Assembly: GCA_014435945.1 (NCBI GenBank)
Contig: GCA_014435945.1_4088.1
Source of the DNA: a phage
Strand: one strand, 5' to 3'
DNA length: 64,000 nucleotides
This document shows positions 1 through 64,000 of this stretch, one piece after another (position 1 is the first letter of the stretch; every line of letters begins with the position of its first letter). The notes beneath the pieces are model-generated. The model made no database searches and had not been told where the DNA came from. It saw only the letters and a list, made by a program, of their open reading frames with translations. Both the position numbers and the translations under genes were made by a program.

Positions 1-207
1 GAAGCAGATATCCAGGCGGTTCAACGGCTTAACGATGAGTTAACGCCGGATGACTTAAGCAAGATTGTAGATCCTCAATTCTACGAAGATATCCACGACA
101 CCGCGTTAAGCGTCGAGGATGTACTAGATAAGCACTTTATTGATACTGATTTGCAGGTTTACGGTCGTAAAAACTTTATCACTATTCACGACATTTACAA
201 TAATTAA
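1..207 (+). CDS. hypothetical protein, 5'-truncated at window edge
   Basis: Frame-1 open from nt 1 to TAA 205-207; no start in window; early promoter follows. Confidence 0.5.
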   Translation, partial: EADIQAVQRLNDELTPDDLSKIVDPQFYEDIHDTALSVEDVLDKHFIDTDLQVYGRKNFITIHDIYNN

Positions 208-210
208 GTA

Positions 211-272
211 TTGACAAAGTATCTTAGTACTGTATAATAGTTTACATCGAGTGAGGGGAAACGGTTCCCCTC
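211..272 (+). promoter_or_regulatory. sigma70-like early promoter (class A) plus 5' leader stem-loop
   Basis: TTGACA 211-216, 16-nt spacer, TGtATAAT with hexamer 233-238; leader hairpin GAGGGGAA-ACGG-TTCCCCTC 253-272. Confidence 0.75.
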
Positions 273-295
273 CTAACAAAGAGAGAGAAATAAAA

Positions 296-478
296 ATGGC
301 TAAATGCACTATCTGTAATAAAGAAATAGTATTAGTTCCAAGTGCCCGTGAACGTGCCGCTCGGTTCGGTGGCAAAGCGTCAGACTATACAAAAATGTTT
401 ACTGCCCATGCAGCTTGCCAGGTAGCAAAACGTTCACAAGAAAGCGTAGAATTAATGCGTAAACTTTCCAAAAAATAA
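296..478 (+). CDS. small hypothetical protein (60 aa), Cys/His-containing
   Basis: ATG 296 after A-rich leader; track ORF 251-478 begins at GTG inside the leader hairpin, so internal ATG preferred. Confidence 0.6.
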   Translation: MAKCTICNKEIVLVPSARERAARFGGKASDYTKMFTAHAACQVAKRSQESVELMRKLSKK

Positions 479-481
479 GTA

Positions 482-542
482 TTGACAAAGTATCTTAGTA
501 CTGTATAATAGTTTACATCAAGTGAGGGGAATGGTTCCCCTC
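482..542 (+). promoter_or_regulatory. sigma70-like early promoter (class A) plus 5' leader stem-loop
   Basis: TTGACA 482-487, TATAAT 504-509 with TG upstream; near-identical copy of 211-238; hairpin 524-542. Confidence 0.75.
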
Positions 543-565
543 CTAACTAAAAGAGAGAAATAAAA

Positions 566-889
566 ATGGCTATGATCCTTGCCCAGAAAGTGGAACTGAA
601 AATTGTAACCTCCTTTGACATTAATGTTAATCGGTGGACTGATTCACACGGCAATACTTACCACTCTTGCTACGTGTCTGCGTTAATTGGCGACCGCTGG
701 GAAGACCTGGGACATGAAACCTTTACATACGGTTACGGTACACAAGGCGAATACACGGGCTTGGAGATCATTAAAGAAACCGTTATAGGTTTCAACCCGA
801 AAGAAAAAGTTATTCACCGCATCGAGGAAGAGATCAACAAAGAAATAACAGTTCGCTACCACGATGTAAAACGTAAGAAAGACATGTAA
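566..889 (+). CDS. hypothetical protein (107 aa)
   Basis: ORF directly downstream of promoter and leader; ATG 566. Confidence 0.7.
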   Translation: MAMILAQKVELKIVTSFDINVNRWTDSHGNTYHSCYVSALIGDRWEDLGHETFTYGYGTQGEYTGLEIIKETVIGFNPKEKVIHRIEEEINKEITVRYHDVKRKKDM

Positions 890-911
890 TAGAATCCATT
901 TAAAGTACTAT

Positions 912-940
912 TTGACATTGCCCAGATAGTACTTTATAAT
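912..940 (+). promoter_or_regulatory. sigma70-like promoter
   Basis: TTGACA 912-917, 17-nt spacer, TATAAT 935-940. Confidence 0.65.
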
Positions 941-984
941 AGACTCTAACTTGTAGTACTAACTTAACTAATAGGATGTATACC

Positions 985-1380
985 ATGATTACTAAATTCT
1001 ACGCTACCCGTGAAGCTGCCCGTATTGTTGCACGCGAGGAAGGAGCAGCATTTAAAGACATGGGCAAAGATGCACCGAAAGGTCAACGCTGGGCCGTACA
1101 GTTCAAAGAAATCTCTGATATTGTGAATTCACCTGAGCCAGTACTAACAGCAGCAGAACTAAAACGAGCGGATATGCTGGCGGCAATACTTGACGCACAA
1201 GATGAATTTATCGCTGATTCTGATATCAAAGTACAGGTAAACCATACCGCTTGGACTCACGCGGATCACCTGGCAAACCTTAAGCGTCCAAGTGAACTGA
1301 TTCGCAACCAGAAAGAGATCCGACATGATCGTAAGGGTAATCGTGTAACAGTATACAGTAAACGCCGCCAGGTTATCTAA
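985..1380 (+). CDS. hypothetical protein (131 aa)
   Basis: ATG 985 with AGGA 973-976 eight nt upstream; track ORF starts at 976 where RBS spacing is poor. Confidence 0.6.
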   Translation: MITKFYATREAARIVAREEGAAFKDMGKDAPKGQRWAVQFKEISDIVNSPEPVLTAAELKRADMLAAILDAQDEFIADSDIKVQVNHTAWTHADHLANLKRPSELIRNQKEIRHDRKGNRVTVYSKRRQVI

Positions 1381-1402
1381 TAACTTGCAGTACTAACAAC
1401 AC

Positions 1403-1428
1403 GGCGGGATCAGTTCCCGCCTTTTTTA
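1403..1428 (+). terminator. rho-independent terminator
   Basis: GGCGGGA-tcagt-TCCCGCC stem-loop followed by TTTTTT. Confidence 0.7.
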
Positions 1429-1441
1429 TAGGACAAACAAA

Positions 1442-1696
1442 ATGATTAAGGTTCAACTATATAAAGATAACATCTTACGGGTACACTATAAAGCACCGAA
1501 GAGAATCATCACAAAGGCCGTACAGCTTGCTAATGAGTTTATTAATGGTAACCTATTACCTAGGAAGTTAAGCAACGGGAAACTGCGTGTAATCGACGTG
1601 GACACTAACAACAGGATAGTAATCGAGAACACAGGAAAGATAAACCTTTATGAGCATCAACAATACAATAAGAAAATAAAACTAATATCACGTTGA
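1442..1696 (+). CDS. hypothetical protein (84 aa)
   Basis: ATG 1442 with AGGA 7 nt upstream. Confidence 0.6.
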   Translation: MIKVQLYKDNILRVHYKAPKRIITKAVQLANEFINGNLLPRKLSNGKLRVIDVDTNNRIVIENTGKINLYEHQQYNKKIKLISR

Positions 1697-1721
1697 CAGT
1701 ACTCAATTGTTTTAGTACTAT
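1693..1721 (+). promoter_or_regulatory. sigma70-like promoter (class C)
   Basis: TTGACA 1693-1698, 17-nt spacer, TACTAT 1716-1721; same module repeated at 1969 and 13931. Confidence 0.6.
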
Positions 1722-1749
1722 GTACACATACCAACACGGGAGAAACAAA

Positions 1750-1968
1750 ATGAAATTATCTAAAATCGAAAAGAAAACTATTGATGAAGCAGTTAAGCAC
1801 GGTTATACCTTTCGTAATGATTCACATTTTACCAATTTTCAACAAGGGTATCGTACTATTAAAAAACTAATTGACAAAGGTTTATTAGTTGAAGTCAATA
1901 ACGGTAACGGTATCGAGTATCAACCAACACAGGACGCATTTTATTTTAAGAAATATAATATTATCTAA
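1750..1968 (+). CDS. small hypothetical protein (72 aa)
   Basis: ATG 1750 (codon 20 of track ORF 1693-1968) after GGGAG; upstream part of track ORF is promoter sequence. Confidence 0.6.
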   Translation: MKLSKIEKKTIDEAVKHGYTFRNDSHFTNFQQGYRTIKKLIDKGLLVEVNNGNGIEYQPTQDAFYFKKYNII

Positions 1969-1997
1969 TTGACAGTACTCAAATGTTTTAGTACTAT
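1969..1997 (+). promoter_or_regulatory. sigma70-like promoter (class C)
   Basis: TTGACA 1969-1974, 17-nt spacer, TACTAT 1992-1997; duplicate of 1693-1721. Confidence 0.6.
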
Positions 1998-2025
1998 ATG
2001 TACATACCAACACGGGGAAAACAAA

Positions 2026-2268
2026 ATGATTACTTTAGAAAAACGTATCAAAGAAACTACATCGCTGGTGGAACTGTTAACAGTACTGAAATGTAAAACA
2101 ACACCATTCAGCACGCCGGACTTTATTAATATGGTTGATGTTAATGGTCGCTATCGCATCACGGTCGAACAAGGAGCGGCGAAAGTATTCAGTACTAAAA
2201 ACACGAAGGAAGTGATCCACGCCGTTAATGTTAAAAAAGTAGTTGCCATTGATAGTAAAGTACTGTAA
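2026..2268 (+). CDS. small hypothetical protein (80 aa)
   Basis: ATG 2026 (codon 20 of track ORF 1969-2268) after GGGGAAAACAAA leader. Confidence 0.6.
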   Translation: MITLEKRIKETTSLVELLTVLKCKTTPFSTPDFINMVDVNGRYRITVEQGAAKVFSTKNTKEVIHAVNVKKVVAIDSKVL

Positions 2269-2271
2269 TAT
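2243..2271 (+). promoter_or_regulatory. candidate sigma70-like promoter
   Basis: TTGCCA 2243-2248, 17-nt spacer, TGTAATAT at 2264-2271. Confidence 0.4.
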
Positions 2272-2299
2272 AGTTTCATTAACTCAAGGAGAACATGCA

Positions 2300-2884
2300 A
2301 TGCGTAATTATACTAAATTCATCCGTACACTGTCAGAAATGGAAACCAACAAAGAGATCCTTTCAGCTTGTCGGTTAGCTGACCTGGAGATCATCGGTGC
2401 TGGTTCTTCCCGTATAGTTTTCGCTTTAAATGATCGGTTAGTGATTAAGGTCGCGAATTGTGATGCGGGTGTAGAACAAAATGAAACTGAATGTATAGTA
2501 TGGAATTTTTTAGACTATGACCGCCCTCAGTTGAAACAGTACTTTGCAAAGGTGCATATGCATTTATGCGATCCTGATAATATGTTTATCGTTATGGATC
2601 GGTTGAGTACTGCAAGCAAAGGCAGTGTGAAGCACGTAAACGCGTGCAATGAATTAAAGTACAATATTAAACGTAATGCAATCGAACGCCAGCACCGCTT
2701 TGCTGATGCACTACAACACGTTGATGATACATTATCAACACTAACGATAAGAGATATCAGAAAACAGAATATCGGCCAGGATCGTAATGGACTTATTAAA
2801 GTACTTGATTACGGTTTAACCAGCAATATCTGGAATCAGTACTATAAAAAGCGTGATGTGGCAGCAAGTAAGGTAACACGATAA
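2300..2884 (+). CDS. minimal Ser/Thr protein kinase-like protein (194 aa)
   Basis: Gly-rich loop IIGAGSSRIVF, Lys in LVIKVA, catalytic-loop-like RDIRKQN, DYG (DFG-like) 19 residues later; AAGGAG 8 nt before ATG 2300. Confidence 0.55.
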   Translation: MRNYTKFIRTLSEMETNKEILSACRLADLEIIGAGSSRIVFALNDRLVIKVANCDAGVEQNETECIVWNFLDYDRPQLKQYFAKVHMHLCDPDNMFIVMDRLSTASKGSVKHVNACNELKYNIKRNAIERQHRFADALQHVDDTLSTLTIRDIRKQNIGQDRNGLIKVLDYGLTSNIWNQYYKKRDVAASKVTR

Positions 2885-2895
2885 AAAAGATTAAA

Positions 2896-2929
2896 AAAGG
2901 GATTGACTCCGGTCAGTCCCTTTGCTATT
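2896..2929 (+). terminator. hairpin terminator, part of a duplicated intergenic module
   Basis: 12-bp stem AAAGGGATTGAC / GTCAGTCCCTTT with 4-nt loop, A-run before and T-rich tail after; conserved box follows at 2958-2980. Confidence 0.6.
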
Positions 2930-3025
2930 ATATATCCATTGAGAGATAACTCACTGACCCATAGGGTGCGGAAGTGTATCTATTATATAAGTATTCAGTA
3001 CTGAAAACTATTTGATAAAAAGTAC

Positions 3026-3086
3026 TTGCAAACTATCTCAATGAGCGTATAATGTTTTATATCGAGAGGGGGAAATGGTTCTCCCT
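3026..3086 (+). promoter_or_regulatory. sigma70-like early promoter (class B) plus leader stem-loop
   Basis: TTGCAA 3026-3031, 16-nt spacer, TATAAT 3048-3053; G-rich leader hairpin 3067-3086. Confidence 0.7.
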
Positions 3087-3108
3087 GGTACTAAAAGGAA
3101 TCAAGACG

Positions 3109-3330
3109 ATGACTACTATGACCTGCGTTCACGCTTCAAATCTTCTGAATGATGCAGCATTTAAAGCAGGTGAAGAATATCAATGCTATCGGGATGAAAA
3201 TAAAAAAGTTTTCGTCGTTGATGCTAACGGTTTCCATATTGAATTACAATCCGGCTTCACTGGTGTTGATGGTAAATCAGTATGGGGCGTTAATGATGAT
3301 AATGGTCTTTATCACTTTATCCGTAATTAA
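3109..3330 (+). CDS. small hypothetical protein (73 aa)
   Basis: ATG 3109 after AAAAGGAA; the MFYIERGKWF extension in the track ORF is translated promoter/leader. Confidence 0.65.
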   Translation: MTTMTCVHASNLLNDAAFKAGEEYQCYRDENKKVFVVDANGFHIELQSGFTGVDGKSVWGVNDDNGLYHFIRN

Positions 3331-3333
3331 GTA

Positions 3334-3392
3334 TTGACAAAGTATCTCAGTACTGTATAATAGTTTACATCAAGGGGAGAATAGTTCTCCCC
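3334..3392 (+). promoter_or_regulatory. sigma70-like early promoter (class A) plus leader stem-loop
   Basis: TTGACA 3334-3339, TGtATAAT with hexamer 3356-3361; hairpin GGGGAGAA-tag-TTCTCCCC 3374-3392. Confidence 0.75.
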
Positions 3393-3413
3393 AATACTAA
3401 AAGGAATAAAATC

Positions 3414-3821
3414 ATGACTACTACTAATCAAGCTCGGTCCATCGCCAACGATAAAAATCATGCTGCAATGGTCGCTGGTTACATTGAAGCTATGCAATTC
3501 AGTACTGTACACAATGAGAACGGCGATTACCTGGAAGATTATGAATTATCAGAGCAAGCCCATCAAGCGGCAGTGATTGCATGTTCACGTTTCCTTGCTG
3601 TACATGGTGAAGATATGGAAACAGTACAAAAACACCATAATCCTGATTATACTTATAGTCATGCAGGTCATGATCTCTTTCTTACTCGCGAAGGTCACGG
3701 CACTGGTTTTTGGGATCGTGATATCGGTCACTATGATGATATATTCACTAAGTACTGCGAAGAAATCAACGTTTGCGATCCCTATGTAGGCGATGATAAT
3801 CTAATCTATATGGGCGAATAA
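3414..3821 (+). CDS. hypothetical protein (135 aa)
   Basis: ATG 3414 after AAAAGGAA RBS. Confidence 0.7.
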   Translation: MTTTNQARSIANDKNHAAMVAGYIEAMQFSTVHNENGDYLEDYELSEQAHQAAVIACSRFLAVHGEDMETVQKHHNPDYTYSHAGHDLFLTREGHGTGFWDRDIGHYDDIFTKYCEEINVCDPYVGDDNLIYMGE

Positions 3822-3827
3822 AAGTAT

Positions 3828-3886
3828 TTGACAAAGTATATTAGTACTGTATAATAGTTTACATCAAGGGGAGAATAGTTCTCCCC
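3828..3886 (+). promoter_or_regulatory. sigma70-like early promoter (class A) plus leader stem-loop
   Basis: TTGACA 3828-3833, TATAAT 3850-3855; hairpin 3868-3886. Confidence 0.75.
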
Positions 3887-3910
3887 ACACCAATAAAAGG
3901 AAACAAAATT

Positions 3911-4183
3911 ATGTCCAGCTACTCCGCTACTATGATCATTAAAGATATGAACGGTAATCCTACTTCTGCTGGTGGATCATTTGGAAACATTAATTTAGAT
4001 GGTCGGTTATCCATGCAATCAGCCATCGATGCAGCGAAAGAAGTTTTTAAGAATGAATGTACTGTTAGTAAGCTGGATTATATGGGATTCGCTATCGAGA
4101 AAACTAATCGTTTTGTGAACTACAAAAATCCACTGATGATTGATACTAACCTGAAAGCTAACGAAGTGGAATACTTATTATGA
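3911..4183 (+). CDS. hypothetical protein (90 aa)
   Basis: ATG 3911 after AAAAGGAA RBS. Confidence 0.7.
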   Translation: MSSYSATMIIKDMNGNPTSAGGSFGNINLDGRLSMQSAIDAAKEVFKNECTVSKLDYMGFAIEKTNRFVNYKNPLMIDTNLKANEVEYLL

Positions 4184-4371
4184 CAGTTGAAGAAGTTAAA
4201 AAAGTACTGGCAGTACTACGCTATCATAATCATTGCAAGGTGAAGAATGATCCTGATTATCTCGATTCATCCCTGGAAGAGGATACACTACAAGCAATAA
4301 GCCATATGCAAAAAATGCTTAAGCGTATGACCGAAAAGAATAGGCCGGACTATATCGGAAATAAAATTTAA
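4180..4371 (+). CDS. small hypothetical protein (63 aa)
   Basis: ATGA start/stop overlap with upstream gene. Confidence 0.55.
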   Translation: MTVEEVKKVLAVLRYHNHCKVKNDPDYLDSSLEEDTLQAISHMQKMLKRMTEKNRPDYIGNKI

Positions 4372-4378
4372 AAAGTAC

Positions 4379-4440
4379 TTGCATTGTAGTTAGATTAACG
4401 TATAATGTTTTATATCGAGAGGGGGAAATGGTTTCCCCTC
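4379..4440 (+). promoter_or_regulatory. sigma70-like early promoter (class B) plus leader stem-loop
   Basis: TTGCAT 4379-4384, 16-nt spacer, TATAAT 4401-4406; bulged G-rich hairpin 4419-4440. Confidence 0.7.
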
Positions 4441-4458
4441 AAGTCCAGGAGATACACA

Positions 4459-4722
4459 ATGAACACTATCGAAATCACTATCAATGCACACGTATACGAC
4501 AACGTAGTACTGCAAACTACTATGACCGCCAATGATACCAGTACTTTGCGGAATACTGTTATTAGTGCTGTATGTGCCGCTATCGGTGATGTCGCCCTGG
4601 AAAATGCAAAACACGTAAACGATGGTTTCACTATGTGCAAACGTGATAACGCAAAACATATCATCGTGGAAGGTTACGGCGGTGTAGAATTTAATGTTTA
4701 TATGAAAAAAGTACTTGCATAA
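4459..4722 (+). CDS. hypothetical protein (87 aa)
   Basis: ATG 4459 after CAGGAG; track ORF 4405 begins inside the leader. Confidence 0.65.
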   Translation: MNTIEITINAHVYDNVVLQTTMTANDTSTLRNTVISAVCAAIGDVALENAKHVNDGFTMCKRDNAKHIIVEGYGGVEFNVYMKKVLA

Positions 4723-4771
4723 TAACTAAAACAAAGTATAATGTTTTGCATAGGGGGAGATATCCTCCCCC
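4715..4771 (+). promoter_or_regulatory. sigma70-like early promoter (class B) plus leader stem-loop
   Basis: TTGCAT 4715-4720, TATAAT 4737-4742; hairpin GGGGGAG-atatc-CTCCCCC 4753-4771. Confidence 0.7.
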
Positions 4772-4789
4772 ACTAAAAGGAGTAATAAA

Positions 4790-5014
4790 ATGGCTAACTT
4801 TGATGAACTGATGCGGGAAGTAGCTAACCTGGCAGAAGAGAAGAAATCATTCGATTCTATCTATAACACCGCTCACCGTGATTCAGTACTGGCATGTAAC
4901 CAGGATCAAAAAGATGAACTAATCGCCACCTATCATGAAGCATGGAAGTACTACCGACAATGGGAGAAAGAAGAAAGTGAGTCTACCATTGACGGCCTCA
5001 ATAATCTAATCTAA
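4790..5014 (+). CDS. small hypothetical protein (74 aa)
   Basis: ATG 4790 after AAAAGGAG RBS. Confidence 0.7.
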   Translation: MANFDELMREVANLAEEKKSFDSIYNTAHRDSVLACNQDQKDELIATYHEAWKYYRQWEKEESESTIDGLNNLI

Positions 5015-5033
5015 AAGTTTTATTTCAGTACTA

Positions 5034-5063
5034 TTGACATAGCTTGATAGTACTGATGTAATA
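5034..5063 (+). promoter_or_regulatory. candidate sigma70-like promoter
   Basis: TTGACA 5034-5039 with imperfect -10 (TGTAAT/TAATAA) 17-19 nt downstream. Confidence 0.4.
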
Positions 5064-5090
5064 ACTTTACTAACTACAAGGGGAAACATA

Positions 5091-5348
5091 ATGGATCAAT
5101 TCACACAATATCGGGTAAATCCTCAAGCTATGGCCTACGTAGAAGACCATAAAACGTTACCAGTACTGCAACCAGTTAAAGGCCATATCTATCGTGCAAT
5201 GTCGTGGTGTACGGCCCAGGATGGCTATAAAACCGTAGCCGTGGGTATGTATTGCGGTAATGGTGAATGGTTTGATCCAAATAATCCGGTAGCCATTGAC
5301 AGTACTGAAAAAATGAAATGGGCCGACTACATCGAAGATATTTCATAA
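5091..5348 (+). CDS. hypothetical protein (85 aa)
   Basis: ATG 5091 after AAGGGGAAA. Confidence 0.65.
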   Translation: MDQFTQYRVNPQAMAYVEDHKTLPVLQPVKGHIYRAMSWCTAQDGYKTVAVGMYCGNGEWFDPNNPVAIDSTEKMKWADYIEDIS

Positions 5349-5355
5349 AAACTAT

Positions 5356-5416
5356 TTGACAGTACTAACCAGTAATGTATAATGTTTTACATAGAGCGGG
5401 GGAATAGTTCTCCCGC
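5356..5416 (+). promoter_or_regulatory. sigma70-like early promoter plus leader stem-loop
   Basis: TTGACA 5356-5361, 16-nt spacer, TATAAT 5378-5383; hairpin GCGGGGGAA-tag-TTCTCCCGC 5396-5416. Confidence 0.7.
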
Positions 5417-5438
5417 CAATAGTTTGGAGTAAAACATT

Positions 5439-5639
5439 ATGTCTATCGCTATCGCCCTGGTTGAAGTACTGAAAGAAGCTAAAGCCAACCTTATCGATGT
5501 ACAGATTAAGGAATTGCAAAACGGCTTAATCGGCTGTACTTGTACCGCTGGTGGAGCGGCAGACTATCGAGAACACGAATCACTCGAATCACTGGTTCGG
5601 TATCTTACCATGATCGTTGATGATTGGAGAATCATCTAA
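5439..5639 (+). CDS. small hypothetical protein (66 aa)
   Basis: ATG 5439 after TGGAG. Confidence 0.65.
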   Translation: MSIAIALVEVLKEAKANLIDVQIKELQNGLIGCTCTAGGAADYREHESLESLVRYLTMIVDDWRII

Positions 5640-5654
5640 CAAAAAAGAATAAAA

Positions 5655-5688
5655 AAAGGGATTGACTCAGGTCAGTCCCTTTGCTATT
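5655..5688 (+). terminator. hairpin terminator, second copy of the duplicated intergenic module
   Basis: Same 12-bp stem as 2896-2923 with loop tcag; conserved box at 5712-5735. Confidence 0.6.
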
Positions 5689-5804
5689 ATATACGCATAG
5701 ACAAAAACTAGCCCACAGGGTGCATAAGTGTATCCAAAATATATAGTTAATAACGGTGAGTAACTATCTGCTGGTGGAGTGAAAACTATTAATAAAAAAA
5801 AGTA

Positions 5805-5833
5805 TTGACAAAGTATATCAGTACTGCAATAAT
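5805..5833 (+). promoter_or_regulatory. sigma70-like early promoter (class A variant)
   Basis: TTGACA 5805-5810, 17-nt spacer, TGcAATAAT at 5825-5833. Confidence 0.6.
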
Positions 5834-5886
5834 GTATCTCGTAGGGCGGCAATGGTGCGACGGCCCACAAAGTTAGGAGATTCAAA

Positions 5887-6219
5887 ATGACTACTTCAAT
5901 CGCTATCGTTAAAGCTTTCATCCGTACTAATGTTTCCTCTGTATTCATCGACGGCCTCGACCGTAACGTAGAATACTCAATCATTATCGCACAAACGGCA
6001 AACGGTTCTCGGTACATCCTGAATGATAGTGAAGCAAATCACTACTACTTCACTAAAGCCACTGGCTTTAAACGCATCGATGCTGATGTAGTATACGCTA
6101 AGATGAATAAGCTGGTAGACAAGATTAACGCGAAAGGTACTATCGATTTACAGTACTGGACCGAAACCGATCCAGAATATGGATCTCACCGCTACCTGAA
6201 TCCAGGTATTAAAATGTAA
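5887..6219 (+). CDS. hypothetical protein (110 aa)
   Basis: ATG 5887 after AGGAG. Confidence 0.7.
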   Translation: MTTSIAIVKAFIRTNVSSVFIDGLDRNVEYSIIIAQTANGSRYILNDSEANHYYFTKATGFKRIDADVVYAKMNKLVDKINAKGTIDLQYWTETDPEYGSHRYLNPGIKM

Positions 6220-6226
6220 AAAGTAC

Positions 6227-6289
6227 TTGCATAGTACTTAGATTCATGTATAATGTTTTACATAGAGAGGGGGAAATGGTTCTCCCTCC
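6227..6289 (+). promoter_or_regulatory. sigma70-like early promoter (class B) plus leader stem-loop
   Basis: TTGCAT 6227-6232, 16-nt spacer, TATAAT 6249-6254; G-rich hairpin about 6267-6289. Confidence 0.7.
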
Positions 6290-6308
6290 TAAATTAAGGA
6301 GTTTTATC

Positions 6309-6710
6309 ATGACCTTCTCAATCACTTCCTTCGCTGACGTTTTAGTACTGGCTCGGACTTTTGGTAAAGATGCACTGGAGTACGCTGTAAGTAATGGCAC
6401 TATCCAACCGGAACAGTGCCGCATCATTGGAAACTGCAAACGTTGGGCGGTATCCAATACTATTGCACTGGAAAACTTCAACGATGGCAACAATGAATAT
6501 TCTGTTGATGTAGTATTCGAAGCCGTAGACCTGGGCGGTATCTATAACACTAACCTGAATGATGTGCGTATCGTTCGCACTGGCTTCGGTGCTTATGATG
6601 TATCTATCCGTGAAGCTATGGACAAGGGATACATTAGCAAGGACTTACTTGCTCACATCATGCAGCTATGGACGGAACGTAACGAAGCACGTACTATCTT
6701 AGGGCTGTAA
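6309..6710 (+). CDS. hypothetical protein (133 aa)
   Basis: ATG 6309 after AAGGAG; track ORF 6246 begins inside promoter/leader. Confidence 0.65.
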   Translation: MTFSITSFADVLVLARTFGKDALEYAVSNGTIQPEQCRIIGNCKRWAVSNTIALENFNDGNNEYSVDVVFEAVDLGGIYNTNLNDVRIVRTGFGAYDVSIREAMDKGYISKDLLAHIMQLWTERNEARTILGL

Positions 6711-6734
6711 GCAATACACATCACCAAACATCAT

Positions 6735-6754
6735 AGGCCGCTCTCTAGCGGCCT
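6735..6754 (+). other. stem-loop without U-tract
   Basis: GGCCGC-tctcta-GCGGCC palindrome after stop of 6309-6710. Confidence 0.35.
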
Positions 6755-6778
6755 TAACTATATCAGGAGTACATACAC

Positions 6779-6988
6779 ATGATCTATACAGTATACAACG
6801 TTCTAGGCACTATTGCAGGCGTACATGATAACGTCGATAGTGCTATGCGTACAGTACTGCAACAGGTTCCACTAAAGCCTAAGACCATTAAGCAGATGAC
6901 AGCACGACTAACCAGGGCGACGGCTGGCGTGGAAGTATGGCAGGACTATGGGGATACACAGATAATCGTAAGCGTAACGAAGGATTAA
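6779..6988 (+). CDS. small hypothetical protein (69 aa)
   Basis: ATG 6779 after CAGGAG. Confidence 0.65.
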   Translation: MIYTVYNVLGTIAGVHDNVDSAMRTVLQQVPLKPKTIKQMTARLTRATAGVEVWQDYGDTQIIVSVTKD

Positions 6989-7134
6989 TGCGTAAAGGGA
7001 TCTAGTACTGATTCAGAAAAAAGTCAAGGCGTTTTTAAAATTATGCGTTAAAAAAATGCATAGGTAATCCCTTGACTTTTTTGAAATAAAAGGGATTGGA
7101 CTATGGCAAAATGCGTAGGGGGCTAAAGGGCGGG
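6987..7134 (+). repeat. iteron-like direct repeats in a 250-bp intergenic region
   Basis: ATGCGTA(A/G)(A/G)GGG at about 6988 and 7109 with a variant near 7044; TAAAGGG core recurs near 6994, 7088, 7124, 7153. Confidence 0.4.
7017..7082 (+). other. 13-bp perfect inverted repeat (long hairpin, terminator-like)
   Basis: AAAAAAGTCAAGG 7017-7029 pairs with CCTTGACTTTTTT 7070-7082 across a 40-nt loop. Confidence 0.45.
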
Positions 7135-7179
7135 TAACCTTAGCGACTTCGATAAAGGGGTATTACTTATAAAATGTTA

Positions 7180-7207
7180 TTGACTTTTTATATGAATCGT
7201 ATATTAT
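7180..7207 (+). promoter_or_regulatory. candidate sigma70-like promoter for the F1 array
   Basis: TTGACT 7180-7185, 16-nt spacer, TATTAT 7202-7207. Confidence 0.45.
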
Positions 7208-7237
7208 TGGATTGATATTATTTTTAATGGAGTCCCT

Positions 7238-7435
7238 ATGCGTATTTTAACTCAAGAAGAGCACAACCACACACTCATATCCAACATGGCATATATCCTA
7301 CATATGTCACATATCCGTGGTATTGCATATAAGCGTGAATTGGTTATGAAACTTTTCATAGGAACTAACTATCAAGAAAAGTATATCGAACTATACTTAC
7401 AAGAATTACGAAGGGACATAAAAGGTAGACTATGA
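7238..7435 (+). CDS. F1 small paralog protein (65 aa)
   Basis: F1 member; C-terminal motif FIGTNYQEKYIELYL; first gene of tandem array. Confidence 0.65.
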   Translation: MRILTQEEHNHTLISNMAYILHMSHIRGIAYKRELVMKLFIGTNYQEKYIELYLQELRRDIKGRL

Positions 7436-7632
7436 AAATGCGTATTTTAAATAAAGAAGATTATCAAGAACTGTTACGTAAAAACATGGTAAAGATTTAT
7501 AACACAGACACAAACTTAGAACGAATTGAGTTATACCTTTTGATTACATTGGGAACAAGCTATCAGGGAAGATGGGTGATTCAATATATGGATGCATTGA
7601 AAAATGAAATATTATCCACGAGGAAACAATGA
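7432..7632 (+). CDS. F1 small paralog protein
   Basis: F1 motif LGTSYQGRWV; ATGA overlap with upstream stop. Confidence 0.65.
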   Translation: MKMRILNKEDYQELLRKNMVKIYNTDTNLERIELYLLITLGTSYQGRWVIQYMDALKNEILSTRKQ

Positions 7633-7838
7633 AAACTATAACACGAACCCAATCATACGGTCTTATCTTGAGATACATGGACTTAATGTTGGATATCAGA
7701 AAAGACCTTCCTAAAACTGCAATTGAAGTTGCAAGAGCAGAGATCCGCATGTTGGCTGTACTGAACACAAACCATCAGGAAGAGTATGTTGACGATTGGA
7801 TTCGATTTTTAATAGAAGATATTAAGAGGAAACTATGA
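7629..7838 (+). CDS. F1 small paralog protein
   Basis: F1 motif LNTNHQEEYV; ATGA overlap. Confidence 0.65.
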   Translation: MKTITRTQSYGLILRYMDLMLDIRKDLPKTAIEVARAEIRMLAVLNTNHQEEYVDDWIRFLIEDIKRKL

Positions 7839-8047
7839 TTTTTTTAACACCAGAAGAATATAAGATACGTTTTGTTTCTGTCCAGAATAAAATCTTAATT
7901 ATATACAATTCAAATGCAGACCTTAACTTATCAAGGGTATTAGAAAAAGATTTACTTATGGGTGCATTTTTGGATACAGACTTTCAGGTGTATTATGTAG
8001 GGGAATACTTAATTGCACTCCAGAATTACATTAAGAGTAAACTATGA
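7835..8047 (+). CDS. F1 small paralog protein
   Basis: F1 motif FLDTDFQVYYV; close paralog of 8044-8256. Confidence 0.65.
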   Translation: MIFLTPEEYKIRFVSVQNKILIIYNSNADLNLSRVLEKDLLMGAFLDTDFQVYYVGEYLIALQNYIKSKL

Positions 8048-8256
8048 ATAGCATTAACTCAAATCTATATACCGAACGCGTCGCTGCCAGACAACTTGAA
8101 ATTCTCATAGTATATGAAGAGACTGATGATTTAAACTTAGCATTAGTATTGGAAAATGATATACTATTGGGTGCATTCCTCGGCACAGACTATCAGGAGC
8201 ACTTCTTGAATGAGTATATAATTGCACTCCAGAAATACATTAAGAGCAAACTATGA
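8044..8256 (+). CDS. F1 small paralog protein
   Basis: F1 motif FLGTDYQEHFL; ATGA overlap. Confidence 0.65.
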   Translation: MNSINSNLYTERVAARQLEILIVYEETDDLNLALVLENDILLGAFLGTDYQEHFLNEYIIALQKYIKSKL

Positions 8257-8471
8257 AACATTTAAGTAATTACGAGAAGAATAAAATTATCGTTGCTGCA
8301 ATAAACAAATATTTTACACTTCCTCACACAGAAGGTTTATGTGTAAGGGAACACAGGATAAACACCACCGATATACGCATGATGGCTGTACTGGGGACGA
8401 ACTTTCAGGAAGAGTATGTTGTTGCACACATAGTTGCCCTCACTGATTTAATAAGGGACAAATGCAAATGA
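8253..8471 (+). CDS. F1 small paralog protein
   Basis: F1 motif VLGTNFQEEYV; N-term MKHLSNYEK. Confidence 0.65.
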   Translation: MKHLSNYEKNKIIVAAINKYFTLPHTEGLCVREHRINTTDIRMMAVLGTNFQEEYVVAHIVALTDLIRDKCK

Positions 8472-8686
8472 AAGACATAAACACTCAAGAATATCTTAAA
8501 CGATTAGAACAAGGGAAGAACTTTAGACTTCAAGTTTACGATGATGAATCACTAACATCCAATGAAAAGTATGTTATACTAACAGACTCAACATTAATAC
8601 CATTTGTAGGAACAAACTATCAGGAGGTTATGGTAGACAACCACATCACGGCCTTAAAATGTCATGTCAGGGATTTAGGTAAATGA
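8468..8686 (+). CDS. F1 small paralog protein
   Basis: F1 motif FVGTNYQEVMV; start set at ATGA overlap (track 8462). Confidence 0.6.
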   Translation: MKDINTQEYLKRLEQGKNFRLQVYDDESLTSNEKYVILTDSTLIPFVGTNYQEVMVDNHITALKCHVRDLGK

Positions 8687-8940
8687 AACACTTAACTGAT
8701 GATGAATTTGAAACTATAATTCGTAAACTAACCCCCATCACAAGGATAGTCTACGGTGACCCCAGCCTTACATGGAACCAAATGCGAGCTAAAGTTAATG
8801 AGCTATGGTTGCTGTACTTTATGGGGACTCAATATCAAGATAAGTTTTGCACAGAATATATCGAACAATTAACGAATGTTATACAGGATAAACTAGATGA
8901 TTATTTGCTCACAAAACATGAAGACTTTATCAGGAGTTGA
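8683..8940 (+). CDS. F1 small paralog protein
   Basis: F1 motif FMGTQYQDKF; N-term MKHLTDDEF. Confidence 0.65.
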   Translation: MKHLTDDEFETIIRKLTPITRIVYGDPSLTWNQMRAKVNELWLLYFMGTQYQDKFCTEYIEQLTNVIQDKLDDYLLTKHEDFIRS

Positions 8941-9169
8941 GTATCAAACTGCCCTATTCTCTTTAATCCATACCCTTAGAAAAAACAATGCCTTACATGG
9001 TGCACCTGAAGTGGATGTTATCAACGGTGAACTTTATCTTATGAAATTCATTGGAACAAACTATCAAGATCTGTTCATTCAACGATACTTATCAGCATTA
9101 AGAAACCAAATCCAATATAAAACCATCAAGGCCAAAAAAGAATGGAATAAACAATGCGACACAGACTAA
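8918..9169 (+). CDS. F1 small paralog protein
   Basis: F1 motif FIGTNYQDLFI; start chosen at MKTLSGVEY by family N-terminal consensus (track 8897). Confidence 0.55.
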   Translation: MKTLSGVEYQTALFSLIHTLRKNNALHGAPEVDVINGELYLMKFIGTNYQDLFIQRYLSALRNQIQYKTIKAKKEWNKQCDTD

Positions 9170-9405
9170 ATCACAAAATGTATTGTAAACTATTACAGAC
9201 ACTGGCACAGAAACACTATGACACGGTATCTGAAATATTACCCTATGATATCATGCGTTTACTTCACTGTGAGGCCGAGATGCTTGTACTGATGACAGGC
9301 ACAGATAAAAAAGCAATTGCCAAATCAATAGATATGTTCATCGAAGCACAATGTCAACACATTAGAACCGAGATATGGAGGCGAGAGAATGATAACCCTA
9401 AATGA
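9154..9405 (+). CDS. F1 small paralog protein (divergent)
   Basis: Degenerate F1 motif LMTGTDKKAIA; same size and position in array. Confidence 0.55.
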   Translation: MRHRLNHKMYCKLLQTLAQKHYDTVSEILPYDIMRLLHCEAEMLVLMTGTDKKAIAKSIDMFIEAQCQHIRTEIWRRENDNPK

Positions 9406-9604
9406 GTATCAGTATCATTGGAGGTTACAAGCTATAAGAAGGAAAGTTGTTAGTATTTCTTTAGACAAGTCTATTGCACAAGAGGACAAATGTGTTATAA
9501 TAGCTGAAATGAAGTTGGGTGCTTTCGTAGGAACAAACTATCAAAACATCTACACTGACGTATTGTTAAGTGCCTTACGTAACAAGGTGATATCAAAAGA
9601 ATGA
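9389..9604 (+). CDS. F1 small paralog protein
   Basis: F1 motif FVGTNYQNIY; N-term MITLNEYQY. Confidence 0.65.
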   Translation: MITLNEYQYHWRLQAIRRKVVSISLDKSIAQEDKCVIIAEMKLGAFVGTNYQNIYTDVLLSALRNKVISKE

Positions 9605-9819
9605 GAAAATTACAAGGCTTTGAATACATCAGACTCCTGAAAACATGTGCCAACAGAAGAGTAAAGATTCAATCTGATAAGAGCATCCCTGCCAACCTAA
9701 AACATGCAATGATAGCTGAACTCTATGCAGGGGCACTCATAGGGACAAACTATCAACAAATGTATATAGACATGTGGGTTGATGCATTAGTCAAGGAGAT
9801 CCAAAGTAAATGCAAATGA
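9601..9819 (+). CDS. F1 small paralog protein
   Basis: F1 motif LIGTNYQQMYI; ATGA overlap. Confidence 0.65.
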   Translation: MRKLQGFEYIRLLKTCANRRVKIQSDKSIPANLKHAMIAELYAGALIGTNYQQMYIDMWVDALVKEIQSKCK

Positions 9820-10028
9820 TTAATTTAAGTAAAGATGAATATTATGATCGTCTTGCAAAAACTTATCCAGCACGTAACGCCGTTTATAATAGTAACATTA
9901 TTGAACGCTCAAAGAAGTTGATTGTAGTGAATGAGATTAAGATGCTTTCAGTCTTAGGAACAAACTATCAAGAGAATGCTGTACTGTTGTTAATTGATGC
10001 CCTCCAGAGAGAGATACAAAGTAAATGA
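9816..10028 (+). CDS. F1 small paralog protein
   Basis: F1 motif VLGTNYQENAV; start at ATGA overlap (track 9810). Confidence 0.6.
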   Translation: MINLSKDEYYDRLAKTYPARNAVYNSNIIERSKKLIVVNEIKMLSVLGTNYQENAVLLLIDALQREIQSK

Positions 10029-10261
10029 TTAATTTATCTTTCCATGAATATCAAAAACGTTTAAATGCATCAAGGGATATAAGGATTCAAATCTTCAATA
10101 ACAAAAAATTGAAACCTGACACCAGAAGAATCAAAATAATAGAAGCAGAGTTATGCAACTTCCTGGGGACGAACCATCAGGAAGGTAAGATAAAAAACTA
10201 TCTTAGAGAACTAATGAATTGTATCGAAAATAAATGCGATGCTTTGGAGAATAAAAAATGA
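10025..10261 (+). CDS. F1 small paralog protein
   Basis: F1 motif FLGTNHQEGKI; N-term MINLSFHEY. Confidence 0.65.
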   Translation: MINLSFHEYQKRLNASRDIRIQIFNNKKLKPDTRRIKIIEAELCNFLGTNHQEGKIKNYLRELMNCIENKCDALENKK

Positions 10262-10515
10262 TCAATTTAAGTAAAGATGAATATACCGAGCGTATGACAA
10301 AAATCTCACCTAAACGTAATGCAATCTATTACAGCCAAGAAATTCCACACAGTAAGAAGATGATTATGTATCGTGAGTTAAAGATGGGTATGTTCTTAGG
10401 AACAAACTATCAAGAACCAGAAGTAAATCGCTTAATAAATGAATTACTCATGGAAATCAGAGGTAAGCTGTACTTTCATCAAATGACCCAGCCACTGAGG
10501 TGTACTAAGAAATGA
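10258..10515 (+). CDS. F1 small paralog protein
   Basis: F1 motif FLGTNYQEPEV; N-term MINLSKDEY. Confidence 0.65.
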   Translation: MINLSKDEYTERMTKISPKRNAIYYSQEIPHSKKMIMYRELKMGMFLGTNYQEPEVNRLINELLMEIRGKLYFHQMTQPLRCTKK

Positions 10516-10727
10516 TCAACATCACATTGCAAGAAAGATTCATCCGAATCAACTATGCAATTACCAAATTAGATGCTACTATAGACAACCAAAGTTTACC
10601 GTTCAAAACAAGAATGATATTAGAGTGCGAAGCCAAGTTAGGTGTACTGTTAGGGACGCAACACCAACAACGATATGTGGAAATCTGGATTGATCTTTTA
10701 ACCCAAAATGCACATGAGAGAATGTAA
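10512..10727 (+). CDS. F1 small paralog protein
   Basis: F1 motif LLGTQHQQRYV; ATGA overlap. Confidence 0.65.
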   Translation: MINITLQERFIRINYAITKLDATIDNQSLPFKTRMILECEAKLGVLLGTQHQQRYVEIWIDLLTQNAHERM

Positions 10728-10739
10728 ATGCAAAAGGAA

Positions 10740-10958
10740 ATGATATACTTAACACATGATGAATTTCAAGAGAAGATGTTAAAAGCCAATAACATTACTC
10801 TTAAGTTCGTTCCAAATCAATCAATATATGAAATGTCTGCGAATGTATTGTTTCAGAAGCTACCATACGTTCTTGGAACTGATAAACAAGAATTTATGGT
10901 TCAAAATATGATTGAGCATCTTGCAATGAGTATTATGGAAAAAGTAAATGCAAAATGA
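10740..10958 (+). CDS. F1 small paralog protein
   Basis: F1 motif VLGTDKQEFMV; start MIYLTHDEF by consensus (track 10728). Confidence 0.55.
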   Translation: MIYLTHDEFQEKMLKANNITLKFVPNQSIYEMSANVLFQKLPYVLGTDKQEFMVQNMIEHLAMSIMEKVNAK

Positions 10959-10959
10959 A

Positions 10960-11190
10960 ATGAAATACTTAACATATAATGAATACGTCGAGAGATTAGT
11001 TAGTGCCAAGAGATATGCCAATCAACTTCCTAATGATCCAAACCAAACCCCAGAGGAAAAGAATGCGGAAGCTCTATTCCAAGCACTACCATACCTTCTT
11101 GGAACTGATAGGCAGGAGTATCACGTTGAACGTATAATTAAATCTCTTAAAATCACTATTAAGGAAAAAGTAAATGCAAAAGCAAAATGA
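10960..11190 (+). CDS. F1 small paralog protein
   Basis: F1 motif LLGTDRQEYHV; start MKYLTYNEY (track 10948). Confidence 0.55.
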   Translation: MKYLTYNEYVERLVSAKRYANQLPNDPNQTPEEKNAEALFQALPYLLGTDRQEYHVERIIKSLKITIKEKVNAKAK

Positions 11191-11191
11191 A

Positions 11192-11437
11192 ATGAAATAC
11201 TTAACAGACGATGAGTTAAAAGAACGATTAATTAAATCCAGAAAACTTACAAATCAACTTCCAATCGACACAAACAAGTCACATGCCGAAAGGAGTGCAG
11301 AAGTTTTATACATTCAACTCCTGTACTTTCTTGGAACTGACAGACAAGAGTATTACATTGAAAGTATGCTTCGATATCTTAAATTCTCTATAAAGGAAAA
11401 GGTACATGCTCAAGAATTTAAAAATCCTAACAGTTAA
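11192..11437 (+). CDS. F1 small paralog protein
   Basis: F1 motif FLGTDRQEYYI; start MKYLTDDEL (track 11174). Confidence 0.55.
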   Translation: MKYLTDDELKERLIKSRKLTNQLPIDTNKSHAERSAEVLYIQLLYFLGTDRQEYYIESMLRYLKFSIKEKVHAQEFKNPNS

Positions 11438-11648
11438 TGAATATCATAAGATTGTAATGAAAACTAATAGTGAAATTTCTAAAAAATCAAACCCAAAGTA
11501 CATACTGGAACACACATTCGAAGAACGTCAATTAGCTCTAGTTGAAGCAAAACTTCTTGCACTCCTAGGAACAAACTATCAGGAAGAATACATCAGAAAA
11601 CTAATATACCTTTTAACTAAACACATCAGGAAAAGAAAAAAAGCATGA
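11406..11648 (+). CDS. F1 small paralog protein
   Basis: F1 motif LLGTNYQEEYI; 32-nt overlap with upstream gene, start uncertain. Confidence 0.55.
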   Translation: MLKNLKILTVNEYHKIVMKTNSEISKKSNPKYILEHTFEERQLALVEAKLLALLGTNYQEEYIRKLIYLLTKHIRKRKKA

Positions 11649-11875
11649 AACACTTGACAGATGATGAACATGGGCTTATAGTAATGGATGTAATCAACAT
11701 CGAATACAAAAAGTTGATACGCTACCGTTGTTATGAAGATAAGCAACTCGTTCTAGCAGAACAGAAGTTGTTTCGACTCTTAAACACAAACTTCCAAGCA
11801 CAATACGAAGAATCGTATTTGTACCTACTGTCGAGGAAAGCAAAAAGAGATTATGAAAATTTTAAACCACAGTGA
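11645..11875 (+). CDS. F1 small paralog protein
   Basis: F1 motif LLNTNFQAQYE; N-term MKHLTDDEH; ATGA overlap. Confidence 0.65.
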   Translation: MKHLTDDEHGLIVMDVINIEYKKLIRYRCYEDKQLVLAEQKLFRLLNTNFQAQYEESYLYLLSRKAKRDYENFKPQ

Positions 11876-12068
11876 ACAAACAGAATTGTTAATCTTTAAT
11901 ACAAGTAAATTCTTAAACATAACATTGTCTGATATAGATGAGGATGAAAAAGAGTTACTTAGAGCAGATTTAAGAGTTCTTTTATATGTTGGAACTAACT
12001 TCCAAGAGCAATTCGTTGAGGACTACATCGATGAACTTAAAGAATCTGTACTGAGAACATGCAAATGA
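11853..12068 (+). CDS. F1 small paralog protein
   Basis: F1 motif YVGTNFQEQFV; N-term MKILNHSEQ. Confidence 0.6.
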   Translation: MKILNHSEQTELLIFNTSKFLNITLSDIDEDEKELLRADLRVLLYVGTNFQEQFVEDYIDELKESVLRTCK

Positions 12069-12292
12069 AAATCCTTTCACCAAGTGAATACCACGAACTA
12101 TTAAGTAGTTTAATTCTAAAATTGTATATAGCAAAGACCACAGATTTACCTGATGAAGAAAAAAATATTCTAATGAGTGAAATCTATGTTAATTCTACCC
12201 TAGGGACTAACTATCAAGAATGTAATATTAATGATTACATCAATGAACTAAAAAGGTTTATCCAATGCAAATGCGAATCATTACCGAAGTAG
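12065..12292 (+). CDS. F1 small paralog protein
   Basis: F1 motif TLGTNYQECNI; start at ATGA overlap; near-duplicate of next gene. Confidence 0.6.
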   Translation: MKILSPSEYHELLSSLILKLYIAKTTDLPDEEKNILMSEIYVNSTLGTNYQECNINDYINELKRFIQCKCESLPK

Positions 12293-12507
12293 AATACCTA
12301 ACAATCATAAATGGACTGTTTTCGAAGTTATTTGCCATTAACACATCAAAACTTCCAGATACTGATAAAATTATTAAGTTAAATGAAATCTACGTTCAAG
12401 CTACTCTAGGAACAAACTATCAAGAAGCCAATGTGTATAATTACATTAATACACTCAAAAGGGTAATACAATTAAAATGCACAGACAGCACACACACAAA
12501 CCCCTAG
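12271..12507 (+). CDS. F1 small paralog protein
   Basis: F1 motif TLGTNYQEANV; start MRIITEVEY by analogy to 12065 (track 12265). Confidence 0.55.
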   Translation: MRIITEVEYLTIINGLFSKLFAINTSKLPDTDKIIKLNEIYVQATLGTNYQEANVYNYINTLKRVIQLKCTDSTHTNP

Positions 12508-12707
12508 GAACAGCAGAATACATTGAACTAATGGCTGCAAACTTCTCATCCTTTAAGAAACTGATGCAAGAATCAAATAATGATTTAGAATATCATATCA
12601 AAAGTTCAGATTTAAGATTACTACTCACTCTAGGAACAGACAGTCAGTACAAATTCGTACAGGAGCATATTAGAGCACTTTTAAATGGCATCAGGGATAA
12701 ACTATGA
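12477..12707 (+). CDS. F1 small paralog protein
   Basis: F1 motif TLGTDSQYKFV. Confidence 0.6.
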   Translation: MHRQHTHKPLGTAEYIELMAANFSSFKKLMQESNNDLEYHIKSSDLRLLLTLGTDSQYKFVQEHIRALLNGIRDKL

Positions 12708-12919
12708 AGGAAATATCAAATCAAGAGTACTTGGCACTGTTCAGAAAAAATAGTCAAGAATTTCTGAATATTGATACAAGGACTGATATAAGTGAACTTC
12801 AGAAAAATCTTTTGCGTTCAGAGATGATAGTACTGACACTCTTAGGAACACAGCATCAAGAGAGAACTGTTAATTCACACATAGGTATTCTTATACAGAT
12901 TGTACAGGAAAAGATATGA
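12704..12919 (+). CDS. F1 small paralog protein
   Basis: F1 motif LLGTQHQERTV; N-term MKEISNQEY; ATGA overlap. Confidence 0.65.
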   Translation: MKEISNQEYLALFRKNSQEFLNIDTRTDISELQKNLLRSEMIVLTLLGTQHQERTVNSHIGILIQIVQEKI

Positions 12920-13137
12920 GAATCATAACACAACAAGATATTCTTAAGTTCACAAGGGTTCATGCATCTGAATTTGATGCTATATTATCAAAAAGTTACA
13001 ATGACCCTTATACAGAAGATGTACTCTACAATGAATTATGGGTGTATATACTTTTAGGTACAGATCATCAAGAGCAAGCCGTACAGAAGTATTTGACAGC
13101 TTTACGTGATGCTACAGCTAATGGAGTACATGTTTAA
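12916..13137 (+). CDS. F1 small paralog protein
   Basis: F1 motif LLGTDHQEQAV; ATGA overlap. Confidence 0.65.
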   Translation: MRIITQQDILKFTRVHASEFDAILSKSYNDPYTEDVLYNELWVYILLGTDHQEQAVQKYLTALRDATANGVHV

Positions 13138-13138
13138 T

Positions 13139-13390
13139 ATGAAAGTACTGACAGAATTAGAAATGTATCATAGATTTAACAAGTACTATCATTTACTTAA
13201 ACCTATACAGAGGATTAAGTGTCCCTTTGTAGTGAAACAGGTATTAATTTATGAGCATAAGTTATTTGTATCATTAGGTACGAATGAACAAGAGTATTAT
13301 TTGAAGTTGTACTTAATTACATTAATAGATTTAATTCACTATAAAACCACACAATCCAAACAAGCTAATAAAGAGAAATATGAAAACTAA
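13139..13390 (+). CDS. F1 small paralog protein
   Basis: F1 motif SLGTNEQEYYL; start ATG 13139 just after upstream stop (track 13106). Confidence 0.55.
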   Translation: MKVLTELEMYHRFNKYYHLLKPIQRIKCPFVVKQVLIYEHKLFVSLGTNEQEYYLKLYLITLIDLIHYKTTQSKQANKEKYEN

Positions 13391-13718
13391 TATACAACTC
13401 AAGGTTTATAAATCATTTGCAAGTACATACATCAAATGCTATACATGTAACTATGTAATGGACTACAAAGGTAAGCCATTTACACTTACTTACGATAATA
13501 CAAGAGGTTTTTATATATCTTTTGCTGATTACAAATATAACATATACGAACACATTGACATTGAAGATTTAAGTACTTTATCACCAGAGGAATACTTTCA
13601 GGAATCGTTAGTATGGGATTTGGAGTTTCCTATGCCATTAGTACATAAAATGGTAGTCCAAATGAAAGAAGCTAAACCGGAGTTTAACGGTTATGAAGAA
13701 TACACAATTGAGTATTAA
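13380..13718 (+). CDS. F2 paralog protein (112 aa)
   Basis: F2 module EEYFQESLVWD followed by LVHKMVVQMKE; sits inside the F1 array. Confidence 0.6.
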   Translation: MKTNIQLKVYKSFASTYIKCYTCNYVMDYKGKPFTLTYDNTRGFYISFADYKYNIYEHIDIEDLSTLSPEEYFQESLVWDLEFPMPLVHKMVVQMKEAKPEFNGYEEYTIEY

Positions 13719-13934
13719 ATGAAAAGATTATCATACGAAGATTACACCAATCTTATCAGGACTTTACAACCAGAAATTAAAAGAATTAATTCTCTTCCTA
13801 TATCTAATGAAGAATGTTCAGTACTGAAAGATGAGTTAATCTTAAAACACACAGTAGGAACAAACTATCAAGCAGATAGTGTTCGATATTTAATTTGGGG
13901 GTTGATGTGTCAAATAAAGTCCAGACAAGCTTGA
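13719..13934 (+). CDS. F1 small paralog protein
   Basis: F1 motif TVGTNYQADSV; N-term MKRLSYEDY. Confidence 0.65.
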   Translation: MKRLSYEDYTNLIRTLQPEIKRINSLPISNEECSVLKDELILKHTVGTNYQADSVRYLIWGLMCQIKSRQA

Positions 13935-13960
13935 CAGTACTCTTCATTACTGCTATAGTA
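13931..13960 (+). promoter_or_regulatory. sigma70-like promoter (class C)
   Basis: TTGACAgtactc 13931-13936, 18-nt spacer, TATAGT 13955-13960; resembles 1693 and 1969. Confidence 0.5.
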
Positions 13961-13989
13961 CACTAACGTTAATCATTAGGGTAAAAATT

Positions 13990-14235
13990 ATGTTAAATTT
14001 TTTAAATTTCCTTATCGTCTTGTGTATTGTTCTTGGGATTGCACCATTTGTATTGTATTTCATGGATTCAGATGAAATGCAGAAGATGAATTGCACAAGG
14101 ACAGGACAGAGTAGAGAAGAGACGATTCTTATGCCTGTTACGGTTATTGTTAACAACATGCCCATTACAAACATGGTCCCTACCCTAACGACAACGTACC
14201 AGTACTCTTGTACAGACGGAGAGAGGTGGAGATAA
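13990..14235 (+). CDS. small membrane protein (81 aa)
   Basis: Hydrophobic N-terminus LNFLNFLIVLCIVLGIAPFVLYF; follows promoter. Confidence 0.55.
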   Translation: MLNFLNFLIVLCIVLGIAPFVLYFMDSDEMQKMNCTRTGQSREETILMPVTVIVNNMPITNMVPTLTTTYQYSCTDGERWR

Positions 14236-14558
14236 TGTGTAAGTTCAATTGTATTGTACGTAAGAATTCATGTTACATTGTAGTAGCTGATTTTAATACA
14301 GGTTCTGGGTTGAAGATATTTGAGTACAGAAAATGCAATAATTCTTTTCATTGGAAATTGGGTGCAAGAAAAACAAAAACAATTTCAGTACCGAATTTAT
14401 GTTCTATCTCTGAAGAAGAAGAGTTTCAGTACTTGTTAGTACATGATGATTCTTTAGGATTTACATTCGAAGACATGAAGGAAGTACAAAAGCAGATGAT
14501 TGCACATTGTCATCTTCCAAAGAATTTTGTTCAACGCGTATGTGAATTCTACATATAA
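14235..14558 (+). CDS. F2 paralog protein
   Basis: F2 module EEEFQYLLVHD; TAATG overlap; GGTGGAGA RBS (track 14208). Confidence 0.6.
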   Translation: MCKFNCIVRKNSCYIVVADFNTGSGLKIFEYRKCNNSFHWKLGARKTKTISVPNLCSISEEEEFQYLLVHDDSLGFTFEDMKEVQKQMIAHCHLPKNFVQRVCEFYI

Positions 14559-14567
14559 GAGAAGAAT

Positions 14568-14879
14568 ATGAAATTTAATATAGCAAAAACATCGAGTATA
14601 TGTATTTTTGGTTATGCAGAAGAGTTAGGTGATATTGACATTCTTTTGTACAAAAAGGATGGTGTTATGCATTTCAAGTACCAGGATGAAGAGGCAGACA
14701 ATTATCTTTTACCTAATTTAGTACAAATGCAGGAAGAGGAATTATTCCAGTACAGCTTAATATACGACATTGATATTTGCACGATGCCAGTATTAATTAG
14801 TATTCAAAAAGTGATGCTCGATATGTATGATAAGCTAATACAAGGTATGTCAGGGAGGATCATTGAAATTGACATATAA
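14568..14879 (+). CDS. F2 paralog protein
   Basis: F2 module EELFQYSLIYD then ISIQKVM. Confidence 0.6.
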   Translation: MKFNIAKTSSICIFGYAEELGDIDILLYKKDGVMHFKYQDEEADNYLLPNLVQMQEEELFQYSLIYDIDICTMPVLISIQKVMLDMYDKLIQGMSGRIIEIDI

Positions 14880-14907
14880 GAATATACCTAAAGGAGATGC
14901 AATATAA

Positions 14908-15159
14908 ATGTACAAAAAAATAAACCGTTATTTGTATGCATCAAAGTACAGGGATTTTTGTTTACGAGGGGGAGAGGAAGATTTTGCTCTGAGGTTATCG
15001 GAATTTAATATGTTATTTTATCTTGGGTCAAAAGAACAAGAAGATACAGTACAGAAATTTCTCAATCATCTTGTACAAAAAATTAATATGCAAATTTTGA
15101 TGCTTAAGTTACAGGATGAGATAAATGAATATGAATCCAGAAATAGTTCAGGATCTTAA
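14908..15159 (+). CDS. F1-like small protein
   Basis: F1-like motif YLGSKEQEDTV in C-terminal half. Confidence 0.55.
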   Translation: MYKKINRYLYASKYRDFCLRGGEEDFALRLSEFNMLFYLGSKEQEDTVQKFLNHLVQKINMQILMLKLQDEINEYESRNSSGS

Positions 15160-15514
15160 AAAAGTAATATTTCTTTTGAATACAAGAAGCTCTTTATATA
15201 AGGAATTCAAAGATAATGATGGTTCTTTTAAACCATTATGTATAGAATTCAATGATTTAATTACAGATGCATTGTTTGAATTTTCAGAGAAATATCAAGA
15301 TACCGTGTTTGGTGTTAAGAATGTTATTAGTCCAAGTTCAAGGAAGATAACGTTATCTCATTTTACATTTGACAATAAAGATTTATTCAGTTATAATCCT
15401 AGTACATCTTTATATTTTATTCCTAAAGGAGAAAAGAATAGTCCTATTCATTACGGATGGATTATATCTTATACAATAAATGGAACGGAGTATCCTATCA
15501 AATGGCACGATTAG
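15125..15514 (+). CDS. hypothetical protein (129 aa)
   Basis: Long ORF with 35-nt overlap on upstream gene; AGGATGAG RBS. Confidence 0.5.
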   Translation: MNMNPEIVQDLKKVIFLLNTRSSLYKEFKDNDGSFKPLCIEFNDLITDALFEFSEKYQDTVFGVKNVISPSSRKITLSHFTFDNKDLFSYNPSTSLYFIPKGEKNSPIHYGWIISYTINGTEYPIKWHD

Positions 15515-15654
15515 GGAGTGGAGATTATAATATGAATATATTATTAAGAAATATTAATGCAGATTATTGTGTATGGGTTAAGAATCGAGATATGATGTAT
15601 TATGATTTTTATTTAGATTGTGCCATTAAGCGTTTTTTAAGAGAAGAACATTAA
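15502..15654 (+). CDS. small hypothetical protein
   Basis: In-frame ATG 15502 or 15532 within track ORF 15457-15654; start unresolved. Confidence 0.35.
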   Translation: MARLGSGDYNMNILLRNINADYCVWVKNRDMMYYDFYLDCAIKRFLREEH

Positions 15655-15836
15655 TGAAAGACGTTAATACAAAAGCAATAAATGATTTAAATGATTCTTT
15701 ATTAGTAAGTATCAAGATGTATTACAATATACATTTAAAGGGTGGTATTGATGATTACAATTATTATCTTTCATTAGTTACAATAGAACATTTAAATTAT
15801 ATAGATCATTTATTACATCCAAATCCACCAATTTAA
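15654..15836 (+). CDS. small hypothetical protein (60 aa)
   Basis: ATG at stop of upstream ORF. Confidence 0.5.
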   Translation: MKDVNTKAINDLNDSLLVSIKMYYNIHLKGGIDDYNYYLSLVTIEHLNYIDHLLHPNPPI

Positions 15837-15847
15837 GGAATACCAAT

Positions 15848-16177
15848 ATGAATAAAATTATTTTAGCTCTAACATTTATTTTATCAATGTTCTCTAATAC
15901 AGTACAGGCCGCTGATTATGAAGTATATCAATTTGATTGCAGATTACAAAACAATGATAAAATTGATATATTTTTACATAGCACAGAAATTCCGTATTTG
16001 CAAATTGAGTCCACAAAGTACATTTATTTTGGTGAGAATTCAGTACAGGAATTTTTATTCAAGCACACATCAGAAGATGTAATTGTATCATTACAATACG
16101 TTGATGCATCATTATCGTTAATGCATTTCAAGAACGCAAAAGGTTTAGTTACAGTGCTTAAATGCACAAGGGTATAA
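15848..16177 (+). CDS. predicted secreted/periplasmic protein (109 aa)
   Basis: Signal-peptide-like N-terminus MNKIILALTFILSMFSNTVQA-AD; AAGGAA RBS. Confidence 0.6.
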   Translation: MNKIILALTFILSMFSNTVQAADYEVYQFDCRLQNNDKIDIFLHSTEIPYLQIESTKYIYFGENSVQEFLFKHTSEDVIVSLQYVDASLSLMHFKNAKGLVTVLKCTRV

Positions 16178-16178
16178 T

Positions 16179-16739
16179 ATGAATGATATTGAGTTATTGG
16201 TACATAAGATTTGCACAATATCGTTAGTGCTGAACAATGCGAATACAGTACAGAGTTCCCTTTTAAGAATTAATAAAGTTGGGAGTAGTTTATATTTGGA
16301 AGTAAAAGCTGGTTTTGCAGGTCAGTACAATGATAAAATCAAAGAAGAAGTTAAGGGAAGTGAAGATGCTTTCATTGAGGTTTGTGCAACAGTTGGTTCA
16401 AATCCAATTTCAGTATCACCGTTAATGCGAAATGAAAATTCAGAATTTAATTCCATTTTTGAAGGTTATTTGTGGTATAATGCTGGAGATGATTATTTTA
16501 TATATCAGAATTCCAAAACGGATTACAGTGAAGAAGGTATAAAATTCATTGATCCTTACAATGAAGCAGAAGTATTTCAGACATCCCTAATATACAATGC
16601 AAATCAAATGAAGTATCTTATGTTGTTTAGTACAATGCATTTGAATCCATTGAAAGATAATTTAAAATTTTTCATTCGTTTAGAATTAGTTGATATTGCT
16701 TATGATCTTTTAATGCAAGGATACAGTTATGAAGTATAA
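16179..16739 (+). CDS. F2 paralog protein
   Basis: F2 module AEVFQTSLIYN; C-terminus DLLMQGYSYEV shared with 16816-17322. Confidence 0.6.
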   Translation: MNDIELLVHKICTISLVLNNANTVQSSLLRINKVGSSLYLEVKAGFAGQYNDKIKEEVKGSEDAFIEVCATVGSNPISVSPLMRNENSEFNSIFEGYLWYNAGDDYFIYQNSKTDYSEEGIKFIDPYNEAEVFQTSLIYNANQMKYLMLFSTMHLNPLKDNLKFFIRLELVDIAYDLLMQGYSYEV

Positions 16740-16809
16740 AATGCTTTATACAAAAGATATGATTTATGTTGAATTAGAAGGCAATGACGATGTATCCATC
16801 AATAGGTAA
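16729..16809 (+). pseudogene. truncated remnant of an MKYKMLYT-type F2 gene
   Basis: 26-codon ORF MKYKMLYTKDMIYVELEGNDDVSINR matches N-termini of 17312 and 17644 genes then stops. Confidence 0.5.
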
Positions 16810-16815
16810 TAATAT

Positions 16816-17322
16816 ATGAATGAGATAGAATTATTAGCACACAAGATTAGTACAGTAATGCTTATGCTCAAGAATAATCATTCTATGCATAAGTACATTT
16901 TTATAGGTGATTTACGCATAGAAGATAGATATGATAAATTATCGTTTATGTTTAAAGATGAAAGTAATGCAAAAGTTTGTTTTGCAGCATTTGCCCAAGG
17001 CAATCCAGAACAAGCATCTCCTGTTATATACGAAAATAGTGAAGGGTATTTGTGGGTCAACACAAACGATTATTTCTTTTATGTTTTGAAACAAGATGAT
17101 GAAGTAGAAGCACGAATTGATTTAATTGATATTAGTACAGATTGTAGTGCTGAATTATTTCAGAAATCGTTATTATACAGTCCTCGTCAAATACATTATC
17201 TAAAGTTATTCAGTTCATTGTACGCGAATCCTTTAATTAAGGGTTTTAAATTTTATATCAAAATTCCGCACCTTTCAAACGTTTATGATTTATTAATGCA
17301 AGGATATAGTTATGAAGTATAA
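16816..17322 (+). CDS. F2 paralog protein
   Basis: F2 module AELFQKSLLYS; paralog of 16179-16739. Confidence 0.6.
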   Translation: MNEIELLAHKISTVMLMLKNNHSMHKYIFIGDLRIEDRYDKLSFMFKDESNAKVCFAAFAQGNPEQASPVIYENSEGYLWVNTNDYFFYVLKQDDEVEARIDLIDISTDCSAELFQKSLLYSPRQIHYLKLFSSLYANPLIKGFKFYIKIPHLSNVYDLLMQGYSYEV

Positions 17323-17623
17323 AATGCTTTATACATTAACATTAATATATGTAGAATTAGAATCCGATTCAGATGCATGGAATTTGGTTAAAGAGGTCGA
17401 TACCAATCAATGGTACATGGCAAATTTAGACGCACAGGTTGTTACGGATTATTTTATAGATTTTAATACATTATCTGAAGAAGAATTTTTCCAAATGCAA
17501 TTGGTGGTTGACATGTACGGGCATGACATGGTAACATTACGAAATATACAGAAAGCCGTTAATGAAATCCAAAGCAAGAAAGATTATGAGGTAGGAGAGT
17601 ATTATGAGATCGACGTACAGTGA
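17312..17623 (+). CDS. F2 paralog protein
   Basis: F2 module EEEFFQMQLVVD then TLRNIQKAVNEIQ. Confidence 0.6.
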   Translation: MKYKMLYTLTLIYVELESDSDAWNLVKEVDTNQWYMANLDAQVVTDYFIDFNTLSEEEFFQMQLVVDMYGHDMVTLRNIQKAVNEIQSKKDYEVGEYYEIDVQ

Positions 17624-17643
17624 AAGCAATGAGTACAATAGTT

Positions 17644-17961
17644 ATGATATATAAAATGCTTTATACAGTATCGGGGATATATGTAGAATTAGAACCCGAT
17701 TATCCAGATGGATGGAATTTTATTAAACGCTCCGATAGAAATACATGGCAAATGGAACATTTGGATAATGACGTAATATTAGACAATTTTGTGGATTTTA
17801 ATACATTATCAGAAGAAGAATTCTTCCAAATGCAATGTGTGCTTGACACAAAAGGATTTGATGTGCTATTATTAAAGAATATACAGAAAGCTGTTAACGA
17901 ATTAATATCCAATGACGAGTTAGGCAAAGTGAGGCTGTTCCATGATCTCGAAGTACAATGA
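17644..17961 (+). CDS. F2 paralog protein
   Basis: F2 module EEEFFQMQCVLD; start MIYKMLYT by paralogy (track 17620). Confidence 0.55.
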   Translation: MIYKMLYTVSGIYVELEPDYPDGWNFIKRSDRNTWQMEHLDNDVILDNFVDFNTLSEEEFFQMQCVLDTKGFDVLLLKNIQKAVNELISNDELGKVRLFHDLEVQ

Positions 17962-18517
17962 AAGCAATGAGTACAATGAAATTCAGTACACCTACGCTAA
18001 TGCAATCCTTATGGGACAAAAGTTAGCTTGTATTGTTGCAGCCTTATATAATGCACAGAAAGATTACAAGCGTCACATCCACAAATGTATTGGTATTATT
18101 CCATCGAAGTACAATACATATATTGCGTGCACGAGTCATTTTGATAAACGATTCAATACACCTGATACCCCAAATGCCCATAGTGTTATTGGTCTTTTGG
18201 ATTTTGCCCCTGGTGCTGTTATTGGAAAGAATGATTTAGAGTACGCATGGTATAATAAAAATGCCCCGTTAGTAATGGTAAAATATGATACAGAAACGAA
18301 CAAAGCAATAGAGTACAATACATATAAATCAGAGGAAGAATTTTTCCAAGGTTCATTGCTTGTACCAGTGCGATTGTTATTTTATAATGTCATAATGAGT
18401 ACAGTACACGATAGTCCATTACACAAGAATCACAAAATTAATTTCAATTTTTGTGCTTATGCGATTGATGGTGTTTATGAGTGCTTAATGGAGGTATTGA
18501 GTTATGAAGCTGAATAA
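17942..18517 (+). CDS. F2 paralog protein
   Basis: F2 module EEEFFQGSLLVP. Confidence 0.55.
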   Translation: MISKYNESNEYNEIQYTYANAILMGQKLACIVAALYNAQKDYKRHIHKCIGIIPSKYNTYIACTSHFDKRFNTPDTPNAHSVIGLLDFAPGAVIGKNDLEYAWYNKNAPLVMVKYDTETNKAIEYNTYKSEEEFFQGSLLVPVRLLFYNVIMSTVHDSPLHKNHKINFNFCAYAIDGVYECLMEVLSYEAE

Positions 18518-18845
18518 TACATTTGATATTAAGAAGTTAAGAGAATGGTTTTATAGTATTGAAATTGAAGCCATTCCTTATCATAGATATGAACAAAGTG
18601 ATTTACAAAGTATTGATATCAGAGAGTTGTACAAATATTATCAGAGTGCATTAGAGATGCATAAGTTATTTTTGAGTACAAATTTCATCCTAAATTACAA
18701 TTTTGAGGAATTTAATAATTATAATTTAGTACAGAAATATGTAGTAGCAAAGTACATGTACAATCAAGGTATCAAAGGTTGCCTCGAATTCAATACCGTT
18801 CTTATTTTAGTTGAGGTAATTTTATGCACCGCATGTCTGATTTAG
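18504..18845 (+). CDS. hypothetical protein (113 aa)
   Basis: ORF in array without clear F2 motif. Confidence 0.5.
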   Translation: MKLNNTFDIKKLREWFYSIEIEAIPYHRYEQSDLQSIDIRELYKYYQSALEMHKLFLSTNFILNYNFEEFNNYNLVQKYVVAKYMYNQGIKGCLEFNTVLILVEVILCTACLI

Positions 18846-19321
18846 AGTTCAGTTTAGATGCAGCCTTTAAATTTGTTCACAAAATAGAAACAATATATCG
18901 TACATTATGTGCAATAACATCAGTATCAAAAGAGTTTGATGTTGGTGAAAGGTATCAGGTGTGGAATAATTCATTTTATAATAAAGAACATTCTGCGACG
19001 GCATTTTATATTTTAGCATTTAATCCCAGCAATTGTTACCCAGAGAAGCATGAACGTTATCCAAATGACGACATGTGGTTTGAGTACAAAGAAGATGCTG
19101 ATATGTCGTCAATTGTAGTTCCTGATGATTTTAATGCACAAGATTTAACAGAAGAGTGGTGGTTCCAGCAGAATTTAGTACATGATGATATTGATTTATT
19201 TTTCTATATAGTGTTTAAAATGCTTTATCACAACAATATAGTTAAAGAAAGTTTATCGTTTTCATGTCTATATATTGATGATTTGTACAATGAAATTCAA
19301 ATAAACATGCCTGTATCGTAA
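18824..19321 (+). CDS. F2 paralog protein
   Basis: F2 module EWWFQQNLVHDD; GAGG RBS. Confidence 0.6.
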   Translation: MHRMSDLEFSLDAAFKFVHKIETIYRTLCAITSVSKEFDVGERYQVWNNSFYNKEHSATAFYILAFNPSNCYPEKHERYPNDDMWFEYKEDADMSSIVVPDDFNAQDLTEEWWFQQNLVHDDIDLFFYIVFKMLYHNNIVKESLSFSCLYIDDLYNEIQINMPVS

Positions 19322-19339
19322 GATATGGGCTTTTTTTGT

Positions 19340-19368
19340 TTGACACGAGTACAAATGCATGGTACAAT
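19340..19368 (+). promoter_or_regulatory. sigma70-like promoter
   Basis: TTGACA 19340-19345, 17-nt spacer, TACAAT 19363-19368. Confidence 0.55.
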
Positions 19369-19394
19369 GTGTAATCATTTTTAAGGAGATACCT

Positions 19395-19943
19395 ATGGAA
19401 AATTTTAAAATACCAGATGATTTCAATTCAGTACAAGAGATGGTACACAAGGTTCATTACATTTTTAATGAATTAATTATTGCCAATTCATCCAGTATGC
19501 AAATTGAGTTAAAGGATATTGATAGAGAAGAAGTTTTTTTGGGTTCCCCAAATTCAATCATTCCTTTTTATGGTCAGGACCGTTTATGGTTCATGAGAGA
19601 TACCCCAATTGACAAATACAAAATACAAAACAAATCAGAGAATGATTTTTCTTATTATTATCTTAAAATTTCATTACAAGTACAAGATATTAGTGCAATG
19701 GGTGAAATAAGTGCAGAGGATTATTTTCAGTACAGTACATTGCATAGTCCAGAAGAAATCTTTGTTGCTATGCTCGTTGCAAAATTGAGCACAGTTGATT
19801 TTGGGACATACCCACATAAATCATTCAAGATTATTATTCCTGCATTCGTCGATCTTTATGATTTCATTGTGCACAAGAAAGAAAGTACAGTGTACGATAT
19901 GTATCGTTCAAATTTCAGTATGATTACAGGGGCATTAAAATGA
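19395..19943 (+). CDS. F2 paralog protein
   Basis: F2 module EDYFQYSTLHS; AAGGAG 7 nt before ATG 19395 (track 19359). Confidence 0.6.
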   Translation: MENFKIPDDFNSVQEMVHKVHYIFNELIIANSSSMQIELKDIDREEVFLGSPNSIIPFYGQDRLWFMRDTPIDKYKIQNKSENDFSYYYLKISLQVQDISAMGEISAEDYFQYSTLHSPEEIFVAMLVAKLSTVDFGTYPHKSFKIIIPAFVDLYDFIVHKKESTVYDMYRSNFSMITGALK

Positions 19944-20548
19944 ACATAGATCAATTAATGAAGTACAGTACAAATGCAATTCCAGTGCTAAGTAAAGCAT
20001 TAGATGCATTCAATGCTAAGTACCCTGAAGGTTCAGAGTTAAATATTCCTTTTACCACAGAGGGGATTGTTGATACGTACATTGTAAACATCAGTAGTAC
20101 AGGTATTGTTTTGAAGCAGAAGTACGGCGAAGGTGAATATTATGGATTGAAGCTGGATAATATTTCAGGAGAGAAAACACCTTATGAGTTTTGGGTTCCG
20201 AATAACATTGAGTCATGGAAAACAAATATTAATAAGAGAGACGAAAGAAATTTACCTCTTGTACAAAATAATGAAAAAAGAATTGACGTATTTTATTATT
20301 ACAGTACAGACCAGTTTCCAGAAGAGATTTATTTAAATTCAGAGGTGCATGAAGATATTGAATCATTTTTCTTTCAGTTATCATTGGTACAGGATATCAT
20401 GCCTGTGCAAATGTTCAGGGATGAAATAAATTTAGCGAAAGAGATTTCGGATATGTTACCTGAATTTAGTGTTCTTTATGGTAGTAGAGCTTTACCTGAA
20501 AATGTATACAAAGAATTTATTTCCATTGTTAAAGGGTTGAATATATAA
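19940..20548 (+). CDS. F2 paralog protein
   Basis: F2 module ESFFFQLSLVQD; ATGA overlap. Confidence 0.6.
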   Translation: MNIDQLMKYSTNAIPVLSKALDAFNAKYPEGSELNIPFTTEGIVDTYIVNISSTGIVLKQKYGEGEYYGLKLDNISGEKTPYEFWVPNNIESWKTNINKRDERNLPLVQNNEKRIDVFYYYSTDQFPEEIYLNSEVHEDIESFFFQLSLVQDIMPVQMFRDEINLAKEISDMLPEFSVLYGSRALPENVYKEFISIVKGLNI

Positions 20549-20549
20549 T

Positions 20550-20744
20550 ATGACCGCCTATGATATCAAACAAAGGCATACGAAGTTTGATTTGTTCACA
20601 TACCAATTCCACAATGATATAGTGAATTTTAACATCAATGCGTCATTGCATCCTACATCACAAGATGATTTTGACAACAGAGTGCTTAACATAGTGGTGC
20701 TTTTGTGTTATAATCATTTCAGTGAATATTTTAACACAAGATAA
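20550..20744 (+). CDS. small hypothetical protein (64 aa)
   Basis: ORF directly after upstream stop. Confidence 0.5.
   Translation: MTAYDIKQRHTKFDLFTYQFHNDIVNFNINASLHPTSQDDFDNRVLNIVVLLCYNHFSEYFNTR
20686..20714 (+). promoter_or_regulatory. candidate extended -10 promoter
   Basis: TTAACA 20686-20691, 17-nt spacer, TGtTATAAT with hexamer 20709-20714. Confidence 0.4.
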
Positions 20745-20757
20745 GGTTGAGGCACAC

Positions 20758-21276
20758 ATGTATCAGGCCAAGTACAATACATCATATGTATTTGCACACA
20801 ACATTTTGAAGATCATCAAAGCGTTAGAGGGTGGATTGCTTAGTCATAAGTACACCAAAGTAGGTGACAATTGGTTCAGAAATGATGATGAGTTCAGAAG
20901 TCATAAGATTGTTTACAGCAATAATTACAGTGCCAATTACCTTCAGGATGTTGCTATGTGCTTCGAATACGTGTTACAGTTCAGGGGTTCCATCAGTCCA
21001 GAGCTAAGAGAACACATGTACATTCGATACCTACCAATGCTTAAGGATGAGAAATCAATATTCAATTCAGTACACCACAGAGTACGAGAGAGAACATTCA
21101 GGGATATTTTAGAAGATGAAGCTGCCTATTTTCAGCAATCATTGATTGATGCTCCTGATGTGTTACAGATGCAGAATTTGTATAATGTATTAGATGCGAA
21201 CATCGATACGGATATCTTTTTTTCCTTAAGTGATTATGAAACATTTTTGGAAGATTTAAAGGAAATAGGATTATGA
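20758..21276 (+). CDS. F2 paralog protein
   Basis: F2 module AAYFQQSLIDA; ATG 20758 after AAGGTTGAGG (track GTG 20722). Confidence 0.6.
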   Translation: MYQAKYNTSYVFAHNILKIIKALEGGLLSHKYTKVGDNWFRNDDEFRSHKIVYSNNYSANYLQDVAMCFEYVLQFRGSISPELREHMYIRYLPMLKDEKSIFNSVHHRVRERTFRDILEDEAAYFQQSLIDAPDVLQMQNLYNVLDANIDTDIFFSLSDYETFLEDLKEIGL

Positions 21277-21617
21277 GTAGATTTTCAGTGTATATAGTGA
21301 ACGTCAGTAAAGATGGTAGTTTAATTGAATTTGATGTAGTTGATAACAATGATAATTCATATGGTATTAAGGTACAGGACAATGATGTACAGTTCAGTAC
21401 AAGGACAAATTTTGAGAATCCAGTCCAAGTTCCGAATTTCATAGAAGATGAAGCTGCACGATTCCAATACGAAACGGCCTTTGATAATGTAGCGATGCAT
21501 ATTATTATGCAACAAAGTTTAGTTCAATTGCTTCAGGTATTCAGACAAAATATATATATACATGAAGTGTCGATTAATGGCATTCAAAGTTCCGTTTTGT
21601 TCGGTACAAATATGTAA
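21273..21617 (+). CDS. F2 paralog protein
   Basis: F2 module AARFQYETAFD; ATGA overlap. Confidence 0.55.
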   Translation: MSRFSVYIVNVSKDGSLIEFDVVDNNDNSYGIKVQDNDVQFSTRTNFENPVQVPNFIEDEAARFQYETAFDNVAMHIIMQQSLVQLLQVFRQNIYIHEVSINGIQSSVLFGTNM

Positions 21618-21627
21618 GGAAAGTACA

Positions 21628-22182
21628 ATGAGTTCAATGAGTTTATTAGATACATTAGAAAAAGACAGAAGTGCCATTAAGAGATTAAAAAATCTTGTCC
21701 AGAGCATTGCGAACAACGCTGAGAAGTTCAGTGACAATCTTAGTATAGGTGATATAACCAGTACAGGAATAAAATCCCTGAAGTCAGATTTATTAATTCA
21801 TAAGGAAGATAAATTATTATTTGTATTGAGTTCAGATTTAATGGTTGCAAGTAATGGTTTCAATTCGATATCAACACAAGATGGTAGCACAGGATTATAT
21901 CTATCACAGGGTGTCCAGACGAACGAACAAAAGTGTTTTAGTTCAGGAGTACAGAATCCCTTTAAGTTCAGTACAGAACAAGCTACAGAGCTTTTAGATG
22001 CATCAGAAGAGATGTTATTTCAGTACAAAACGGTTCATACAGATTTTGAATTACGATGCATGTACGCTGTTAAGCATTATGTTCAGGAGTTCGAGGATTT
22101 AAGTTATCTTTTAGTTCGAACGAATACAAAGAACATTGGTGCATTAGAAGATTACATTTCAAAAGTTGTTAAAGGGTGCTAA
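21628..22182 (+). CDS. F2 paralog protein
   Basis: F2 module EMLFQYKTVHTD; ATG 21628 after AAGGAAAG (track 21562). Confidence 0.55.
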   Translation: MSSMSLLDTLEKDRSAIKRLKNLVQSIANNAEKFSDNLSIGDITSTGIKSLKSDLLIHKEDKLLFVLSSDLMVASNGFNSISTQDGSTGLYLSQGVQTNEQKCFSSGVQNPFKFSTEQATELLDASEEMLFQYKTVHTDFELRCMYAVKHYVQEFEDLSYLLVRTNTKNIGALEDYISKVVKGC

Positions 22183-22191
22183 AGGGTGCTG

Positions 22192-22353
22192 ATGAAAGAG
22201 TTATTTGAAGAACAGTTCGATACATATGTGGATAATATTCTTTATTCTAGCCGTGCTAGTCAACGAGGAAATCGTGCTTACAACATAGATTACCTATTAA
22301 CGGTGCTGAGTTCACAGTACACCTACGCTGTACAGAGGACATATTATGAATAA
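22192..22353 (+). CDS. small hypothetical protein (53 aa)
   Basis: Unlisted small ORF filling gap; begins after a 10-bp tandem duplication AAAGGGTGCT x2. Confidence 0.35.
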   Translation: MKELFEEQFDTYVDNILYSSRASQRGNRAYNIDYLLTVLSSQYTYAVQRTYYE

Positions 22354-22549
22354 TTTTAGAGATGTTGCAAAGGAGAAGTTCAAGTGCAGTTTAGATTACG
22401 GTTTAAATGATTTTCTTACATGCACAATGTACAGGAATGATGATTATGAGCAATCCGTAATTTCGTTGCACAGATATTTCGAAATAATTTATGCAAGATA
22501 TCTTAGAAGGTTAGATGGGATAGGGGATTGGAATTATGATTACGTTTGA
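22346..22549 (+). CDS. small hypothetical protein (67 aa)
   Basis: ORF in array; no family motif. Confidence 0.5.
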   Translation: MNNFRDVAKEKFKCSLDYGLNDFLTCTMYRNDDYEQSVISLHRYFEIIYARYLRRLDGIGDWNYDYV

Positions 22550-22760
22550 AGAGCCGGAAGTGGTATATTGCTTTAGTGTGAAAGGTTTTGAATACATGAT
22601 GGATTCGATTTTGAAGGATACATATTTGGTTCAGATTGAAGTTACAGATAATACAGATAATGCATTACAACGAGTATTGAATATATACGAGAGGACGAGT
22701 CGAAGGCTTTGTGCAATGAAAAGGATTGAAGAAATCAAGCTTTCTAGGCTGAATAAATAG
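22536..22760 (+). CDS. small hypothetical protein (74 aa)
   Basis: ORF overlapping upstream stop. Confidence 0.5.
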   Translation: MITFEEPEVVYCFSVKGFEYMMDSILKDTYLVQIEVTDNTDNALQRVLNIYERTSRRLCAMKRIEEIKLSRLNK

Positions 22761-22957
22761 AGACGTTTCGTTTTCACAGGCCGCAGGAGGGGGGTCAAAA
22801 AAATTTTCGCTGAAAAACATGTTAAGGTATATGTTTAATATAAAGTTTTAAAATGTGTTCACAGAGTACAGTTCATGTTTCCTGAAACAAAAAATACCCC
22901 GCCGCGAACGTTCTCCTTATATTGGAGTTTACCTTATTAATTACAGTTGAGATTAAG

Positions 22958-23335
22958 ATGGAAATAAAATATAAAGAATTTTGTATAGGGACATGGATGT
23001 ACACGGGTGAGTTGATTACGTGTTGTAATTTGTACAAAGGTGATTTAAACTACACAAGGGGCAAGGTTATAAAGTTCTGGAATTCACAATTTTATTTAAT
23101 GGATCTTGGTACTGGATTTAGTTGTAAAGCAACCGATATGCTGGACTATACCTTAATGGATGATGCTGCACTATTTCAGGAGTCATTAGTATTTGACAAG
23201 AAGTACATCTGTACATTAGAAGAGATTGTTGAAATCCAGCGTAGAATTAAATGTATTCACAGGGAATGTATAGATAAATGGTGTAAAACTGGTGAAACTA
23301 ATTTTAGTAATCATTTCAATCTAGGGGAAGAGTGA
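22958..23335 (+). CDS. F2 paralog protein
   Basis: F2 module AALFQESLVFDKKYICTLEEIVEIQRR; ATG 22958 (track TTG 22922). Confidence 0.55.
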   Translation: MEIKYKEFCIGTWMYTGELITCCNLYKGDLNYTRGKVIKFWNSQFYLMDLGTGFSCKATDMLDYTLMDDAALFQESLVFDKKYICTLEEIVEIQRRIKCIHRECIDKWCKTGETNFSNHFNLGEE

Positions 23336-23691
23336 TGGAATTTGATTTTGTAATATCAGTACATTCTTTTAAGAACAGTTTTCAGTACTTTTGTAATTTA
23401 AACAAAGGTGATTTAATGCACAGTGCAAATGAGTATATTCATTACACTCAGGGTAAATTTACATTCATTGATTACAGTTCATTACAGTATCCGCATCAGG
23501 ATATGCCGGATTATACAGTACTTGATGAGGCTGAACTATTTCAGGAGTCATTAGTATTTGATAAGAAGTACTTGTGTACATTTGAAGAAGTAATTGCAAT
23601 ACAAAATGAAATGAAAGAGTATGACTCTTTGAATAAAGGCAATGTCAGTATTAATCAAGAATACAAATTCAATATAGGAATTCCAGAATGA
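23332..23691 (+). CDS. F2 paralog protein
   Basis: F2 module AELFQESLVFDKKYLCTFEEVIAIQNE; tandem triplet member. Confidence 0.6.
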   Translation: MMEFDFVISVHSFKNSFQYFCNLNKGDLMHSANEYIHYTQGKFTFIDYSSLQYPHQDMPDYTVLDEAELFQESLVFDKKYLCTFEEVIAIQNEMKEYDSLNKGNVSINQEYKFNIGIPE

Positions 23692-24032
23692 CATTTGATT
23701 TTTCTATGTTTATACCTAAGATTAGTACTTCACTGGAAGTGTATTGCAATCTTAACAAAGGTGATTATGAACACAAAATGGATCAGTACATTAAATTTAA
23801 TGGTTCTTACTTTAGCTTCATTGATTATCAGACCAAAGGAACAGTTGTAGAAAATATGAAAGACTATACAACAGTACAGGGTGAGGCTGAAATATTTCAA
23901 GAGTCATTAATATTTGACAAGAAGTACTTGTGTACACTAGAGGAAGTAATTGAACTCCAACAGAAGATGAAAGAATATAGAAGAATCTGTATAGAGACTG
24001 ATTCCAAAGATAGGTATTGTTTTAAGCTATGA
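23688..24032 (+). CDS. F2 paralog protein
   Basis: F2 module AEIFQESLIFDKKYLCTLEEVIELQQK; tandem triplet member. Confidence 0.6.
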   Translation: MTFDFSMFIPKISTSLEVYCNLNKGDYEHKMDQYIKFNGSYFSFIDYQTKGTVVENMKDYTTVQGEAEIFQESLIFDKKYLCTLEEVIELQQKMKEYRRICIETDSKDRYCFKL

Positions 24033-24214
24033 ATAAAAAAGAACAAATGGAATCATTCATGAATACAATGCTTCGACGATTCGTAATTGATATTAGACAT
24101 AACAACAGCATTAGGAATGACATGTACTTCGGTACATATGATATTAGTGAATTGTATATAGCTAATATTCACATGGTGTACCGAGATTATATCAAGACAC
24201 AACACAGGAGTTGA
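24029..24214 (+). CDS. small hypothetical protein (61 aa)
   Basis: ATGA overlap with upstream gene. Confidence 0.5.
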   Translation: MNKKEQMESFMNTMLRRFVIDIRHNNSIRNDMYFGTYDISELYIANIHMVYRDYIKTQHRS

Positions 24215-24215
24215 T

Positions 24216-24686
24216 ATGAGTTTTGCAAGAGCATTAGAAATTGCTAAGTTAATTGATTTATGTAAAAAGGAAATAGTACTCAATCGACTCAATGGGTATC
24301 TATTCAAGGAAGGTAAAGCTTATTGTCGAATGATATACGATGACAGTAGTGAGTACATTCACATGTACGAAGAAAACTTAGATTCTTCTGAAACAACACT
24401 CACTGGGTGTGATGTTAATCTGGAAGATAATTACATGTACTTCTGTCGTGATGCTGATATTTTAATACAATATACTGACATTATAACTGGTGCAGCAGAA
24501 AAACATCTTCCGTATTCAGTACTGGATAATGACTGGGGAAGTGAAGAGTTCTACTTCCAGCAGAATACTATCTACGAGGAATATGTGCTTGACAAGCTTG
24601 TCATTCTGTGGTACTTTAATAATACCGATTGTCCTAGCTTCTATCTGGACTTGGATCTACTACGAGTTATTAAAGAGGATATATGA
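24216..24686 (+). CDS. F2 paralog protein
   Basis: F2 module EEFYFQQNTIYEE; first of four similar genes (LVILWYF). Confidence 0.6.
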   Translation: MSFARALEIAKLIDLCKKEIVLNRLNGYLFKEGKAYCRMIYDDSSEYIHMYEENLDSSETTLTGCDVNLEDNYMYFCRDADILIQYTDIITGAAEKHLPYSVLDNDWGSEEFYFQQNTIYEEYVLDKLVILWYFNNTDCPSFYLDLDLLRVIKEDI

Positions 24687-25123
24687 GTTTAGCAAGTGCA
24701 CTTAAACTGGCACACAAAATACATCACTTCCACGATAACATAAAAAGTGGTTTCTATGGTGATAAAGTAAGTGCATTTGGTAATGAGTATTATCTATCAG
24801 GTATAAAGACATACTCTGATGATATTTTACTTATGGGCCATGATAAAGACAATACTATACAGTACTCTTCATGTAGTCAATATACTAGTTTTTTTGTATA
24901 TATTCCAGGTACTAAGATTACTTTTGACACATCAAATACACCTGTTGACTTCGGGGTACTTGATGGGCCGTGGGGTACTGAAGAGTATTACTTCCAACAG
25001 AGTCTTATTTTTAACCAAGAAATGCTTGATTCCTTGGTTGTTTTGTGGTACTTTAAGGAATTGAATTTTGAACCCTTCTTCCTTGACTGGGGAGCATGTG
25101 AATATTTAAGTACAGGGGATTAG
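24683..25123 (+). CDS. F2 paralog protein
   Basis: F2 module EEYYFQQSLIFNQ. Confidence 0.6.
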   Translation: MSLASALKLAHKIHHFHDNIKSGFYGDKVSAFGNEYYLSGIKTYSDDILLMGHDKDNTIQYSSCSQYTSFFVYIPGTKITFDTSNTPVDFGVLDGPWGTEEYYFQQSLIFNQEMLDSLVVLWYFKELNFEPFFLDWGACEYLSTGD

Positions 25124-25125
25124 TA

Positions 25126-25614
25126 ATGTCATTACAAAGTGCATTGAAAGAAGCAAAGAAGATTCATGAGTACATGATTATGGTACAAGAAGGTTCAGTG
25201 CCTGGTGTGTATAAAACATCTGATACTGAATTTTTTGTAAAAGACCGCGACGATTATGATGAGTCAGAGATACATGCAGAAACGTTAGTACTACACACTG
25301 ATACGGGTGATACTGATGACTGTGAATATCATATGTACAATCAGTACATTAGTTATTGTAGAGATGAAGATATTATAATTTACAGCCCTGATTACGATGA
25401 TTATGACACAATCATTCCGTATTCAGTACTGGAAGGTCCGTGGGATAGTGAAGAATATTACTTCCAGAACAGTACTGTGTACAATGAAGAAGAATTAGAT
25501 GTTATTGTAATTATGTGGTACTTTAAAAGTATTGGTTCTGGTAGTTTCTATTTCGATTATGAATACGTAGAGAATACTGTAGGGGAAGATAATGTCATTA
25601 CGAAGTGCTCTTGA
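25126..25614 (+). CDS. F2 paralog protein
   Basis: F2 module EEYYFQNSTVYNEE. Confidence 0.6.
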   Translation: MSLQSALKEAKKIHEYMIMVQEGSVPGVYKTSDTEFFVKDRDDYDESEIHAETLVLHTDTGDTDDCEYHMYNQYISYCRDEDIIIYSPDYDDYDTIIPYSVLEGPWDSEEYYFQNSTVYNEEELDVIVIMWYFKSIGSGSFYFDYEYVENTVGEDNVITKCS

Positions 25615-26035
25615 TAAAGCAAAAGAACTACAGGCATATATTGAAGATATTAAGGCTGGGAAGTTCGAAGAAGTATACAAAGCCGAGAATGGTAACTACT
25701 ACAAGGATATTGATTTTGCTACAACTACAGTTATTCTTGGGTTGAATTCCAAAAGTCCCGCAGATTTTTCACAATACAATCCAGATGCAGAATTTATCAG
25801 TTATGCTTATGGTGGTGAAATCCGTTTTTATAATCGCAGTAGACCGTTAAAATTGAACTTTGAAGTACTGAAAGGTCCGTGGGATAGTGAAGAATACTAC
25901 TTTCAGAATAGTACTTTGTATGATGATGAAGTAATAGATACTTTAGTTATTATGTGGTACTTTAAAAGTATTGATAGTACAAGATTTTATTTGGATTATG
26001 AATATGTACGTGAAGTATATAAGGGTAAACGATGA
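25592..26035 (+). CDS. F2 paralog protein
   Basis: F2 module EEYYFQNSTLYDDE. Confidence 0.6.
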   Translation: MSLRSALDKAKELQAYIEDIKAGKFEEVYKAENGNYYKDIDFATTTVILGLNSKSPADFSQYNPDAEFISYAYGGEIRFYNRSRPLKLNFEVLKGPWDSEEYYFQNSTLYDDEVIDTLVIMWYFKSIDSTRFYLDYEYVREVYKGKR

Positions 26036-26346
26036 AATTCTTATACAGTATTCAGTACATTCCAGGTACAATTAGTTTAATGTATTTCTTCGATCATGAT
26101 AATTTCCAGCACCTTGCCGTTAGAAGATGTAATGAATCTTTAATGATTGAATATCTTCACGATTGTGATTATATTCCTGACTTCCTTGAATGTGATTACA
26201 GAGATGATCATGAAACATTTCTTTTTCAGGAATCACTTATATGGGATAAGAGAATTAATTTTCATGCCTTAATTGAGATACAAAAACAAGTGAAGTACTA
26301 CTGGGATTACTTAATTACCCAAGAATATATAGAGATTGAAATATAA
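26032..26346 (+). CDS. F2 paralog protein
   Basis: F2 module ETFLFQESLIWD then LIEIQKQVKYY. Confidence 0.6.
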   Translation: MKFLYSIQYIPGTISLMYFFDHDNFQHLAVRRCNESLMIEYLHDCDYIPDFLECDYRDDHETFLFQESLIWDKRINFHALIEIQKQVKYYWDYLITQEYIEIEI

Positions 26347-26789
26347 TGTACGAAAGTGATCTTAAGCACGCTGAGGAATTAGTTAATATAGTAAAGTTCT
26401 TTCAAAATAATGTAAAGTACTTAGACGACAAAGGGGCATATATTAGTACTATAAGTGTTGGTACAGATATTCTAGGATTAGGTAATGAATATAAGTACGA
26501 GTCCCATGATTATGATTTGGAATTCAAGTACTTCGAATGGAATTCTGGAACTTTCTATTCAATCGATGAAAGTGGGGGATACATTGAATTCACAGAAGAA
26601 GAAGTACTATTCTTAAATTCAGAATATGCTTACTTCCAGTACAGTACTATATACCCAAATAGTGCATTAAGAGCTTTAGTAGTTTTTAATGCATTTCTGA
26701 AAGAGAACTTTAATAATTCTATATTCATTGATTTAAATTATGTATATGAACTAAATCAGGTGATATATATGGAGTCCAGAAAAAAATGA
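26346..26789 (+). CDS. F2 paralog protein
   Basis: F2 module YAYFQYSTIYPN. Confidence 0.6.
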   Translation: MYESDLKHAEELVNIVKFFQNNVKYLDDKGAYISTISVGTDILGLGNEYKYESHDYDLEFKYFEWNSGTFYSIDESGGYIEFTEEEVLFLNSEYAYFQYSTIYPNSALRALVVFNAFLKENFNNSIFIDLNYVYELNQVIYMESRKK

Positions 26790-27232
26790 GTTACGAAAGT
26801 GCAATCAAGAAAGCAAATGATATTCTAAAAGTTGTTAAGTTCTTCAAAGAAAATCCTGAATACGTAGATGATGAACGAAGAGAAGTTTCTAATGGCACGA
26901 AGATTACAATTGATTCTTTATTTGACACTAGCAACAACAACTGTAGTACTATTGAATTAGCATACGATTATATTTCATTGAACAGAAAATATGATGAAGT
27001 TACGATAGAGCGTCATGAGAATGAAGAATCTTTTAAAATTTCTGATATTTTATCTCTGAGTACAGAAGAAGGGTACTTCCAGGGAAGTACTGTTTATAAT
27101 GAAGGAACACTAGACAATCTATGTACATTTAGTGTACTATATCAGAAGTCAGTACTGGATATATTTTATCTAGACACTGAAAAACTTGATAGGTTAGTTG
27201 ATTTCGTTACTATAGAAGAGGCATCCGTTTGA
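26786..27232 (+). CDS. F2 paralog protein
   Basis: F2 module EGYFQGSTVYNEG. Confidence 0.6.
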   Translation: MSYESAIKKANDILKVVKFFKENPEYVDDERREVSNGTKITIDSLFDTSNNNCSTIELAYDYISLNRKYDEVTIERHENEESFKISDILSLSTEEGYFQGSTVYNEGTLDNLCTFSVLYQKSVLDIFYLDTEKLDRLVDFVTIEEASV

Positions 27233-27762
27233 GAAAAATTAACATTAATGATTATGATGCATTACAAGATTTATCAAAAAAGATTCGCACTATCGTACCA
27301 GTACTGAAAAAATGCAGTACTGGATTAATTGATCCTAGTACAGTTATTAGTGAGAAGTACGATTTCCATAAACTGTTACAAGGGAATGGTGCATTCCAGA
27401 AGTGTGAGATACGTGAGAAACACGTCATTGATACATCATTGCTTTCAATTGGTTCAGCCGTTCATAAGAATGTTGTATACCTTGAATCCAGATCTGAAAC
27501 TATTCGACAGATGACTTTTAAGAAAAAGTGTACTGAAATTGACGTGTACACTATGATATGGGGTTATCCAGAGTTATATCGTACTATTAATATTCCTAAG
27601 TACAATTACAATTCATTTGAAGAACAGTGCTTTCAACTATCTTGTACTGATCCTGACTATGCTATTATTCAGTTCTATATGGAATTACAGATGGCATTTA
27701 ACAGTAATTTAAATATCAATTTATTAAAGGTTGATTTCGATGAAGTATTCAAAAACATTTAA
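27229..27762 (+). CDS. F2 paralog protein
   Basis: F2 module EQCFQLSCTD; apparent TTG start overlapping upstream stop. Confidence 0.45.
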   Translation: MRKININDYDALQDLSKKIRTIVPVLKKCSTGLIDPSTVISEKYDFHKLLQGNGAFQKCEIREKHVIDTSLLSIGSAVHKNVVYLESRSETIRQMTFKKKCTEIDVYTMIWGYPELYRTINIPKYNYNSFEEQCFQLSCTDPDYAIIQFYMELQMAFNSNLNINLLKVDFDEVFKNI

Positions 27763-27958
27763 TCGAATTGAATACATGAGAACTGTGAGTGCAGTGTGGG
27801 ACATATGGTTCACTACTAAACCAAAAATGGATTACCATGACTTTAAGCTATTGTTTTTCGTTGGCTCTAACAAACAGGATGTTGCAATGAAGGGTTATAT
27901 TCAGCACTTACAGGAACTAATACAGAAGAGGGTTTATGAAAATAATAAACCAAGATGA
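27731..27958 (+). CDS. F1-like small protein
   Basis: F1-like motif FVGSNKQDVAM inside the F2 array. Confidence 0.55.
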   Translation: MISMKYSKTFNRIEYMRTVSAVWDIWFTTKPKMDYHDFKLLFFVGSNKQDVAMKGYIQHLQELIQKRVYENNKPR

Positions 27959-28127
27959 TATTGCTAAACTATTCAATATATATTCTTCTAAAATGATGCA
28001 AACCGACTCATATAGTACTGAATTCAAAGAATTAAAAGTACTGATGTATTTGGGCACACAGTATCAGGAACAAGTTGTTAAAGAATATATTGATTCTTTA
28101 CAGAAGGATATCCGTTATGTACAATGA
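27936..28127 (+). CDS. F1-like small protein
   Basis: F1 motif YLGTQYQEQVV. Confidence 0.55.
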   Translation: MKIINQDDIAKLFNIYSSKMMQTDSYSTEFKELKVLMYLGTQYQEQVVKEYIDSLQKDIRYVQ

Positions 28128-28671
28128 ACTTGACTTGGCATTTGAGCGTGTAAAAATCTTCATTGAAACTTATCTTATGCATGAAACTATACTGAAAACA
28201 AAAGGAATATGGTTCACTGATAAATTTCTTACTCTAGCTATGAGAGGTGGAATGAAACATCTGTACTGCACAGATAATGCAAGAATTTCAGTACTGAATT
28301 ATGATGAAAGTGTAGCATCCAGTACCAGTTTAATTTCTACATACAATGATAATGTTATTAGTATTATGTGCAATATGAATGTCCCATCTATTTCTGTATA
28401 TAAAAACTGTGATAGTTCATTGGAGTACAAGATTGAGCAGTACTTATATCCTAACACAGAAGAAAACATCTTTCAAAATAGTCTTATGTGGGATGATACA
28501 TCTACTAAGTGCATATATCTTTATAATAAATTAAAAGAGTACATTGTTGATAGTTCAATTAGTACTGCTGTATTCAGTGTTACTGTTTTTAATGATAATC
28601 GTGAAGATATGAGTTATTACAGAGACATTGTAAGAATACATGCAATGTATAAGGATCTACTATGTTATTAA
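28117..28671 (+). CDS. F2 paralog protein
   Basis: F2 module ENIFQNSLMWDD; ATG 28117 after AAGGA (track 28075). Confidence 0.55.
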   Translation: MYNELDLAFERVKIFIETYLMHETILKTKGIWFTDKFLTLAMRGGMKHLYCTDNARISVLNYDESVASSTSLISTYNDNVISIMCNMNVPSISVYKNCDSSLEYKIEQYLYPNTEENIFQNSLMWDDTSTKCIYLYNKLKEYIVDSSISTAVFSVTVFNDNREDMSYYRDIVRIHAMYKDLLCY

Positions 28672-29264
28672 ATGTAAATAAATGTTGTAGTACTGAGGTT
28701 CATTTGTATTTTAAGAAATTAGTAAATGATATTATCTATATGCAAGAAATCATTTATCACAAAAGAATGGACTTAGAAAAAGCATTAGTTCAGTTCTCTT
28801 TTAATCTCGATGGTGATATATCGTTAGATGGTGATGGATTGCGTATAGCATTTGACGGTAATACAAATAGGGTTTTCTTTTGGATAGATAATAAATTATG
28901 TTCATCAATATGTCGTACTTTTTATAACCCTATTTCGGACTTATATCAATTGGTGTATTCTAAAGGTGCAGTTGAAGCATCATACGGTGATAGCTTTGCA
29001 CTAGGGAAGAGTATCCCATATATGCAATCATTTGATATTGAATTAGTCAGTACTGATGAAGATGCGATGTTCACAAATGATATAACAATGCAGCGTGAAT
29101 CTGCAATGAGATATATTACAAATTCTATGCATACATTCTTCGAAAGAACAGAATTTGATAATGTGTATATAGCAAATGTAAATATTTTTACTGACCTTTG
29201 TCAGTTCTTGAGAAGTATTTTTGATTTCGATGAAAGCTATTGTAAGCTTTATACTGAGGTTTAA
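28662..29264 (+). CDS. hypothetical protein, degenerate F2-like
   Basis: 200-aa ORF in array; only weak motif DAMFTNDITMQ. Confidence 0.5.
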   Translation: MLLNVNKCCSTEVHLYFKKLVNDIIYMQEIIYHKRMDLEKALVQFSFNLDGDISLDGDGLRIAFDGNTNRVFFWIDNKLCSSICRTFYNPISDLYQLVYSKGAVEASYGDSFALGKSIPYMQSFDIELVSTDEDAMFTNDITMQRESAMRYITNSMHTFFERTEFDNVYIANVNIFTDLCQFLRSIFDFDESYCKLYTEV

Positions 29265-29269
29265 ATGCC

Positions 29270-29629
29270 ATGAATACCATTAGTATTACGTACTACACAA
29301 CGAAAAAATACGTTTGTTGTTTACTTTCGTTAAAGACAAATGATGATATGTTTGAAATGGCGGCATATACATTAGAATTGTCAGAAGATGGATTTCAATG
29401 TCATGAAGCGTACTCAAATACACGTGAAGATACAATTGATACTACGCTAATGCAAGAAGATGAGTTATTTCAAGAAAGTTTAGTATGGGATAAAAAATAC
29501 TATTGTGATTTTGATTTTCTTTGTTTAATCCAGAAAGAAATGAAAAGGATCTTCGACAATTATCCGGTGAAGAGATTGAGTACTAAGCCGGAGCAGTACA
29601 GGAGAATTTTATTCCGTTATGAAGACTGA
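29270..29629 (+). CDS. F2 paralog protein
   Basis: F2 module DELFQESLVWDKKY then LCLIQKEMKR. Confidence 0.6.
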   Translation: MNTISITYYTTKKYVCCLLSLKTNDDMFEMAAYTLELSEDGFQCHEAYSNTREDTIDTTLMQEDELFQESLVWDKKYYCDFDFLCLIQKEMKRIFDNYPVKRLSTKPEQYRRILFRYED

Positions 29630-29957
29630 ATTAGTAAAAATAATGTACGCAACTCACACCAAGTTATTATTGGTTAAAATGGATTACAACAGAAAACATA
29701 ATGAATTCTGTACATTAATCCGAAATGAGGAATCATTTACATTGCGTACAAATGATAAGCCAATGCTAACTATAAATGATTTTTCATGTTTAGATACAGG
29801 TGAATTGTTCCAGGAGTCATTAGTACTGGATAGTAGTATACATTTGGAAATTGAAGTACTACAACAGTACCAGATACTTTTGAATCGTATTATGGAAAAT
29901 TATCCATGTGAAGTTGGTGGACCAATGCAATTCAAATCAAAGATGTATGAACTATGA
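29619..29957 (+). CDS. F2 paralog protein
   Basis: F2 module GELFQESLVLD. Confidence 0.6.
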   Translation: MKTELVKIMYATHTKLLLVKMDYNRKHNEFCTLIRNEESFTLRTNDKPMLTINDFSCLDTGELFQESLVLDSSIHLEIEVLQQYQILLNRIMENYPCEVGGPMQFKSKMYEL

Positions 29958-29964
29958 GGTTAGT

Positions 29965-30498
29965 ATGTTAGATAAAATAAAGAACGAGGGAACTCTATAC
30001 AATCATCTTAAGTTGGATACGTTCGAGGCAGCAATCAGTACTGCACAAGATATAATTGATATTATCAAGTACATTAAAGAAAATAAGTTAAAATGTGTGA
30101 AAACGCCAGAACGTACAATGTACAAAGATGACGACCTTCACGTATCAGTTGTTAAGCCAAAAGATAAGGATGGTAATAGAGATTTCTATAATAACAGTGG
30201 ACAGTATGAATGTGAATATGATCCCGAATTTAGAGGTGGATTCATGTGCTTCAGTAAAACAGATACTTCACATGTTGAGATACGTACATTAAAAGGTCTA
30301 GGTAGATTTGAGTTCATGGATATAGAACTAAATGAAGAAAACTACTTCCAACAATCATTACTTAATACTGAATACAATTTAGGTGTACTATTCATGTACA
30401 AGTACTTATATGAGCACTTAAATGAAGACTTCTATCTGGACTTAGAAGATTACCATTTAGTATGGAAAGAAATGGTAGAACTTCGTGAGAACTCTTGA
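29965..30498 (+). CDS. F2 paralog protein
   Basis: F2 module ENYFQQSLLNTE; ATG 29965 after GAGG (track 29908). Confidence 0.55.
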   Translation: MLDKIKNEGTLYNHLKLDTFEAAISTAQDIIDIIKYIKENKLKCVKTPERTMYKDDDLHVSVVKPKDKDGNRDFYNNSGQYECEYDPEFRGGFMCFSKTDTSHVEIRTLKGLGRFEFMDIELNEENYFQQSLLNTEYNLGVLFMYKYLYEHLNEDFYLDLEDYHLVWKEMVELRENS

Positions 30499-30524
30499 CA
30501 CCCTCCAAATCTTTGTGATATAAT
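30495..30524 (+). promoter_or_regulatory. sigma70-like promoter with extended -10
   Basis: TTGACA 30495-30500, 18-nt spacer, TGaTATAAT with hexamer 30519-30524; -10 lies in inverted repeat TGTGATATAA / TTATATCACA. Confidence 0.6.
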
Positions 30525-30557
30525 CTCTTTATATTAATTGTAAAGGGTTATATCACA

Positions 30558-31040
30558 ATGTCCAAAGACCTATCATTTAGCAATGCACAAAAAATCGCAC
30601 AAAATATCATTAAACTTCATAAGTTCCTTTTAACAGTTAAAGAGAATATAATTCTCCCACGATGCACACTTTATGCGTACAAAAATTATTTGTCAATGAA
30701 TAGCAATTTGTTGTATACTACAGATGAGAATTTCTGTGGTATTCGTGTACTTGACGATGCACCAACAGGGGATTTTATCTCATATTGTTTCCATACATCT
30801 GATAGTTTTAAGTACTATCATCCTAGATTTAATGATGATGAATATGAATATGACACATTTAATGTTAGATCAGAAGAAGAATTCTTCCAGTACAGTACTT
30901 TGTACAATGAGAGAATCGTGTTTAGTTCTACAATTTTTACAGTACTTAAAGATGAACTCAATGACGCAGATGATAGATTCTATATGGATTTAAACTTCGT
31001 AGATGAAATCATTGAGTACATGGAGAAAAATGGTCTATGA
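30558..31040 (+). CDS. F2 paralog protein
   Basis: F2 module EEFFQYSTLYNE. Confidence 0.6.
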   Translation: MSKDLSFSNAQKIAQNIIKLHKFLLTVKENIILPRCTLYAYKNYLSMNSNLLYTTDENFCGIRVLDDAPTGDFISYCFHTSDSFKYYHPRFNDDEYEYDTFNVRSEEEFFQYSTLYNERIVFSSTIFTVLKDELNDADDRFYMDLNFVDEIIEYMEKNGL

Positions 31041-31519
31041 TTACAACAGAATATGATTACGATGGTGTTTTAGAATTTGCATCTAACATTCATCGCATTG
31101 CAAAGGAGTTCAGAAGTCCCCAACCTTTCGGTGGAATGCCTTTTGGTGGAATGTTCCAATATGACCAATTCAGTTCAACCAAAGGAAGACTTGCCTTTAA
31201 AAATAATAGGGACAATCAAGTATATGCTGAGTACTTTGACGATAATGACTTTCATTACAGAGGTGAATATATTTCATATTGCCAAGGGTCCGATTTGAAG
31301 ATTAACATTGATACATTTAGAGATTCAGTGCTTATCCCTTACAATGAGTTAGTTTTCATGACTGAAGAAATGTACTTCCAAGGGTCTTGTATTCATGATG
31401 CAAAAGTACTTAATGCTATATTACTTTATGGTGCACTACTTCATCATTACAAATACAAACAACGATTCTTTTTAGATTTAGATGTATACCATAAATGCGT
31501 GGATTATTTGAATGCATAA
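31037..31519 (+). CDS. F2 paralog protein
   Basis: F2 module EEMYFQGSCIHD; ATGA overlap. Confidence 0.6.
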   Translation: MITTEYDYDGVLEFASNIHRIAKEFRSPQPFGGMPFGGMFQYDQFSSTKGRLAFKNNRDNQVYAEYFDDNDFHYRGEYISYCQGSDLKINIDTFRDSVLIPYNELVFMTEEMYFQGSCIHDAKVLNAILLYGALLHHYKYKQRFFLDLDVYHKCVDYLNA

Positions 31520-31874
31520 TACAACAACAATTCAGTACATGACGGATGGCAATGATTGCTTTGCTTCAAGATATGAATTCACCAAGAACCATTTCGTAAC
31601 CTATATCCCTGAATATAATCAGTTTTATCTACAGATTTACCAAAATGATTCATATATGAATGAGATATATTCTGAAATAAAAATCCCTGATTATAGTACT
31701 TTATCAGAAGAGGAATTGTTTCAGGAGAGCACTGTCAATACTGAAGATGTGTACGAACTAATGGAATACCAGAAGGTACTTAAATATTTCCATGAAGTTC
31801 AGGATATACAAATGGATAGTGTTAAAACGTGGAATTATAACACATACGAGGTAAATTATGTTCGAAATGATTAA
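31512..31874 (+). CDS. F2 paralog protein
   Basis: F2 module EELFQESTVNTED. Confidence 0.6.
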   Translation: MHNTTTIQYMTDGNDCFASRYEFTKNHFVTYIPEYNQFYLQIYQNDSYMNEIYSEIKIPDYSTLSEEELFQESTVNTEDVYELMEYQKVLKYFHEVQDIQMDSVKTWNYNTYEVNYVRND

Positions 31875-32271
31875 AATTATGCAACGATGCATTGTTGACC
31901 AACATGGAATATATGGATATAGTTTAAGTGCAGCTATTGACAAAAACAAAACAACCTATGTAAGCTATAATTCAGTACTTGGATTTGATATATTCATTGA
32001 TGCCAACAATAAAATCAAACAAGCCAAGGATGTATCTATAATGACCCCTGATGAGCTATTTCAGTACAGCTTAGTTCTGCCCACCTGTATTGATTTACAA
32101 CGCCTAGGAGCTATACAGAAGGTTTTACGCGAACATAAAGTACAACCAAATAAAATTACACACATTCCAGAAACATTCTACAAACCCATAGAAGTAGAAA
32201 CACCTGATTATATGTTAAGTGATGATGAGTTCTACAAGAAACACTTCCCTGGTAAAGTTTGGAGAGACTAA
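31858..32271 (+). CDS. F2 paralog protein
   Basis: F2 module DELFQYSLVLP. Confidence 0.6.
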   Translation: MFEMIKIMQRCIVDQHGIYGYSLSAAIDKNKTTYVSYNSVLGFDIFIDANNKIKQAKDVSIMTPDELFQYSLVLPTCIDLQRLGAIQKVLREHKVQPNKITHIPETFYKPIEVETPDYMLSDDEFYKKHFPGKVWRD

Positions 32272-32753
32272 TGAACCGAAAGTACAGAGAAACTATGAAG
32301 TTCGCTAAGGAGTGTTTAGAGACAGTTGATTTCATTTTCGATAACAAAGACTCATTGGGTCGCCACTTCGTAATTACAAAGAAAGAAGATAAGAGATACA
32401 AATGTCAACGATTAGGATACAGTATTGAGTTCTCCTTAATGATTGATGGCATGATAAACTCCTTATATGAATGTGGTAAGACTGATTACATTTCATTTAG
32501 ATCTTGGAGTGAACGTGTCATGTTCTTGACTCCAAATGGAGTTGTATATCCTTTTCTTGATGATTTATCAGAAGAAAGTTACTTTCAAAATAGTTTAATT
32601 TACACAGAAAAAGAACTCAAAATGCTATTCATTATGTCGTACTTTAAAAAGTACTGCAATTTTAAATCATTATCTTTTGAGATCTCTGCAATGAAAGTAT
32701 TCATTAAAAATGTAAAAGAATTAAAGAGGATTTACGATGTACATAGAAAATGA
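32271..32753 (+). CDS. F2 paralog protein
   Basis: F2 module ESYFQNSLIYTE; ATG 32271 at TAATG overlap (track TTG 32259). Confidence 0.6.
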   Translation: MNRKYRETMKFAKECLETVDFIFDNKDSLGRHFVITKKEDKRYKCQRLGYSIEFSLMIDGMINSLYECGKTDYISFRSWSERVMFLTPNGVVYPFLDDLSEESYFQNSLIYTEKELKMLFIMSYFKKYCNFKSLSFEISAMKVFIKNVKELKRIYDVHRK

Positions 32754-33279
32754 TAATGTAAAATGCATTGCCGACATTTGTATAAAATTAATGAAAATTT
32801 TCATTAACCCAAAATACAAGACTCGTTCTTTACGTCATAATATTGATGATCATTGTGTAATTACTATTCTAGGTAGTATGCTTGATGTAAAGTACGATGG
32901 TAAATTGTTATTCGGTGTCCGAGAAGAGAAGATAGATGATGTCTTCTTTTCTCCTAAAGATAAGTTTGAACCTTCTGATTATAAAGTAATTATTCGTGAT
33001 GATAGTATCTACATTAGTAGTGACTATTCAAATTACGTCGAACAGATATACACTGAAAATGTTGACTACAACCATGAACTACTAGATTTACCAACATCAG
33101 ACATAGATATGGAGAGAATCAAATTTTCATTATCAAATAATGAGTACTTAGGTATACAAACATATTATGCACTTCAGGGAAAGATTCCACCTGCGATGTA
33201 TATAAGAATTGAGATTGGTAATGTATTCAGTGATACGGTTATATCAATTGCTGATAAAATATTGAAGGTACAATTATGA
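32737..33279 (+). CDS. hypothetical protein, degenerate F2-like
   Basis: 180-aa ORF in array; weak motif only. Confidence 0.5.
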   Translation: MYIENDNVKCIADICIKLMKIFINPKYKTRSLRHNIDDHCVITILGSMLDVKYDGKLLFGVREEKIDDVFFSPKDKFEPSDYKVIIRDDSIYISSDYSNYVEQIYTENVDYNHELLDLPTSDIDMERIKFSLSNNEYLGIQTYYALQGKIPPAMYIRIEIGNVFSDTVISIADKILKVQL

Positions 33280-33833
33280 ATTTTACTAATTATAATTTAC
33301 ATAGACTTGAATTACGTCATTGTATTGCATTTGCAAAAACATTAATGTGCATCATTGATACACTATCATCTAAAACTTTTCGAAAGGATAATGATTTATG
33401 CCTTAAAAAAGGTAAAGTACAAAAATACGATTATACAGATGAAACGTATTTTGATATCTTTTTGGGAACAAATGATAGTACAAGAGTAGGATGTTTGGGA
33501 ACAGTTGGGACACATTGCTTTACATGGAATCCAAATTCAAGTACAGTACGAATTGACACCAACGATACATGTTATGCTGACCTTAGTACTGAATCTGATT
33601 TAGAATCAGTTATGTTCCAACACATGTTAATCCATAAACCAAATGAAATTCTTTATCTTGTTGCTTTTAGTTATCTCTTACAAAATTATAAATCAGGTTT
33701 TACTATTGAAACTGATATCGATGAGATTATGGATGAGATTCCTAGTTTAAAAGATATTCTTGAAGAAAAAGATTTCTATCAGGACTTTAGAGATTTATAC
33801 AACATGCACAGGGAGTTATCTGATAATGAATAA
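33276..33833 (+). CDS. F2 paralog protein
   Basis: F2 module ESVMFQHMLIHKP. Confidence 0.55.
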   Translation: MNFTNYNLHRLELRHCIAFAKTLMCIIDTLSSKTFRKDNDLCLKKGKVQKYDYTDETYFDIFLGTNDSTRVGCLGTVGTHCFTWNPNSSTVRIDTNDTCYADLSTESDLESVMFQHMLIHKPNEILYLVAFSYLLQNYKSGFTIETDIDEIMDEIPSLKDILEEKDFYQDFRDLYNMHRELSDNE

Positions 33834-34344
33834 AGATGATATTCTAATCAGACTAATCAACAGTCTGTTAAATTTCGTGAATAGTGGCAGTGATACACAC
33901 AATGTAGGTGACATTGAATTCAAATCATTTGGAATGTACGGTGAGGAAAAAACATATTATGCATCAATGAAATTCCAAGATTATTATGAAATGTTAATTG
34001 CGTTAACATACGAAGATGTGGACCCAAGATGGAGTTCCAGTATTTCTCTGTCGAGAATGGTAATTCGTAGTAAACATCGTTACATTTCGTCAAAGAATAC
34101 TCCTAATTTGTTTGATATTGTTTTGAATGAAAATACCAACCCCCCATCTAAACATGATATCGTACCTTTAACTGATGAAGTACAGTTTCAATTGAGTACC
34201 ATTTGTGATGAAGATGTGATATCATGTATGAAAATTTACGAGAAGATTGGTAGTGATATCCCTAAGAACTATTACATAACAATAGATGGAACGTACCTCC
34301 GAGATGAGGCTCTAGCGTACATTGACAGCGTTTTACCAAAATAA
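33826..34344 (+). CDS. F2 paralog protein
   Basis: F2 module EVQFQLSTICDED; start at ATGAATAA overlap (track 33760). Confidence 0.55.
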   Translation: MNKDDILIRLINSLLNFVNSGSDTHNVGDIEFKSFGMYGEEKTYYASMKFQDYYEMLIALTYEDVDPRWSSSISLSRMVIRSKHRYISSKNTPNLFDIVLNENTNPPSKHDIVPLTDEVQFQLSTICDEDVISCMKIYEKIGSDIPKNYYITIDGTYLRDEALAYIDSVLPK

Positions 34345-34366
34345 AGACCCTTATGGGTCTTTTTGT
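34343..34366 (+). terminator. rho-independent terminator
   Basis: AAAGACCC-ttat-GGGTCTTT stem-loop followed by T-run. Confidence 0.65.
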
Positions 34367-34375
34367 GTTTAGTGC

Positions 34376-34404
34376 TTTACATGAGCATTCAGGTGTGTTA
34401 TAAT
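34376..34404 (+). promoter_or_regulatory. sigma70-like promoter with extended -10
   Basis: TTTACA 34376-34381, 17-nt spacer, TGtTATAAT with hexamer 34399-34404. Confidence 0.55.
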
Positions 34405-34431
34405 CGCTTTTAACAGAGTACAGGAGAAGAT

Positions 34432-34995
34432 ATGAGTACTGAATTAATTAAAGAAATCACATTGTTGGTAAAGCATTGTTTTAAGTTCATTGATGATAAT
34501 GGTTCACGCCAGTACATTAAAGTTAATGAGAAATATAACATTAACGTCCTAAAGAATGAAACCGTTAACAGTTATGCAAACATTGAGTTAGATGTTGAGG
34601 ACAAATACACAGCATTACACATCATTTCGTCCGGCGATAGAAAACAAGATTATCGTTCTACATTTTATGATGATAGTGTTACTGTTGGTTATAAATTTCA
34701 TAAAAATAAAATTGCTTATAAGAATACATACACACATGAAGTAATTGAAGAGTACAATTATAAAATTAAAAAAGACGAGTACGATGTACTTTTATTCAAT
34801 GCGAACCTCATACACAACGCTGGTACTGTTCGCAATCTTATGTTAGCATATGAAATTCCAAAGATTATAGAAAGAAATGAATTGATAATCTTTAAAACTA
34901 TATTAAAATTCAGTACAGAAGAATTAGAAGATCTAGTACTGGCTCTTAAGACGTTCATCAATGAACATGTACCTGTTAAATTAGAGGACTTATAA
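34432..34995 (+). CDS. hypothetical protein, degenerate F2-like
   Basis: ATG 34432 after CAGGAG; 187-aa ORF. Confidence 0.55.
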   Translation: MSTELIKEITLLVKHCFKFIDDNGSRQYIKVNEKYNINVLKNETVNSYANIELDVEDKYTALHIISSGDRKQDYRSTFYDDSVTVGYKFHKNKIAYKNTYTHEVIEEYNYKIKKDEYDVLLFNANLIHNAGTVRNLMLAYEIPKIIERNELIIFKTILKFSTEELEDLVLALKTFINEHVPVKLEDL

Positions 34996-35579
34996 TGCAA
35001 GCTGAACACATTCAAATTATGAAATTGATGCATGACATTGCAGAACTATCTGAAAAGCACAACATTACTGAACATGAGCCTATTGGAAATTATCGTCTTA
35101 AAGTTGAATGCAAATCACCATATCGTTTTGGTTCAGTAGTACTGGAGTCTTATAAAGTTTACGATTATGGAACGACGAAAAAAGGTTCATGGGATACTAT
35201 GGCAATGTATATCCGCACATCAAGGCATAGTGAGCAAATCGGTTCCATTACTCCAAACATGATATTTGTCAATGCTTTACACGAAGATATTAATCGAATT
35301 GTTGAATCTAATTTTGATGACGTAGAGAATGATACATATTTGGAAATTCCACCAGAACTAGATCAATGTGAAGACATTCGCGAAGGATACATTTTTCAGA
35401 GATCAGTACTTGACAACTTCAAGGAATTTGAGTACATGATGCTTTGCTATGAAACTGCAAAAGCTATTGACACTGGTGAATTGGTAATGTATAGTAAGTT
35501 CATTAACTGTGAATCCGATACATTAAAAGAGCTACACACGGCAATCAAAAACATCAAGGATACATATGAACGCTTATAG
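34995..35579 (+). CDS. F2 paralog protein
   Basis: F2 module EGYIFQRSVLDN. Confidence 0.55.
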   Translation: MQAEHIQIMKLMHDIAELSEKHNITEHEPIGNYRLKVECKSPYRFGSVVLESYKVYDYGTTKKGSWDTMAMYIRTSRHSEQIGSITPNMIFVNALHEDINRIVESNFDDVENDTYLEIPPELDQCEDIREGYIFQRSVLDNFKEFEYMMLCYETAKAIDTGELVMYSKFINCESDTLKELHTAIKNIKDTYERL

Positions 35580-36144
35580 TTATATGACAGCCCGACACCA
35601 ACAGCTATATGATATCAGTACAAAGATGCTACACATTGTTGGTAGTGCCAAAGAAATTAACAAACATTACCTCATTCGTGATGTGTCATTTTCATCTAAA
35701 TGTTTGTCCAAAGAATATTACGATCACGGTATTCTTACTATTTCTGGTGCCAGGAATATTTGTATTGTAAAAAATAATAGTAAAAGTAATGAAGAGTGCG
35801 AGATTAGATCCGATATCCAAATTAATGATGATGGAAGTTTTTCACACCATCCATTTCATATTAGTACTGTTGGTGTTTTATATAATATTAAAGTAATATT
35901 CGGTGATGAAGAGTATAAGTTAAAAGCTATCAATCCAGAATCAAGTACAGTTGATGAAGAACTGTTTCAGATGAGCACCGTTATACCTGAAGAGGTTCTT
36001 AGTACTGTTGTTTTTTGTAGTTTAATTTATCACACATACAAAAAGAACCAGTTCGATTTCCACATTTTAGGAACGTACATCTTCAATACTTTGAATGTTG
36101 ATCGTTTAAAAGCATTAAATGCAGCAATGGATAAGGTGCTATAA
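35566..36144 (+). CDS. F2 paralog protein
   Basis: F2 module EELFQMSTVIPEE. Confidence 0.6.
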   Translation: MNAYSYMTARHQQLYDISTKMLHIVGSAKEINKHYLIRDVSFSSKCLSKEYYDHGILTISGARNICIVKNNSKSNEECEIRSDIQINDDGSFSHHPFHISTVGVLYNIKVIFGDEEYKLKAINPESSTVDEELFQMSTVIPEEVLSTVVFCSLIYHTYKKNQFDFHILGTYIFNTLNVDRLKALNAAMDKVL

Positions 36145-36572
36145 TGACAAGAGATGATTGTTTGTACATATGGGATATAATTGAAACTACACTTTCAAAT
36201 CCAGAAAATTATAAAACAAAAAAAAGACAACGACACAAAATATGGATAGATTTGTTCGTTGAGGGCATACACGCAGTGACTATTTGGGATTCACCGAGGG
36301 CATCATCATCTACTCTGTTGGACAATGAATGCATTGATTGCATTAATTCCAATTTTCATCTCCACGGTACTACATATTTCGGCACATTTCTGGATATTGA
36401 AAGTAAAGATGATATTGATTCACTTGCTTTACAATACGGAGTACTGTATGATACTAAATTAATTTACGATTTAGTACTAGCTTCTTATGTGTATAAATTA
36501 ATGATGAAATACAATCACATTTCTGTATCAGTTTATACTAAGGATATTCTTTCATTAAGAGACAAAACATGA
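36144..36572 (+). CDS. hypothetical protein, degenerate F2-like
   Basis: ATGA overlap; weak motif SLALQYGVLYD. Confidence 0.5.
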   Translation: MTRDDCLYIWDIIETTLSNPENYKTKKRQRHKIWIDLFVEGIHAVTIWDSPRASSSTLLDNECIDCINSNFHLHGTTYFGTFLDIESKDDIDSLALQYGVLYDTKLIYDLVLASYVYKLMMKYNHISVSVYTKDILSLRDKT

Positions 36573-37075
36573 GTTTATTAAATGCACGAGAATTAGTTGA
36601 GATGTATGAGATCTTATCTTCATATAAAAATTCCCCAAAAGATGTAATTCTAAACAAAAAGTTCCATGTCAATGTTGATCATATGAAAAATATAGATATG
36701 ATTTCTTTAGTGGAAAGTCGCAAATCGGGTATTGAGCGTGATATCATGCGTTTGATTTATATTACCAAACCATCATATACTAATGATAGTTCAATTAGTA
36801 ATGAGACGTTTTTGTACACTCCTTATACTGATTGTACTTTAGTTTCAATGTCTAATCAGAAACAAGATACTATCCAATTCATCAATACCAGTACTGATAA
36901 CATTGAAGAAAATGAATTCCAAAACAATACATTAAGTTCATGTAGTAGTGTTATAACCTTTATGTCATATCTGTGGTCAATCAAATCAAATGCAATTGTA
37001 TATAGTTCTAATTACACACAAGATAGTATTGTTGAATCATTTAAAGTTCTAAAGGAATACTATGAAAATAACTAA
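36569..37075 (+). CDS. F2 paralog protein
   Basis: F2 module EENEFQNNTLSS. Confidence 0.55.
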   Translation: MSLLNARELVEMYEILSSYKNSPKDVILNKKFHVNVDHMKNIDMISLVESRKSGIERDIMRLIYITKPSYTNDSSISNETFLYTPYTDCTLVSMSNQKQDTIQFINTSTDNIEENEFQNNTLSSCSSVITFMSYLWSIKSNAIVYSSNYTQDSIVESFKVLKEYYENN

Positions 37076-37643
37076 TGATTTTATTAGAAGCTTAGTGCAC
37101 CCTATGCTTGGTGTTATGAAAAAATTACAAACTCTACCTGAAGACAACGATTACAAGTTTAATCGTTTTGATTCAGATGTGTTTTGTATTGAAATGGAAA
37201 TTAATAACAATCGTTATTTTCATTTAAAATTCAAAGAATCGTCGAGTTCGCACTACAACTTTGACATGAATTTTAAAATAAGCAATGATATTGAAGAAAA
37301 CGCAATATCAAATCATATTAGCAGAAATGGTTTCATGCATAGAACTAATATGTTCAATAATAAAAACAGTATTATATCTAAATGGAATCATCAATTCACT
37401 AAAATTTGTGATATTGATTGCAGTACATTTGGTGAAGAACAATACTTTCAGTTAAGTACAATACATGAACTTCCACCATATGATTGTGTAAAAACATGGT
37501 TTGATATTCATAATATAATTGATGATGCAATCGTACTTCCATTTGGGTTGTCAATATCATATACTGCACCTAAAACGTTTGTTTTTACTGAAGATATGAT
37601 TATGAAAAAGATATGGGCGATGATCCCACTTATGCTTGATTAA
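37062..37643 (+). CDS. F2 paralog protein
   Basis: F2 module EEQYFQLSTIHELP; paired with next gene. Confidence 0.6.
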   Translation: MKITNDFIRSLVHPMLGVMKKLQTLPEDNDYKFNRFDSDVFCIEMEINNNRYFHLKFKESSSSHYNFDMNFKISNDIEENAISNHISRNGFMHRTNMFNNKNSIISKWNHQFTKICDIDCSTFGEEQYFQLSTIHELPPYDCVKTWFDIHNIIDDAIVLPFGLSISYTAPKTFVFTEDMIMKKIWAMIPLMLD

Positions 37644-37654
37644 CGGAGAACTAC

Positions 37655-38206
37655 ATGAATCAAAGTCATGATCTTTTTAAATTATGTGCATCCAAAGATG
37701 TGGAAGGATGGGCAGATAAAATCAATACAATTATTAACCGTTATCTTGGCTTCTGTGCACGTTCACGAAGTGAAGGTTCAATGCGTTTCCAAATAACCAT
37801 GACAATCGATGGTGTTACGATTTATGTCAACGAAGAACGTCTTGGTATTAATCTCTATGATAGTTGTGTCTTTGCTATTCACCAGAAAATGGGGGCAGGT
37901 TGGGGTTGTAATAATATGAACACCAATGCTTTTTTCTGGGTAGGTCATAGCAACACAGTACTTGATCCTTCAAAGAAATCAAACCTTTTAGATGATAATT
38001 TGGTATATGATTTAGCTTACTCTGAAGAACAACATTTCCAGTTAAGTACAATACATAGCTTAGTTCAATATGAAGATTGTATCAAAGCATTAGAATTATG
38101 CCATTCACTTGAACTTAAAGAAAAATTGATACAAATTTACCCATTGTTCTTCCATGAAGAAGTACAATGCACACTAGATCATATTTTATATGGGTACGAC
38201 AAATGA
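37655..38206 (+). CDS. F2 paralog protein
   Basis: F2 module EEQHFQLSTIHSLV. Confidence 0.6.
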   Translation: MNQSHDLFKLCASKDVEGWADKINTIINRYLGFCARSRSEGSMRFQITMTIDGVTIYVNEERLGINLYDSCVFAIHQKMGAGWGCNNMNTNAFFWVGHSNTVLDPSKKSNLLDDNLVYDLAYSEEQHFQLSTIHSLVQYEDCIKALELCHSLELKEKLIQIYPLFFHEEVQCTLDHILYGYDK

Positions 38207-38805
38207 GAAAAAGTTATCAAGAAGCTATTGACCTAATTCGAGAAGTTATTAAGGTGGCTCCTGGTGCGATAGCATTCAAGAAGTCCCTATATAAAAAGTA
38301 TGGCTCTATGTCAAGTATGTGCTGTCAAAAGAAACGTAGTAAATTCACTACGCAGTACTGGCACGATTCTATTATCCTGAGTAATGAACATCAGCGTATT
38401 TTAACAATCGAATCAGTAGATAATCAATATGGTGAAGGAATGATTTGTGTTCCTGACTATGATGAAATTAATTTCAATTGTGGAGATTATGAGACAACAT
38501 TATTATTACACGAGGGTTACCCTGAAGGTGATGTAATGGCAGAGTATAATCCAAAAACCAAAATACTGAAACATGGTATGCAGTTCAAAATCAATAATAA
38601 AGATGATGTGGAAGCAGCACTAATGCAACTTAGTACTAGTGAACCTATCACTATTGATGTAGAAGAGTTATGGGGCATCATTTCAGTACTTAATGAGTGT
38701 TATAAAATTAAATCATTACATAAGTACTCTATCATTTTACATACTAATTGTGCAATGATAAAATGCAAGAACATACAAGAGATGGTGGTTCCAGATGAAC
38801 TTTAA
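38203..38805 (+). CDS. F2 paralog protein
   Basis: F2-like EAALMQLSTSEP; start at ATGA overlap (track 38167). Confidence 0.55.
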   Translation: MRKSYQEAIDLIREVIKVAPGAIAFKKSLYKKYGSMSSMCCQKKRSKFTTQYWHDSIILSNEHQRILTIESVDNQYGEGMICVPDYDEINFNCGDYETTLLLHEGYPEGDVMAEYNPKTKILKHGMQFKINNKDDVEAALMQLSTSEPITIDVEELWGIISVLNECYKIKSLHKYSIILHTNCAMIKCKNIQEMVVPDEL

Positions 38806-39379
38806 AGAAATAGAAAGTAAAATTAAGTACTTCAAAGATATTAAAAAACTTTGGGAAAAGTATAAAATTGATTATCAGTTCCAAGATGATGATACGGTTC
38901 AAAGCATTGATATTAATATTCGTGTGAAGTTCAAGAATGGCAATTATGGCGAAGTTAAATTGAATGCTATTGGTGTATTCCTTAAGGATTATGATGGTTC
39001 TTCACTCGCTCAATTCGATTTCACACCTGATCCTGATGATATGTTATTGAGTGAAGTCAATGCATATGACCTTGAGATGTTTAATGGTAAACCTTTACTA
39101 TTCCGCTTATCAGATGAATGGGATGAGATTTACTACACATACAAAGATGGTGTGATTCGAGACGTAAATGATGAAGTAGTAAATGATATGGAAGAACGTC
39201 TATTTCAAGAATCATGTGTGTCATCGGAGTCATATACATATCAATATCTACTTGACATGTTCGATTTGTATAGTAAAATAGATTCAGAAATGAGTACATT
39301 GGGTATTCATTATCTTACAATCAACGACTTTGCACAACTTGAAACAGCGGTTAAAGCCCTGGTCAAAGTACTGAAATAG
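38795..39379 (+). CDS. F2 paralog protein
   Basis: F2 module EERLFQESCVSSE. Confidence 0.6.
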   Translation: MNFKEIESKIKYFKDIKKLWEKYKIDYQFQDDDTVQSIDINIRVKFKNGNYGEVKLNAIGVFLKDYDGSSLAQFDFTPDPDDMLLSEVNAYDLEMFNGKPLLFRLSDEWDEIYYTYKDGVIRDVNDEVVNDMEERLFQESCVSSESYTYQYLLDMFDLYSKIDSEMSTLGIHYLTINDFAQLETAVKALVKVLK

Positions 39380-39388
39380 GAATGAATA

Positions 39389-39802
39389 ATGAAACTGTAT
39401 CATGCGAGTACTGTAAAAATTGATAACTTTTATATCCCGTATGGTGGCCTTCATATGGGAGGTAAACACAGTGCTTTAGAAGCTGCATTACGCAAACTGA
39501 GAAGCCCACTAAACGTCGTTGACGCTGATACAGTATACTTGCATACATTAGAAGTTGATGTTGATAACGTGCTTCTATGGACGGATATGGGCAGTGATGA
39601 TGAATGGCGTGGAGTGATTGAGTACTGCGAAATTAACGGCTATGATGCAGTTCAGTACCAAAACGATTACGAACCAGATACAGTTCCTAGCTATATGATT
39701 TGGGATACGTCTAAGGTTCGCATTATTGAAGTTGATGCGATGCATATGGATGAAGCTGAAATGATCATCGAAGATTTCCTTGATGAATATGAAGGTGTAT
39801 AA
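39389..39802 (+). CDS. hypothetical protein (137 aa), not F2
   Basis: N-terminus MKLYHASTVKIDNFYIPYGG; distinct from neighbours. Confidence 0.55.
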   Translation: MKLYHASTVKIDNFYIPYGGLHMGGKHSALEAALRKLRSPLNVVDADTVYLHTLEVDVDNVLLWTDMGSDDEWRGVIEYCEINGYDAVQYQNDYEPDTVPSYMIWDTSKVRIIEVDAMHMDEAEMIIEDFLDEYEGV

Positions 39803-40320
39803 TGATTGAACCTATGACAGTACTAGCACGTACTAAATTATTATTGAAGATTGGTGAGATATTCACTGATATTTTGTACAGTGGGATTGATATACATGAA
39901 TTAGGCATTAAGCAACCGTGGGAAATAACCAAGTTCTCTGCGTTCTATCGTTTATCATATAAAGGGGAAACGGTTCTGGACTGGAACCCCAAAGCCAAAT
40001 TCATGGAATATGCGGCGTTATATGGAAGCAATGGTGGTATAACAAATAATTTTAAAGAAATTAAAGTCCTAATTGGGTCAAAGGAATTTAATGATCTACT
40101 ATATCCAGAATTTAAGTTAACAGAAGAATTAATATTTCAGTACTCATTGATTTTAAAAGATCTTAATGATTTAAAGTACTACAAAGAGTTAGTAGATATT
40201 TTTATTAATACTCGACTTTCAAAAGATATTGTGATATTCTGGTATGTTGAGTATGTTACAGAGGAATTGCTTGAAGAATTTCTTCTAAATATGACAGCAA
40301 TCAAGGAGAAGTTATGTTAG
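39802..40320 (+). CDS. F2 paralog protein
   Basis: F2 module EELIFQYSLILKD. Confidence 0.6.
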   Translation: MIEPMTVLARTKLLLKIGEIFTDILYSGIDIHELGIKQPWEITKFSAFYRLSYKGETVLDWNPKAKFMEYAALYGSNGGITNNFKEIKVLIGSKEFNDLLYPEFKLTEELIFQYSLILKDLNDLKYYKELVDIFINTRLSKDIVIFWYVEYVTEELLEEFLLNMTAIKEKLC

Positions 40321-40787
40321 ATATTTTAGGAAACATCGATACAGCAAATTATTTTATTCAAGATGCACTGTTCAATACAGTACAGAAAGGGTTGGATGTA
40401 CGATGTAATATCCATCAGGGAGATGGGTATTTTGTTGATATCACTGAAACACGCAAGAACGTGTTCAATTTAAACATTACAACATTAGCACGTCAGAACA
40501 TTGCACGTATTTTGGTCAATAAAGATGAAGTAGTTCTTCGTTATAATTCCAAATTCTTGTTCACATACAAGAAGAAGACTGACATGTTCAGTACTAATTT
40601 GTTTGATGAACCCTTCAATCTGGAAGACTTAGAAGCAACTTTCTTTACACAGAACACTATGCTGAAATTCAATGATGTTGAATTTTCATCAGAAGTAATG
40701 TCTGAAACACTACAAATGGTTAAGGTAGTATTCTATGCTTTTCAACAGTTTAACGAAGAACGAAACAAGGTTAACAACAACAGATGA
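40314..40787 (+). CDS. F2 paralog protein
   Basis: F2-like EATFFTQNTMLKFND. Confidence 0.55.
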   Translation: MLDILGNIDTANYFIQDALFNTVQKGLDVRCNIHQGDGYFVDITETRKNVFNLNITTLARQNIARILVNKDEVVLRYNSKFLFTYKKKTDMFSTNLFDEPFNLEDLEATFFTQNTMLKFNDVEFSSEVMSETLQMVKVVFYAFQQFNEERNKVNNNR

Positions 40788-41148
40788 ACTAATCGCGGCG
40801 ATGGGAGCCAATGAGAAATACTTCAATGGGATTCATTTTTTTAAAACGGATCTTAGTGAAAGTAAAGTACTATATGTGTATGGTTCCCAGTACTGCATTG
40901 TTACAAAGCACCCCGACGCGATTTCACTAAAATTTAATACTTATTCAAAAAACTTCTTGACGATTAATAAAAGCAATGTTACTATGTCTGGTATAGGGAA
41001 TCAGGTTGTTGAGATTCCTTTGGACTCAATTGATTCTATTGAGTTCTTTCAATACGAGTGCTTAGGTGTTGATTTTGGTACGGTCAGTACTGAATCTATG
41101 CGAACATTAATTAATCTACTTAAAGGTAAAGTTCATGCTTTTAACTAA
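40735..41148 (+). CDS. F2 paralog protein
   Basis: F2 module SIEFFQYECLGVD; AAGG RBS; 53-nt overlap with upstream gene. Confidence 0.5.
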   Translation: MLFNSLTKNETRLTTTDELIAAMGANEKYFNGIHFFKTDLSESKVLYVYGSQYCIVTKHPDAISLKFNTYSKNFLTINKSNVTMSGIGNQVVEIPLDSIDSIEFFQYECLGVDFGTVSTESMRTLINLLKGKVHAFN

Positions 41149-41635
41149 TTCGATGAAGAATTCATTTAAAATTATCAAAGAAATACTAAATGGTTCTAAA
41201 AATCATAGTGGGTCTTCCTTTACTAGTGACCAGATCCAACACAGTACAAAGGATTGTACTGTAATCTTTGGGTTACATAGTCTGCGTTTGACAATAGTAA
41301 ATAATATTGATAACACAGCAATTGTAATCACCCCATGTCATATTCAGAATGAAACTGGTGTATACTTACACCACATGGGGACTGTATTCTACATCTTCAA
41401 TACTGAAGAAAATATTGTTAAAGAATACAACACACTCAATGTTGATGCGGGTGAGTTATTTCAATTGAGTACTGTCAATGATTGTAACTTCAGTGACAAT
41501 GCAGAAGTACTTCCATTGTTTCTAAGTCTTCTCAATAACATGGAAAAACTAACCACTGCATACAACAAAAATGACGTACCGCAAGCAGTATTGAATATCA
41601 CCGAAGCAATGGAGAAATACAAAGCTGTGACCTAA
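41135..41635 (+). CDS. F2 paralog protein
   Basis: F2 module AGELFQLSTVNDCN. Confidence 0.55.
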   Translation: MLLTNSMKNSFKIIKEILNGSKNHSGSSFTSDQIQHSTKDCTVIFGLHSLRLTIVNNIDNTAIVITPCHIQNETGVYLHHMGTVFYIFNTEENIVKEYNTLNVDAGELFQLSTVNDCNFSDNAEVLPLFLSLLNNMEKLTTAYNKNDVPQAVLNITEAMEKYKAVT

Positions 41636-41677
41636 TATATGTGCACATGGAGTGCCTTTGAAGATCAAGGATAGATC

Positions 41678-42151
41678 ATGGAGATTAAAACTGTTGAGAA
41701 TGGAAAGATAGATGACATTTTAGAGTTGGACGCATTCAAAGTTCATGATATAATGTTCAATGTAAAGGACATAATTCAGTGCTTGTTTTTATGCAGTAAA
41801 ACTATGCACGACTTCTTTCACAATCCAAATACTAATGTTTTTATACTAACAATCAGTACTAGCAATTCGTTTATCATGGGTATGCCTATGAGTACAAATG
41901 ACGAGTACATTGATTGTGTTATTCGTAACAATGATAATATTACCCCACAATCTGAAGTACGTAAGAAAAAGAATACATACACTATCAAAGATGATAAAAT
42001 CATGATGTGTTGTAGTAAAGGGTTTATTTTGGATAATTTTAAAGTGAAAGATAGTTATCATGATTTTAAAGTATCAGAGACACAAACTAATGTAGTTCTT
42101 TACGCAAGTGATATTGAAAGCCTAACAGTTAAAGATCCCGATTTGGAGTAA
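41678..42151 (+). CDS. hypothetical protein (157 aa)
   Basis: ORF with AAGG upstream; no family motif. Confidence 0.55.
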   Translation: MEIKTVENGKIDDILELDAFKVHDIMFNVKDIIQCLFLCSKTMHDFFHNPNTNVFILTISTSNSFIMGMPMSTNDEYIDCVIRNNDNITPQSEVRKKKNTYTIKDDKIMMCCSKGFILDNFKVKDSYHDFKVSETQTNVVLYASDIESLTVKDPDLE

Positions 42152-42153
42152 GT

Positions 42154-42285
42154 ATGGCTAAAAATGTAAACAACTTTGTACAAAAGCATATGAATGAGTT
42201 TAATAAACCTCAAACACATGTGGACCGTAAAAAAGCAATGAAGAATGGTAAAGTAAAACACAAGTCGAGATTTATTCTCGACTAA
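42154..42285 (+). CDS. small basic protein (43 aa)
   Basis: Unlisted ORF MAKNVNNFVQKHMNEFNKPQTHVDRKKAMKNGKVKHKSRFILD; GGAG 5 nt upstream; hairpin plus T-run 42264-42291 overlaps its end. Confidence 0.45.
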   Translation: MAKNVNNFVQKHMNEFNKPQTHVDRKKAMKNGKVKHKSRFILD

Positions 42286-42318
42286 TTTTTTGTCCGAAAT
42301 TTAGGAGATTGTATTACT

Positions 42319-43167
42319 ATGGATACAACAGATTTTCGTAATTTCAAAAAGTATTCAGTACTTGAACATATCAACGAATTTCTGAATTCCCCAACACCAT
42401 TTGGTATCAGTACATCAGATACATACGATGGATATAGAATCTTCCCATGCAATGACTTTCAAATTTCTGTCAAAAAAGGTACTTCAAAAGAAGTTGCAAT
42501 TCGTGATGTAGTACTGTATAGCGATTCTTCTATTTCTTACTGTCATGATGTGAACAATTTTGAATCTCTTTCAACACCTAATTGTTCATACTACAAATCG
42601 AATGACACTATGATGTACAAAGAAGAACACATCAATGGGGTTTCGTTTTATAAAACCGCCAGTGATAAATCTTATACATCTAGAGATGATTTTGGAAAAT
42701 ATACATGCACTATGTATACGGATGATGAAAAATCAAATCGTATTCATTCATTCGAATCCAAATTCAAAGAGAGTGAAGTTTCAAATATCACTATACAAGA
42801 ACAGGTTACCGAAGATGGTGTTGTGTATCGTAGTACTGCATTCTTCCGAATGAAAGATATTGCAACTGGTCGCCCAATGATGTATAATATTGACATATTC
42901 ATGAAAGGTGAAACATCGGAAGTGGTGATTAGTACTGGTTATCGTGCCAACTACACATTTACAATGCATTCACCTGATGCATCGTTGGTACATCTATTCA
43001 ACAATTTATATACTTTTCAATTCGAACTTGGTTTCGAAACAAATGAATATCAAATATTTGAGATATTAAAAAGTAATATTATTAAGAAATTGGAATATTA
43101 CTTCCAGTTAGGCGGGAAGATGAACATAGTTAATACTATGTTGTGCAACATAAAAGAAACAATGTAA
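42319..43167 (+). CDS. hypothetical protein (282 aa)
   Basis: ATG 42319 after AGGAGATTG; C-terminal EYYFQLGG resembles weak F2 motif. Confidence 0.6.
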   Translation: MDTTDFRNFKKYSVLEHINEFLNSPTPFGISTSDTYDGYRIFPCNDFQISVKKGTSKEVAIRDVVLYSDSSISYCHDVNNFESLSTPNCSYYKSNDTMMYKEEHINGVSFYKTASDKSYTSRDDFGKYTCTMYTDDEKSNRIHSFESKFKESEVSNITIQEQVTEDGVVYRSTAFFRMKDIATGRPMMYNIDIFMKGETSEVVISTGYRANYTFTMHSPDASLVHLFNNLYTFQFELGFETNEYQIFEILKSNIIKKLEYYFQLGGKMNIVNTMLCNIKETM

Positions 43168-43183
43168 TTATGGAGGATTTGGT

Positions 43184-43477
43184 ATGGATACTAAATTCAA
43201 ACTTATTTTCAAAACAGAACCGTATATCCCTTATACTGGTGAACGTTTTATTCCACCTGGTGCTGTGGAGATTGAGCATCCTGATGGAACAAAATTGTAT
43301 CTCAGCCCATGTTCATATGAACGTGCAGTTGAAATGCTAATTATGAATAGCAAACACTGTAGTAATAAGTACATTAGCTACTTATACAATGAACACATTC
43401 TAGAATTTAATGATGAGAATATGTTTATGCTGGCTATTAACGATTTCAATAACTGGCACGAAAGTTTGACTATTTGA
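43184..43477 (+). CDS. hypothetical protein (97 aa)
   Basis: ATG 43184 after GGAGGATTTGGT. Confidence 0.6.
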   Translation: MDTKFKLIFKTEPYIPYTGERFIPPGAVEIEHPDGTKLYLSPCSYERAVEMLIMNSKHCSNKYISYLYNEHILEFNDENMFMLAINDFNNWHESLTI

Positions 43478-43505
43478 TAAAATATTGTGGACATAACAAT
43501 TCCTT

Positions 43506-43515
43506 GTGATATAAT
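43506..43515 (+). promoter_or_regulatory. extended -10 promoter element
   Basis: GTGATATAAT with TG at 43507-43508 and hexamer 43510-43515; no good -35. Confidence 0.45.
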
Positions 43516-43548
43516 GTTCACATCTTTTTTTGATAAATGGAGATATAG

Positions 43549-43935
43549 ATGAATACAAGTTCTGTTCTAAAAGCGATTGGTGGTGTACTTCTGATTGAAG
43601 TCCAGGGTGAACCTAAGCTATGTTGCTTAGAAGACATGAAGAATACTAAACACTTCAGTACTGGACAGATTTTCAATGCTATTCGTGTTCTTAACGACAA
43701 ATCAGTACAAGACTATGGAAAGGTATGGCCTTCGTATGTAAATCCTGAAGGTGAAATTAGTGCTGATTGGAAAACAATTGAAGCAGTACGTGTGAGTTGT
43801 GAGAGCGATTGGGATTTCATCGTTGAAGTATGTGACCAACTGCAAGAAGATGTGCCAGAGATTGTCGAACGTAAAGAAGTTCTTGCACAACTTGATAAAT
43901 TCCGTCACGGTACTCTACCGTATGACGTAATCTAA
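43549..43935 (+). CDS. hypothetical protein (128 aa)
   Basis: ATG 43549 after GGAG. Confidence 0.6.
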   Translation: MNTSSVLKAIGGVLLIEVQGEPKLCCLEDMKNTKHFSTGQIFNAIRVLNDKSVQDYGKVWPSYVNPEGEISADWKTIEAVRVSCESDWDFIVEVCDQLQEDVPEIVERKEVLAQLDKFRHGTLPYDVI

Positions 43936-43986
43936 TCTGATTTATTAAAAACTATCTAACTAACATTATATAAAAAGGAATTTAAA

Positions 43987-44292
43987 ATGGAAGACAACGG
44001 AATGAAATTTGATATGTTTGAAGGTGTACCAGAGTTCGATTTCAATAAACTTGAAAATGGTGAAGAATCAGAACTAGTAAGTGTTACACTAAAATCAGAT
44101 ACCAAAAAGAAATATTCCCCATCAGTTCGTTCACGTTCTCAAGAAGAATATGAAACCTTCATTGATAGTATTCATTACGAAACGTTCCATCATGCAGATG
44201 GTACTCCGTATGAAGTTCGTGTTACAGTACTGAAGCCTGAAGTAAACCCAATGGAAAATCTACGTCCTGTTTACTGCTGGGCAAGCCACTAA
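43987..44292 (+). CDS. hypothetical protein (101 aa)
   Basis: ATG 43987 after AAAAGGAA. Confidence 0.6.
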   Translation: MEDNGMKFDMFEGVPEFDFNKLENGEESELVSVTLKSDTKKKYSPSVRSRSQEEYETFIDSIHYETFHHADGTPYEVRVTVLKPEVNPMENLRPVYCWASH

Positions 44293-44300
44293 TAAACCAA

Positions 44301-44331
44301 AGGACGGGATATAATATCTCGTCCTTTTTTT
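44301..44331 (+). terminator. rho-independent terminator
   Basis: 10-bp stem AGGACGGGAT / ATCTCGTCCT with one wobble, loop ATAAT, then TTTTTTT. Confidence 0.7.
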
Positions 44332-44343
44332 GTCTGGAGATAT

Positions 44344-45201
44344 ATGAAACTTTATCTAATCGTTGACTACAGTAAGGGTTATTATGACTACGCAGAAGAA
44401 TCTGAAGGGTATTGCTCGTCTACTAATGTCAATGTACGCACCAGTAATACACATGAGCATGAATCTATTACAAACCTAAAAGATTTCATCGCATATCGAG
44501 CATTTGAAAAGAATTTCTGTCGTAGTAGATATTCGAAGTTTGAGTACCCGTTGATTGATGTTCCTGATGAATTGATGTTCCAGTTAATGCTCACTGGAGT
44601 ACAAGATTATGATTACATCGCGTACAATCACATTACTAAGAAAATTTATATCGGTACGTCAACACATGACATTTCTATGTATGCATCATGCCCGGATGAT
44701 CGAATGAAGGATAGAAATTCACGAAATTCATACAGTAGTGGTTCAGTTGGTTTAAATGATGCATTAAATAAAAATTTATTCTTTGAGTACGAGTTTGATA
44801 ATCATCGAAGGAAAAAAGACCGAGAAGATTATTGTACTGAAATTGATAGTACCAATGGATATGAAGAAGTGAAAGAAGCGTTAATGCCATATATCCTTGA
44901 CAAGTACTACAAAGATTTTCAGTACTGTAGTAATTTTCTAATCCGAAATTCTATCATAATCGGTCGTCAAAGTACTGCATTCTCTAAGTACTACAATGAT
45001 TCCCCTGTTGCTGAAAATGAAAACTGTAATGTTCTCTCAATCCCACGTGAAGATATGGTATTCATGTTCACATCTTTCATTGAAGATGATGAGTTGTATG
45101 TAAAAAACAAGCACAGGTTCATGCCAAGTAAGATTGAGGTTATGAGAAGCTTAAGTGCAGATATCTTAACGAATTTCACTGAAAAAACAGAATACAACTG
45201 A
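44344..45201 (+). CDS. hypothetical protein (285 aa), F2-like
   Basis: Contains DELMFQLMLTGVQD; GGAG RBS. Confidence 0.55.
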   Translation: MKLYLIVDYSKGYYDYAEESEGYCSSTNVNVRTSNTHEHESITNLKDFIAYRAFEKNFCRSRYSKFEYPLIDVPDELMFQLMLTGVQDYDYIAYNHITKKIYIGTSTHDISMYASCPDDRMKDRNSRNSYSSGSVGLNDALNKNLFFEYEFDNHRRKKDREDYCTEIDSTNGYEEVKEALMPYILDKYYKDFQYCSNFLIRNSIIIGRQSTAFSKYYNDSPVAENENCNVLSIPREDMVFMFTSFIEDDELYVKNKHRFMPSKIEVMRSLSADILTNFTEKTEYN

Positions 45202-45230
45202 GACATACCATAAGTTTATGATATAATGTA

Positions 45231-45262
45231 AGGTGACAGCAGAATATGTTGTCACCTTTTTT
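45231..45262 (+). terminator. rho-independent terminator
   Basis: AGGTGACA stem, 11-nt loop, TGTCACCT then TTTTTT; GTGATATAAT-type element sits just upstream at 45219-45227. Confidence 0.65.
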
Positions 45263-45794
45263 AATCCTGAAAGGTTCCATATGGAAATGATTGAAGCCTA
45301 ATCCACTCGAAAAGTAGAGGGTAGATGAGTAGTCCTTTCAGTACGAACAGCAAATGAAACCCGTTAGATGATGGCATAGTTTGAACCACTCACGGCAATG
45401 CGGCTGTATAAAGAACTCCAATAGGATAAAGAGAGTTCCTCGATAGACATATAAGGATCGCACCTTACCAATTATCTAAGGGAGATTTCATGAGAAATTT
45501 GCGGTCGTAATTTATACAATATAGTTGCGTCCAAAATTCGTGAAATCAAATACAAGTACTGGTCATATGGTATTTGTATTATGTGTCGGGATGTTTAAGA
45601 CCGACGACCGTTGCTACAAGAACCGCGATAGAGAGAAACAGAGCAACCCGCTTTCGCCTCGTAAGAGAATTCGTGATATGAACTATGTGAAGGCCACCAG
45701 CGTCAAACTTTTTTTGTTCTTTCCCCTGCGGGGGGATGAAATATGCTCAAGCAAACCCCGTCAATATTAATTAAAACAAATCATAGTACTTTCG
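45263..45794 (+). other. unassigned noncoding island (candidate structured RNA or decayed gene)
   Basis: About 530 bp with no convincing ORF, visibly higher GC than flanks, 12-bp palindrome TTCCATATGGAA near 45273. Confidence 0.3.
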
Positions 45795-45823
45795 TTGAAT
45801 TAGACATGCGAAGCGTGTATAAT
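45795..45823 (+). promoter_or_regulatory. sigma70-like promoter with extended -10
   Basis: TTGAAT 45795-45800, 17-nt spacer, TGtATAAT with hexamer 45818-45823. Confidence 0.6.
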
Positions 45824-45884
45824 TCGACTGGTGTTGATGAAGTCAACGCCATGTACAGTCATTGATGTTTCCATAGGAATAATG

Positions 45885-46427
45885 ATGTCATTTATTAAAA
45901 AATCTAAAAGCGTCACTTATAAAACACTAGAATTTGTTGATTCAGACAATCAGAACCAAGACCAAGAGAATTTTACTGGTTTTGTTGTGATTAAAGAAAA
46001 GGGATGTATTTCGTACATCAAAGAGTTGCAGTGCGGTTTTGAATTAACTTCCATTAAGTTATTCCCAACCAAGAAGCCTACAATTCTTAAAGCTCGTTAT
46101 GGGAACTACTACGAAGAGCGTTATAGTAATAATCTAATCAGTGCGAAAGCACATATCGTCAATGGAGAACTAGAAGGAGAATATAGAAAATTCAACCCAC
46201 AAGGAAAATGTGTTTGGGTTAAATACTTCAATTCAGGAAATGATGTAACATCAGAAATTATTGAGTTTTTAGGTTTAACATGTACCCTTGAAACTCTTCA
46301 TGATTACAAATTTAATACTGAAGAAGAGTTTAATCTGATGATGCGTTATGGATCACATTTTAAATTTTTATATGAATACAACATTGACAGTAGTACTTTT
46401 GATGACATAGTACTTAACTGTCTATAA
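45885..46427 (+). CDS. hypothetical protein with MORN-like repeats
   Basis: AGGA 6 nt before ATG 45885 (ATG 45882 also possible); YxGxxxxG-type repeats e.g. NGELEGEYRKFNPQGKCVWVKYFNSG. Confidence 0.5.
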   Translation: MSFIKKSKSVTYKTLEFVDSDNQNQDQENFTGFVVIKEKGCISYIKELQCGFELTSIKLFPTKKPTILKARYGNYYEERYSNNLISAKAHIVNGELEGEYRKFNPQGKCVWVKYFNSGNDVTSEIIEFLGLTCTLETLHDYKFNTEEEFNLMMRYGSHFKFLYEYNIDSSTFDDIVLNCL

Positions 46428-46443
46428 TCAAAGGAAATTATGT

Positions 46444-46968
46444 ATGTCGAAGAAGGATGCTTCGAAGAAAAAACAATCAGTACATTTCAGTACTGGAAAA
46501 GATAACTGGACTACTCCAAAGGATTTCTTTGAAGATTTGGATGAACTCTGGGAATTTACACTAGATGCAGCGTGTGTCAAAGAAACTGCATTGTGTGATA
46601 AGTTCTTTACACCAGAAGACAATTCACTTGAACAGGACTGGGGAAACAATATCGTGTGGCTCAACCCACCGTACAGTGATTTGAAAACGTGGTTATCTAA
46701 GGCAGTTGATGCATATAACAAAGGTGCTACAGTACTGATTCTCGTACCATCAAGAACTGATACTATAGCCTTTCAGGATTATGCTGCGAAAGTTTGTGAT
46801 TGTATTTGTTTTATAAAAGGTCGCTTAAAGTTCGGTATCCCTGAAGAACCAGATAAAAAGACGGACAGTGCTCCATTCCCTAGTTGTTTAATAGTACTGG
46901 ATAAGTATTTGACTCCAGCTAAAATCAACTATCTTAAATCTATTGGTCAGGTGATGAAGAACATATGA
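46444..46968 (+). CDS. dam: phage Dam-type N6-adenine DNA methyltransferase
   Basis: DNWTTPKDFF, FTLDAAC and catalytic WLNPPYS motifs typical of the phage Dam N6A-MTase family; AAGGAAA RBS. Confidence 0.8.
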   Translation: MSKKDASKKKQSVHFSTGKDNWTTPKDFFEDLDELWEFTLDAACVKETALCDKFFTPEDNSLEQDWGNNIVWLNPPYSDLKTWLSKAVDAYNKGATVLILVPSRTDTIAFQDYAAKVCDCICFIKGRLKFGIPEEPDKKTDSAPFPSCLIVLDKYLTPAKINYLKSIGQVMKNI

Positions 46969-47498
46969 AAGAAACATGCGTAGTGACATTCGGAAGAATT
47001 AACCCTGTACATCGAGGTCATGGTTTAGTGTTTGAAAAAGCTCAAGCACTACAAGAACAGTACAATGCTGATTTGAAAATATTCCTTAGTACCAGTACTG
47101 ATGCCGTCAAAAACCCATTACCTCCTGAACTGAAAATGTACTATACAGAAGGATTTTACCCATCTGTACAAGAAAATATCTATACAGAAGATAATCTGTT
47201 TGATATAATGAGAGAACTGGATGGAAAGTACTTAGATGTTCTTTTCATATGTGGTTCAGACAGACTTGAACCATTCCAAAAAACGCTTGACACGTACAAT
47301 GGGAAGTTATATAATTTTTGTTCAATCAAGGCAGTTCAAGCTGGAATTGATCGAAATGTAAGTCGCTACAGTTCCACACAGATGCGTGAGTTTGCCAAGA
47401 ATGAAGATTTTAATAGCTTCAGTACTTTTCTACCTGGTAATGATGATGCACTGAAAACTAAACTATTTGAAGATGTAATAAAATACATGAGGAAATAA
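46965..47498 (+). CDS. HxGH nucleotidyltransferase, NMN adenylyltransferase-like
   Basis: N-terminal FGRINPVHRGH and C-terminal SRYSSTQMRE (ISSTxxR-like) of the cytidylyltransferase-like superfamily; about 177 aa. Confidence 0.6.
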   Translation: MKETCVVTFGRINPVHRGHGLVFEKAQALQEQYNADLKIFLSTSTDAVKNPLPPELKMYYTEGFYPSVQENIYTEDNLFDIMRELDGKYLDVLFICGSDRLEPFQKTLDTYNGKLYNFCSIKAVQAGIDRNVSRYSSTQMREFAKNEDFNSFSTFLPGNDDALKTKLFEDVIKYMRK

Positions 47499-47500
47499 CT

Positions 47501-47794
47501 ATGTCAGTACTGTTTAAAACTAACCCAGTACTTTGGGATCAGAATGAGGATTCGGGTTTCCGTTCAATCCATGTTGAATTCAAAGGTAATACGGTGGTTG
47601 CAATCATTGCAAACAAAACTTTAGGAAACTGGACTGCACAAGTTGTTCCTATGGGATATTCTTATACATCTGATGAAGTTGCGTTTCTGGCTGAATTATA
47701 TAGTCAAACACCATTCATCATCAATGTTTTAGAGCGTAGTGATAAGTTAACACATGACGAAGTAATTGACTTCCTGGCGAACTTACATGTCTGA
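47501..47794 (+). CDS. hypothetical protein (97 aa)
   Basis: ATG 47501 after GAGGAAATAACT. Confidence 0.6.
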   Translation: MSVLFKTNPVLWDQNEDSGFRSIHVEFKGNTVVAIIANKTLGNWTAQVVPMGYSYTSDEVAFLAELYSQTPFIINVLERSDKLTHDEVIDFLANLHV

Positions 47795-48074
47795 TGATTC
47801 GAATCTAACAGGTTATTTTTTACAAGAATCAATGATCAAATTCAGTGAACATTTTCCAGTACTAGATGGTGTGGAGATGTGGCATGTAAAACCACTCTTC
47901 CACACTTTCAGTAAAGAGCACAAAATGTTATTGACTGAGGCTTGTAAATCGAATAAAATATGCCAAATCAAGATTGGTGTAAATGTCTACAAAGGATTAG
48001 TCATCTTTTTTGACAACAACAGCAACTACTTTTATATTGTTAAGGAGCATTACGTTGACAAATACAAATACTAA
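47787..48074 (+). CDS. hypothetical protein (95 aa)
   Basis: ATG 47787 overlapping upstream stop (track TTG 47766). Confidence 0.55.
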   Translation: MSDDSNLTGYFLQESMIKFSEHFPVLDGVEMWHVKPLFHTFSKEHKMLLTEACKSNKICQIKIGVNVYKGLVIFFDNNSNYFYIVKEHYVDKYKY

Positions 48075-48672
48075 TACATACTTTCGTTATCTTCGCCTAG
48101 GGCTTTCCCTACGCCCAATCCGTGGTAAGTGTGATTCACTTGCTGATTTGGATTATGCATATGCATTACATTGTGATGGTGTTCAATATGTATTAGGTGA
48201 CTATGGCACATTCGAAGAATCCAATGACAGTTCAGAAATTATTGCTGGTGTTGCTAACCTTAACAACATTGCCAATAGTTCTCGTCATGAAATCGTTCTT
48301 GAAATTCAGAACTTCATTGAGAAAAATACTGGCAAGCGTACATGGTCATATGTCGGTACTGATGCACAAATGTCAATCGCATTTGGTAACGAAGATGGTT
48401 ATGTAGCACAACTTATTATGGATTTCGAATCAGAAGAGAAGTTCCTAGAATACAAGGAAAAAATCATCCAATCCTTGTTGCAAATGGGTATTCCTGAAGA
48501 TCGTATGCCTGAAATTCAAAGCATTGATGAGTTTGTTCTTATCCCATCTGATGAAAAATATGATGCGATGTTTACAGCACTGAACATTCCTGGTGTAGTT
48601 GTTGAGTACTTCGATGATGGTGATGCTGACATTTACCTAGATCTCGACGACGATGATGACGATGATGAATAA
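48055..48672 (+). CDS. acidic protein with poly-Asp C-terminal tail
   Basis: AAGGAG 48042-48047 seven nt before in-frame TTG 48055 (start uncertain); ends YLDLDDDDDDDE. Confidence 0.45.
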   Translation: MTNTNTNTYFRYLRLGLSLRPIRGKCDSLADLDYAYALHCDGVQYVLGDYGTFEESNDSSEIIAGVANLNNIANSSRHEIVLEIQNFIEKNTGKRTWSYVGTDAQMSIAFGNEDGYVAQLIMDFESEEKFLEYKEKIIQSLLQMGIPEDRMPEIQSIDEFVLIPSDEKYDAMFTALNIPGVVVEYFDDGDADIYLDLDDDDDDDE

Positions 48673-48678
48673 TACATA

Positions 48679-48707
48679 TAGCCCGACATAAGTTCGGGCT
48701 ATTTTTG
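48679..48707 (+). terminator. rho-independent terminator
   Basis: TAGCCCGA-cataagt-TCGGGCTA stem-loop followed by TTTTT. Confidence 0.7.
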
Positions 48708-48718
48708 TAAGGGGAAAT

Positions 48719-48988
48719 ATGAATTACAAACATATACAATTCACTTATATGGAATTATTTAAATTACACCATAATCACAGAAGTACTAACACAATTAATA
48801 AAAATGCGTTTACTCATAAATTATGGTCAAATTACCTAGAAGAATTACGTGAGTATTTTATTGATACTGAAATTTTCATTAATGGAAAAAAACGAAAGAT
48901 ACTTAGAGTCGATAGTTTTGGTGGTAGATTAGTACTTTCATATAAATTTGATAACGACTTATTCTCTGTTGATTTGGTGAATATATGA
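48719..48988 (+). CDS. F3 small paralog protein
   Basis: N-terminal MNYKHIQFTYMELF; first of five tandem F3 genes. Confidence 0.6.
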   Translation: MNYKHIQFTYMELFKLHHNHRSTNTINKNAFTHKLWSNYLEELREYFIDTEIFINGKKRKILRVDSFGGRLVLSYKFDNDLFSVDLVNI

Positions 48989-49245
48989 ATTATAAAGATT
49001 TCCAATTAACATTCAAGTGCATTCGTGACCTAGCAAATAAAAATAATAGTATATTTTTAGAAGATACATGTATTGAAATGATTAATATTGTGCGTGAGAG
49101 GATTAAAGAAAAATTCAGTACTGTAATTATCAACAACGATCATGCAGAATTTTCAGATATAATCATTAAGCTCGATGGTAAAGTAGAGGTACAGTTCTAC
49201 ACTGATTTTGGATTTACGAGTGTTCCTCTGGAGATATTCCCTTGA
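48985..49245 (+). CDS. F3 small paralog protein
   Basis: N-terminal MNYKDFQLTFKCI; ATGA overlap. Confidence 0.6.
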   Translation: MNYKDFQLTFKCIRDLANKNNSIFLEDTCIEMINIVRERIKEKFSTVIINNDHAEFSDIIIKLDGKVEVQFYTDFGFTSVPLEIFP

Positions 49246-49553
49246 AATTAAATTTGAATGATGTTCAATTCACGTATAAAAATATATATGGTTTGTATGA
49301 CATGTATCTTTTTAGTGGGAAGATTGGTGAACATGTCGAATCAAAAGAATCACCATTTATTAATAATTACTATGATTACTTAGATTCTATTGCTGAATAT
49401 ATAAAAAAGAATTACAGTACTTACACTGATGGAGATGATATATTCGAATATTCAGGTGTAAAATCTTATCAAGGTATTATCCATGTAGAATTTCTTGAAA
49501 AAACTGATAGGGAATTTATGGAGATTAAAGTTTTGAAGTTAACGGACCTATAA
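49242..49553 (+). CDS. F3 small paralog protein
   Basis: N-terminal MKLNLNDVQFTYKNIY. Confidence 0.6.
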   Translation: MKLNLNDVQFTYKNIYGLYDMYLFSGKIGEHVESKESPFINNYYDYLDSIAEYIKKNYSTYTDGDDIFEYSGVKSYQGIIHVEFLEKTDREFMEIKVLKLTDL

Positions 49554-49563
49554 GAGTTGACAT

Positions 49564-49875
49564 ATGAATATTAATGATATACAATTCACATACAAATTTT
49601 TGTATATCCAATACGCTACGGTTGATGCTGGAGAATATCTCTACGGTGAAATCTATCGTTCGGTATGGATAAAGTTTTTGGATGAATTACATGAATATTA
49701 CCATGATTTGTGTATAGTTCGTGATAATAAAATATACAAATTCCGCGATATTGTTAGTCATAGCGGTAAGCTACGATTGGAATTAAGTACTGATAGTGAT
49801 GTTGATTGGATTGGTGTAAATTTACTGGAGTTGGAGAATGAAAAACAACTTAAAGGAAATACAAGTATTTTATAA
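49564..49875 (+). CDS. F3 small paralog protein
   Basis: N-terminal MNINDIQFTYKFLY. Confidence 0.6.
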   Translation: MNINDIQFTYKFLYIQYATVDAGEYLYGEIYRSVWIKFLDELHEYYHDLCIVRDNKIYKFRDIVSHSGKLRLELSTDSDVDWIGVNLLELENEKQLKGNTSIL

Positions 49876-50122
49876 ATTCTTATACTTGTCATATGTAAAA
49901 GATGAGTACTATGAAAGTGTGTATTATTTTTTATGGCAACATTACCGTACTATAGTAAGAGATTTATATATAGGAAAATCTATCATATCCAATGGTGAAA
50001 AATGTATATGTACGGATGTCGTGAGTTATAATGGTTCTTTAACACTGTGTTTCAGATGCGTTAATAATAGTGGGTCATTTTCATTAAACATATATCAGTT
50101 AGAAGGAATAAATTTTGAATAA
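49838..50122 (+). CDS. F3 small paralog protein
   Basis: N-terminal MKNNLKEIQVFYKFLY; GGAG RBS inside upstream gene. Confidence 0.55.
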   Translation: MKNNLKEIQVFYKFLYLSYVKDEYYESVYYFLWQHYRTIVRDLYIGKSIISNGEKCICTDVVSYNGSLTLCFRCVNNSGSFSLNIYQLEGINFE

Positions 50123-50315
50123 ATGTCCATATTGCAACAGTACTCAATTAGCTCGTTTCCGTTTAGATTCAGACTGGGCCTCTGGTGCTGGGGATTTCTT
50201 TCCTATCAATGATGATGCGGAATACACTGAAGAACAGCACAAAGATTTCGATAAATCATGGCGACCTGACATTGAGTGCATTTATTGTCTGGCATGTGAG
50301 CGTATTCATGACTAA
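50115..50315 (+). CDS. small zinc-ribbon protein (66 aa)
   Basis: CPYC near N-terminus and CIYCLAC near C-terminus. Confidence 0.55.
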   Translation: MNKCPYCNSTQLARFRLDSDWASGAGDFFPINDDAEYTEEQHKDFDKSWRPDIECIYCLACERIHD

Positions 50316-50571
50316 AGCTGAACTGATCGTGCAAACACTGCGTTTATTGAGGGATTTAGATATACCACGCATGGATGTGAAACTTGAAGATATCTACATT
50401 GAATCTCTTAGTGAAGATTACACCGATACCGTAATGATGCTGAATGACGTGCTTTATCGTATAGATAGCATTAGTCGTATTGGAAGAACTTTAAAAGTTA
50501 ATATGGAACGAGTTGATAAACTTTATGTACATATATATAGTCTTCCCATTTCAATATTAAACTATAGATGA
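50308..50571 (+). CDS. hypothetical protein (87 aa)
   Basis: ATG 50308 overlapping upstream stop (track 50185). Confidence 0.5.
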   Translation: MTKAELIVQTLRLLRDLDIPRMDVKLEDIYIESLSEDYTDTVMMLNDVLYRIDSISRIGRTLKVNMERVDKLYVHIYSLPISILNYR

Positions 50572-50858
50572 ATATCATATTAATACAAAAAACATATGCT
50601 CTACTGATGAAAGAATATACTAATACTTATGATGAAAAGTGTAGTGCAAATCATCATATGTATAAATTCATTACTCAAGAGTACAGGGATTATATATATG
50701 CTGCGTTAGTGGGTAGATATTTCAGTACTAAAAAACGAAAAGAACTAAAAGTTGTGGATGTTACATTTTTCTACAACGGGCATATAACAATTCATGGTGT
50801 GGAACATAATTCACAAATATATCGTAACTACTCATCTAACGAGGTAACATTTTTATGA
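50568..50858 (+). CDS. F3-like small protein
   Basis: N-terminal MNIILIQKTYALLMKEY resembles F3; ATGA overlap. Confidence 0.55.
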   Translation: MNIILIQKTYALLMKEYTNTYDEKCSANHHMYKFITQEYRDYIYAALVGRYFSTKKRKELKVVDVTFFYNGHITIHGVEHNSQIYRNYSSNEVTFL

Positions 50859-51028
50859 GAGCATTATTTTTTATCTGGAGTCTTTTCTCACTAGCAGTAC
50901 TGACAGTAAGTGGGATTTGTTTCCTTTCAACAATGAATGTCTGGTACATTAATTTACTATTCCCATTCGTAGGTGTAGGTTTAGGATTTACTTTACATAG
51001 TGTTTGTAAGGATTTTAATGGCAAATAA
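50855..51028 (+). CDS. small membrane protein (57 aa)
   Basis: Unlisted ORF MRALFFIWSLFSLAVLTVSGICFLSTMNVWYINLLFPFVGVGLGFTLHS, two hydrophobic segments; ATGA overlap. Confidence 0.45.
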   Translation: MRALFFIWSLFSLAVLTVSGICFLSTMNVWYINLLFPFVGVGLGFTLHSVCKDFNGK

Positions 51029-51302
51029 ATCGAATGAAGTACTTGTTGCTGAAACAATGAAGATGGTTTATGCCATAACAACTAGTAATGATATGTCTTA
51101 CCCAATTAAGTCCAAGTTGAGGGATATAACTCTTCAGGTTATACAGCAGTACTACAAATCTAAACACAAAAGTATTATTAATGTTTATCGTGACTATGAA
51201 AGGATTCGCATTTTGTTCTGGAACAAGAATCGAGTTCGTTCGGAATGTGATATAGAAAACTTTAAATTTGAGAATCTTTATTGTTACAGAGCGGGACAAT
51301 AG
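51018..51302 (+). CDS. hypothetical protein (94 aa)
   Basis: ATG 51018 after AAGGA (track 51000). Confidence 0.5.
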   Translation: MANKSNEVLVAETMKMVYAITTSNDMSYPIKSKLRDITLQVIQQYYKSKHKSIINVYRDYERIRILFWNKNRVRSECDIENFKFENLYCYRAGQ

Positions 51303-51311
51303 CTCAAGTAG

Positions 51312-51320
51312 TGATATAAT
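51312..51320 (+). promoter_or_regulatory. extended -10 promoter element
   Basis: TGaTATAAT with hexamer 51315-51320; no clear -35. Confidence 0.4.
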
Positions 51321-51360
51321 ATTGGATGAGGAACAATAACTAACACAAGGAGTGTGTAAA

Positions 51361-52089
51361 GTGCTTGACCGTATCCGTTTCGCTACAGAGATGGCGAATG
51401 AATTAAACATGGCAAATTTTCAAATGTTAACATCAGTGATGGCTGAACATGCATGTGCTTATTCTGTAAGTGGTGTGCAGTGCGGTCAGGAGAATATGTT
51501 AGCAGATGTATATAGCGAAGTTCAAAGTAAACAATACAGTGTAAAGACGTACAAGGATAAGTTCGTTAGTCTTTATATGAATGAAGACATTGCAGAAGAC
51601 CGCAAATATACTGATTTTATTATTGAACGAAGAGTATCAGGTGTATCCAACCCAAATGCTGACAGTACTACAGTATTTGAAGAAGTACTTCAAGATATAT
51701 ATGAAAATGAATTGAAAAGTAAGAATCATTACAATGTACGTGAAACTAACACAGTGCTCTTGGGATATGATGAAGACGATCAATATTATTATTTCCGTAT
51801 GACTGAAGTTCCTTTTGAATATAAATCACCAAGTACTACTGCTGTAAAAGAATTTACCGAGAAAAGCAAGAACTACAAGAAACATGAAGGTAACCGTTGT
51901 AGTATAAATGGTTATAATGAAGATGGTGTTCATATATATGAATGGGTTCATCCTAATTGCCAGACATATACCCGTTGCTTGAAGAAACGTTATAATTTAG
52001 AAGACAATGAATCCTTCTACTTTAAAGTTAAGAAACAAGGCTATACTCGCCCTGAAGATTCAGAATTGATGGGTATGGTATATTTCTAA
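51361..52089 (+). CDS. hypothetical protein (about 242 aa)
   Basis: AAGGAG 51347-51352 eight nt before in-frame GTG 51361; start uncertain. Confidence 0.55.
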   Translation: MLDRIRFATEMANELNMANFQMLTSVMAEHACAYSVSGVQCGQENMLADVYSEVQSKQYSVKTYKDKFVSLYMNEDIAEDRKYTDFIIERRVSGVSNPNADSTTVFEEVLQDIYENELKSKNHYNVRETNTVLLGYDEDDQYYYFRMTEVPFEYKSPSTTAVKEFTEKSKNYKKHEGNRCSINGYNEDGVHIYEWVHPNCQTYTRCLKKRYNLEDNESFYFKVKKQGYTRPEDSELMGMVYF

Positions 52090-52098
52090 GGAACTGTT

Positions 52099-52380
52099 AT
52101 GGATTTTTACCTACACACATGGTCATACGAACAATACATTACATTATATCTTGAGATTATTAATACTGATCCCAGATATGGTTGTGATTTTGCTGATATT
52201 ATAAAAGAGTATGCAGATGAGTTTGAGTTTGTATATCTTGGCTCTGACCTATTCGTGAAGAGTGTAGGTAAAACCGGACGCATCACTGAGATTGATTATG
52301 ATACTGTTAGTGTGAATTTCTATGTTGATTTTCCTTGTGATGGCGTTGATGGTGTATATTGTCTATATGAAATAATTTAA
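52099..52380 (+). CDS. hypothetical protein (93 aa)
   Basis: ATG 52099 after AAGGAACTGTT. Confidence 0.6.
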   Translation: MDFYLHTWSYEQYITLYLEIINTDPRYGCDFADIIKEYADEFEFVYLGSDLFVKSVGKTGRITEIDYDTVSVNFYVDFPCDGVDGVYCLYEII

Positions 52381-52385
52381 ATTTT

Positions 52386-52411
52386 GAGGCCAGCGTTTGC
52401 TGGTCTTTTTT
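52386..52411 (+). terminator. rho-independent terminator
   Basis: GAGGCCAGC-gttt-GCTGGTCTT stem-loop followed by TTTTT. Confidence 0.65.
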
Positions 52412-52424
52412 CGCAGGTACAAAG

Positions 52425-52727
52425 ATGATTAGTATAGATTTAATTAACAGTACTATAAAGTTGTTGGCTGATGTAGTAAGAGAATCCAATGGAACTTTAT
52501 ACCCATCAATGTATAAAATCTTTGAACGATACATCAAGGATTGTAACATATCCTTATATGGACTGGCGGTTGATATAGACGACCACTATGAAATTAATAC
52601 TTCATATAAAACTGGAATGTTAATTGGTATTAATATAAAGATGGGATATTTTCCTTATTACTGTATAGGATTACCAGATAGTACTATGGTAGATTATCCA
52701 GCCAGTATTATTAAACTAAGAGGATAA
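52425..52727 (+). CDS. hypothetical protein (100 aa)
   Basis: ORF after terminator. Confidence 0.55.
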   Translation: MISIDLINSTIKLLADVVRESNGTLYPSMYKIFERYIKDCNISLYGLAVDIDDHYEINTSYKTGMLIGINIKMGYFPYYCIGLPDSTMVDYPASIIKLRG

Positions 52728-52734
52728 AACTAAA

Positions 52735-53313
52735 ATGAATGTATTAGAATTATGTACTAAGCTGATTACTATGCGTAATGAGTGGTACGATTGGTTTTAT
52801 AATGGTACTGATATGGATTTTTCAAAATATCCATTTATGGAATCAGGATGTGATGCAAGATACCGCTGGTTGAGCAAAGATTGTTCTGGTTTACATATTC
52901 TAGTTGACGATAGTGGTCAGGGAATTATAAAAGATTTACTTCAAGTTCAACAACTCGTCCATGATAATTTGTGTGATAACGATCCATACCTTGGAAATAT
53001 GATTTATGTAAGTGAAGATGATTGCATATTCGTTATCCAGCGTCATGGTAATTCTATGTTTTATATAGCAGACAGCAGTACTCCAGAAGGTGCAGCAGCA
53101 GATGGACTTATGCCTAAGATTGATATATTGGAATTTGGATTACCTGAGCACTTCCAGATTGGTACTTTATACGATATTCCCCCACTTGAGTTCTTTGAAG
53201 AATTTAAATTGTACTACAATGATCTTCAAAAATTGAGTACTGATCGTCGCATTGAAATAACTGTTAAGTACATGGACGGAACGAAATTAACCGATACGAG
53301 GATAGAATTTTGA
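52735..53313 (+). CDS. hypothetical protein, F2-like
   Basis: Contains PEHFQIGTLYD. Confidence 0.55.
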   Translation: MNVLELCTKLITMRNEWYDWFYNGTDMDFSKYPFMESGCDARYRWLSKDCSGLHILVDDSGQGIIKDLLQVQQLVHDNLCDNDPYLGNMIYVSEDDCIFVIQRHGNSMFYIADSSTPEGAAADGLMPKIDILEFGLPEHFQIGTLYDIPPLEFFEEFKLYYNDLQKLSTDRRIEITVKYMDGTKLTDTRIEF

Positions 53314-53999
53314 TTAAAGATTTAGATAGAATTTTATATGTACTGAGGGGTGTAATTACATTACAACCACAGGTTAATCGTATGGAGAGAGCCTTTGAAT
53401 TAAAATCAAGAGAAACTCCATATTCACATATATCAAATGTAGTTGGTTCATTCAGTACTGAAGACTCGCCTTATGATATTTGTGTATGTGAAGTACAGCC
53501 AAGTTCGGATCTTGGATTTGCTATTTTTGATAAAAATCAAAATCTCATTAGTATGTTTCAGTGCAATAATCCTTTTTGGAAAACATGCCTGTATCCAGAG
53601 TGGGCTATGCTTGATCCAACAAAGAGTTCCATTAAAGTATATGACTCTAAAAATGATGAAGTCGTTATTGATTTGGATGAGTCAATGTCAGAGGAAGAAC
53701 ACTTTCAGCTAATGATGATGCGTGCTATGCCTGAGTACAATGCAATGATTAACACGGTGCAATACATTAAGGATACCATGCCATCATTGCGTACACATGA
53801 GTTTTGCCATCCTGTATTGTATGAACATTTGGATTTAGATTTCAGTACTATTAAATTTAAAGATAATGTTATTAATTACATTCAAGAGAATGTTAAATTT
53901 GATTTTATTAGTACAATGACAAATAATCCAAATACTAATTTCAGGCATCAGTACAATGAATCTTTGTCTGGTGGTCGTGATACAACTTGGTGGAAATAA
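53310..53999 (+). CDS. hypothetical protein, F2-like
   Basis: Contains EEEHFQLMMMRAM; ATGA overlap. Confidence 0.55.
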   Translation: MIKDLDRILYVLRGVITLQPQVNRMERAFELKSRETPYSHISNVVGSFSTEDSPYDICVCEVQPSSDLGFAIFDKNQNLISMFQCNNPFWKTCLYPEWAMLDPTKSSIKVYDSKNDEVVIDLDESMSEEEHFQLMMMRAMPEYNAMINTVQYIKDTMPSLRTHEFCHPVLYEHLDLDFSTIKFKDNVINYIQENVKFDFISTMTNNPNTNFRHQYNESLSGGRDTTWWK

Positions 54000-54000
54000 T

Positions 54001-54264
54001 ATGAATATCCAAGATAGATTGCAATTATTGCACACACTTGAAGAAGCTGCTTTTGAACTTGTTAATAAAATTGCACAAGAACTCCCAAAAGGAACCAAAG
54101 TTCGTGTTCGTGAAATGGATTATTTAACGGGAAAAATTGATGAAAAAGTTCTAACAGTGATCAAAGTAACATACTATGAATCAGAGTTATCAATTCAATG
54201 TAATTCAGATAATGGTTACGTTTCCTACTATGGTACAGATGTAGATATAGAGGTAATAAAATGA
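54001..54264 (+). CDS. F4 small paralog protein
   Basis: Motif ELPKGTKVRVRE; ATG 54001 right after upstream stop (track 53956). Confidence 0.55.
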   Translation: MNIQDRLQLLHTLEEAAFELVNKIAQELPKGTKVRVREMDYLTGKIDEKVLTVIKVTYYESELSIQCNSDNGYVSYYGTDVDIEVIK

Positions 54265-55403
54265 CCCTTTTACAAATATATGAAGATTTAATGCACTTAT
54301 GTAATACCCGTGAGGCTTTCTTTTATGTGGATCATAAAAGTCCTGCTGGTGGAACATATCGTGTATTCAGTTATCGTCTAGCATCATATACCGATTTCAT
54401 GCAACCCAATGCATTAGAAACCCGTGGTTCTATGTGGGAAATTGATGAAGACGGTGATATGATTCGTTGTGCTGCTCGTACTATGAAAAAGTTCTTCAAT
54501 GCTTACGAAAATCCTGCTACAATGTTCCCTGCTGATACCTCATTCGATGACATTGCAGTAGTGATGCCTAAGTTGGATGGTTCAGTAATCAGTACTTACC
54601 GTGATAATGATGGTGTAATTCGTTGTAAATCACATACTGCATTGTATTCAGATCATGCGATTAACAGTACTCGTCTTCTCAATGAGAACCAAAATTTGTA
54701 TCAATACATTGACGAAGCAGACCGTTTGGGCTATACTGTTAATCTGGAGTATACAAGTCCAGAGTACCGTATTGTATTACCATACCAGGTTGAACAATTA
54801 TTTGTACTAAACGTTCGCCATCGCAAGAGTGGTGAACTATTATGTGGTTCTGCATTACGTAATAAGTTCCCATGCCTTGCACAGTACAGTACTAACATGA
54901 CAGGTAAAGATATTCATTACACTTTCCCTGCTCGTGCTACATTCAAAGAAAGTGTTGAAGAAGTTAAGAAAATGCTTGACATTGAAGGTTTTGTGTGCAT
55001 CCTAAATAATGGTACAATGTGCAAAATCAAAACCGACTGGTATTGTTCTTTGCATTTAACGAAAGACAGTATTATAATCGATTCCCATTTATATGAAGCT
55101 GTATTAAATGGTTCGAGTGATGATTTAAAACAGTTGTTCAGTACTGACGAATATGCTACCCAAAAGATATTAAGAATGGAACAACTAGTCTTTTCGTGCT
55201 ATAATGCTTTACAAGATGAAGTTGAAAGCTTCGTCAAGGAACACAAGCACTTGGAGCGAAAGGAATTCGCTAAGAAGGTTCAGGAGTGTTTAACTAATGA
55301 ACTGAATCGTCAGGGCTTGGCCTTTGCAATGTACAACAATAAGAAAGTCGATTACAAAGAGACTCTTATTAAGTACATGAAAATTGTACTAAAGGATTTT
55401 TAG
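54261..55403 (+). CDS. rnlA: RNA ligase 1 (T4 RnlA-like)
   Basis: Collinear with T4 Rnl1: CNTREAFFYVDH, GGTYRVFSYRLASY, ETRGSMWE, KxDGS lysine motif MPKLDGSVISTY, KIKTDWYCSLH; 380 aa. Confidence 0.85.
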   Translation: MTLLQIYEDLMHLCNTREAFFYVDHKSPAGGTYRVFSYRLASYTDFMQPNALETRGSMWEIDEDGDMIRCAARTMKKFFNAYENPATMFPADTSFDDIAVVMPKLDGSVISTYRDNDGVIRCKSHTALYSDHAINSTRLLNENQNLYQYIDEADRLGYTVNLEYTSPEYRIVLPYQVEQLFVLNVRHRKSGELLCGSALRNKFPCLAQYSTNMTGKDIHYTFPARATFKESVEEVKKMLDIEGFVCILNNGTMCKIKTDWYCSLHLTKDSIIIDSHLYEAVLNGSSDDLKQLFSTDEYATQKILRMEQLVFSCYNALQDEVESFVKEHKHLERKEFAKKVQECLTNELNRQGLAFAMYNNKKVDYKETLIKYMKIVLKDF

Positions 55404-55432
55404 TACTATCTAGCCTAGCACAAGGAGAAGTG

Positions 55433-55687
55433 ATGGCTAAACCTAAGTATAAAAATGACGGTTCCCTTTCTCCGACAGAATTCAGGAAAATACAAGAAGA
55501 AATCGATGAATTACAGCACAAACGCTCTAAGAAAGGTGTGAAGATTAGTAAGAAACGAATCGAGAATACTTTCGGGTGTAGTAGTACTGAATACAAGAAG
55601 AAAAGGAAACCAAAAGGTGTTAAGCCGAGAATACATGATGTAACTCGCTATACATCGAAACGTGAAAATAAATTCGACCCACTATAA
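55433..55687 (+). CDS. small highly basic protein (84 aa)
   Basis: AAGGAG 5 nt before ATG 55433; Lys/Arg-rich. Confidence 0.55.
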   Translation: MAKPKYKNDGSLSPTEFRKIQEEIDELQHKRSKKGVKISKKRIENTFGCSSTEYKKKRKPKGVKPRIHDVTRYTSKRENKFDPL

Positions 55688-55696
55688 GGAGTTCAT

Positions 55697-55933
55697 ATGA
55701 AAGTTGAAGTTCAGCATAGTATTGTTCAGGATATGTCAGTAGTTAAATTTCTTTCCTTGAAAGATTATTTCAGATGTATCAAGTTCCTAGAAGAATCTCA
55801 ATTACAGTGGACCCCATTAAAGTACAGTTCATCCAATGATACTGCTAGTATTCGTTGTGATGAATCTGTACTTGTGAAAATCTCCAAGCGATTTGGGATT
55901 GGGAAATACAATGATAAACAATGCACAAAGTAA
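55697..55933 (+). CDS. small hypothetical protein (78 aa)
   Basis: ATG 55697 after AAGGAG. Confidence 0.6.
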   Translation: MKVEVQHSIVQDMSVVKFLSLKDYFRCIKFLEESQLQWTPLKYSSSNDTASIRCDESVLVKISKRFGIGKYNDKQCTK

Positions 55934-56222
55934 TTTACTATATATAAAGTCAGTAGAAGCTGAAATTAAAAATTCAGTACAAACTATCGTCGATGAAATG
56001 ATTGACAAATACAAGAGCAATCTTATTGGAAAGAAAGTCAGATGTTGGGATTACACATTCAAACACTGGTACGATTCCGAGATTGTGAAAGTTGATGTGA
56101 ATACTGATAGTAATGGTCTAATTAATGGTATTGCGTATATTGGTGTTTTAATACGCAAGGGAACACCACAGGAATGGCTCACATATCATAATATAGAGCA
56201 TGTTAAATTTTTAGAGGATTAA
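55911..56222 (+). CDS. F4 small paralog protein
   Basis: Motif KYKSNLIGKKVRCW; start 55911 uncertain (track 55893). Confidence 0.5.
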   Translation: MINNAQSNLLYIKSVEAEIKNSVQTIVDEMIDKYKSNLIGKKVRCWDYTFKHWYDSEIVKVDVNTDSNGLINGIAYIGVLIRKGTPQEWLTYHNIEHVKFLED

Positions 56223-56225
56223 AGG

Positions 56226-57158
56226 ATGCCAACTATCACACTAACAGTTGGATTGCCAGGGTGTGGTAAAACTACATGGGCAGTGCAAGAGATTAAAAAA
56301 GCCAAATCCAAGACTATCAACATCAACCGTGATGATATTCGTGAATCTATGGCTGGGTCACATGATGCTTACAAATTCAACGATGCTAATGAGCAGTACG
56401 TAACTAATTTACAGTTCAGTGCAGCAAATTCAGCCGCAGAGAATGGTTGGAACATCATCATATCCGATACGAACCTTAAACAACATTTCCGTAATCTATG
56501 GAAAGTATGGGCTACAGATAATGGTTATGATTACAAAGAAAAGAATTTCTATGATGATTTTGTACCTAATGAAGACCGTGGTGCAGATGTTCATGAATTC
56601 TTTAAGATTAAAGAGTTCGTAAAACTTTGTAAGAAATATAACCTCCAGCGTGAGCGTTCAGTACAAGATAATATCATTGACACTATGGCAGATACGTACT
56701 ATTATAGTAAGGCATTACACATTGGTTACTATGGTAATTCACGCGAAGCTGCTATTATCGTTGATATCGACGGTACTCTTGCTCATAAATGGGGACGTAA
56801 CCCGTTCGATGAAAGTACTGTTCTCCAGGACACACCAGACGAAGAAGTTATTTTGTCTATTATCGCAGAAGCAGTTTTTCATAAACGCAAGATTATCGTC
56901 ATGAGTGGGCGTACTGAAGGGTGTCGTGCTGATACCGAACAGTGGCTTAAGAATTGGGGTATTCCTTACGATGCATTGTTTATGCGAGACATTGATGATA
57001 AACGTCCTGATGATGTTGTCAAATTCGACCTGTACATGAAAAATGTGGTTGATCATTACGATGTTAAAAAGGTATATGATGACCGCAATCAAGTTGTGTT
57101 CATGTGGCGTAAGTTACTTGGGTTGAAAGTTTTTCAAGTGGCTGAAGGAAATTTCTAA
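56226..57158 (+). CDS. pseT: polynucleotide 5'-kinase/3'-phosphatase (T4 Pnk-like)
   Basis: P-loop GLPGCGKTT, NINRDD, ISDTN, phosphatase DIDGTLA and DDR motifs; collinear with T4 Pnk over full length. Confidence 0.88.
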   Translation: MPTITLTVGLPGCGKTTWAVQEIKKAKSKTININRDDIRESMAGSHDAYKFNDANEQYVTNLQFSAANSAAENGWNIIISDTNLKQHFRNLWKVWATDNGYDYKEKNFYDDFVPNEDRGADVHEFFKIKEFVKLCKKYNLQRERSVQDNIIDTMADTYYYSKALHIGYYGNSREAAIIVDIDGTLAHKWGRNPFDESTVLQDTPDEEVILSIIAEAVFHKRKIIVMSGRTEGCRADTEQWLKNWGIPYDALFMRDIDDKRPDDVVKFDLYMKNVVDHYDVKKVYDDRNQVVFMWRKLLGLKVFQVAEGNF

Positions 57159-57163
57159 TACAA

Positions 57164-57194
57164 AAGGGATCATATATTGGTCCCTTTTTCTTTT
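57164..57194 (+). terminator. rho-independent terminator
   Basis: AAGGGATCA-tatat-TGGTCCCTT stem-loop followed by T-rich run. Confidence 0.7.
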
Positions 57195-57225
57195 AAGGTA
57201 CATTATAGTGAATGTAACAACACAG

Positions 57226-57384
57226 ATGTTATTACGAAAAGACTACTTAGAAAATATAGAACGATACTATAGATTGTCTTTGTATGAAAATAAGCATAAA
57301 AATTATAGTTTTGATAAACTACTAAATTCTAGTACTGAAGATTATCTATTTTCATCAATGTTTTATGTGAGAGGATTATTGTAA
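57226..57384 (+). CDS. small hypothetical protein (52 aa)
   Basis: Unlisted ORF filling gap; stop overlaps next start (TAATG); weak RBS. Confidence 0.3.
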   Translation: MLLRKDYLENIERYYRLSLYENKHKNYSFDKLLNSSTEDYLFSSMFYVRGLL

Positions 57385-57644
57385 TGGATAAATTTCACAC
57401 AGATATATCACAGATAGGTAATCTTATCAATAGTCTAATTACTGATTTAGAAGAAAAGTACTTAGGACGAAATGTATACTTAGAAATGTATGAAACATAT
57501 GGTGTTATTGATATGATTTATTACAGTGCATTGAAGTATGAAATACGTTTAACTGTATGTTTATATGAAAAAGGTACATTTAAAAGAAGTACTGCAATTC
57601 GCCAAGTTGGAGTTGATGACATGGAATTATACGAGGAACACTGA
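57384..57644 (+). CDS. F4 small paralog protein
   Basis: Motif EEKYLGRNVYLEMY. Confidence 0.55.
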   Translation: MDKFHTDISQIGNLINSLITDLEEKYLGRNVYLEMYETYGVIDMIYYSALKYEIRLTVCLYEKGTFKRSTAIRQVGVDDMELYEEH

Positions 57645-57895
57645 TGTTTGAGCAGGACTTAGAGCTATTCAAAAGTTATGTCGAGTACTTAGTTACATTA
57701 GAAAAAGAGCTAACGACAAAGTACAAAGGTATTCGTGTTCTGTGCTGGTATGATGATTCGGATTATAAACGTGAACTCACCATTGACCGAATCTATTTCA
57801 TCGACGGTGTATTGAATGTGCATGGTGTAAATGATTTTGGACATTCATATACTTATTCGAATAATGCTAAATTCAAGAGGATTGACAATGAATGA
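57644..57895 (+). CDS. F4 small paralog protein
   Basis: Motif TKYKGIRVLCWYDD; ATGA-type overlap. Confidence 0.55.
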   Translation: MFEQDLELFKSYVEYLVTLEKELTTKYKGIRVLCWYDDSDYKRELTIDRIYFIDGVLNVHGVNDFGHSYTYSNNAKFKRIDNE

Positions 57896-58190
57896 GTACT
57901 ATCAAAATTTATTCAATTACATAAAACTAATAGATGATCTTGCTTTCGATTTTCTTAGTACTGATAAAGTTGGTGAGCCTTTATATTATGATTGTATTGG
58001 AACACTTTGTTCAGATGAAAAGAATATATTAGAAAATAAATTACCGTCATCACAGTGCTTAATCAATGGTTCCAAAGCAGTAATAACTGATGTTAATTTT
58101 TATAAATCTCTTAATACTATTTGTTATGTATTCAATAACACTGTGTTTAAACATGTAACAAGTAATATTAAATCTGTGAGGTTCTTATGA
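57888..58190 (+). CDS. hypothetical protein (100 aa)
   Basis: ATG 57888 overlapping upstream stop (track 57831). Confidence 0.5.
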   Translation: MNEYYQNLFNYIKLIDDLAFDFLSTDKVGEPLYYDCIGTLCSDEKNILENKLPSSQCLINGSKAVITDVNFYKSLNTICYVFNNTVFKHVTSNIKSVRFL

Positions 58191-58483
58191 ATTTAAAACT
58201 TTTGTTAGAACAGGTACATTTATTGTATAGCTGTGCTGATGGTTCTGATAAGGAGTATAGTGAAGTTTATTTAGAACTGTTTAGAACGGAAATACACATA
58301 ATTAGAAGATACTTAATTGATAATAAAACTGAAGTAAAAGTTAGATACCATAATGGTACTTTAAAGAATGGTATAATTATTGGATTGATAGTTACACGAA
58401 TGTCTAGTAATATTAAAGTTGCAGTTAGATTAATGACTGATGATGGTGTCTACACCATAGAAGTAAGTGAGATTATATATTAA
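58187..58483 (+). CDS. hypothetical protein, F4-like
   Basis: ATGA overlap; KTEVKVRYHNG resembles F4. Confidence 0.5.
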   Translation: MNLKLLLEQVHLLYSCADGSDKEYSEVYLELFRTEIHIIRRYLIDNKTEVKVRYHNGTLKNGIIIGLIVTRMSSNIKVAVRLMTDDGVYTIEVSEIIY

Positions 58484-58789
58484 ATGGATATACAAACATT
58501 CAATAAACTAAAGTACTATGACAATGGTTTTGCTATTATCATTGATGAACTAGATGGAATACCATATGAGTATCATAATGATGTAATGAAGATAGTAAAA
58601 AGTATTTGTAATGATTTAAAAACTATTTTCGAAAATGAATATGTATACGACTTAGGTACAAACAATAAGAAACTATACATAAAGAAATTCTGTGGAACGC
58701 ATTGTGGTCTGATGGTTGATTTAGGTTTAAGTGCTGACAACAATTTCGAAGCATGTAGTTTATATCTGGATGAAATGCGAATCTCATGA
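58484..58789 (+). CDS. hypothetical protein (101 aa)
   Basis: ATG immediately after upstream stop. Confidence 0.5.
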   Translation: MDIQTFNKLKYYDNGFAIIIDELDGIPYEYHNDVMKIVKSICNDLKTIFENEYVYDLGTNNKKLYIKKFCGTHCGLMVDLGLSADNNFEACSLYLDEMRIS

Positions 58790-58806
58790 GACATATCTTG
58801 ATTCGG

Positions 58807-58815
58807 TGATATAAT
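58807..58815 (+). promoter_or_regulatory. extended -10 promoter element
   Basis: GTGATATAAT with TG 58807-58808 and hexamer 58810-58815. Confidence 0.4.
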
Positions 58816-58846
58816 TTCATTACAACACTGACATGGAGTAGTTGTT

Positions 58847-59176
58847 GTGAATAACGATTTTTTAAAAATGTGGGAAAAAACAATAGTAATTCTATCTAGT
58901 TCATTAATGCACATTATCAGTACTGATAATTCTTATAGTTCACATACATTTGATTTAATATGTAATAACTATGTAAATGGTATATCAGATGAAATATGTC
59001 CATTCATTGCGTATTCACCGGATGGTATTGAAGAATTTAATATATGCAACATCAGTTGTGGTTTTGGTGATTGGCTTGTGTTAAATGATCGAGGTGGAAT
59101 ATGTTTATACATCGAAGATATTGGTAAATTTATATACAAAGGAGTAGAATATGTTAACAATCGCAGCAGTTATTAG
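58847..59176 (+). CDS. hypothetical Cys-rich protein (109 aa)
   Basis: GGAG 8 nt before GTG 58847; in-frame ATG at 58868 is an alternative. Confidence 0.45.
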   Translation: MNNDFLKMWEKTIVILSSSLMHIISTDNSYSSHTFDLICNNYVNGISDEICPFIAYSPDGIEEFNICNISCGFGDWLVLNDRGGICLYIEDIGKFIYKGVEYVNNRSSY

Positions 59177-59747
59177 TGTACTTGGTGTAGTTATTGCAGG
59201 TATGCTTGCATACAATTACAATCGTAGTGTTATCGGCTATGTACTACTTAGTCTAGTACTAACCCCAGTACTCACCATCGTTACTTTATTAGTTCTAGGT
59301 GAACGTAATATCAACTTCATGATTAATGATAAACGTGATCAGGTTACACCAGAACCTGAAAAAGTTATTCCTGAAGAACAAGAAGAACTTAAAGTTGAAG
59401 TTCAAATGCAAGTGAATGTTCACAATGCACTTGATGAAACTGATCCAAAAGTTAATGTTACTGTTGTTCCTGTCGTCAATGAAGTAAAGCCTAAAGCAGC
59501 ACCGAAAAGTACTAAAGCACCAAAGAGCACCAAGACTACAAAGAAAGCTCGCTATACTAAAGGGAAGAATAAAAACAAAGTCCAAGATGAACCACAACAA
59601 GGTACACACGACCATACTTCCCATATTATTACAGCAGCCACCACCGCAGCAATCGTAACGCCATATATCTCTTCTGCTGATACTGGTTCATATGATAGCT
59701 CTAGCTGTGATTCAAGCTCTAGTTCAAGTTCCGGTAGCTGTGATTAA
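59151..59747 (+). CDS. membrane protein with Lys-rich and Ser/Cys-rich tail
   Basis: Two hydrophobic segments at N-terminus, then KPKAAPKSTKAPKSTKTTKK and C-terminal SSSCDSSSSSSSGSCD. Confidence 0.55.
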   Translation: MLTIAAVISVLGVVIAGMLAYNYNRSVIGYVLLSLVLTPVLTIVTLLVLGERNINFMINDKRDQVTPEPEKVIPEEQEELKVEVQMQVNVHNALDETDPKVNVTVVPVVNEVKPKAAPKSTKAPKSTKTTKKARYTKGKNKNKVQDEPQQGTHDHTSHIITAATTAAIVTPYISSADTGSYDSSSCDSSSSSSSGSCD

Positions 59748-59749
59748 CA

Positions 59750-60082
59750 ATGAAACATCTTGCACAATATAATCAGTACTTGATTGCGTTGCATCAAATG
59801 AAAGATGATTTCTATAAAAGTGCAGAAACAGAACTCGTCGGTAAGATAGTAAAATTTACTGACGAGTACATCAACCGATATGCGGAAATGGACGATGATC
59901 CAGAGTATGAATCATACTACCAGTACATAAATTCCAATACAAGAATGAGAATTATTGAAATTATGAAATACGGTATACGTTTAATTGCACAAGTAGAATA
60001 CATCAATCACGATGCAATTGATGCCGCTGCCTTTGGTGATGAAATAAGTTTAGAATATCTTATTCAAGTTGATGAGGAATAA
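59750..60082 (+). CDS. F4 small paralog protein
   Basis: Motif ETELVGKIVKFTDEY. Confidence 0.55.
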   Translation: MKHLAQYNQYLIALHQMKDDFYKSAETELVGKIVKFTDEYINRYAEMDDDPEYESYYQYINSNTRMRIIEIMKYGIRLIAQVEYINHDAIDAAAFGDEISLEYLIQVDEE

Positions 60083-60084
60083 TA

Positions 60085-60300
60085 ATGACTACCTTTTTTG
60101 CAATATATGGATTTGTTGCGTTTTGCTCATTTATATGTAACTTTCTAGTACTGAATTGGAAATGTTTCAAAGATGAAATCATAACTGCAATGAGTCTACA
60201 ATCAGCAGCACTAATGGCTATAATTTGGCCTGTAACTATGGTGTATCTTTTTATCTCAATAACAAAAGATATCATATCCCACTTCAAGAGAAAGAAATAA
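60085..60300 (+). CDS. small membrane protein (71 aa)
   Basis: Two hydrophobic helices FFAIYGFVAFCSFICNFLVL and AALMAIIWPVTMVYLFI. Confidence 0.55.
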   Translation: MTTFFAIYGFVAFCSFICNFLVLNWKCFKDEIITAMSLQSAALMAIIWPVTMVYLFISITKDIISHFKRKK

Positions 60301-60551
60301 TGTTCAACACCGACTATTCACATTTGCGATATCTTATGTCTTTGGCTGATGATTTTATTAATGATTTGAAGCCGAAGTATATTGGACAAGAAGTATCTTT
60401 GATAAACTCAAGGGGTTATGGGAAGTACATTATCGCTGATATGTATATTAGCGGTGGTGAATGGCGTTTCAAAGTTAATACGTATCTTAAAGATGGTTCT
60501 TTTGCAGGTACACAAGTTACAAAACACACTAACATTATATGGTTGAAATAA
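60300..60551 (+). CDS. F4 small paralog protein
   Basis: Motif KPKYIGQEVSLIN; TAATG overlap (track 60225). Confidence 0.55.
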   Translation: MFNTDYSHLRYLMSLADDFINDLKPKYIGQEVSLINSRGYGKYIIADMYISGGEWRFKVNTYLKDGSFAGTQVTKHTNIIWLK

Positions 60552-60553
60552 TA

Positions 60554-61297
60554 ATGAAACATTTTTTGGAAATTACAGTACCGGATGATAAAGATTTATA
60601 TATCGTTGGTGATTTACACGGCAATGGAAAACTGTGGGATGCTACCAAGAAAGAATTTGGTATCACCAATAATGACTATGTTTTTTGTGTAGGTGATGTT
60701 ATTGACCGTGGTGACCAGAATTCCAAACTACTATTTGAATTCCTTTTCGGTGAAAACCGTTTTATGATTGCTGGGAACCACGAGATCATGTGTGTTGATT
60801 CTGAAACTCACCGTGACTGGCATCACTGTTGGGTACAAAATGGTGGAGATAAGTTCATTGATGAAGTTGGTGAGACAGGTATACAGTTCTTCCGTCAGTA
60901 CTTAAAGGATCTCCCTATGATTATCCAAATCAATCACCGAGGATTGAAGATTGGTCTAGTTCATGCTGGTGTTCCATTGGAATATACCACATGGGAACGT
61001 TTCGTTAGTGGGACAAAATCACTTAGTGCTGATATAATTGAGAAGTGCTTGTGGGACCGTGATACATTCGACTACTGCAAGAAAAATAACACATATTACG
61101 TCCCTAGACTTGATGGCATCCATTGCGTCTTTAGTGGTCATACCGCAGTATCCGACCCACTCATCTACGGTAATCGTATCTGGATTGATAGTCAGTTTTT
61201 AACTGGTGATTTGACTCTTGCAACTCCCCAAAGTGGCGGGATGAGATACTTACGTAAAGAAAAAGATGAGTATTCATTTAACCGCTTCAAAAGGTAA
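60554..61297 (+). CDS. Ser/Thr protein phosphatase (calcineurin-like metallophosphoesterase)
   Basis: GDLHG, GDVIDRGD and GNHE metal-binding motifs in canonical order; start 60554 or 60539. Confidence 0.8.
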   Translation: MKHFLEITVPDDKDLYIVGDLHGNGKLWDATKKEFGITNNDYVFCVGDVIDRGDQNSKLLFEFLFGENRFMIAGNHEIMCVDSETHRDWHHCWVQNGGDKFIDEVGETGIQFFRQYLKDLPMIIQINHRGLKIGLVHAGVPLEYTTWERFVSGTKSLSADIIEKCLWDRDTFDYCKKNNTYYVPRLDGIHCVFSGHTAVSDPLIYGNRIWIDSQFLTGDLTLATPQSGGMRYLRKEKDEYSFNRFKR

Positions 61298-61301
61298 TAA
61301 T

Positions 61302-61571
61302 ATGCATGATGATATTAAAAAATCATTGTATGATTTATATATTATGAAAAAAACCATCAATTCTATACTTGCCGACCAGATCAAACAGGTACGTAACTTC
61401 CTATCAAAAAAACTTATTGGTGCAGAGGTTAAATTCCATTACAAAAAAAATGTCGTGGTTGATGGTGTTATTAGAAGAGTAGTTACAATTTCAGACCAAA
61501 CAATATATGTTGAAGTTGAATATGATGGTAAATTATCACAATTAAGTACTGAAGATTTAACATTTTTATAA
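61302..61571 (+). CDS. F4 small paralog protein
   Basis: Motif SKKLIGAEVKFHY (track 61266). Confidence 0.5.
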   Translation: MHDDIKKSLYDLYIMKKTINSILADQIKQVRNFLSKKLIGAEVKFHYKKNVVVDGVIRRVVTISDQTIYVEVEYDGKLSQLSTEDLTFL

Positions 61572-61581
61572 GGAAATAGAA

Positions 61582-61809
61582 ATGAAAGTAATTCAAGTTA
61601 TGGTAGAAAAATACCAAACTGAAGATGGCCGTATTTTTGATTCAGCTAAACAAGCTGAACATCATGAACGTATTATTTCTGGTGCACGTAAAGTATGCCC
61701 TACATGTAATGGAACACAACAAGTACCATCTGAAGACTATCGCAGTTATTATGCTTGTCCACATTGTGATGGTAAAGGGTTTGTAGAAAAACAAGAGGTA
61801 TGGAAATGA
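61582..61809 (+). CDS. small zinc-finger protein (DnaJ-type CxxCxGxG)
   Basis: CPTCNGTQ and CPHCDGKG motifs; AAGGAA RBS. Confidence 0.6.
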   Translation: MKVIQVMVEKYQTEDGRIFDSAKQAEHHERIISGARKVCPTCNGTQQVPSEDYRSYYACPHCDGKGFVEKQEVWK

Positions 61810-62219
61810 AATTATATTGCTTAACAAACATGTACTGCCAAGGTGTACAAGCTGGAATTCAAGCATTTCATGCTGGCGTAAAACTAATTAAAGAATATGA
61901 AGGTACTGCTTTCAGTACTATTATTGATGAATGGTATTATGACCACGAAACTATTGTAGTACTAAATGCTGGCGGTCATGATAAGTTAAATTCTTATTAT
62001 GATGACCTTTGTAAGCAGGGAAAAGTGCCATTCGCTAAATTCAATGAAGCCGGATTAAATGATGCAACTACATGTGTAGCAGTACTGTGTACATCTGAAA
62101 TGGTTGAAGACATGTCTGTTATGCGTATGAATCTTCCTGCTGGGGATCAACTAATGCAAGTAAAATATGGTGCATTGTTTAACACATTAAAAGCAATTAG
62201 TACAATGAGGACTGTTTGA
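61806..62219 (+). CDS. hypothetical protein (137 aa)
   Basis: ATGA overlap at 61806 (track 61800). Confidence 0.55.
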   Translation: MKLYCLTNMYCQGVQAGIQAFHAGVKLIKEYEGTAFSTIIDEWYYDHETIVVLNAGGHDKLNSYYDDLCKQGKVPFAKFNEAGLNDATTCVAVLCTSEMVEDMSVMRMNLPAGDQLMQVKYGALFNTLKAISTMRTV

Positions 62220-63418
62220 TGGATTTTCCAGAGAAGTTATTTGTTGCTCGTTCGTATGTAAATCATAACCAAGTTACTGGTTACATTATAGATGCCACAA
62301 AATCGCACACAAAAGCGTTTGAGACTAAAAAAGAAAAGGCCGAGTACTGGGCTAAGAAAAACAATCTACCTTCACTATGGATTGATAATGTGCCTACAAT
62401 TGGGTTTTCTGTGGTACATAAGCTCACTGTTCATGCTCGTGAAACATACTTCACCATACGTCACCCTGAAGGTTTCGAGTTCTTGGTGAGTGCTAAAAAC
62501 ATGAACGACCTTATCATCAACAATGATATTGTTAAGGGTGTATTTGTTGAACCTATGTTCTTCAATAATAGTTTAGAACTAATTAACGGTAAAACTAAAA
62601 CCTTTGCTAAATTGGTTGAGAAGGAAAATAAGAAAGAACAACAAAAAGAAGTTGTTTCTAAATTGAAAGTGGGTGATGGTTTTAGACACAATAAAGAAGA
62701 TTACTATTATTGTGGTAAAGTAAATGCTATTTGTATCAAGAAAACTAAAGAGTTTTCATTTTCTGATAAGAGTTCCAAGTATCACTTAGTATATAATACT
62801 ACTCGTGGGACATATGCTCTTAATGCTCGTCTTGAAACTTATGCATTAGAACCAAGTGCTGCACTGAATGTGAAAACTACAGTTCAAGATGAAATTGTTA
62901 AAGCTAATGCATTTTGGCAAAATATCCAACGAAATCGCCATAACCCATTATGTGAAAGCAATGTACCAGTACTGATAAGTGATAAGTCGTTTAAAGCACA
63001 AGATTTGAAAGTAAAGTACGAAGAAATCAATCCTGATGATATAATGAGTAATGGACGATTCAACGAGAACGTACCGTTCATGTGTAAAGTTGATGAACAG
63101 GCATATCGTGTTTTCTTTGGTGTAAAGAACAATACAACCAGAAGTTATTATGGTCGTAATGGTGATTATATTCTTCAATACACTGATGTATTTGAACGAT
63201 ACAGTGCGTATCCAGTTGAAATTGATGCTAATGGCATTATGACAATGGATGTGGATTTAAACGAACATGTATCATTTGGTACATGGAATGGATACCGTTC
63301 TCCTTTCTTCCCACCAACAGAAAATAAAACATCATCAACTCGTTACTACCAAGAAAAACCTTGTCACGTCCAGCTATCACTAAGTAATACACTTTACATT
63401 GGAAAGTATTATCTATAA
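62216..63418 (+). CDS. hypothetical protein (400 aa)
   Basis: Long ORF with ATGA overlap; no recognised motif. Confidence 0.65.
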   Translation: MMDFPEKLFVARSYVNHNQVTGYIIDATKSHTKAFETKKEKAEYWAKKNNLPSLWIDNVPTIGFSVVHKLTVHARETYFTIRHPEGFEFLVSAKNMNDLIINNDIVKGVFVEPMFFNNSLELINGKTKTFAKLVEKENKKEQQKEVVSKLKVGDGFRHNKEDYYYCGKVNAICIKKTKEFSFSDKSSKYHLVYNTTRGTYALNARLETYALEPSAALNVKTTVQDEIVKANAFWQNIQRNRHNPLCESNVPVLISDKSFKAQDLKVKYEEINPDDIMSNGRFNENVPFMCKVDEQAYRVFFGVKNNTTRSYYGRNGDYILQYTDVFERYSAYPVEIDANGIMTMDVDLNEHVSFGTWNGYRSPFFPPTENKTSSTRYYQEKPCHVQLSLSNTLYIGKYYL

Positions 63419-63429
63419 GGGAATATATA

Positions 63430-64000
63430 ATGAGCATTTTAGCAATTCTTGAAAGCATTAAAAATACTAGCAGTACTCTGGGTAAAAAAGCTATCCTTGA
63501 ACAAAACAAAGATAACCAAACATTACAAAAAGTACTGAAATATACACTAGACCCTTCAATTGTAAGTGGGTATAAAAAGCTACCACAAGCTGATGATGTA
63601 TATCAACATATGACATTAGACGAAGCTATTGATAAGCTAGAATGCATTTACAAACGTGGTGTGACCGGAAATGCTGGACGTGACTTCATTGCTTCAGTAC
63701 TGGGTTCAGTATCAGAAGATGACCAAGAAGTTCTTCGTAAAATGCTCACGAAGAACCTTGATTGTGGTATCCAAGAAAAGAACTGCAATGATGTGTTCGG
63801 GAAAGGTTTCATCAAAGACGAACCATACATGCGTTGTTCGTTGATTGACAAAAAGACTGCAAAGAACATTAACTTCAAAGATTATGGTTATGCTATATCA
63901 GAAGTGAAAATGGATGGTCAGTACTTGAACCACGTTGTCATTAATGGTTCATTAACTTCTACATCCCGTAATGGTAAACTATACGACTTCCTGGGTTGTC
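63430..64000 (+). CDS. ATP-dependent DNA ligase (T4 gp30-like), 3'-truncated at window edge
   Basis: N-terminus MSILAILESIKNTSSTLGKKAILEQNKDNQTLQKVL parallels T4 ligase; lysine motif EVKMDG; frame open to window end. Confidence 0.8.
   Translation, partial: MSILAILESIKNTSSTLGKKAILEQNKDNQTLQKVLKYTLDPSIVSGYKKLPQADDVYQHMTLDEAIDKLECIYKRGVTGNAGRDFIASVLGSVSEDDQEVLRKMLTKNLDCGIQEKNCNDVFGKGFIKDEPYMRCSLIDKKTAKNINFKDYGYAISEVKMDGQYLNHVVINGSLTSTSRNGKLYDFLGC

Follow-up and report, generated by a model that had tools for sequence, protein, structure and literature searches.

The palindrome AGTACT is truly over-represented in the window (the whole 64,000-nt stretch of phage DNA analyzed here) and is kept under purifying selection in a clade of enterobacterial jumbo phages. 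The selected enrichment of the word implies that a reader with sequence specificity acts at about 1,000 sites in each genome. Most likely, although our confidence stays a little short of even, AGTACT and its extended form CAGTACTG are a docking site or address tag, and also an operator, for a phage-made, two-fold symmetric dimeric DNA-binding protein; we infer its dimeric nature, its phage origin and the effect of its binding. By nucleotide identity and synteny, the window belongs to an Asteriusvirus-like jumbo coliphage. It shares 98.1% identity with phage fEgEco12 over an 8-kb query (97.7% over 61.7 kb), 97% with vB_Ec-M-J and CMSTMSU, and 87% over 40.8 kb with slurp01 (species Asteriusvirus PBECO4).

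Counts, reading frames and flanks of AGTACT

1..64000, no strand assigned: dispersed AGTACT, 203 copies, with the extended consensus (T/A-rich)-C-AGTACT-G-(A/T-rich) and the 8-mer core CAGTACTG

The exact count of 203 corresponds to 3.2 copies per kb and compares with expectations of 21.4 from base composition and, under Markov models, of 17.2 (order 1), 39.4 (order 2) and 83.3 (order 3). The original prediction, made by counting parts of the window, had put the expectation near 20, in agreement with the two simplest nulls (17-21); its range of 200-350 copies holds at the lower end only, and its density of 3-6 per kb describes a patchy distribution, with a mean of 3.2, running from 6.4 per kb down to AGTACT-free stretches. 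The tetramer GTAC is several-fold enriched as predicted (574 observed, 191-196 expected). AGTACT is the most frequent hexamer of both the window and fEgEco12, which contains 977 copies per 353.7 kb when a single copy of the terminal repeat is counted. The full fEgEco12 record has 1,115 copies against 126 expected by composition (~8-fold), and the many-fold, genome-wide over-representation typical of a highly iterated palindrome is thus found in the window and in fEgEco12 alike.

The sites occupy all reading frames as well as non-coding DNA. We found 67 as AGT-ACT (Ser-Thr) and 42 as xAG-TAC-T, the two contexts noted earlier, together with 58 as xxA-GTA-CTx; another 36 lie between genes or at their edges under a crude gene calling, and a few of these sites are probably coding. 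AGTACT density is higher between genes than in coding DNA, is flat along genes and is equal in plus- and minus-strand genes. About 86% of the sites are intragenic and spread evenly, and an operator role is not obvious there, a point that we counted against the dimer model.

AGT, ACT and GTA are common codons, and codon usage alone raises the expectation from ~20 to ~46 coding sites. This is what speaks for a passive origin of the enrichment, be it as a by-product of codon or amino-acid usage, through mutation bias or biased short-patch repair, or as a spreading repeat element; we consider such an origin extremely improbable. A codon-preserving shuffle that reproduced the count had been named as the refutation of selection, but the observed 203 copies far exceed those left by synonymous shuffling within genes (82.4±5.4, maximum 98, z=22, a total that includes the 36 unshuffled intergenic sites), by a global synonymous pool (74.4±5.4) or by codon permutation (58.4±4.2), with z=22-34 across the shuffles. 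Even the usage of amino acids is bent, with 794 Ser-Thr dipeptides where 540 are expected (a 47% excess; 528 for the Thr-Ser control); of the 794, 414 (52%) are spelled AGT-ACT where 122 are expected. Repair of the Dcm/Vsr type would need depleted neighbors, but none of the 18 one-mismatch neighbors is depleted (obs/exp 0.94-1.90 under the order-2 model; 1.17-1.23 for AGTATT and AATACT). A dispersed repeat of the REP or MITE kind was likewise rejected, with information of ≤0.05 bit outside positions -1 and +6, no similarity around the core past about ±8 and only five copies of the commonest 12-mer containing the motif. In addition, the sites are conserved beyond their same-phase neighbors.

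The immediate flanks mirror each other. Of the 203 sites in the window, 89 have C at -1, and G at +6 is likewise found at 89. The left-hand C is enriched in every frame and intergenically (0.40-0.46, background 0.15-0.18), and the right-hand G reaches 0.53-0.54 in frames 0 and 2 and between genes, with a weaker enrichment in frame 1 (0.22 vs 0.14). For the 8-mer CAGTACTG there are 221 copies against 3.8 expected, next to 6 copies of GAGTACTC. A/T preferences continue out to ±8 and are identical in four genera, forming a weak dyad of ~22 bp. Since both flanks are symmetric in every frame, recognition on duplex DNA is indicated. Spacings of 20-24 bp between sites are in mild excess (31 vs 13.5 expected), beyond which AGTACT shows no strong periodicity.

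Conservation, clade distribution and missing palindromes

Purifying selection on AGTACT is clear, with conservation above matched controls at three evolutionary distances. Compared with the relative at 97.7% identity, 4 of 200 sites have changed where 20.6 were expected (p=5e-6); at 87% identity, 82% of the sites are kept (58.5% for controls), and across genera at about 73% identity 30-54% are kept (13-19%). Individual sites turn over while the density is held. The suggestion of positive selection at the DNA level is thereby borne out by the placement of sites in all frames and between genes, the symmetric flanks, the conservation, the distorted amino-acid usage and the failed codon nulls.

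The enrichment is common to relatives infecting Yersinia, Klebsiella and Cronobacter and to ten metagenomic contigs, and the motif clade comprises the enterobacterial jumbo phages Asteriusvirus, Eneladusvirus, Alcyoneusvirus and Mimasvirus. Relatives whose capsid protein is ≤72% identical show no enrichment, nor do PA5oct (Pseudomonas) and Atu_ph07 (Agrobacterium). Phage T5, which infects the same host, has 10 AGTACT against 14 expected and no GCGC avoidance. A single 50-kb E. coli sample contains 3 copies compared with ~3 per kb in the phage, which is thus ~50 times denser. No mention of an AGTACT motif was found in the searchable literature.

Because the enrichment is specific to the clade, it argues for a clade-encoded reader over a general host pressure. 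Very unlikely, in our view, is that a host protein common to Enterobacterales, with a nucleoid-associated or division-control role (e.g., SlmA), binds the motif and is exploited by the phage. Every motif-rich phage does infect Enterobacterales, the unenriched PA5oct and Atu_ph07 do not share these hosts, and the SlmA site GTGAGTACTCAC has an AGTACT core. However, the G at -1 and C at +6 required by SlmA are the most depleted flanks (0.25-0.6x background); GTNAGNNNNCTNAC occurs twice (3.8 expected), and full 12-bp sites like GTGAGTACTCAC, with the outer bases GT..AC, are absent. The LexA SOS box (TACTG-N10-CAGTA) and the TrpR operator (GTACT-N8-AGTAC) were found three times each in 354 kb, with no excess of their spacings and no peak at 18. 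T5 is unenriched in the same host, and the phage would be under selection against a host repressor bound at its early promoters.

The tetramer GCGC is missing from the whole 354-kb genome (0 observed, 215-354 expected); 27 palindromic hexamers, nearly all GC-rich, are absent too. The statement that phages usually avoid palindromes therefore holds here for the GC-rich ones, and this avoidance makes AGTACT a sharp exception. Motif-rich genomes are also totally devoid of GCGC, and an excess of Chi is seen in the cultured genomes sampled; 10 of the 24 plus-strand Chi copies lie within the 21 kb of the terminal repeat. These features could belong to a two-part code that tells self from host by sequence content alone, on unmodified DNA, with CAGTACTG as the positive and GCGC as the negative tag, which we regard as unlikely. 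Under such a code, a phage protein reading CAGTACTG, which the phage has once in ~350 bp and the host sample ~50 times less often, would organize, protect or regulate the phage chromosome; GCGC, present every ~150 bp in E. coli, would let a phage nuclease safely destroy host DNA; the Chi gathered in the terminal repeats would shield the ends from RecBCD; and the one-orientation AGTACA island described below would be the same tag in a polar version.

Terminal repeat, early promoters and the AGTACA island

1..7004, no strand assigned: the window's part of the ~21-kb direct terminal repeat, where AGTACT is at its densest (44-45 sites, 6.4 per kb)
226..231, no strand assigned: AGTACT located in a promoter spacer (TTGACAaagtatcttAGTACTgTATAAT, early, sigma70 type), 7 nt upstream of the -10
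904..960, no strand assigned: three AGTACT (904, 928, 955) around one promoter, at spacings of 24 and 27 bp
5361..5366, no strand assigned: AGTACT overlapping a -35 hexamer, TTGACAGTACT, with the same layout at 13936
7238..13390, plus strand: 27 tiny paralogs in a tandem array, 65-94 aa long, with a shared LGTNYQE motif
14429..23383, plus strand: AGTACT-free island with 52 AGTACA, all on the plus strand
23384..64000, no strand assigned: region of early and middle genes, holding 148 AGTACT (~3.6 per kb) against a synonymous-shuffle null of 42-51

The terminal repeat measures 20,993 bp in fEgEco12 (PMC13070987), and in positions 1-7004 of the window nearly all GTAC are embedded in AGTACT. The promoter examples of the original prediction are present at 226, 497, 5361 and 13936: cttAGTACTgtataat is found at the first two and ttgacAGTACT at the last two. 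The spacer arrangement seen at 226 recurs at 497, 3349, 3843 and 5820. In the promoter at 904..960, the -35 is directly preceded by one AGTACT, a second adjoins the -10 and the third is downstream. Genome-wide, fEgEco12 has 23 promoter-like sites in which AGTACT starts 7-8 nt upstream of the -10. We rejected the word as a sigma70 promoter element in itself: its position is fixed at these 23 sites, but 837 of 977 sites are intragenic and evenly spread.

Two stretches lack the palindrome. Between 7,005 and 12,725 there is no AGTACT, and GTAC does not exceed the shuffle nulls. The second, the ~9-kb island at 14,429-23,383, is rich in AGTACA (52 vs a null of 14-21) and devoid of TGTACT; GTACT accounts for 1 of its 87 GTAC (11.7±3.1 expected), and AGTAC is found 57 times on the plus strand and once on the minus strand. 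Around its AGTACA, the C at -1 and the G at +6 agree with the flanks of the palindromic sites, and tandem AGTACAGTACA units are found within it. The island is kept in slurp01 (28 of 40 sites conserved against a background of 49%); no such island was seen in the early region of GAP32. The one-orientation AGTACA is not explained by a symmetric dimer and was counted against that model.

In a rival reading, the functional unit is the pentamer AGTAC (or GTACT), strand-specific and recognized by an enzyme moving along one strand, such as a primase, a translocase, or a nuclease or helicase of recombination (as a phage counterpart of the Chi system). The palindrome would then offer the unit on either strand of a genome dense in coding sequence at the least cost. 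The strand bias of the island, its enriched and conserved AGTACA, its depleted GTACT and its tandem AGTACAGTACA units fit such a reading, as does the density of the motif in the terminal repeats, where real Chi also concentrate. We nevertheless consider it doubtful. Genome-wide, AGTACT is palindromic with dyad-symmetric flanks out to ±8, and the one-orientation variant is found only in this island of the window; outside it, the non-palindromic AGTACN/NGTACT have obs/exp of 1.2-1.9, like other one-off neighbors. That no island was seen in the early region of GAP32 also speaks against it, and known primases read 3-5 nt, not 8.

Candidate readers and comparison with known systems

46444..46968, plus strand: Dam-family N6-adenine DNA methyltransferase (PF05869)

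Three roles had been suggested for the motif, namely a binding site, a modification site and a packaging signal. The first fits best, and the last is unlikely because ~1,000 sites are evenly dispersed. Modification is weakened, and we think it quite unlikely that AGTACT or its inner GTAC is the target of a phage methyltransferase, kept as an epigenetic self-mark as in the model proposed for HIP1, where orphan methyltransferases accompany the iterated palindromes. The clade does encode orphan methyltransferases (PF05869 in the window, a C5 enzyme of PF00145 in fEgEco12, PF01555 in fHe-Yen9-04), and ~1,000 sites of the ScaI/RsaI type would be dangerous if unprotected. The PF05869 enzyme was judged an unlikely writer at the motif, with T1 Dam, which we take to be its nearest characterized relative, at 32% identity; T1 Dam targets GATC. 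DNMT3 catalytic domains match the C5 enzyme along its entire length. For RaK2, a published study reports CpG methylation of the DNA, detected with bisulfite sequencing, and resistance of the Dam type (PMC3622015). The two enzymes are thus probably CpG- and GATC-specific. Flank preferences over ~22 bp would moreover be unusual for a methyltransferase, and the one-off neighbors are not depleted.

In the dimer model, a dimeric phage protein would read CAGTACTG within the weak ~22-bp dyad on duplex DNA. Because the word is so much denser in the phage than in the host sample, the putative reader would gather on phage DNA and not be titrated by the 4.6-Mb host chromosome, the word thus acting as an address tag that concentrates it there. 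In the terminal repeat, the word adjoins the -10 or lies just upstream of or overlaps the -35, often in pairs 22-24 bp apart, and these fixed places in early promoters suggest that the same putative protein also switches pre-early transcription, most probably by repression. No Pfam DNA-binding domain was found among the 130 of 156 window ORFs scanned (2 of the 27 tiny-gene paralogs included), which counts against the model, and those small early proteins that are conserved belong to PHROG families with no assigned function.

The purging of short palindromes is what one expects of phages; this clade of ~350-kb phages does the opposite for AGTACT, under a selection strong enough to shape the choice of codons and even the make-up of proteins, and purges GCGC completely. 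The word may be a marking of self DNA without base modification, which would bear on the way in which large lytic phages tell self DNA and host DNA apart. Unless they are protected, therapy-candidate phages of this kind would be extremely vulnerable to restriction of the ScaI or RsaI type. High AGTACT with zero GCGC is a simple signature for spotting the clade in metagenomes, and the site offers a direct handle for finding the protein by oligonucleotide pull-down.

Among known systems, the cyanobacterial HIP1 (GCGATCGC) is alike in being a short palindrome that is many-fold over-represented in all frames and between genes and is conserved among relatives beyond the background (PMC5861425, PMC4390886), and the function of both words is still debated. 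AGTACT differs in the word itself, in its home in a virus rather than a cell, in having no cognate methyltransferase tied to it, in the mild 20-24 bp excess in place of strong periodicity and in its core promoter positions. The SlmA sites (SBS), Noc sites (NBS) and P1 C1 operators are likewise dyad-symmetric words scattered on a replicon that would concentrate one dimeric protein, but they number in the tens compared with ~1,000 AGTACT, whose flanks exclude SlmA sites, and no ParB, TetR or repressor-like reader was found among the 130 scanned window ORFs. With Chi, DUS/USS and KOPS, AGTACT shares a density held despite site turnover, self/foreign discrimination and co-occurrence with a real Chi enrichment; those words are asymmetric and used in one orientation, whereas AGTACT is palindromic save in the 9-kb island. 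The T5-type pre-early region resembles ours in its long direct terminal repeat, small genes and near-consensus TTGACA-N16/17-TATAAT promoters. Unlike in T5, AGTACT is enriched and GCGC avoided here. Finally, the avoidance of restriction sites (palindromes) by phages is strongly shown by this same genome, in which AGTACT goes the opposite way, ~10-fold up.

Counts, null models and conservation of AGTACT

The window has a G+C content of 33.8%, and its plus strand carries all ORFs of at least 45 codons that tile it. It shares 98.1% (8-kb query) or 97.7% (61.7 kb) identity with Escherichia phage fEgEco12, 97% with phages vB_Ec-M-J and CMSTMSU, and 87% over 40.8 kb with vB_Eco_slurp01 of the species Asteriusvirus PBECO4. 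The 374,733-bp genome of fEgEco12 carries a direct repeat of about 21 kb at its two ends, in line with the report by its authors (PMC13070987). On this genome the window covers roughly 14-78 kb, which places its first 7 kb inside the terminal repeat.

AGTACT occurs 203 times in the window, against 21.4 copies expected from base composition and 17.2, 39.4 and 83.3 copies under Markov models of order 1, 2 and 3, which confirms the predicted over-representation. It ranks first among the hexamers, with CAGTAC next and GTACTG fifth. The enrichment of GTAC was likewise borne out (574 versus 191-196 expected), and the promoter and codon examples named in the original prediction were all found. That prediction had also proposed selection at the DNA level, with a codon-preserving shuffle reproducing the count as its refutation. 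Shuffling was performed on 156 crudely called plus-strand genes (the window is 91% coding) and gave 82.4±5.4 copies when synonymous codons were exchanged within each gene, 74.4±5.4 when they were exchanged across all genes, and 58.4±4.2 when codon order was permuted. In each null, 36 sites at gene edges or in intergenic sequence were kept untouched, so the excess in coding sequence is about 167 versus about 46. These nulls are conservative, since the codon frequencies they preserve are already inflated by the motif. The three shuffles, with which region-wise shuffles concur, reject a by-product of codon or amino-acid usage, and selection on the DNA is supported.

The effect reaches into the proteins of fEgEco12, where 794 Ser-Thr dipeptides are found versus 540 expected from composition (528 for the Thr-Ser control), 414 of them spelled AGT-ACT where codon usage predicts 122. 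The same holds for Val-Leu and Lys/Gln/Glu-Tyr pairs. The proteins are shaped by the DNA word, and not the reverse.

Comparison with relatives shows that the sites are retained. Only four of the 200 sites aligned with fEgEco12 (97.7% identity) have changed, while the rate over all hexamers predicts 20.6 changes (p=5e-6). Against slurp01 (87%), 103 of 126 sites are kept (82%) versus 58.5% of neighboring hexamers in the same codon phase, an excess present in each frame and in intergenic sequence. In three cross-genus comparisons (~73% identity), 30%, 32% and 54% of the sites are conserved, with controls at 19%, 16% and 13% (p=0.03, 0.005 and 0.0004, respectively). Most sites therefore turn over in the long term, with their density being kept. 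A drive by biased repair of the Dcm/Vsr kind was rejected, as such conversion is unsupported when none of the one-mismatch neighbors of AGTACT is depleted.

Anatomy of the sites and the one-orientation island

Coding sites in the window are distributed over frames 0, 1 and 2 as 67, 42 and 58, and non-coding sequence has 6.4 sites per kb versus 2.9 per kb in coding sequence. Genome-wide, the density is equal for genes on either strand (2.6 and 2.3 per kb) and flat along genes, apart from a small peak at the promoter and a dip at the ribosome-binding site. The flanks are dyad-symmetric, with a preceding C and a following G each found at 89 of the 203 sites. In fEgEco12, C at position -1 has a frequency of 0.40-0.46 in every frame and in intergenic sequence (background 0.15-0.18), and G at +6 reaches 0.53-0.54 in frames 0 and 2 and in intergenic sequence, being weak in frame 1 (0.22 versus 0.14). 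The 8-mer core combining both, CAGTACTG, is present in 221 copies versus 3.8 expected, compared with six copies of GAGTACTC. With weaker preferences for T at -3/-4, A at +8/+9, T at +12/+13 and A at -7/-8, the dyad reaches a length of about 22 bp. Because this symmetry is independent of frame in a region transcribed one way, it points to recognition on duplex DNA rather than on RNA or codons. A repeat element was rejected, the sites lacking extended similarity around them, and their spacing has no helical or long-range period, with only a mild excess at 20-24 bp.

The main difficulty for a symmetric reader, i.e., a protein recognizing the palindrome, is an island at 14,429-23,383. The island contains no AGTACT and no TGTACT but 52 copies of AGTACA, every one on the plus strand and flanked by C at -1 and G at +6 like the palindromic sites. 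Only one of its 87 GTAC sites reads GTACT. Synonymous shuffles of the island predict 14-21 AGTACA and 11.7±3.1 GTACT. The counterpart in slurp01 has 44 AGTACA, five AGTACT and no TGTACT, and 28 of 40 sites are kept versus a background of 49%. The pattern was not seen in the early region of phage GAP32, and the island genes form no single paralogous family. A variant in one orientation is not what a symmetric reader would predict, and this leaves in play a rival explanation: the real signal would be an AGTAC unit read on one strand, with the palindrome simply a way of serving both.

Upstream of the island, AGTACT is also absent from 7,005-12,725, mostly inside an array of tiny genes without a Pfam match:
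7238-13390: tandem array of 27 paralogous tiny genes (65-94 aa) with a shared LGTNYQE-like motif
For this second gap, the simpler explanation is that a unit devoid of sites was recently amplified.

Distribution among phages, absent palindromes and Chi

AGTACT was counted in a sample of each of several phage genomes and compared with the order-1 expectation; the flank preferences are the same in the enriched relatives.

AGTACT in phage genome samples (observed/order-1 expected)
slurp01: 173/13
Yersinia fHe-Yen9-04: 82/11
Klebsiella RaK2: 119/12
Cronobacter GAP32: 253/14
Agrobacterium Atu_ph07: 3/5
Pseudomonas PA5oct: 3/14
T5: 10/14

Public viral contigs were also gathered by their capsid protein. 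All ten contigs of at least 8 kb with at least 90% capsid identity are enriched (3- to 7-fold), and none of the 34 contigs with at most 72% exceeds about 3-fold.

GCGC is absent from the window and from 353,740 bp of fEgEco12 (215-354 expected), where it is the sole missing tetramer, and its count is zero in every AGTACT-enriched sample or contig. It is normal in Atu_ph07, PA5oct, T5, E. coli and all contigs with at most 72% capsid identity. This absence may be the trace of a GCGC-specific phage nuclease. One 50-kb sample of E. coli K-12 contains three AGTACT and 342 GCGC. At 72% capsid identity, contig L030 (IMGVR_UViG_3300027985_000435) has 14 AGTACT versus 4.6 expected (3-fold) and 18 GCGC versus 17.8, and may belong to a lineage that is intermediate, with one signature uncoupled from the other. 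The general avoidance of palindromes assumed at the outset holds in the window: besides GCGC, 27 palindromic hexamers, nearly all GC-rich, are at zero (e.g., GGATCC, CTGCAG, GTCGAC, CCATGG, GGTACC and CGTACG). AT-rich palindromes, among them GAATTC and GATATC, occur at normal frequency, and GATC at about half of that expected.

The AGTACT enrichment is also accompanied by an excess of the E. coli Chi sequence (GCTGGTGG), with 24 + 12 copies in fEgEco12 versus about three expected. Ten plus-strand copies in varied contexts lie inside the 21-kb terminal repeat (fEgEco12 positions 578-19625), and CCACCAGC at 578 forms an inverted pair with GCTGGTGG at 590 at the extreme left end, within 600 bp. 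This arrangement looks like a shielding of the genome ends from RecBCD. The copies in the window are:
2064, 3968, 5547, 5770 and 54345, plus strand: Chi
45694, minus strand: Chi

Early promoters, candidate proteins and known systems

The terminal repeat contains 27 near-consensus sigma70-type promoters, most of which have an AGTACT beginning 7-8 nt upstream of the -10 hexamer, in the layout TTGACA-N9/10-AGTACTG-TATAAT or AGTACTGgCATAAT. Many promoters have a second AGTACT just 5' of, or overlapping, the -35 element, giving pairs 22-24 bp apart around -35. Both placements fall within the RNA polymerase footprint. The early transcripts from these promoters start with a conserved GC-rich hairpin (GGGGAGAA...TTCTCCCC; -13 to -16 kcal/mol), which has no T-run downstream and is probably a stabilizing structure at the transcript 5' end:
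about 250-275, 520-545, 3375-3395, 3868-3888, 4418-4440, 5395-5416 and 6262-6287: 5' hairpins, ~12 nt past the -10

The best-supported reading is that CAGTACTG would be bound by a protein of the clade's own that recognizes a specific sequence with two-fold symmetry. Its placement in early promoters suggests that such a reader controls pre-early transcription, probably its shut-off. Roughly 1,000 evenly spread selected sites of a word rare in the host suggest that the same protein is directed to phage DNA generally, with the word as an address tag. We infer the protein dimer, its phage origin and its role as repressor or tag from a selected, duplex-symmetric word.

SlmA, LexA and TrpR were rejected as readers: consensus SlmA sites occur at chance level, as do LexA boxes and TrpR-type arrangements, and depletion is strongest for the very flanks that SlmA needs. 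Of the 156 ORFs called in the window, 130 were scanned against Pfam (25 tiny-gene paralogs omitted) and showed no DNA-binding domain, and none emerged from a PHROG scan of clade-conserved small early proteins, which belong to families of unknown function. The following genes were considered as readers or writers or lie beside such candidates:
1442-1696: pre-early terminal-repeat gene for a basic 84-aa protein, ParE-like toxin domain (PF24732, E=4.6e-11)
46444-46968: Dam-family N6-adenine methyltransferase (PF05869)
54261-55403: T4-type RNA ligase 1
55430-55684: basic 85-aa protein
56226-57158: polynucleotide kinase/phosphatase
fEgEco12 279943-280803 (L006:29943-30803, L006 being one part of that genome): C5 methyltransferase, 286 aa

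The 84-aa protein was dismissed as reader once it proved ParE-like; it is kept in jumbo phages of Escherichia, Klebsiella, Salmonella, Erwinia, Yersinia, Serratia, Pectobacterium and Cronobacter, and its K64-1 version carries a YafQ-like annotation. The 85-aa protein was dismissed as its conservation is limited to part of the clade. The RNA-repair pair at 54261-57158 is syntenic in order with GAP32_080 and GAP32_084.

The phage methyltransferases fit poorly as AGTACT writers. The Dam-family enzyme is kin to T1 Dam, whose target is GATC; its homologues are spread too broadly to be informative, and no relative with a solved structure was found. The C5 enzyme aligns over its full length to the catalytic domains of mammalian DNMT3A/B, in agreement with the CpG methylation reported for RaK2 DNA, for which a Dam-type resistance pattern was also reported (PMC3622015). 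At odds with CpG methylation, fEgEco12 DNA is cut by the CpG-sensitive SmaI, NruI and ClaI, and its normal digestion by ten enzymes indicates that bulk base modification is absent.

Our literature search on these phages found no paper describing the AGTACT motif, the lack of GCGC or the clustering of Chi. We classify AGTACT among selected genomic words, in this case a viral palindrome. Its closest known counterpart is HIP1 of cyanobacteria. AGTACT shows the tested features of highly iterated palindromes, the cognate methyltransferase aside. In its action it would be more like SlmA/Noc sites and P1 C1 operators, which are dispersed operators or mark the nucleoid, but AGTACT is 20-50 times denser than these and no member of the SlmA, Noc or P1 C1 protein families was found for it.

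Follow-up and report, generated by a model that had tools for sequence, protein, structure and literature searches.

The promoter-hairpin units found in the window (the whole 64,000-nt stretch of DNA analysed) are restricted to the terminal repeat of a jumbo coliphage. Their probable, if far from certain, explanation is that they are composite immediate-early cassettes of the promoter-early stem-loop (PeSL) type, packed in the Asteriusvirus terminal repeat, with a hairpin that would buffer the mRNA and a repeated sequence that would serve as recombination substrate. The closest known system is indeed that of the PeSL cassettes of T4-like phages, which the units closely resemble (PMC2839356, PMC4122927); the stem-loop here is without exception located past the predicted transcription start.

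The source of the window is an Asteriusvirus (121Q/PBECO4/G17 group), with 95-97% identity to Asteriusvirus genomes. Alignment placed window base 1 at position 14393 of vB_Ec-M-J, where the terminal repeat, about 21 kb in total, is annotated at 1-21525; repeats of 20-21.5 kb have been reported for fEgEco12 and Sharanji. The repeat region contains many tiny genes, each behind a strong, near-identical promoter and then a short conserved hairpin. Pattern and hairpin scans of the rest of the 64-kb window found no leader hairpin of this type. In the first 30 kb of vB_Ec-M-J, 49 of the 53 strong promoters lie within the repeat, 28 with a leader hairpin, and zero leader hairpins were found outside it. 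The literature yielded neither a transcriptome study nor a promoter study for the genus Asteriusvirus.

Table 1. Promoters, hairpins and terminator-like elements in the window
Feature	Position	Strand	Details
Direct terminal repeat, inner (right-hand) part	1..7133 (end approximate)	.	holds entire promoter-hairpin family
Class A promoters (aagtaTTGACAaagtatcttagtactgTATAATagtttacatc)	206, 477, 3329, 3823	+	0-5 mismatches over 43 nt
Class B promoters (aaagtacTTGCAt/a ... gTATAATgttttayatmga)	3020, 4373, 4709, 6221	+	
U1, class A	206..298	+	TTGACA 211-216, TATAAT 233-238, Shine-Dalgarno, ATG 296
U1 hairpin GAGGGGAA acgg TTCCCCTC	253-272	+	leader -14.6 kcal/mol, z = -2.6
U2, class A	477..568	+	promoter 482-509, ATG 566
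U2 hairpin GAGGGGAA tgg TTCCCCTC	524-542	+	arms as in U1; -13.9 kcal/mol
Hairpin-less early promoters (four, block 905..2302)	912-940, 1693-1721, 1969-1997, 2243-2271	+	
Canonical intrinsic terminator GGCGGGA tcagt TCCCGCC then TTTTTTAT	1403..1429	+	contrast to leader hairpins
Block-boundary element, copy 1	2896..2990	+	just upstream of U3; ARNOLD terminator annotation in G17
U3, class B	3020..3111	+	TTGCAA 3026 to TATAAT 3053, ATG 3109
U3 hairpin AGGGGGAA atgg TTCTCCCT	3067-3086	+	one internal G.U pair
U4, class A	3329..3416	+	promoter 3334-3361, ATG 3414
U4 hairpin GGGGAGAA tag TTCTCCCC	3374-3392	+	-13.3 kcal/mol, z = -3.3
U5, class A	3823..3913	+	promoter 3828-3855, ATG 3911
U5 hairpin GGGGAGAA tag TTCTCCCC	3868-3886	+	arms as in U4
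U6, class B	4373..4461	+	TTGCAT 4379-4384, TATAAT 4401-4406, ATG 4459
U6 hairpin GAGGGGGAA atgg TTTCCCCTC	4419-4440	+	
U7, class B	4709..4792	+	TTGCAT 4715-4720, TATAAT 4737-4742, ATG 4790
U7 hairpin GGGGGAG atatc CTCCCCC	4753-4771	+	-15.0 kcal/mol
Hairpin-less early promoter, TTGACA / 17-nt spacer / TGTAAT	5034..5062	+	upstream of ATG 5091; direct sequence reading
U8	5350..5441	+	promoter 5356-5383, ATG 5439
U8 hairpin GCGGGGGAA tag TTCTCCCGC	5396-5416	+	-16 kcal/mol, z = -3.2
Block-boundary element, copy 2	5655..5750	+	just upstream of U9
U9	5798..5889	+	TTGACA 5805 to (TG)CAATAAT 5833, ATG 5887
U9 decayed hairpin GGGCGGCA atgg TGCGACGGCCC	~5841-5868	+	-9 kcal/mol, z = +0.24
U10, class B	6221..6311	+	TTGCAT 6227-6232, TATAAT 6249-6254, ATG 6309
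U10 hairpin GAGGGGGAA atgg TTCTCCCTC	6267-6288	+	-15.9 kcal/mol

Direct reading and pattern scans gave 15 sigma70-type promoters on the + strand between 200 and 6300. The initial annotation had listed at least ten promoters with extended identity, and ten of the 15 do fall into two near-identical sequence classes; in U8 the -10 region and the leader are of class B and the -35 box is TTGACA, and U9 resembles class A. The accompanying statement that each promoter is followed by a hairpin was borne out for nine of the ten units, which have a stable G-rich hairpin of about -11 to -16 kcal/mol (leaders folding at -12.1 to -16 kcal/mol, with z from -0.9 to -3.4 against dinucleotide shuffles), but the tenth copy is decayed and five further promoters have no hairpin. 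The hairpin is thus not essential for every gene. The decayed form of U9 is conserved among relatives; intact homologues were found in muut, PHB05 and A73 (GGGCGGCA atag TGCCGCTC) and in nepoznato (GGCGGCA atgg TGCCGCC). An identical copy of the U4 promoter-hairpin module is present in the Vequintavirinae phage A73. Finally, the spurious MFYIERGKWF extensions ascribed to the duplicated leaders were recovered for ORFs 3052 (U3) and 4405 (U6), whose ATG, part of TATAATG, precedes the predicted transcription start, but not for ORF 6246, which reads MYNVLHREGE.

The hairpins begin 10-14 nt past the -10 box in the window (mode 12 among 57 distinct hairpins) and mostly end 18-24 nt before the start codon. 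Their shape is conserved: the base is GC-rich, and 43 of 47 hairpins close with an A-U pair. Purines predominate in the 5' arm of 41 of 47 distinct hairpins. Internal stem mismatches comprised eight G.T and no A.C, the G.T cases being mostly variants of a single core, GGGGGAA/TTCTCCC. Loops vary even inside one genome (tag, tgg, atgg, acgg, atatc, atga, aaac, cta), and single genomes, for example RaK2, carry widely differing stems. The proposal of a structure at the 5' end of the RNA agrees with the strand polarity and with the location downstream of the predicted start, both of which are consistent with an RNA element in the 5' leader; its formation in RNA is a prediction.

The function proposed for T4-type PeSL stem-loops is that of an attenuator or terminator, which here would damp transcription from upstream promoters so that each gene is driven mainly by its own. 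Strong promoters of one orientation follow each other densely in tandem, and the RB49/phi1 stem-loop, a G-run followed by a C-run, lowered lacZ expression to roughly the same extent as the rrnB T1 terminator (PMC2839356); the stems here are likewise G-rich and then C-rich. We nevertheless consider attenuation rather unlikely. Because each hairpin is preceded by the start predicted for its own unit, it would damp its own transcript equally. Moreover, no U-tract follows any of the leader hairpins (at most three T in the next 8 nt of every stem, these nucleotides being A-rich), so that, as judged from their sequence, they are not intrinsic terminators. Where termination is evidently wanted, the region has a canonical terminator at 1403-1429 and boundary hairpins at 2896 and 5655. 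In the first of these boundary elements, a terminator-like hairpin encloses a -35 box (AAAGGGATTGACTCCGGTCAGTCCCTTT); TATTAT and then a CCCATAGGGTGC box, which is conserved, come after the hairpin.

Seven further lineages of large enterobacterial myoviruses share the promoter-hairpin layout, with stems that are quite different yet complementary. Among the distinct strong promoters in the early regions of Asteriusvirus, RaK2, Munch, Hallingskeid, muut/PHB05, nepoznato and A73, about 45% are followed at +4 to +43 by a hairpin that folds at -11 kcal/mol or better, as compared to 5% of background 40-nt windows of the same DNA. Scoring of the aligned copies for covariation revealed changes on both sides in 8 of 9 pairs, with 33 doubly changed cells and 93% paired cells against 74.5% in shuffles, none of the 500 shuffles attaining the observed score; the hairpins entering this comparison had been picked for folding, an ascertainment bias, and the counts are not independent events because duplication or gene conversion connects many of the copies. 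Sliding the 3' partner by 1-3 columns resulted in a far lower score. RNAalifold agreed, with compensatory change at 7 of 8 pairs, and arms shuffled between units gave 78% pairing as against the observed 99%. The description of the arms as differing but staying complementary was therefore correct and reflects real covariation across homologous units of eight phage lineages, the significance of which indicates that the pairing of the leader stems is under selection.

The step from compensatory change to selection on pairing holds across the eight lineages, but within the window the "compensatory" differences are few and some are whole hairpin modules swapped between units, not independent point mutations. 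At the orthologous gene at 4459, for example, GAGGGGGAAatggTTTCCCCTC is found here versus GCGGGGGAAtagTTCTCCCGC, the module of the unit with its hairpin at 5396, in phage G17. Visible swaps of this kind, the decay of one copy with its gene retained and the five promoters lacking a hairpin would suit a functionless relic, carried along as a single ancestral promoter unit spread and kept uniform by duplication and gene conversion. This is very improbable, as the stems have nearly fully diverged across the eight lineages, yet pairing, position and polarity were kept, which hitch-hiking fails to explain.

The joint change of the two arms bears also on a DNA-level role, as a cruciform or hairpin site or a palindromic operator, acting in recombination or binding a dimeric repressor over +6 to +27 of all early promoters. 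A position just past the start suits a roadblock repressor, the units are recombination junctions, and one crossover in RB49 was mapped within the stem-loop's loop (PMC2839356). However, independent binding of protein to half-sites does not predict that these change jointly or that one genome has many stems, and the strict purine-first polarity of the coding strand and the occurrence of G.T but never A.C mismatches are unexpected for a symmetric duplex-DNA site. Recombination needs no hairpin, because the hairpin-less promoter repeats 1693 and 1969 are also indel junctions. A DNA-level role is thus quite improbable.

A structure placed equally far from the start in dozens of co-regulated immediate-early transcripts, with its conserved GC-rich base and A-U closing pair, has the look of a regulon tag. 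It could be recognized by a trans-acting factor of phage or host, an RNA-binding protein or nuclease acting jointly on the terminal-repeat transcripts, with shut-off, protection or antitermination as outcome (compare lambda boxB/N, T4 RegB or a translational repressor). Given the freely varying loops within one genome and the divergent stems, such a tag is unlikely; no boxA-like motif was found at the hairpins, Rfam gave no match for them, and no candidate factor was identified. The small stems (7-9 bp), whose loops often have 3 nt and a central purine, superficially resemble the early promoters of phage N4, in which case an extruded single-stranded hairpin would be read by a phage RNA polymerase from a second start just downstream. 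This is hardly credible: N4 promoters are conserved, whereas loops and stems vary here, every hairpin is tied at fixed spacing to a perfect sigma70 promoter, and descriptions of the group report only RpoD-like and gp55-like sigma factors with host RNA polymerase and no virion or single-subunit polymerase.

In the cassette reading that we favor, each intergenic gap of about 90 nt is taken up by one cassette, comprising in order the upstream stop codon, promoter, start region, hairpin, a single-stranded, A-rich spacer that holds the Shine-Dalgarno sequence, and the start codon. Unmodified host RNA polymerase would read the near-consensus sigma70 promoter and probably start in the conserved region ..tttACATmra, at the A of CA, 8 nt past the -10 box. 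The hairpin (7-9 bp, GC-rich base, AU-rich top, purine-rich 5' arm) would then be part of the transcript, as the structure nearest the 5' end of each early mRNA after about 1-6 unpaired nucleotides, and would become intercistronic in read-through transcripts. Our best guess for its role is a predicted stabilization or insulation of the 5' mRNA leader: most likely it would shield very short mRNAs from RNase E and exonuclease decay and keep the ribosome-binding site free of upstream context. With the ribosome-binding site insulated and the mRNA buffered, any cassette would express well wherever it landed. In the ompA-type work of Emory and Belasco, 5'-terminal stabilizers reportedly tolerate roughly 2-4 unpaired nucleotides; since most leaders here have 3-6 from the predicted start, classical 5'-end protection may be weak.

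The repeats of about 90 nt would also be substrates for homologous recombination, by which small early genes would be shuffled inside one phage genome and from one genome to another. In the alignments, the units coincide with the breakpoints of gene presence and absence among close relatives. The genes bounded by U1 and U2, by U4 and U5, and by U6 and U7 have no counterpart in 121Q, and an additional gene with U9-like units on both sides is present there. The gene between U4 and U5 (3414-3821) is missing also from Turkey3 and from Salmonella phage SD-2_S15, the junction falling inside the unit in all three phages, and SD-2_S15 has no counterpart of the gene between the near-identical promoter repeats 1693 and 1969. 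At each indel junction, the alignment blocks on either side share 43-100 nt, corresponding to one unit. That the repeats recombine might simply follow from repetition and need not be a selected function. The units mark where genes come, go and pass between unrelated phages. Window positions 231-558, containing the gene at 296-478 and both flanking units, have 89% DNA identity to the Justusliebigvirus PHB05, an unrelated phage of 148 kb; the encoded protein is 93% identical to its PHB05 counterpart, and the hairpins are paired differently in the two phages.

The early promoters at the beginning of the window form a genuine family, on which direct reading, a consensus promoter scan, fuzzy matching of the class sequences and a hairpin scan agree. 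They lie in repeated intergenic units of about 90 nt (U1 to U10), composed of a promoter, a leader hairpin, a Shine-Dalgarno sequence and a start codon, and belong to two families of near-identical sequence, class A and class B. Six promoters match the consensus at 12/12 positions and the others at 10–11/12, with spacers of 16–17 nt, and the sequence upstream is A-rich (aaaaagta). The nine G-rich hairpins, of −11 to −16 kcal/mol each, start 10–14 nt past the −10 box and end 18–24 nt short of the start codon. With the transcription start set 8 nt past the −10 box, they begin at about +3 to +7, and the nine predicted start-to-ATG leaders folded as RNA gave −12.1 to −16 kcal/mol with z-scores of −0.9 to −3.4. 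The statement of the initial annotation that each promoter is followed by a hairpin holds for nine of the ten units. The tenth, U9, carries a decayed form of the GGGCGGCA/TGCCGCYC hairpin, which is intact in other phages; it folds poorly (−9 kcal/mol, z = +0.24), and five more promoters within 200–6300 are hairpin-less. Comparable promoter-hairpin pairs were not found by the hairpin scan in the other 57 kb of the window.

Positions of the repeated promoter units and of further elements in the window and in early-region loci fetched from other phages (L numbers; L013 is vB_Ec-M-J)
Feature	Sequence	Position	Strand	Hairpin	Remark
U1	window	206	+	253-272	class A promoter
U2	window	477	+	524-542	class A promoter
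U3	window	3020	+	3067-3086	class B promoter
U4	window	3329	+	3374-3392	class A promoter
U5	window	3823	+	3868-3886	class A promoter
U6	window	4373	+	4419-4440	class B promoter
U7	window	4709	+	4753-4771	class B promoter
U8	window	5350	+	5396-5416	hybrid
U9	window	5798	+	~5841-5868	class-A-like; hairpin decayed
U10	window	6221	+	6267-6288	class B promoter
Intrinsic terminator	window	1403-1429			canonical; same region as the units
Boundary element	window	2896-2990, 5655-5750	+		terminator-like hairpin with a −35 box inside
Boundary element	L013	~3459, 10343, 14001, 17285, 20040
Boundary element	L010	~9847
Boundary element	L011	~2698, 17562
Long-loop leader	L001	~782
Long-loop leader	L002	~7582
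Long-loop leader	L005	~5098
Long-loop leader	L006	~1686
Long-loop leader	L012	~7910
Long-loop leader	L013	~3720, 14174

Recognition of the unit also cleans up the annotation of the genes behind it. The N-terminal MFYIERGKWF extensions that the initial annotation had regarded as spurious are so in the ORFs at 3052 and 4405, because their ATG (inside TATAATG) precedes the transcription start predicted for the promoter of each; another such artifact, different in sequence, is the ORF at 6246.

Window 1–6400 is 95–97% identical to the Asteriusvirus jumbo coliphages vB_Ec-M-J, Ecwhy_1, G17 and fEgEco12, with 121Q more distant, and the genes annotated there encode small hypothetical proteins only, all on one strand. 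The record of vB_Ec-M-J annotates a direct terminal repeat at 1–21525, and terminal repeats of 20–21.5 kb have been determined for fEgEco12 (PhageTerm and restriction digests) and Sharanji. Since position 14393 of vB_Ec-M-J corresponds to window base 1, the repeat is expected to end near window base 7133, which places the units in its inner third. In the first 30 kb of vB_Ec-M-J, 49 of the 53 strong promoters lie within the terminal repeat, 28 of these with a leader hairpin, and no leader hairpin was found outside the repeat in this stretch. In newly sequenced jumbo phages the units would show where the early-gene array lies and how far the terminal repeat extends. The expected repeat end is also the point where gene organization changes: inside, almost all genes are individually served by a promoter, placed in a spacer of about 90 nt and facing inward from the genome end, and beyond it small genes abut or overlap in long operon-like runs and the 90-nt spacers are absent.

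The pre-early (first-step-transfer) region of T5 lies in a long direct terminal repeat, the first DNA to enter the cell, and carries many small host-takeover genes, and the early promoters of T5 and T7 are of a very strong sigma70 type, with conservation reaching into the initially transcribed region. Dense, inward-facing, strong host-type promoters on first-entering DNA are reminiscent of these regions, and by analogy the Asteriusvirus repeat may likewise hold small host-takeover genes behind strong sigma70 promoters. T5 early promoters are not known to be followed by a covarying leader hairpin. A gene of the window at 2300–2884 (+) is annotated as a serine/threonine protein kinase in ph0011, fEgEco12, Turkey3 and Munch and has homologs in the early regions of RaK2, Munch and Hallingskeid; the upstream parts of the repeat in the relatives encode a DksA-like zinc-finger protein and a GNAT acetyltransferase. 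All three are likely host-takeover functions.

A 92-nt unit used as query matched 493 places in 68 phage records. These comprise Asteriusvirus relatives, Klebsiella RaK2-like phages, Salmonella phage Munch and Erwinia phage Hallingskeid, and also the unrelated 140–150-kb Stephanstirmvirinae (muut, PHB05, nepoznato) and Vequintavirinae (A73); a pattern scan of IMG/VR returned relatives of these same phage groups only. When the early regions of the matched phages were fetched for hairpin comparison, about 45% of their distinct strong sigma70-type promoters had a hairpin of −11 kcal/mol or lower at +4 to +43, against 5% of background 40-nt windows of the same DNA. The modal start of 57 distinct hairpins is 12 nt past the −10 box, with stems of 7–9 bp and loops of 3–5 nt. 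Their stems are diverse (GGGGATACA/TGTATCCCT, GGGAATGAA/TTCATTCCC, GGGCGGCA/TGCCGCTC, AGGAGGT/ACCTCCT, GGGGCAA/TTGCCCC), and despite this diversity the position and polarity of the hairpin are maintained.

Covariation was scored on a gap-free alignment of 21 distinct hairpins with 3-nt loops, because in a MAFFT alignment of units of mixed loop length the stems were out of register. In this set, whose members were picked for folding and are related via duplication, 93% of the cells were paired compared to 74.5% in shuffles, eight of nine pairs had changed on both sides (33 cells), and the covariation score was reached by 0 of 500 shuffles. Slid versions of the structure scored far lower, and RNAalifold gave compensatory change at seven of eight predicted pairs. 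The shuffles and RNAalifold both support selection for pairing, and the enrichment of 45% over 5% is free of the bias that arises when hairpins are chosen because they fold. The interpretation offered by the initial annotation, an RNA structure kept for stability or for recognition by a regulator, is borne out in part, namely in that pairing of the arms is selected. Rfam 15 covariance models run on window 1–8000 at E ≤ 1 gave no match overlapping any unit; a sub-threshold match to the bglG/LicT cis-regulatory element at 6964–7100 (+), with 29.5 bits against a gathering score of 80 and E = 0.034, is most likely due to chance.

Whether the paired element acts in RNA or in DNA can be approached through its strand asymmetry. 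Across lineages the 5′ arm is purine- or G-rich in 41 of 47 distinct hairpins. Helices with at least seven Watson-Crick pairs and one internal mismatch had G.T or T.G in eight cases, which are not independent events, and A.C in none; a looser symmetric tally, inflated by spurious helix extensions, gave 10 G.T versus 7 A.C. As one core is common to most of the G.T cases, the mismatch test is weak. Polarity and mismatch type both depend on the strand, as is expected of a transcribed element more than of a symmetric site in DNA. A DNA-level element in the form of an operator palindrome was rejected in view of the covariation of the arms, the strand polarity and the many different stems per genome. 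An N4-type promoter, a conserved hairpin sequence that a phage virion RNA polymerase recognizes, is considered very unlikely; for this phage group the literature reports no more than sigma factors that work with the host RNA polymerase.

Within RNA, several roles were weighed. The 8 nt after the stem contain 1.8 T on average and 3 at most (47 distinct hairpins) and are A-rich. Because a U-tract is absent, the reading of the leader hairpins as intrinsic terminators was rejected; the consensus terminator scan did not call them and called 1403–1421. An attenuator is considered unlikely. Pairings by which the 3′ pyrimidine arm could sequester the downstream Shine-Dalgarno sequence, calculated with the 5′ arm absent, are weak (−0.5 to −6 kcal/mol). 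A lambda-type nut site, made of boxA and boxB, does not describe the units: no boxA (CGCTCTTA-like) motif occurs in window 1–7200 and the hairpin loops are unconserved. Intercistronic stabilizing hairpins are represented by REP/BIME elements and by the RNase III sites of the T7 early operon. Like these, the hairpins of the units lie between co-transcribed genes and could block 3′ exonucleases after processing, giving each segment a stability of its own. They differ from both in being tied to a promoter at fixed spacing, and from the T7 sites in having stems of only 7–9 bp, too short for RNase III, for which reason processing by this enzyme was rejected.

The units are gene-cassette boundaries, a property that the initial annotation had overlooked. 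When aligned to the window, 121Q lacks the genes between U1 and U2 (296–478), U4 and U5 (3414–3821) and U6 and U7 (4459–4722), and has an extra gene between U9-like units. Salmonella phage SD-2_S15 is without the U4–U5 gene, as is Turkey3, and also without the gene flanked by the near-identical, hairpin-less promoters at 1693 and 1969. At least five distinct indels in these three phages have their junctions inside units, and at each indel the flanking alignment blocks overlap in the relative by 43–100 nt, corresponding to one unit, as predicted for recombination between direct repeats. Among orthologs of the gene at 4459, whole hairpin modules differ between relatives, indicating exchange of modules between units. 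Several early proteins have homologs in unrelated phage lineages. The 60-residue product of 296–478 is 93% identical to a protein of Justusliebigvirus PHB05, and window 231–558, which spans the gene and both flanking units, has 89% DNA identity to this phage; the coding part is near-identical, and the flanking hairpins differ yet still pair. This gene common to the window and PHB05 is the same one that is polymorphic within the genus.

Such behavior is known from the promoter-early stem-loop cassettes (PeSLs) of the T4-like phages RB49/phi1, PST/T4 and nt-1/KVP40 (Arbiol et al. 2010, PMC2839356; Comeau et al. 2014, PMC4122927), which have been proposed as vehicles of horizontal transfer (PMC2839356, PMC4122927). 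In both systems the repeated unit occupies some 90–100 nt between genes, from the stop codon of the preceding gene at its 5′ edge to the Shine-Dalgarno sequence and start codon at its 3′ edge; in between come an AT-rich stretch, a sigma70 early promoter close to consensus and a stable stem-loop, in which a G-run typically precedes a C-run. The units of both are found in the most variable (hyperplastic) genome region, flanked by small genes without known function; insertions, deletions and replacements that distinguish close relatives fall at them, and genes appear to travel between phages by their means. The PeSL stem-loop has five alternative places, namely upstream of the −35 box, overlapping it, between the two boxes, overlapping the −10 box, or after that box but ahead of the start; each of these precedes the start site, and the stem-loop has been read, and partly tested, as a terminator or attenuator of upstream transcription (PMC2839356, PMC4122927). 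PeSLs are also associated with excised mini-circles. The Asteriusvirus units thus agree with PeSLs in promoter, stem-loop, intergenic layout, repetition and coincidence with indels, and depart from them in the place of the stem-loop, which always follows the −10 box by 10–14 nt, within the predicted transcript, and has no U-tract. The different place implies that its role is likely different, too. The units are also carried by other phages, namely jumbo Asteriusvirus and relatives and phi92-, phAPEC8- and rV5-like phages rather than T4-like ones, and in Asteriusvirus they are restricted to the 21-kb terminal repeat. New with respect to the published PeSLs are therefore the location of the hairpin in the leader and its occurrence in a jumbo phage terminal repeat; the literature on Asteriusvirus, RaK2, CBB, PA5oct, rV5, Sharanji and fEgEco12 does not describe a leader hairpin. 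If this assignment is correct, the idea of a mobile regulatory cassette would extend beyond T4-like phages to the jumbo, phi92-, phAPEC8- and rV5-like groups, with an early gene and both its flanking units common to a 350-kb and a 148-kb phage at about 89% DNA identity, and would bear on the trade of phages in small host-takeover and anti-defense genes.

For the hairpin itself, one parallel is mRNA protection. Stem-loops of the ompA type at the 5′ terminus reportedly stabilize bacterial mRNAs (Emory, Bouvet and Belasco 1992). This stabilization requires that the hairpin lie no more than about 2–4 unpaired nt from the 5′ end, and it confers resistance to RNase E. The units likewise have a short stable hairpin near the predicted 5′ end, upstream of the ribosome-binding site, and the dependence of ompA-type function on structure rather than sequence is consistent with their covariation. 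If transcription begins, as predicted, 8 nt past the −10 box at the A of a conserved CA, every early mRNA would form the hairpin 1–6 nt from its 5′ end, and read-through RNA would have it between cistrons. It would most probably stabilize or insulate the short messages and so let a cassette work whatever its surroundings, and the repeated units may at the same time serve as recombination substrates. On balance, we lean towards this composite explanation. The predicted overhang is mostly about 5 nt and varies with the unit and the assumed start. A simple model of ompA-type protection is weakened by an overhang of 3–6 nt in the majority of units, by the promoters that lack a hairpin and by the decay of U9, and stabilization or insulation of the leader as the specific function is therefore proposed tentatively, as a possibility that we consider somewhat doubtful. 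That the hairpins are a relic is considered unlikely. Should leader stabilization apply, the covarying hairpin at fixed position would offer a hypothesis on what keeps immediate-early mRNAs of such short length stable and translatable. As a regulator tag, the hairpin would be a shape-read mark of "self" that large virulent enterobacterial phages of several unrelated families have in common on their immediate-early transcripts. A conserved factor of the host or phage would recognize it, for instance a shutoff nuclease, an RNase or a pathway linked to RppH and RNase E. We consider this improbable. Its consequence would be that the mRNAs of the terminal repeat are spared or switched off together during host takeover, and that a new gene joins the regulon at once, the tag moving with the promoter-gene cassette.

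A second repeated element, found twice in the window, is arranged as if it marked the edges of transcription blocks. Its layout is AAAGGGrTTGACTnnGGTCAGyCCCTTTTG, then TATTAT, about 25 variable nt and an invariant box, CCCAY-AGGGTGC...TGTATCTAT; its hairpin carries a terminator annotation in G17. This boundary element is conserved in sequence in Asteriusvirus, RaK2, Munch and Hallingskeid, with at least nine copies on both strands in the RaK2 locus. The Asteriusvirus copies mostly lie about 115–215 nt upstream of a promoter-hairpin unit (5/7 in vB_Ec-M-J). It has no Rfam match and may represent a site for protein binding or a gene for a small RNA. Some early promoters of the fetched loci are followed by a third type of leader, a GACGGGG ... 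CCCCGTT hairpin with a long loop of 13–14 nt, which is conserved in Asteriusvirus, Justusliebigvirus and Vequintavirinae and does not occur in the window.

No hexamer family is as over-represented in the whole window as (C)AGTACT(G): AGTACT occurs 203 times where base composition predicts about 21 (9.5-fold), and CAGTAC is in 13.8-fold excess. The motif occurs in coding and non-coding DNA, including the class A promoter spacer and the sequence just upstream of the class B −35 box. Its absence from the 8–12 kb and 16–20 kb bins suggests that these are mosaic or foreign segments. The RaK2 and Hallingskeid loci are likewise rich in the motif.

Follow-up and report, generated by a model that had tools for sequence, protein, structure and literature searches.

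The analysed window, a 64,000-nucleotide stretch of phage DNA, carries at positions 2300–2884 of the plus strand a conserved 194-residue coding sequence of an Asteriusvirus-type E. coli jumbo phage, located near the end of the genome. In the reading that we favour with modest confidence, based on the sequence and the structural model, its product would be a minimal protein-kinase-like phosphotransferase, competent for catalysis and autonomous, made early and directed at the host. By sequence comparison, the family to which it belongs is large, is found almost only in phages, and is uncharacterised.

The gene starts with the ATG at 2300, its stop codon ends at 2884, and a Shine-Dalgarno sequence read from the DNA (AAGGAG, 2286–2291, plus strand) is located 8 nt 5' of the start codon. 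The TTG at 2243 was also considered as the start of the kinase and was rejected, because all homologues begin with MRNYTKF or MR... A promoter cassette of repeat family D6 (1959–2029, plus strand), containing TTGACA-17-TACTAT at 1969–1997, probably drives a two-gene unit composed of orf80 (2026–2268) and the kinase gene, and a weaker promoter-like site on the same strand (TTGCCA-17-TAATAT, 9/12, at 2243–2271) lies directly 5' of the latter. The stop codon is directly followed by a terminator-like 12-bp hairpin (2896–2923, plus strand), which partly coincides with the promoter-like site that follows (TTGACT-17-TATTAT at 2903–2931), and the element containing both (2883–2942) recurs whole at 5642–5701. 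Orthologues include gp063 of Sharanji (WNN14351.1), WAE76904.1 of ph0011 and g044 of fEgEco12, with orthologues already labeled as a “putative protein kinase” of unknown function in GenBank records and in one paper. A conserved gene neighbour of the kinase was not found, the neighbour being ParE-like in the P0007 contig and a different 80-residue open reading frame here.

The original prediction described the product as a minimal kinase-like protein that has the catalytic motifs at the correct spacing and lacks most of the C-lobe. The open reading frame is real, and all of the kinase motifs listed at that time are present in the sequence and conserved across 240 domains of the family. The Gly-rich loop (G33-A-G35-S36-S37-R38-I-V-F41, encoded at 2396–2422 of the plus strand, as are the following motifs) forms the β1-turn-β2 element, with G35, S36, and R38 being near-invariant in the family and the arginine standing for the third glycine of GxGxxG. 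The β3 “VAIK” lysine, K50 in LVIKVA (2447–2449), is kept in all 240 domains, and each residue of a family-specific αC motif, G57-x-x-Q60-N61-x-x-E64 (2468–2491), in at least 237 of them; E64, which is presumed to pair with K50, is kept in 238. In the catalytic loop, R151-D152-I-R-K-Q-N157-I-G159 (2750–2776), D152 is found in 238/240 and G159 in 237/240 domains. Position 157 is an asparagine only in the Rak2-like subgroup and is S, H, T, or Q in most of the wider family; the catalytic-loop histidine is absent in this product, and the lysine of Ser/Thr-kinases at D+2 is not conserved in the family. The DFG-equivalent metal-binding motif is D170-Y-G172 (2807–2815), with its aspartate in 240/240 and its glycine in 238/240 domains and with Y or F as the middle residue in 219/240. 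The spacing between D152 and D170 is 18 residues, equal to that between D166 and D184 of PKA. The same counts cover the tandem-copy proteins of the family, in which the catalytic residues are retained in every copy. The resulting family signature reads GxGSSR...V[IL]K[VL]A...GxxQNxxE...D-x4-[SHNTQ]-x-G...D[YF]G[LF]...Y.

After D170 the chain continues for only 24 more residues, and the activation segment with its APE motif, αF, and the GHI helices (subdomains VIII–XI) are all absent. Their place, where the activation segment and αF–αI would be, is occupied by a short C-terminal helix (residues 175–182, encoded at 2822–2845 of the plus strand) with conserved aromatic residues, including Y182 in 217/240 domains. 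Structure prediction for the 2300–2884 product returned a kinase-like rather than a non-kinase fold, and together with the motifs this bears out the description of a minimal kinase-like product. The AlphaFold2 (AF2) model, built from 108 sequences (pLDDT 92.3, pTM 0.89), replaces an earlier one from 14 close homologues only, which had a pLDDT of 60 and values below 50 in the C-terminal half. It shows the bilobal PKL fold, with an N-lobe consisting of a β-sheet (β1 at 30–35, β2 at 38–42, β3 at 47–52) and αC (55–73), a C-lobe comprising the catalytic core, and, after DYG, the single short helix at 175–182.

Searches at the sequence level point in the same direction. With a profile of 14 homologues, the search against PDB sequences gave 258 matches at E ≤ 1, almost all of them eukaryotic-type protein kinases, headed by MKK4 (1.5e-4) and MKK7 (5e-4). 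In these alignments the G-loop and the catalytic-loop/DFG region are in register, with the D152/N157...D170-Y-G region aligned with RDIKPSN...DFG of MKK4, while the β3 lysine is approximately 4 residues off in the alignment with MKK7. The top Pfam match of the product is Pkinase (PF00069), which with 16.1 bits (E = 0.0077) stays below its gathering threshold of 31.7, as does PK_Tyr_Ser-Thr (PF07714) with 14.8 versus 23.1 bits, and Pkinase is matched at E < 0.1 by only 8 of the 108 family members. The NCBIfam search with the kinase product gave no match, and PADLOC gave weak, subthreshold matches only to PD-T4-6, which we take to be a kinase-type defence protein. PHROG 4301, a phage family of unknown function, is matched at 9.5e-41 over residues 2–188 of 194.

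Clustered at 90% identity, the family contains at least 1,738 clusters, and it has 2,076 representatives at 50%; the clusters have zero Pfam coverage and no informative name in any source. Its members occur on jumbo-phage-like contigs as single domains, as 2–4 tandem copies, and as fusions. Orthologues of the kinase proper were found in 60 phage records at 27–99% identity, all of them Rak2-like jumbo phages, including Asteriusvirus, RaK2/K64-1/Muenster, Munch/7t3, and the Erwinia, Yersinia, and CBB phages. Among 185,579 representative prokaryotic genomes, patterns of the Rak2 subgroup had no match, an absence that is only indicative given how narrow the patterns are, and the similarly narrow patterns of the broad family matched only 7 contigs, each of them from a MAG and most of them shorter than 10 kb.

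The position of the gene bears on when it may be expressed. In fEgEco12, the orthologue is located at 16.2–16.7 kb, inside a terminal repeat of 20,993 bp, which by homology places the kinase gene within a direct terminal repeat of approximately 21 kb; it would therefore be present in two copies per packaged genome. Six σ70 promoters with a perfect 12/12 consensus occur in the first 6 kb of the window, near-consensus σ70 sites number 24 on the plus strand versus 2 on the minus strand, and the promoter cassettes around the kinase consist of repeated sequence. In CBB, the equivalent region has been proposed to contain early host-takeover genes (PMC5259590). Given the position in the terminal repeat and the repeated consensus σ70 cassettes, immediate-early expression of the kinase is likely. 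The original prediction called the kinase early and the phosphatase discussed below later, which holds for their positions in the window and, for the kinase, is plausible for its expression, but sequence does not give expression times. A literature search for transcriptomes of Rak2-like phages turned up promoter predictions for CBB and RNA-seq of the more distant PA5oct but no Asteriusvirus transcriptome.

In the model that we propose, the kinase would begin with an N-terminal extension of two helices, followed by a complete N-lobe (β1–3 with the GxGSSR loop and K50, αC with QNxxE, and β4–5) and by a C-lobe reduced to the catalytic core (αD, αE, the catalytic loop, β7–β8, DYG, and one short closing helix). 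ATP-Mg would bind between the lobes, held by K50–E64, N157, and D170, with D152 acting as the catalytic base. Without an activation segment and the αF–αI substrate-docking helices, the enzyme probably stays open at all times and selects its substrates poorly, or else it may be completed by a partner or by a second copy of itself. That kinases truncated in this way can be active has precedents in T7 gp0.7 and in the effectors OspG and NleH. Lying behind host-type σ70 cassettes, it would most likely be produced within the first minutes after infection and would most likely phosphorylate host proteins, and possibly phage proteins, serving host takeover or anti-defence as a functional analogue of T7 gp0.7 of separate evolutionary origin.

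This model has to be weighed against others that accept the same fold. It is quite unlikely, in our estimate, that the monomer is incomplete and would be active only as a homo-oligomer or with a host or phage partner supplying the C-lobe surface, or would act chiefly by ATP-dependent binding or inhibition and not by phosphotransfer. In its favour, the Salmonella effector SteC is inactive when cut just past its DFG-like motif and the activity of OspG needs a partner, E2~ubiquitin (PMC13395416), so that a kinase ending 24 residues past DYG may likewise need one. Additionally, many family members carry 2–4 tandem copies in one polypeptide with the catalytic residues kept in each, which suggests that the domains act side by side. 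However, strict conservation of the catalytic residues favours catalysis over mere binding, the AF2 model, predicted with confidence, is a compact monomer that brings a closing helix of its own, and no conserved partner-like gene was found next to the kinase in this window or in the P0007 contig. We also consider it unlikely, though less so, that the kinase fold acts on a non-protein substrate, for which the candidates would be a ribose hydroxyl of RNA or tRNA, a second-messenger nucleotide used in a defence system, an envelope sugar or lipid, or a small molecule resembling an antibiotic. Kinases of this fold that act on small molecules usually have an additional helical subdomain for substrate binding at the C-terminus, which is absent in the product. 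The sequence-level matches are all to protein kinases (MKK4/7, PKC, PknB-like, SteC, and Pfam Pkinase), with no aminoglycoside, choline, or clear RIO/Bud32-type kinase among the matches listed, and the truncated kinases with activity that are cited here (T7K, i.e., T7 gp0.7, OspG/NleH, and SteC) are protein kinases as well.

The remaining alternative concerns a partnership rather than the enzyme itself. The PPP-family phosphatase that had been noted at 60554–61297 is genuine: this gene (plus strand, with an alternative ATG at 60539) encodes GDLHG, GDVIDRGD, and GNHE and a homologue of λ-phosphatase (NinI/PrpA-like), matching Pfam Metallophos (PF00149; 1.1e-10, 42.8 bits versus a cutoff of 21.5), PHROG 246 “NinI-like Ser/Thr phosphatase” (2.8e-65), and, over its full length (residues 3–229), the λ-phosphatase structure 1G5B (3.6e-16). 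It shares all PPP motifs (GDxHG, GDxxDRG, GNHE) with λ NinI and is approximately 27% identical to lambdoid NinI genes, but it adjoins RNA-repair genes, namely the RNA ligase RnlA and Pnk- and Pth2-type genes, whereas λ NinI lies in the nin region. In the timed system of the original prediction, the early kinase and this phosphatase would be a writer and an eraser dedicated to each other, with the kinase modifying host proteins early and the phosphatase undoing or limiting this afterwards, which we regard as very unlikely. In the sampled Rak2-like jumbo phages, among them Asteriusvirus, Klebsiella RCIP0023, and CBB, both genes are conserved, the homology of the phosphatase to λ-PP is genuine, and λ-PP strips the autophosphorylation of T7K in vitro (PMC13645617), meaning that a phage kinase could, in principle, be reset by an enzyme of this type. 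However, members of the phosphatase family are spread over 1,245 phage records, from T5-like, rV5-like, lambdoid, and Vibrio phages, as opposed to the 60 of the kinase. At least 1,185 of these 1,245 records lack the kinase, and the co-occurrence within the Rak2-like group is inseparable from shared ancestry. The two genes are 58 kb apart here and are nonsyntenic in CBB, lying there at approximately 300 kb (kinase) and approximately 45 kb (phosphatase). There is also no sign of lateness, as the phosphatase lies on the kinase strand in the same σ70-promoter block, with near-consensus σ70 sites at 56677 and 59744, so that the timed pair is not supported; RnlA, Pnk, and Pth2-type genes, beside which it lies, are typically early in T4-like phages. 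Nor is there any indication that the phosphatase acts on the products of the kinase. The same phage moreover carries a second, T7K-type kinase, which makes any pairing with the phosphatase ambiguous.

If the favoured reading of an autonomous, host-directed protein kinase is correct, this would add to T7K another phage kinase, smaller still and of separate evolutionary origin, bearing on the question of whether other phages use T7-like disarming of defences with other kinases. This question is directly testable, because an orthologue is present in phages infecting E. coli K-12 (Sharanji). The gene also provides a reference point for a very large number of metagenomic phage proteins that are unannotated and lie outside Pfam, and it offers a natural test of the minimum C-lobe that catalysis requires; should the product prove inactive or act on a non-protein substrate, many “putative protein kinase” labels of this family in GenBank would need correcting. 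A broader picture, which as a whole is tentative and rather doubtful, would make this gene a cultured, E. coli-tractable representative of an undescribed phage-restricted family, with the autonomous kinase of approximately 200 residues being the smallest self-contained catalytic core. In that picture, a promiscuous host-protein kinase expressed from the terminal repeat in the first minutes would disarm defences alongside the unrelated T7K-type kinase, the tandem arrays would reflect cooperative or oligomeric action, and the family might be the source of SteC-like effector kinase domains.

RIO and Bud32, which are small atypical kinases, serve the cell in maturing ribosomes and in making tRNA t6A, and they retain further C-lobe helices, unlike the phage kinase with its truncated C-lobe, and no clear RIO- or Bud32-type chain was among the sequence matches listed. 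The T3SS effector SteC (PDB 8JBI) is the best solved-structure match of the broad family profile (E = 8.5e-4), although the match is borderline and confined to the N-lobe, spanning the helix before β1, the G-loop, the β3 lysine, and the start of αC. SteC differs from the phage kinase in that it keeps an activation segment with S379 as well as αF, both of which are required for its activity. A parallel in architecture is provided by OspG of Shigella and NleH1/2 of EPEC/EHEC, in which subdomains VIII–XI are missing (PMC12756638). At approximately 190–300 residues, without an activation segment and αF–αI, these effectors have the same architecture as the AF2 model, and no sequence homology of the kinase to OspG or NleH was detected. 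They are also delivered into a foreign cell in order to modify its proteins, as is proposed for the phage kinase.

The likeness to T7 gp0.7 that the original prediction had invoked stands for the architecture but not for kinship. T7-type kinases count among the better structural matches of the AF2 model in BFVD, with TM scores of 0.51–0.55 (E of 2e-6 to 3e-5), as opposed to 0.40–0.46 for cellular kinases. By sequence, however, the kinase family is separate from that of T7K, as seen from the HHalign comparison with an 11-sequence T7K alignment (P = 0.017 over 81 N-lobe columns only) and from the motifs, which are GxGSSR, QNxxE, D-x4-N, and DYG here but GNGHFS, EDSGAAY, D-x-H-x-x-N, and DPV in T7K, as defined, including DPV in place of DFG, in PMC13645617. 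T7K homologues include a jumbo-phage branch (G17, Munch), and the possibility that the kinase is the published jumbo-phage homologue of T7K was rejected: that gene is Sharanji gp144, which has an ITDP motif, its profile is barely similar, BLASTP of the kinase against it gives E = 4.6, and tblastn finds no homologue of it in the 64-kb window. Furthermore, T7K of Autographiviridae members carries a C-terminal shut-off (DNA-binding) domain, which is absent here. Nevertheless, both are phage-encoded, small kinase domains that lack the canonical activation segment and the GHI subdomain and have the DFG-equivalent approximately 25–30 residues from the domain end, with the kinase domain of T7K taken as the N-terminal ~243 residues and its DPV at residues 213–215. 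T7K is hyperactive and disarms bacterial defences through mass phosphorylation (PMC13645617). It is expressed early from promoters of the host RNAP, which is likely for the kinase described here as well, and T7K and this kinase may both plausibly serve host takeover or anti-defence.

The open reading frame at 2300-2884 on the plus strand is genuine, with an ATG at 2300 preceded by AAGGAG (2286-2291) and a start Met that is shared by all its homologues, and its 194-residue translation contains all of the kinase motifs claimed in the original prediction, namely the Gly-rich loop GAGSSRIVF (residues 33-41), LVIKVA with K50, the catalytic loop RDIRKQN with D152 and N157, and DYG (residues 170-172). 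The spacing of the DYG motif is also as claimed, D152 and D170 lying 18 residues apart, which is the distance between the two equivalent Asp residues of PKA, and the loss of most of the C-lobe is borne out by a chain that ends 24 residues past the DYG Asp.

As a single sequence, the product scores below the Pfam threshold for Pkinase (16 bits vs a cut-off of 31.7), and in PHROGs it belongs to PHROG 4301 (function unknown) at 9.5e-41. A profile built from 14 homologues gave 258 matches at E<=1 among PDB sequences, nearly all of them eukaryotic-type protein kinases, with MKK4 (1.5e-4) and MKK7 (5e-4) at the top; in these alignments, the G-loop and the catalytic-loop/DFG region are in register, and the β3 lysine is ~4 residues off in MKK7. 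AlphaFold2 modeling from a shallow alignment of close homologues was poor (pLDDT 60), following which the alignment was enlarged to 108 family sequences, giving a pLDDT of 92.3 and a pTM of 0.89. This structure prediction, which had been named as a check on the fold, is kinase-like: two N-terminal helices are followed by β1 (30-35), β2 (38-42), β3 (47-52), a long αC (55-73), β5 (96-100), helices 109-120 and 130-145 as the equivalents of αD and αE, the catalytic loop after the αE-equivalent helix, β7 (158-160), β8 (166-168), and DYG, with a single short helix (175-182) closing the chain. Many phage proteins of ~140-230 aa in BFVD share the fold of the model. By fold and catalytic residues, the assignment of the 2300-2884 product as a kinase is well supported and leaves little room for doubt.

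Conservation was counted in 240 domain instances, cut from all retrieved members and aligned to the family HMM. K50 and D170 are kept in every one of them, G35 and Q60 in 239, R38, N61, E64, D152 (replaced by Glu in the other two) and G172 in 238, G57 and G159 in 237, and Y182 in 217, so that the Lys-Glu pair and both functional Asp residues, catalytic and metal-binding, are preserved in the mini-kinase family. Its own invariant features are an Arg within the Gly-rich loop and a QN one turn ahead of the αC Glu, and it is entirely without subdomains VIII-XI. At position 157, members of the Rak2-like subgroup have Asn and other members Ser, His, Thr or Gln, and in the catalytic loop the D+2 residue varies across the 240 domains. 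Such a pattern argues for an active enzyme, not a pseudokinase, and would be compatible with substrates other than protein.

The family is large, with 2,076 representatives (at 50% identity) in an exhaustive HMM search at E<=1e-3 and 1,738 clusters (at 90% identity) in a second, word-indexed search at E<=1e-5. A Pfam domain is present in none of these 1,738 clusters, a single GNAT fusion excepted, and no source gives them an informative name, nearly all being "hypothetical protein" or unnamed. Many metagenomic relatives (P0021, P0023, P0027, P0032, P0033, P0044) carry two to four complete tandem copies of the domain, three in the 693 aa of P0021 and four in the 923 aa of P0023, with each copy retaining the full set of catalytic residues; in P0186, the domain is fused to a GNAT acetyltransferase, and in P0121 and P0130 it lies inside very long proteins (2,130 and 3,248 aa). 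Sixty records of the annotated phage collection contain the gene, all from Rak2-like jumbo phages of Escherichia, Salmonella, Klebsiella, Erwinia, Yersinia, Pectobacterium and Xanthomonas, while remoter members come from metagenomic contigs that resemble jumbo phages and reach 346 kb. When 185,579 representative prokaryotic genomes were scanned with sequence patterns, matches came from only seven contigs, all of them MAG-derived and mostly below 10 kb. The label "putative protein kinase" is already present in GenBank (K64-1, Munch, Muenster, ph0011, fEgEco12, Turkey3/5), and one paper already notes an orthologue as a kinase of unknown function; what appears to be new is that these minimal kinases make up a very large, Pfam-invisible and largely phage-restricted family that includes tandem and fused forms, of which no description was found in the literature.

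Megablast matched 1800-3400 to 40 phage records, with a query coverage of at least 80% in 35 and an identity of 90-99% in 37 (80-90% in the remaining three). All are Asteriusvirus-type jumbo phages (310-386 kb) of E. coli or Salmonella, among them PBECO4, 121Q, G17, Sharanji, ph0011 and fEgEco12, and in annotated relatives the window corresponds to a single long plus-strand block of mostly small, hypothetical genes. The same block in ph0011 includes an annotated putative ADP-ribosyltransferase (OP557969.1 55359-55772, ~39389-39802 in the window), sitting among adjacent ORFs of similar size (~140-200 aa) at 35.5-42 kb, which is a candidate for a further host-modifying enzyme.

The fEgEco12 orthologue (16,161-16,745) lies within an experimentally supported direct terminal repeat of 20,993 bp, and that of vB_Ec-M-J (16,690-17,271) within a repeat of 21,525 bp; records with both terminal repeats hold two copies of the kinase gene. 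By homology, positions 1 to ~7,100 would be part of a direct terminal repeat of ~21 kb. In the first ~6.5 kb, most small genes are preceded by promoter cassettes of 60-85 nt, which belong to several repeat families (194-269, 465-540, 3317-3392 and 3811-3886; 3004-3087, 4357-4440, 5334-5417 and 6205-6288; 1683-1753 and 1959-2029) and consist of a perfect or near-perfect σ70 promoter, TTGACA-N16-17-TATAAT, and, behind it, a leader hairpin that is conserved, GAGGGG...CCCCTC. Near-consensus σ70 promoters (no more than one of 12 positions mismatched) number 24 on the plus and 2 on the minus strand and are spread over the whole window, 8 of the 24 falling within the first 6 kb, which suggests that the entire 64-kb plus-strand block may be transcribed by the host RNA polymerase. 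Upstream of the kinase are the cassette at 1959-2029 and an 80-codon ORF (2026-2268), and downstream is a 12-bp hairpin (2896-2923). The ORF differs in length from the gene directly upstream of the kinase homologue P0007 on a related jumbo-phage contig (L009 5745-5996), which has a ParE-like toxin domain (PF24732). A 60-nt element at 2883-2942, which recurs at 5642-5701 with 88% identity, comprises the 12-bp hairpin AAAGGGATTGACTC.GGTCAGTCCCTTT, whose stem holds a -35-like TTGACT, and then TATTAT, and so unites terminator-like and promoter-like features in one module at gene boundaries. In phage CBB, an equivalent region of short genes, rich in RpoD promoters and reaching into the terminal repeat, has been proposed as an early host-takeover region (PMC5259590). 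Given this proposal, the terminal-repeat position and the σ70 cassettes, it is reasonable to infer that expression of the kinase is immediate-early and host-RNAP-dependent. The overall model preferred here, a kinase that is active on protein substrates and serves early takeover or anti-defence, seems on balance somewhat more probable than improbable.

The original prediction suggested that the kinase might work with a later phosphatase in a timed system of phospho-regulation. The phosphatase at 60554-61297 (+) is real: it contains GDLHG, GDVIDRGD and GNHE, is homologous over its full length to lambda phosphatase (1G5B, 3.6e-16), and matches both PHROG 246 (2.8e-65) and, above the Pfam threshold, Metallophos. 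Its pairing with the kinase as timed writer and eraser is, however, quite improbable. The phosphatase family is spread over 1,245 phage records, T5-like, rV5-like, lambdoid and Vibrio phages among them, as against 60 for the kinase, and is thus common in phages and mostly found without this kinase. The phosphatase is encoded on the same strand as the kinase, 58 kb further downstream, in the same block bearing σ70 promoters (nearby near-consensus sites at 56677 and 59744), with no sign of later expression or of functional coupling, and in CBB the two genes are ~255 kb apart. Since genes annotated in ph0011 as an RnlA-type RNA ligase (54261-55403), a Pnk-like polynucleotide kinase/phosphatase (56226-57158) and a Pth2-type peptidyl-tRNA hydrolase (61800-62219) flank it, the metallophosphatase may possibly act in RNA end-healing and not on proteins. 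Furthermore, in Sharanji the orthologue of the window kinase is gp063 (WNN14351.1), and ~46 kb from it is a separate gene, gp144 (WNN14432.1; OR545507.1 66182-66856, minus strand; L004:26183-26857 in the locus analyzed), which lies outside the window, none being found in its 64 kb. It encodes a T7K-type protein of 224 aa with HSSN and ITDP motifs that also stops ~20 residues past its DFG-equivalent. With gp144 as a second small kinase, Asteriusvirus phages encode two unrelated minimal kinases and a lambda-type phosphatase, which makes any kinase/phosphatase pairing ambiguous. The overall model preferred here, a kinase that is active on protein substrates and serves early takeover or anti-defence, seems on balance somewhat more probable than improbable.

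The proposed likeness to the T7 protein kinase gp0.7 (T7K) holds for the truncated architecture, which both share, and the AlphaFold2 model superposes on T7-type kinases with TM 0.51-0.55 vs 0.40-0.46 for cellular kinases. Specific homology to T7K, in contrast, is unsupported: HHalign of the family profile against a T7K alignment of 11 sequences gave P=0.017, over the N-lobe only, the motifs differ throughout, and the true T7K-type gene is gp144. The mini-kinase family and T7K accordingly represent separate branches of the kinase fold. The jumbo phages G17 and Munch have been reported to carry distant T7K homologues, and T7K is highly active and promiscuous although truncated (PMC13645617), which makes activity of the window kinase plausible and suggests that loss of the docking lobe may be accompanied by low selectivity. 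OspG and NleH, described as minimal kinases without subdomains VIII-XI (PMC12756638), have the same architecture, but no relationship to them was detected in sequence. Among solved structures, the broad family profile matches best to the N-lobe of the T3SS effector SteC of Salmonella, likewise a "minimal" kinase (PDB 8JBI chain D, E=8.5e-4, positions 29-88), a match that takes in the helix before β1 and hints at a possible evolutionary link between the phage mini-kinases and this effector. SteC cut just past its DFG-like motif is inactive, the αF region and phosphorylation of S379 being needed (PMC13395416), so that the phage mini-kinase might need a partner or self-association, with which the tandem-copy relatives would be compatible.
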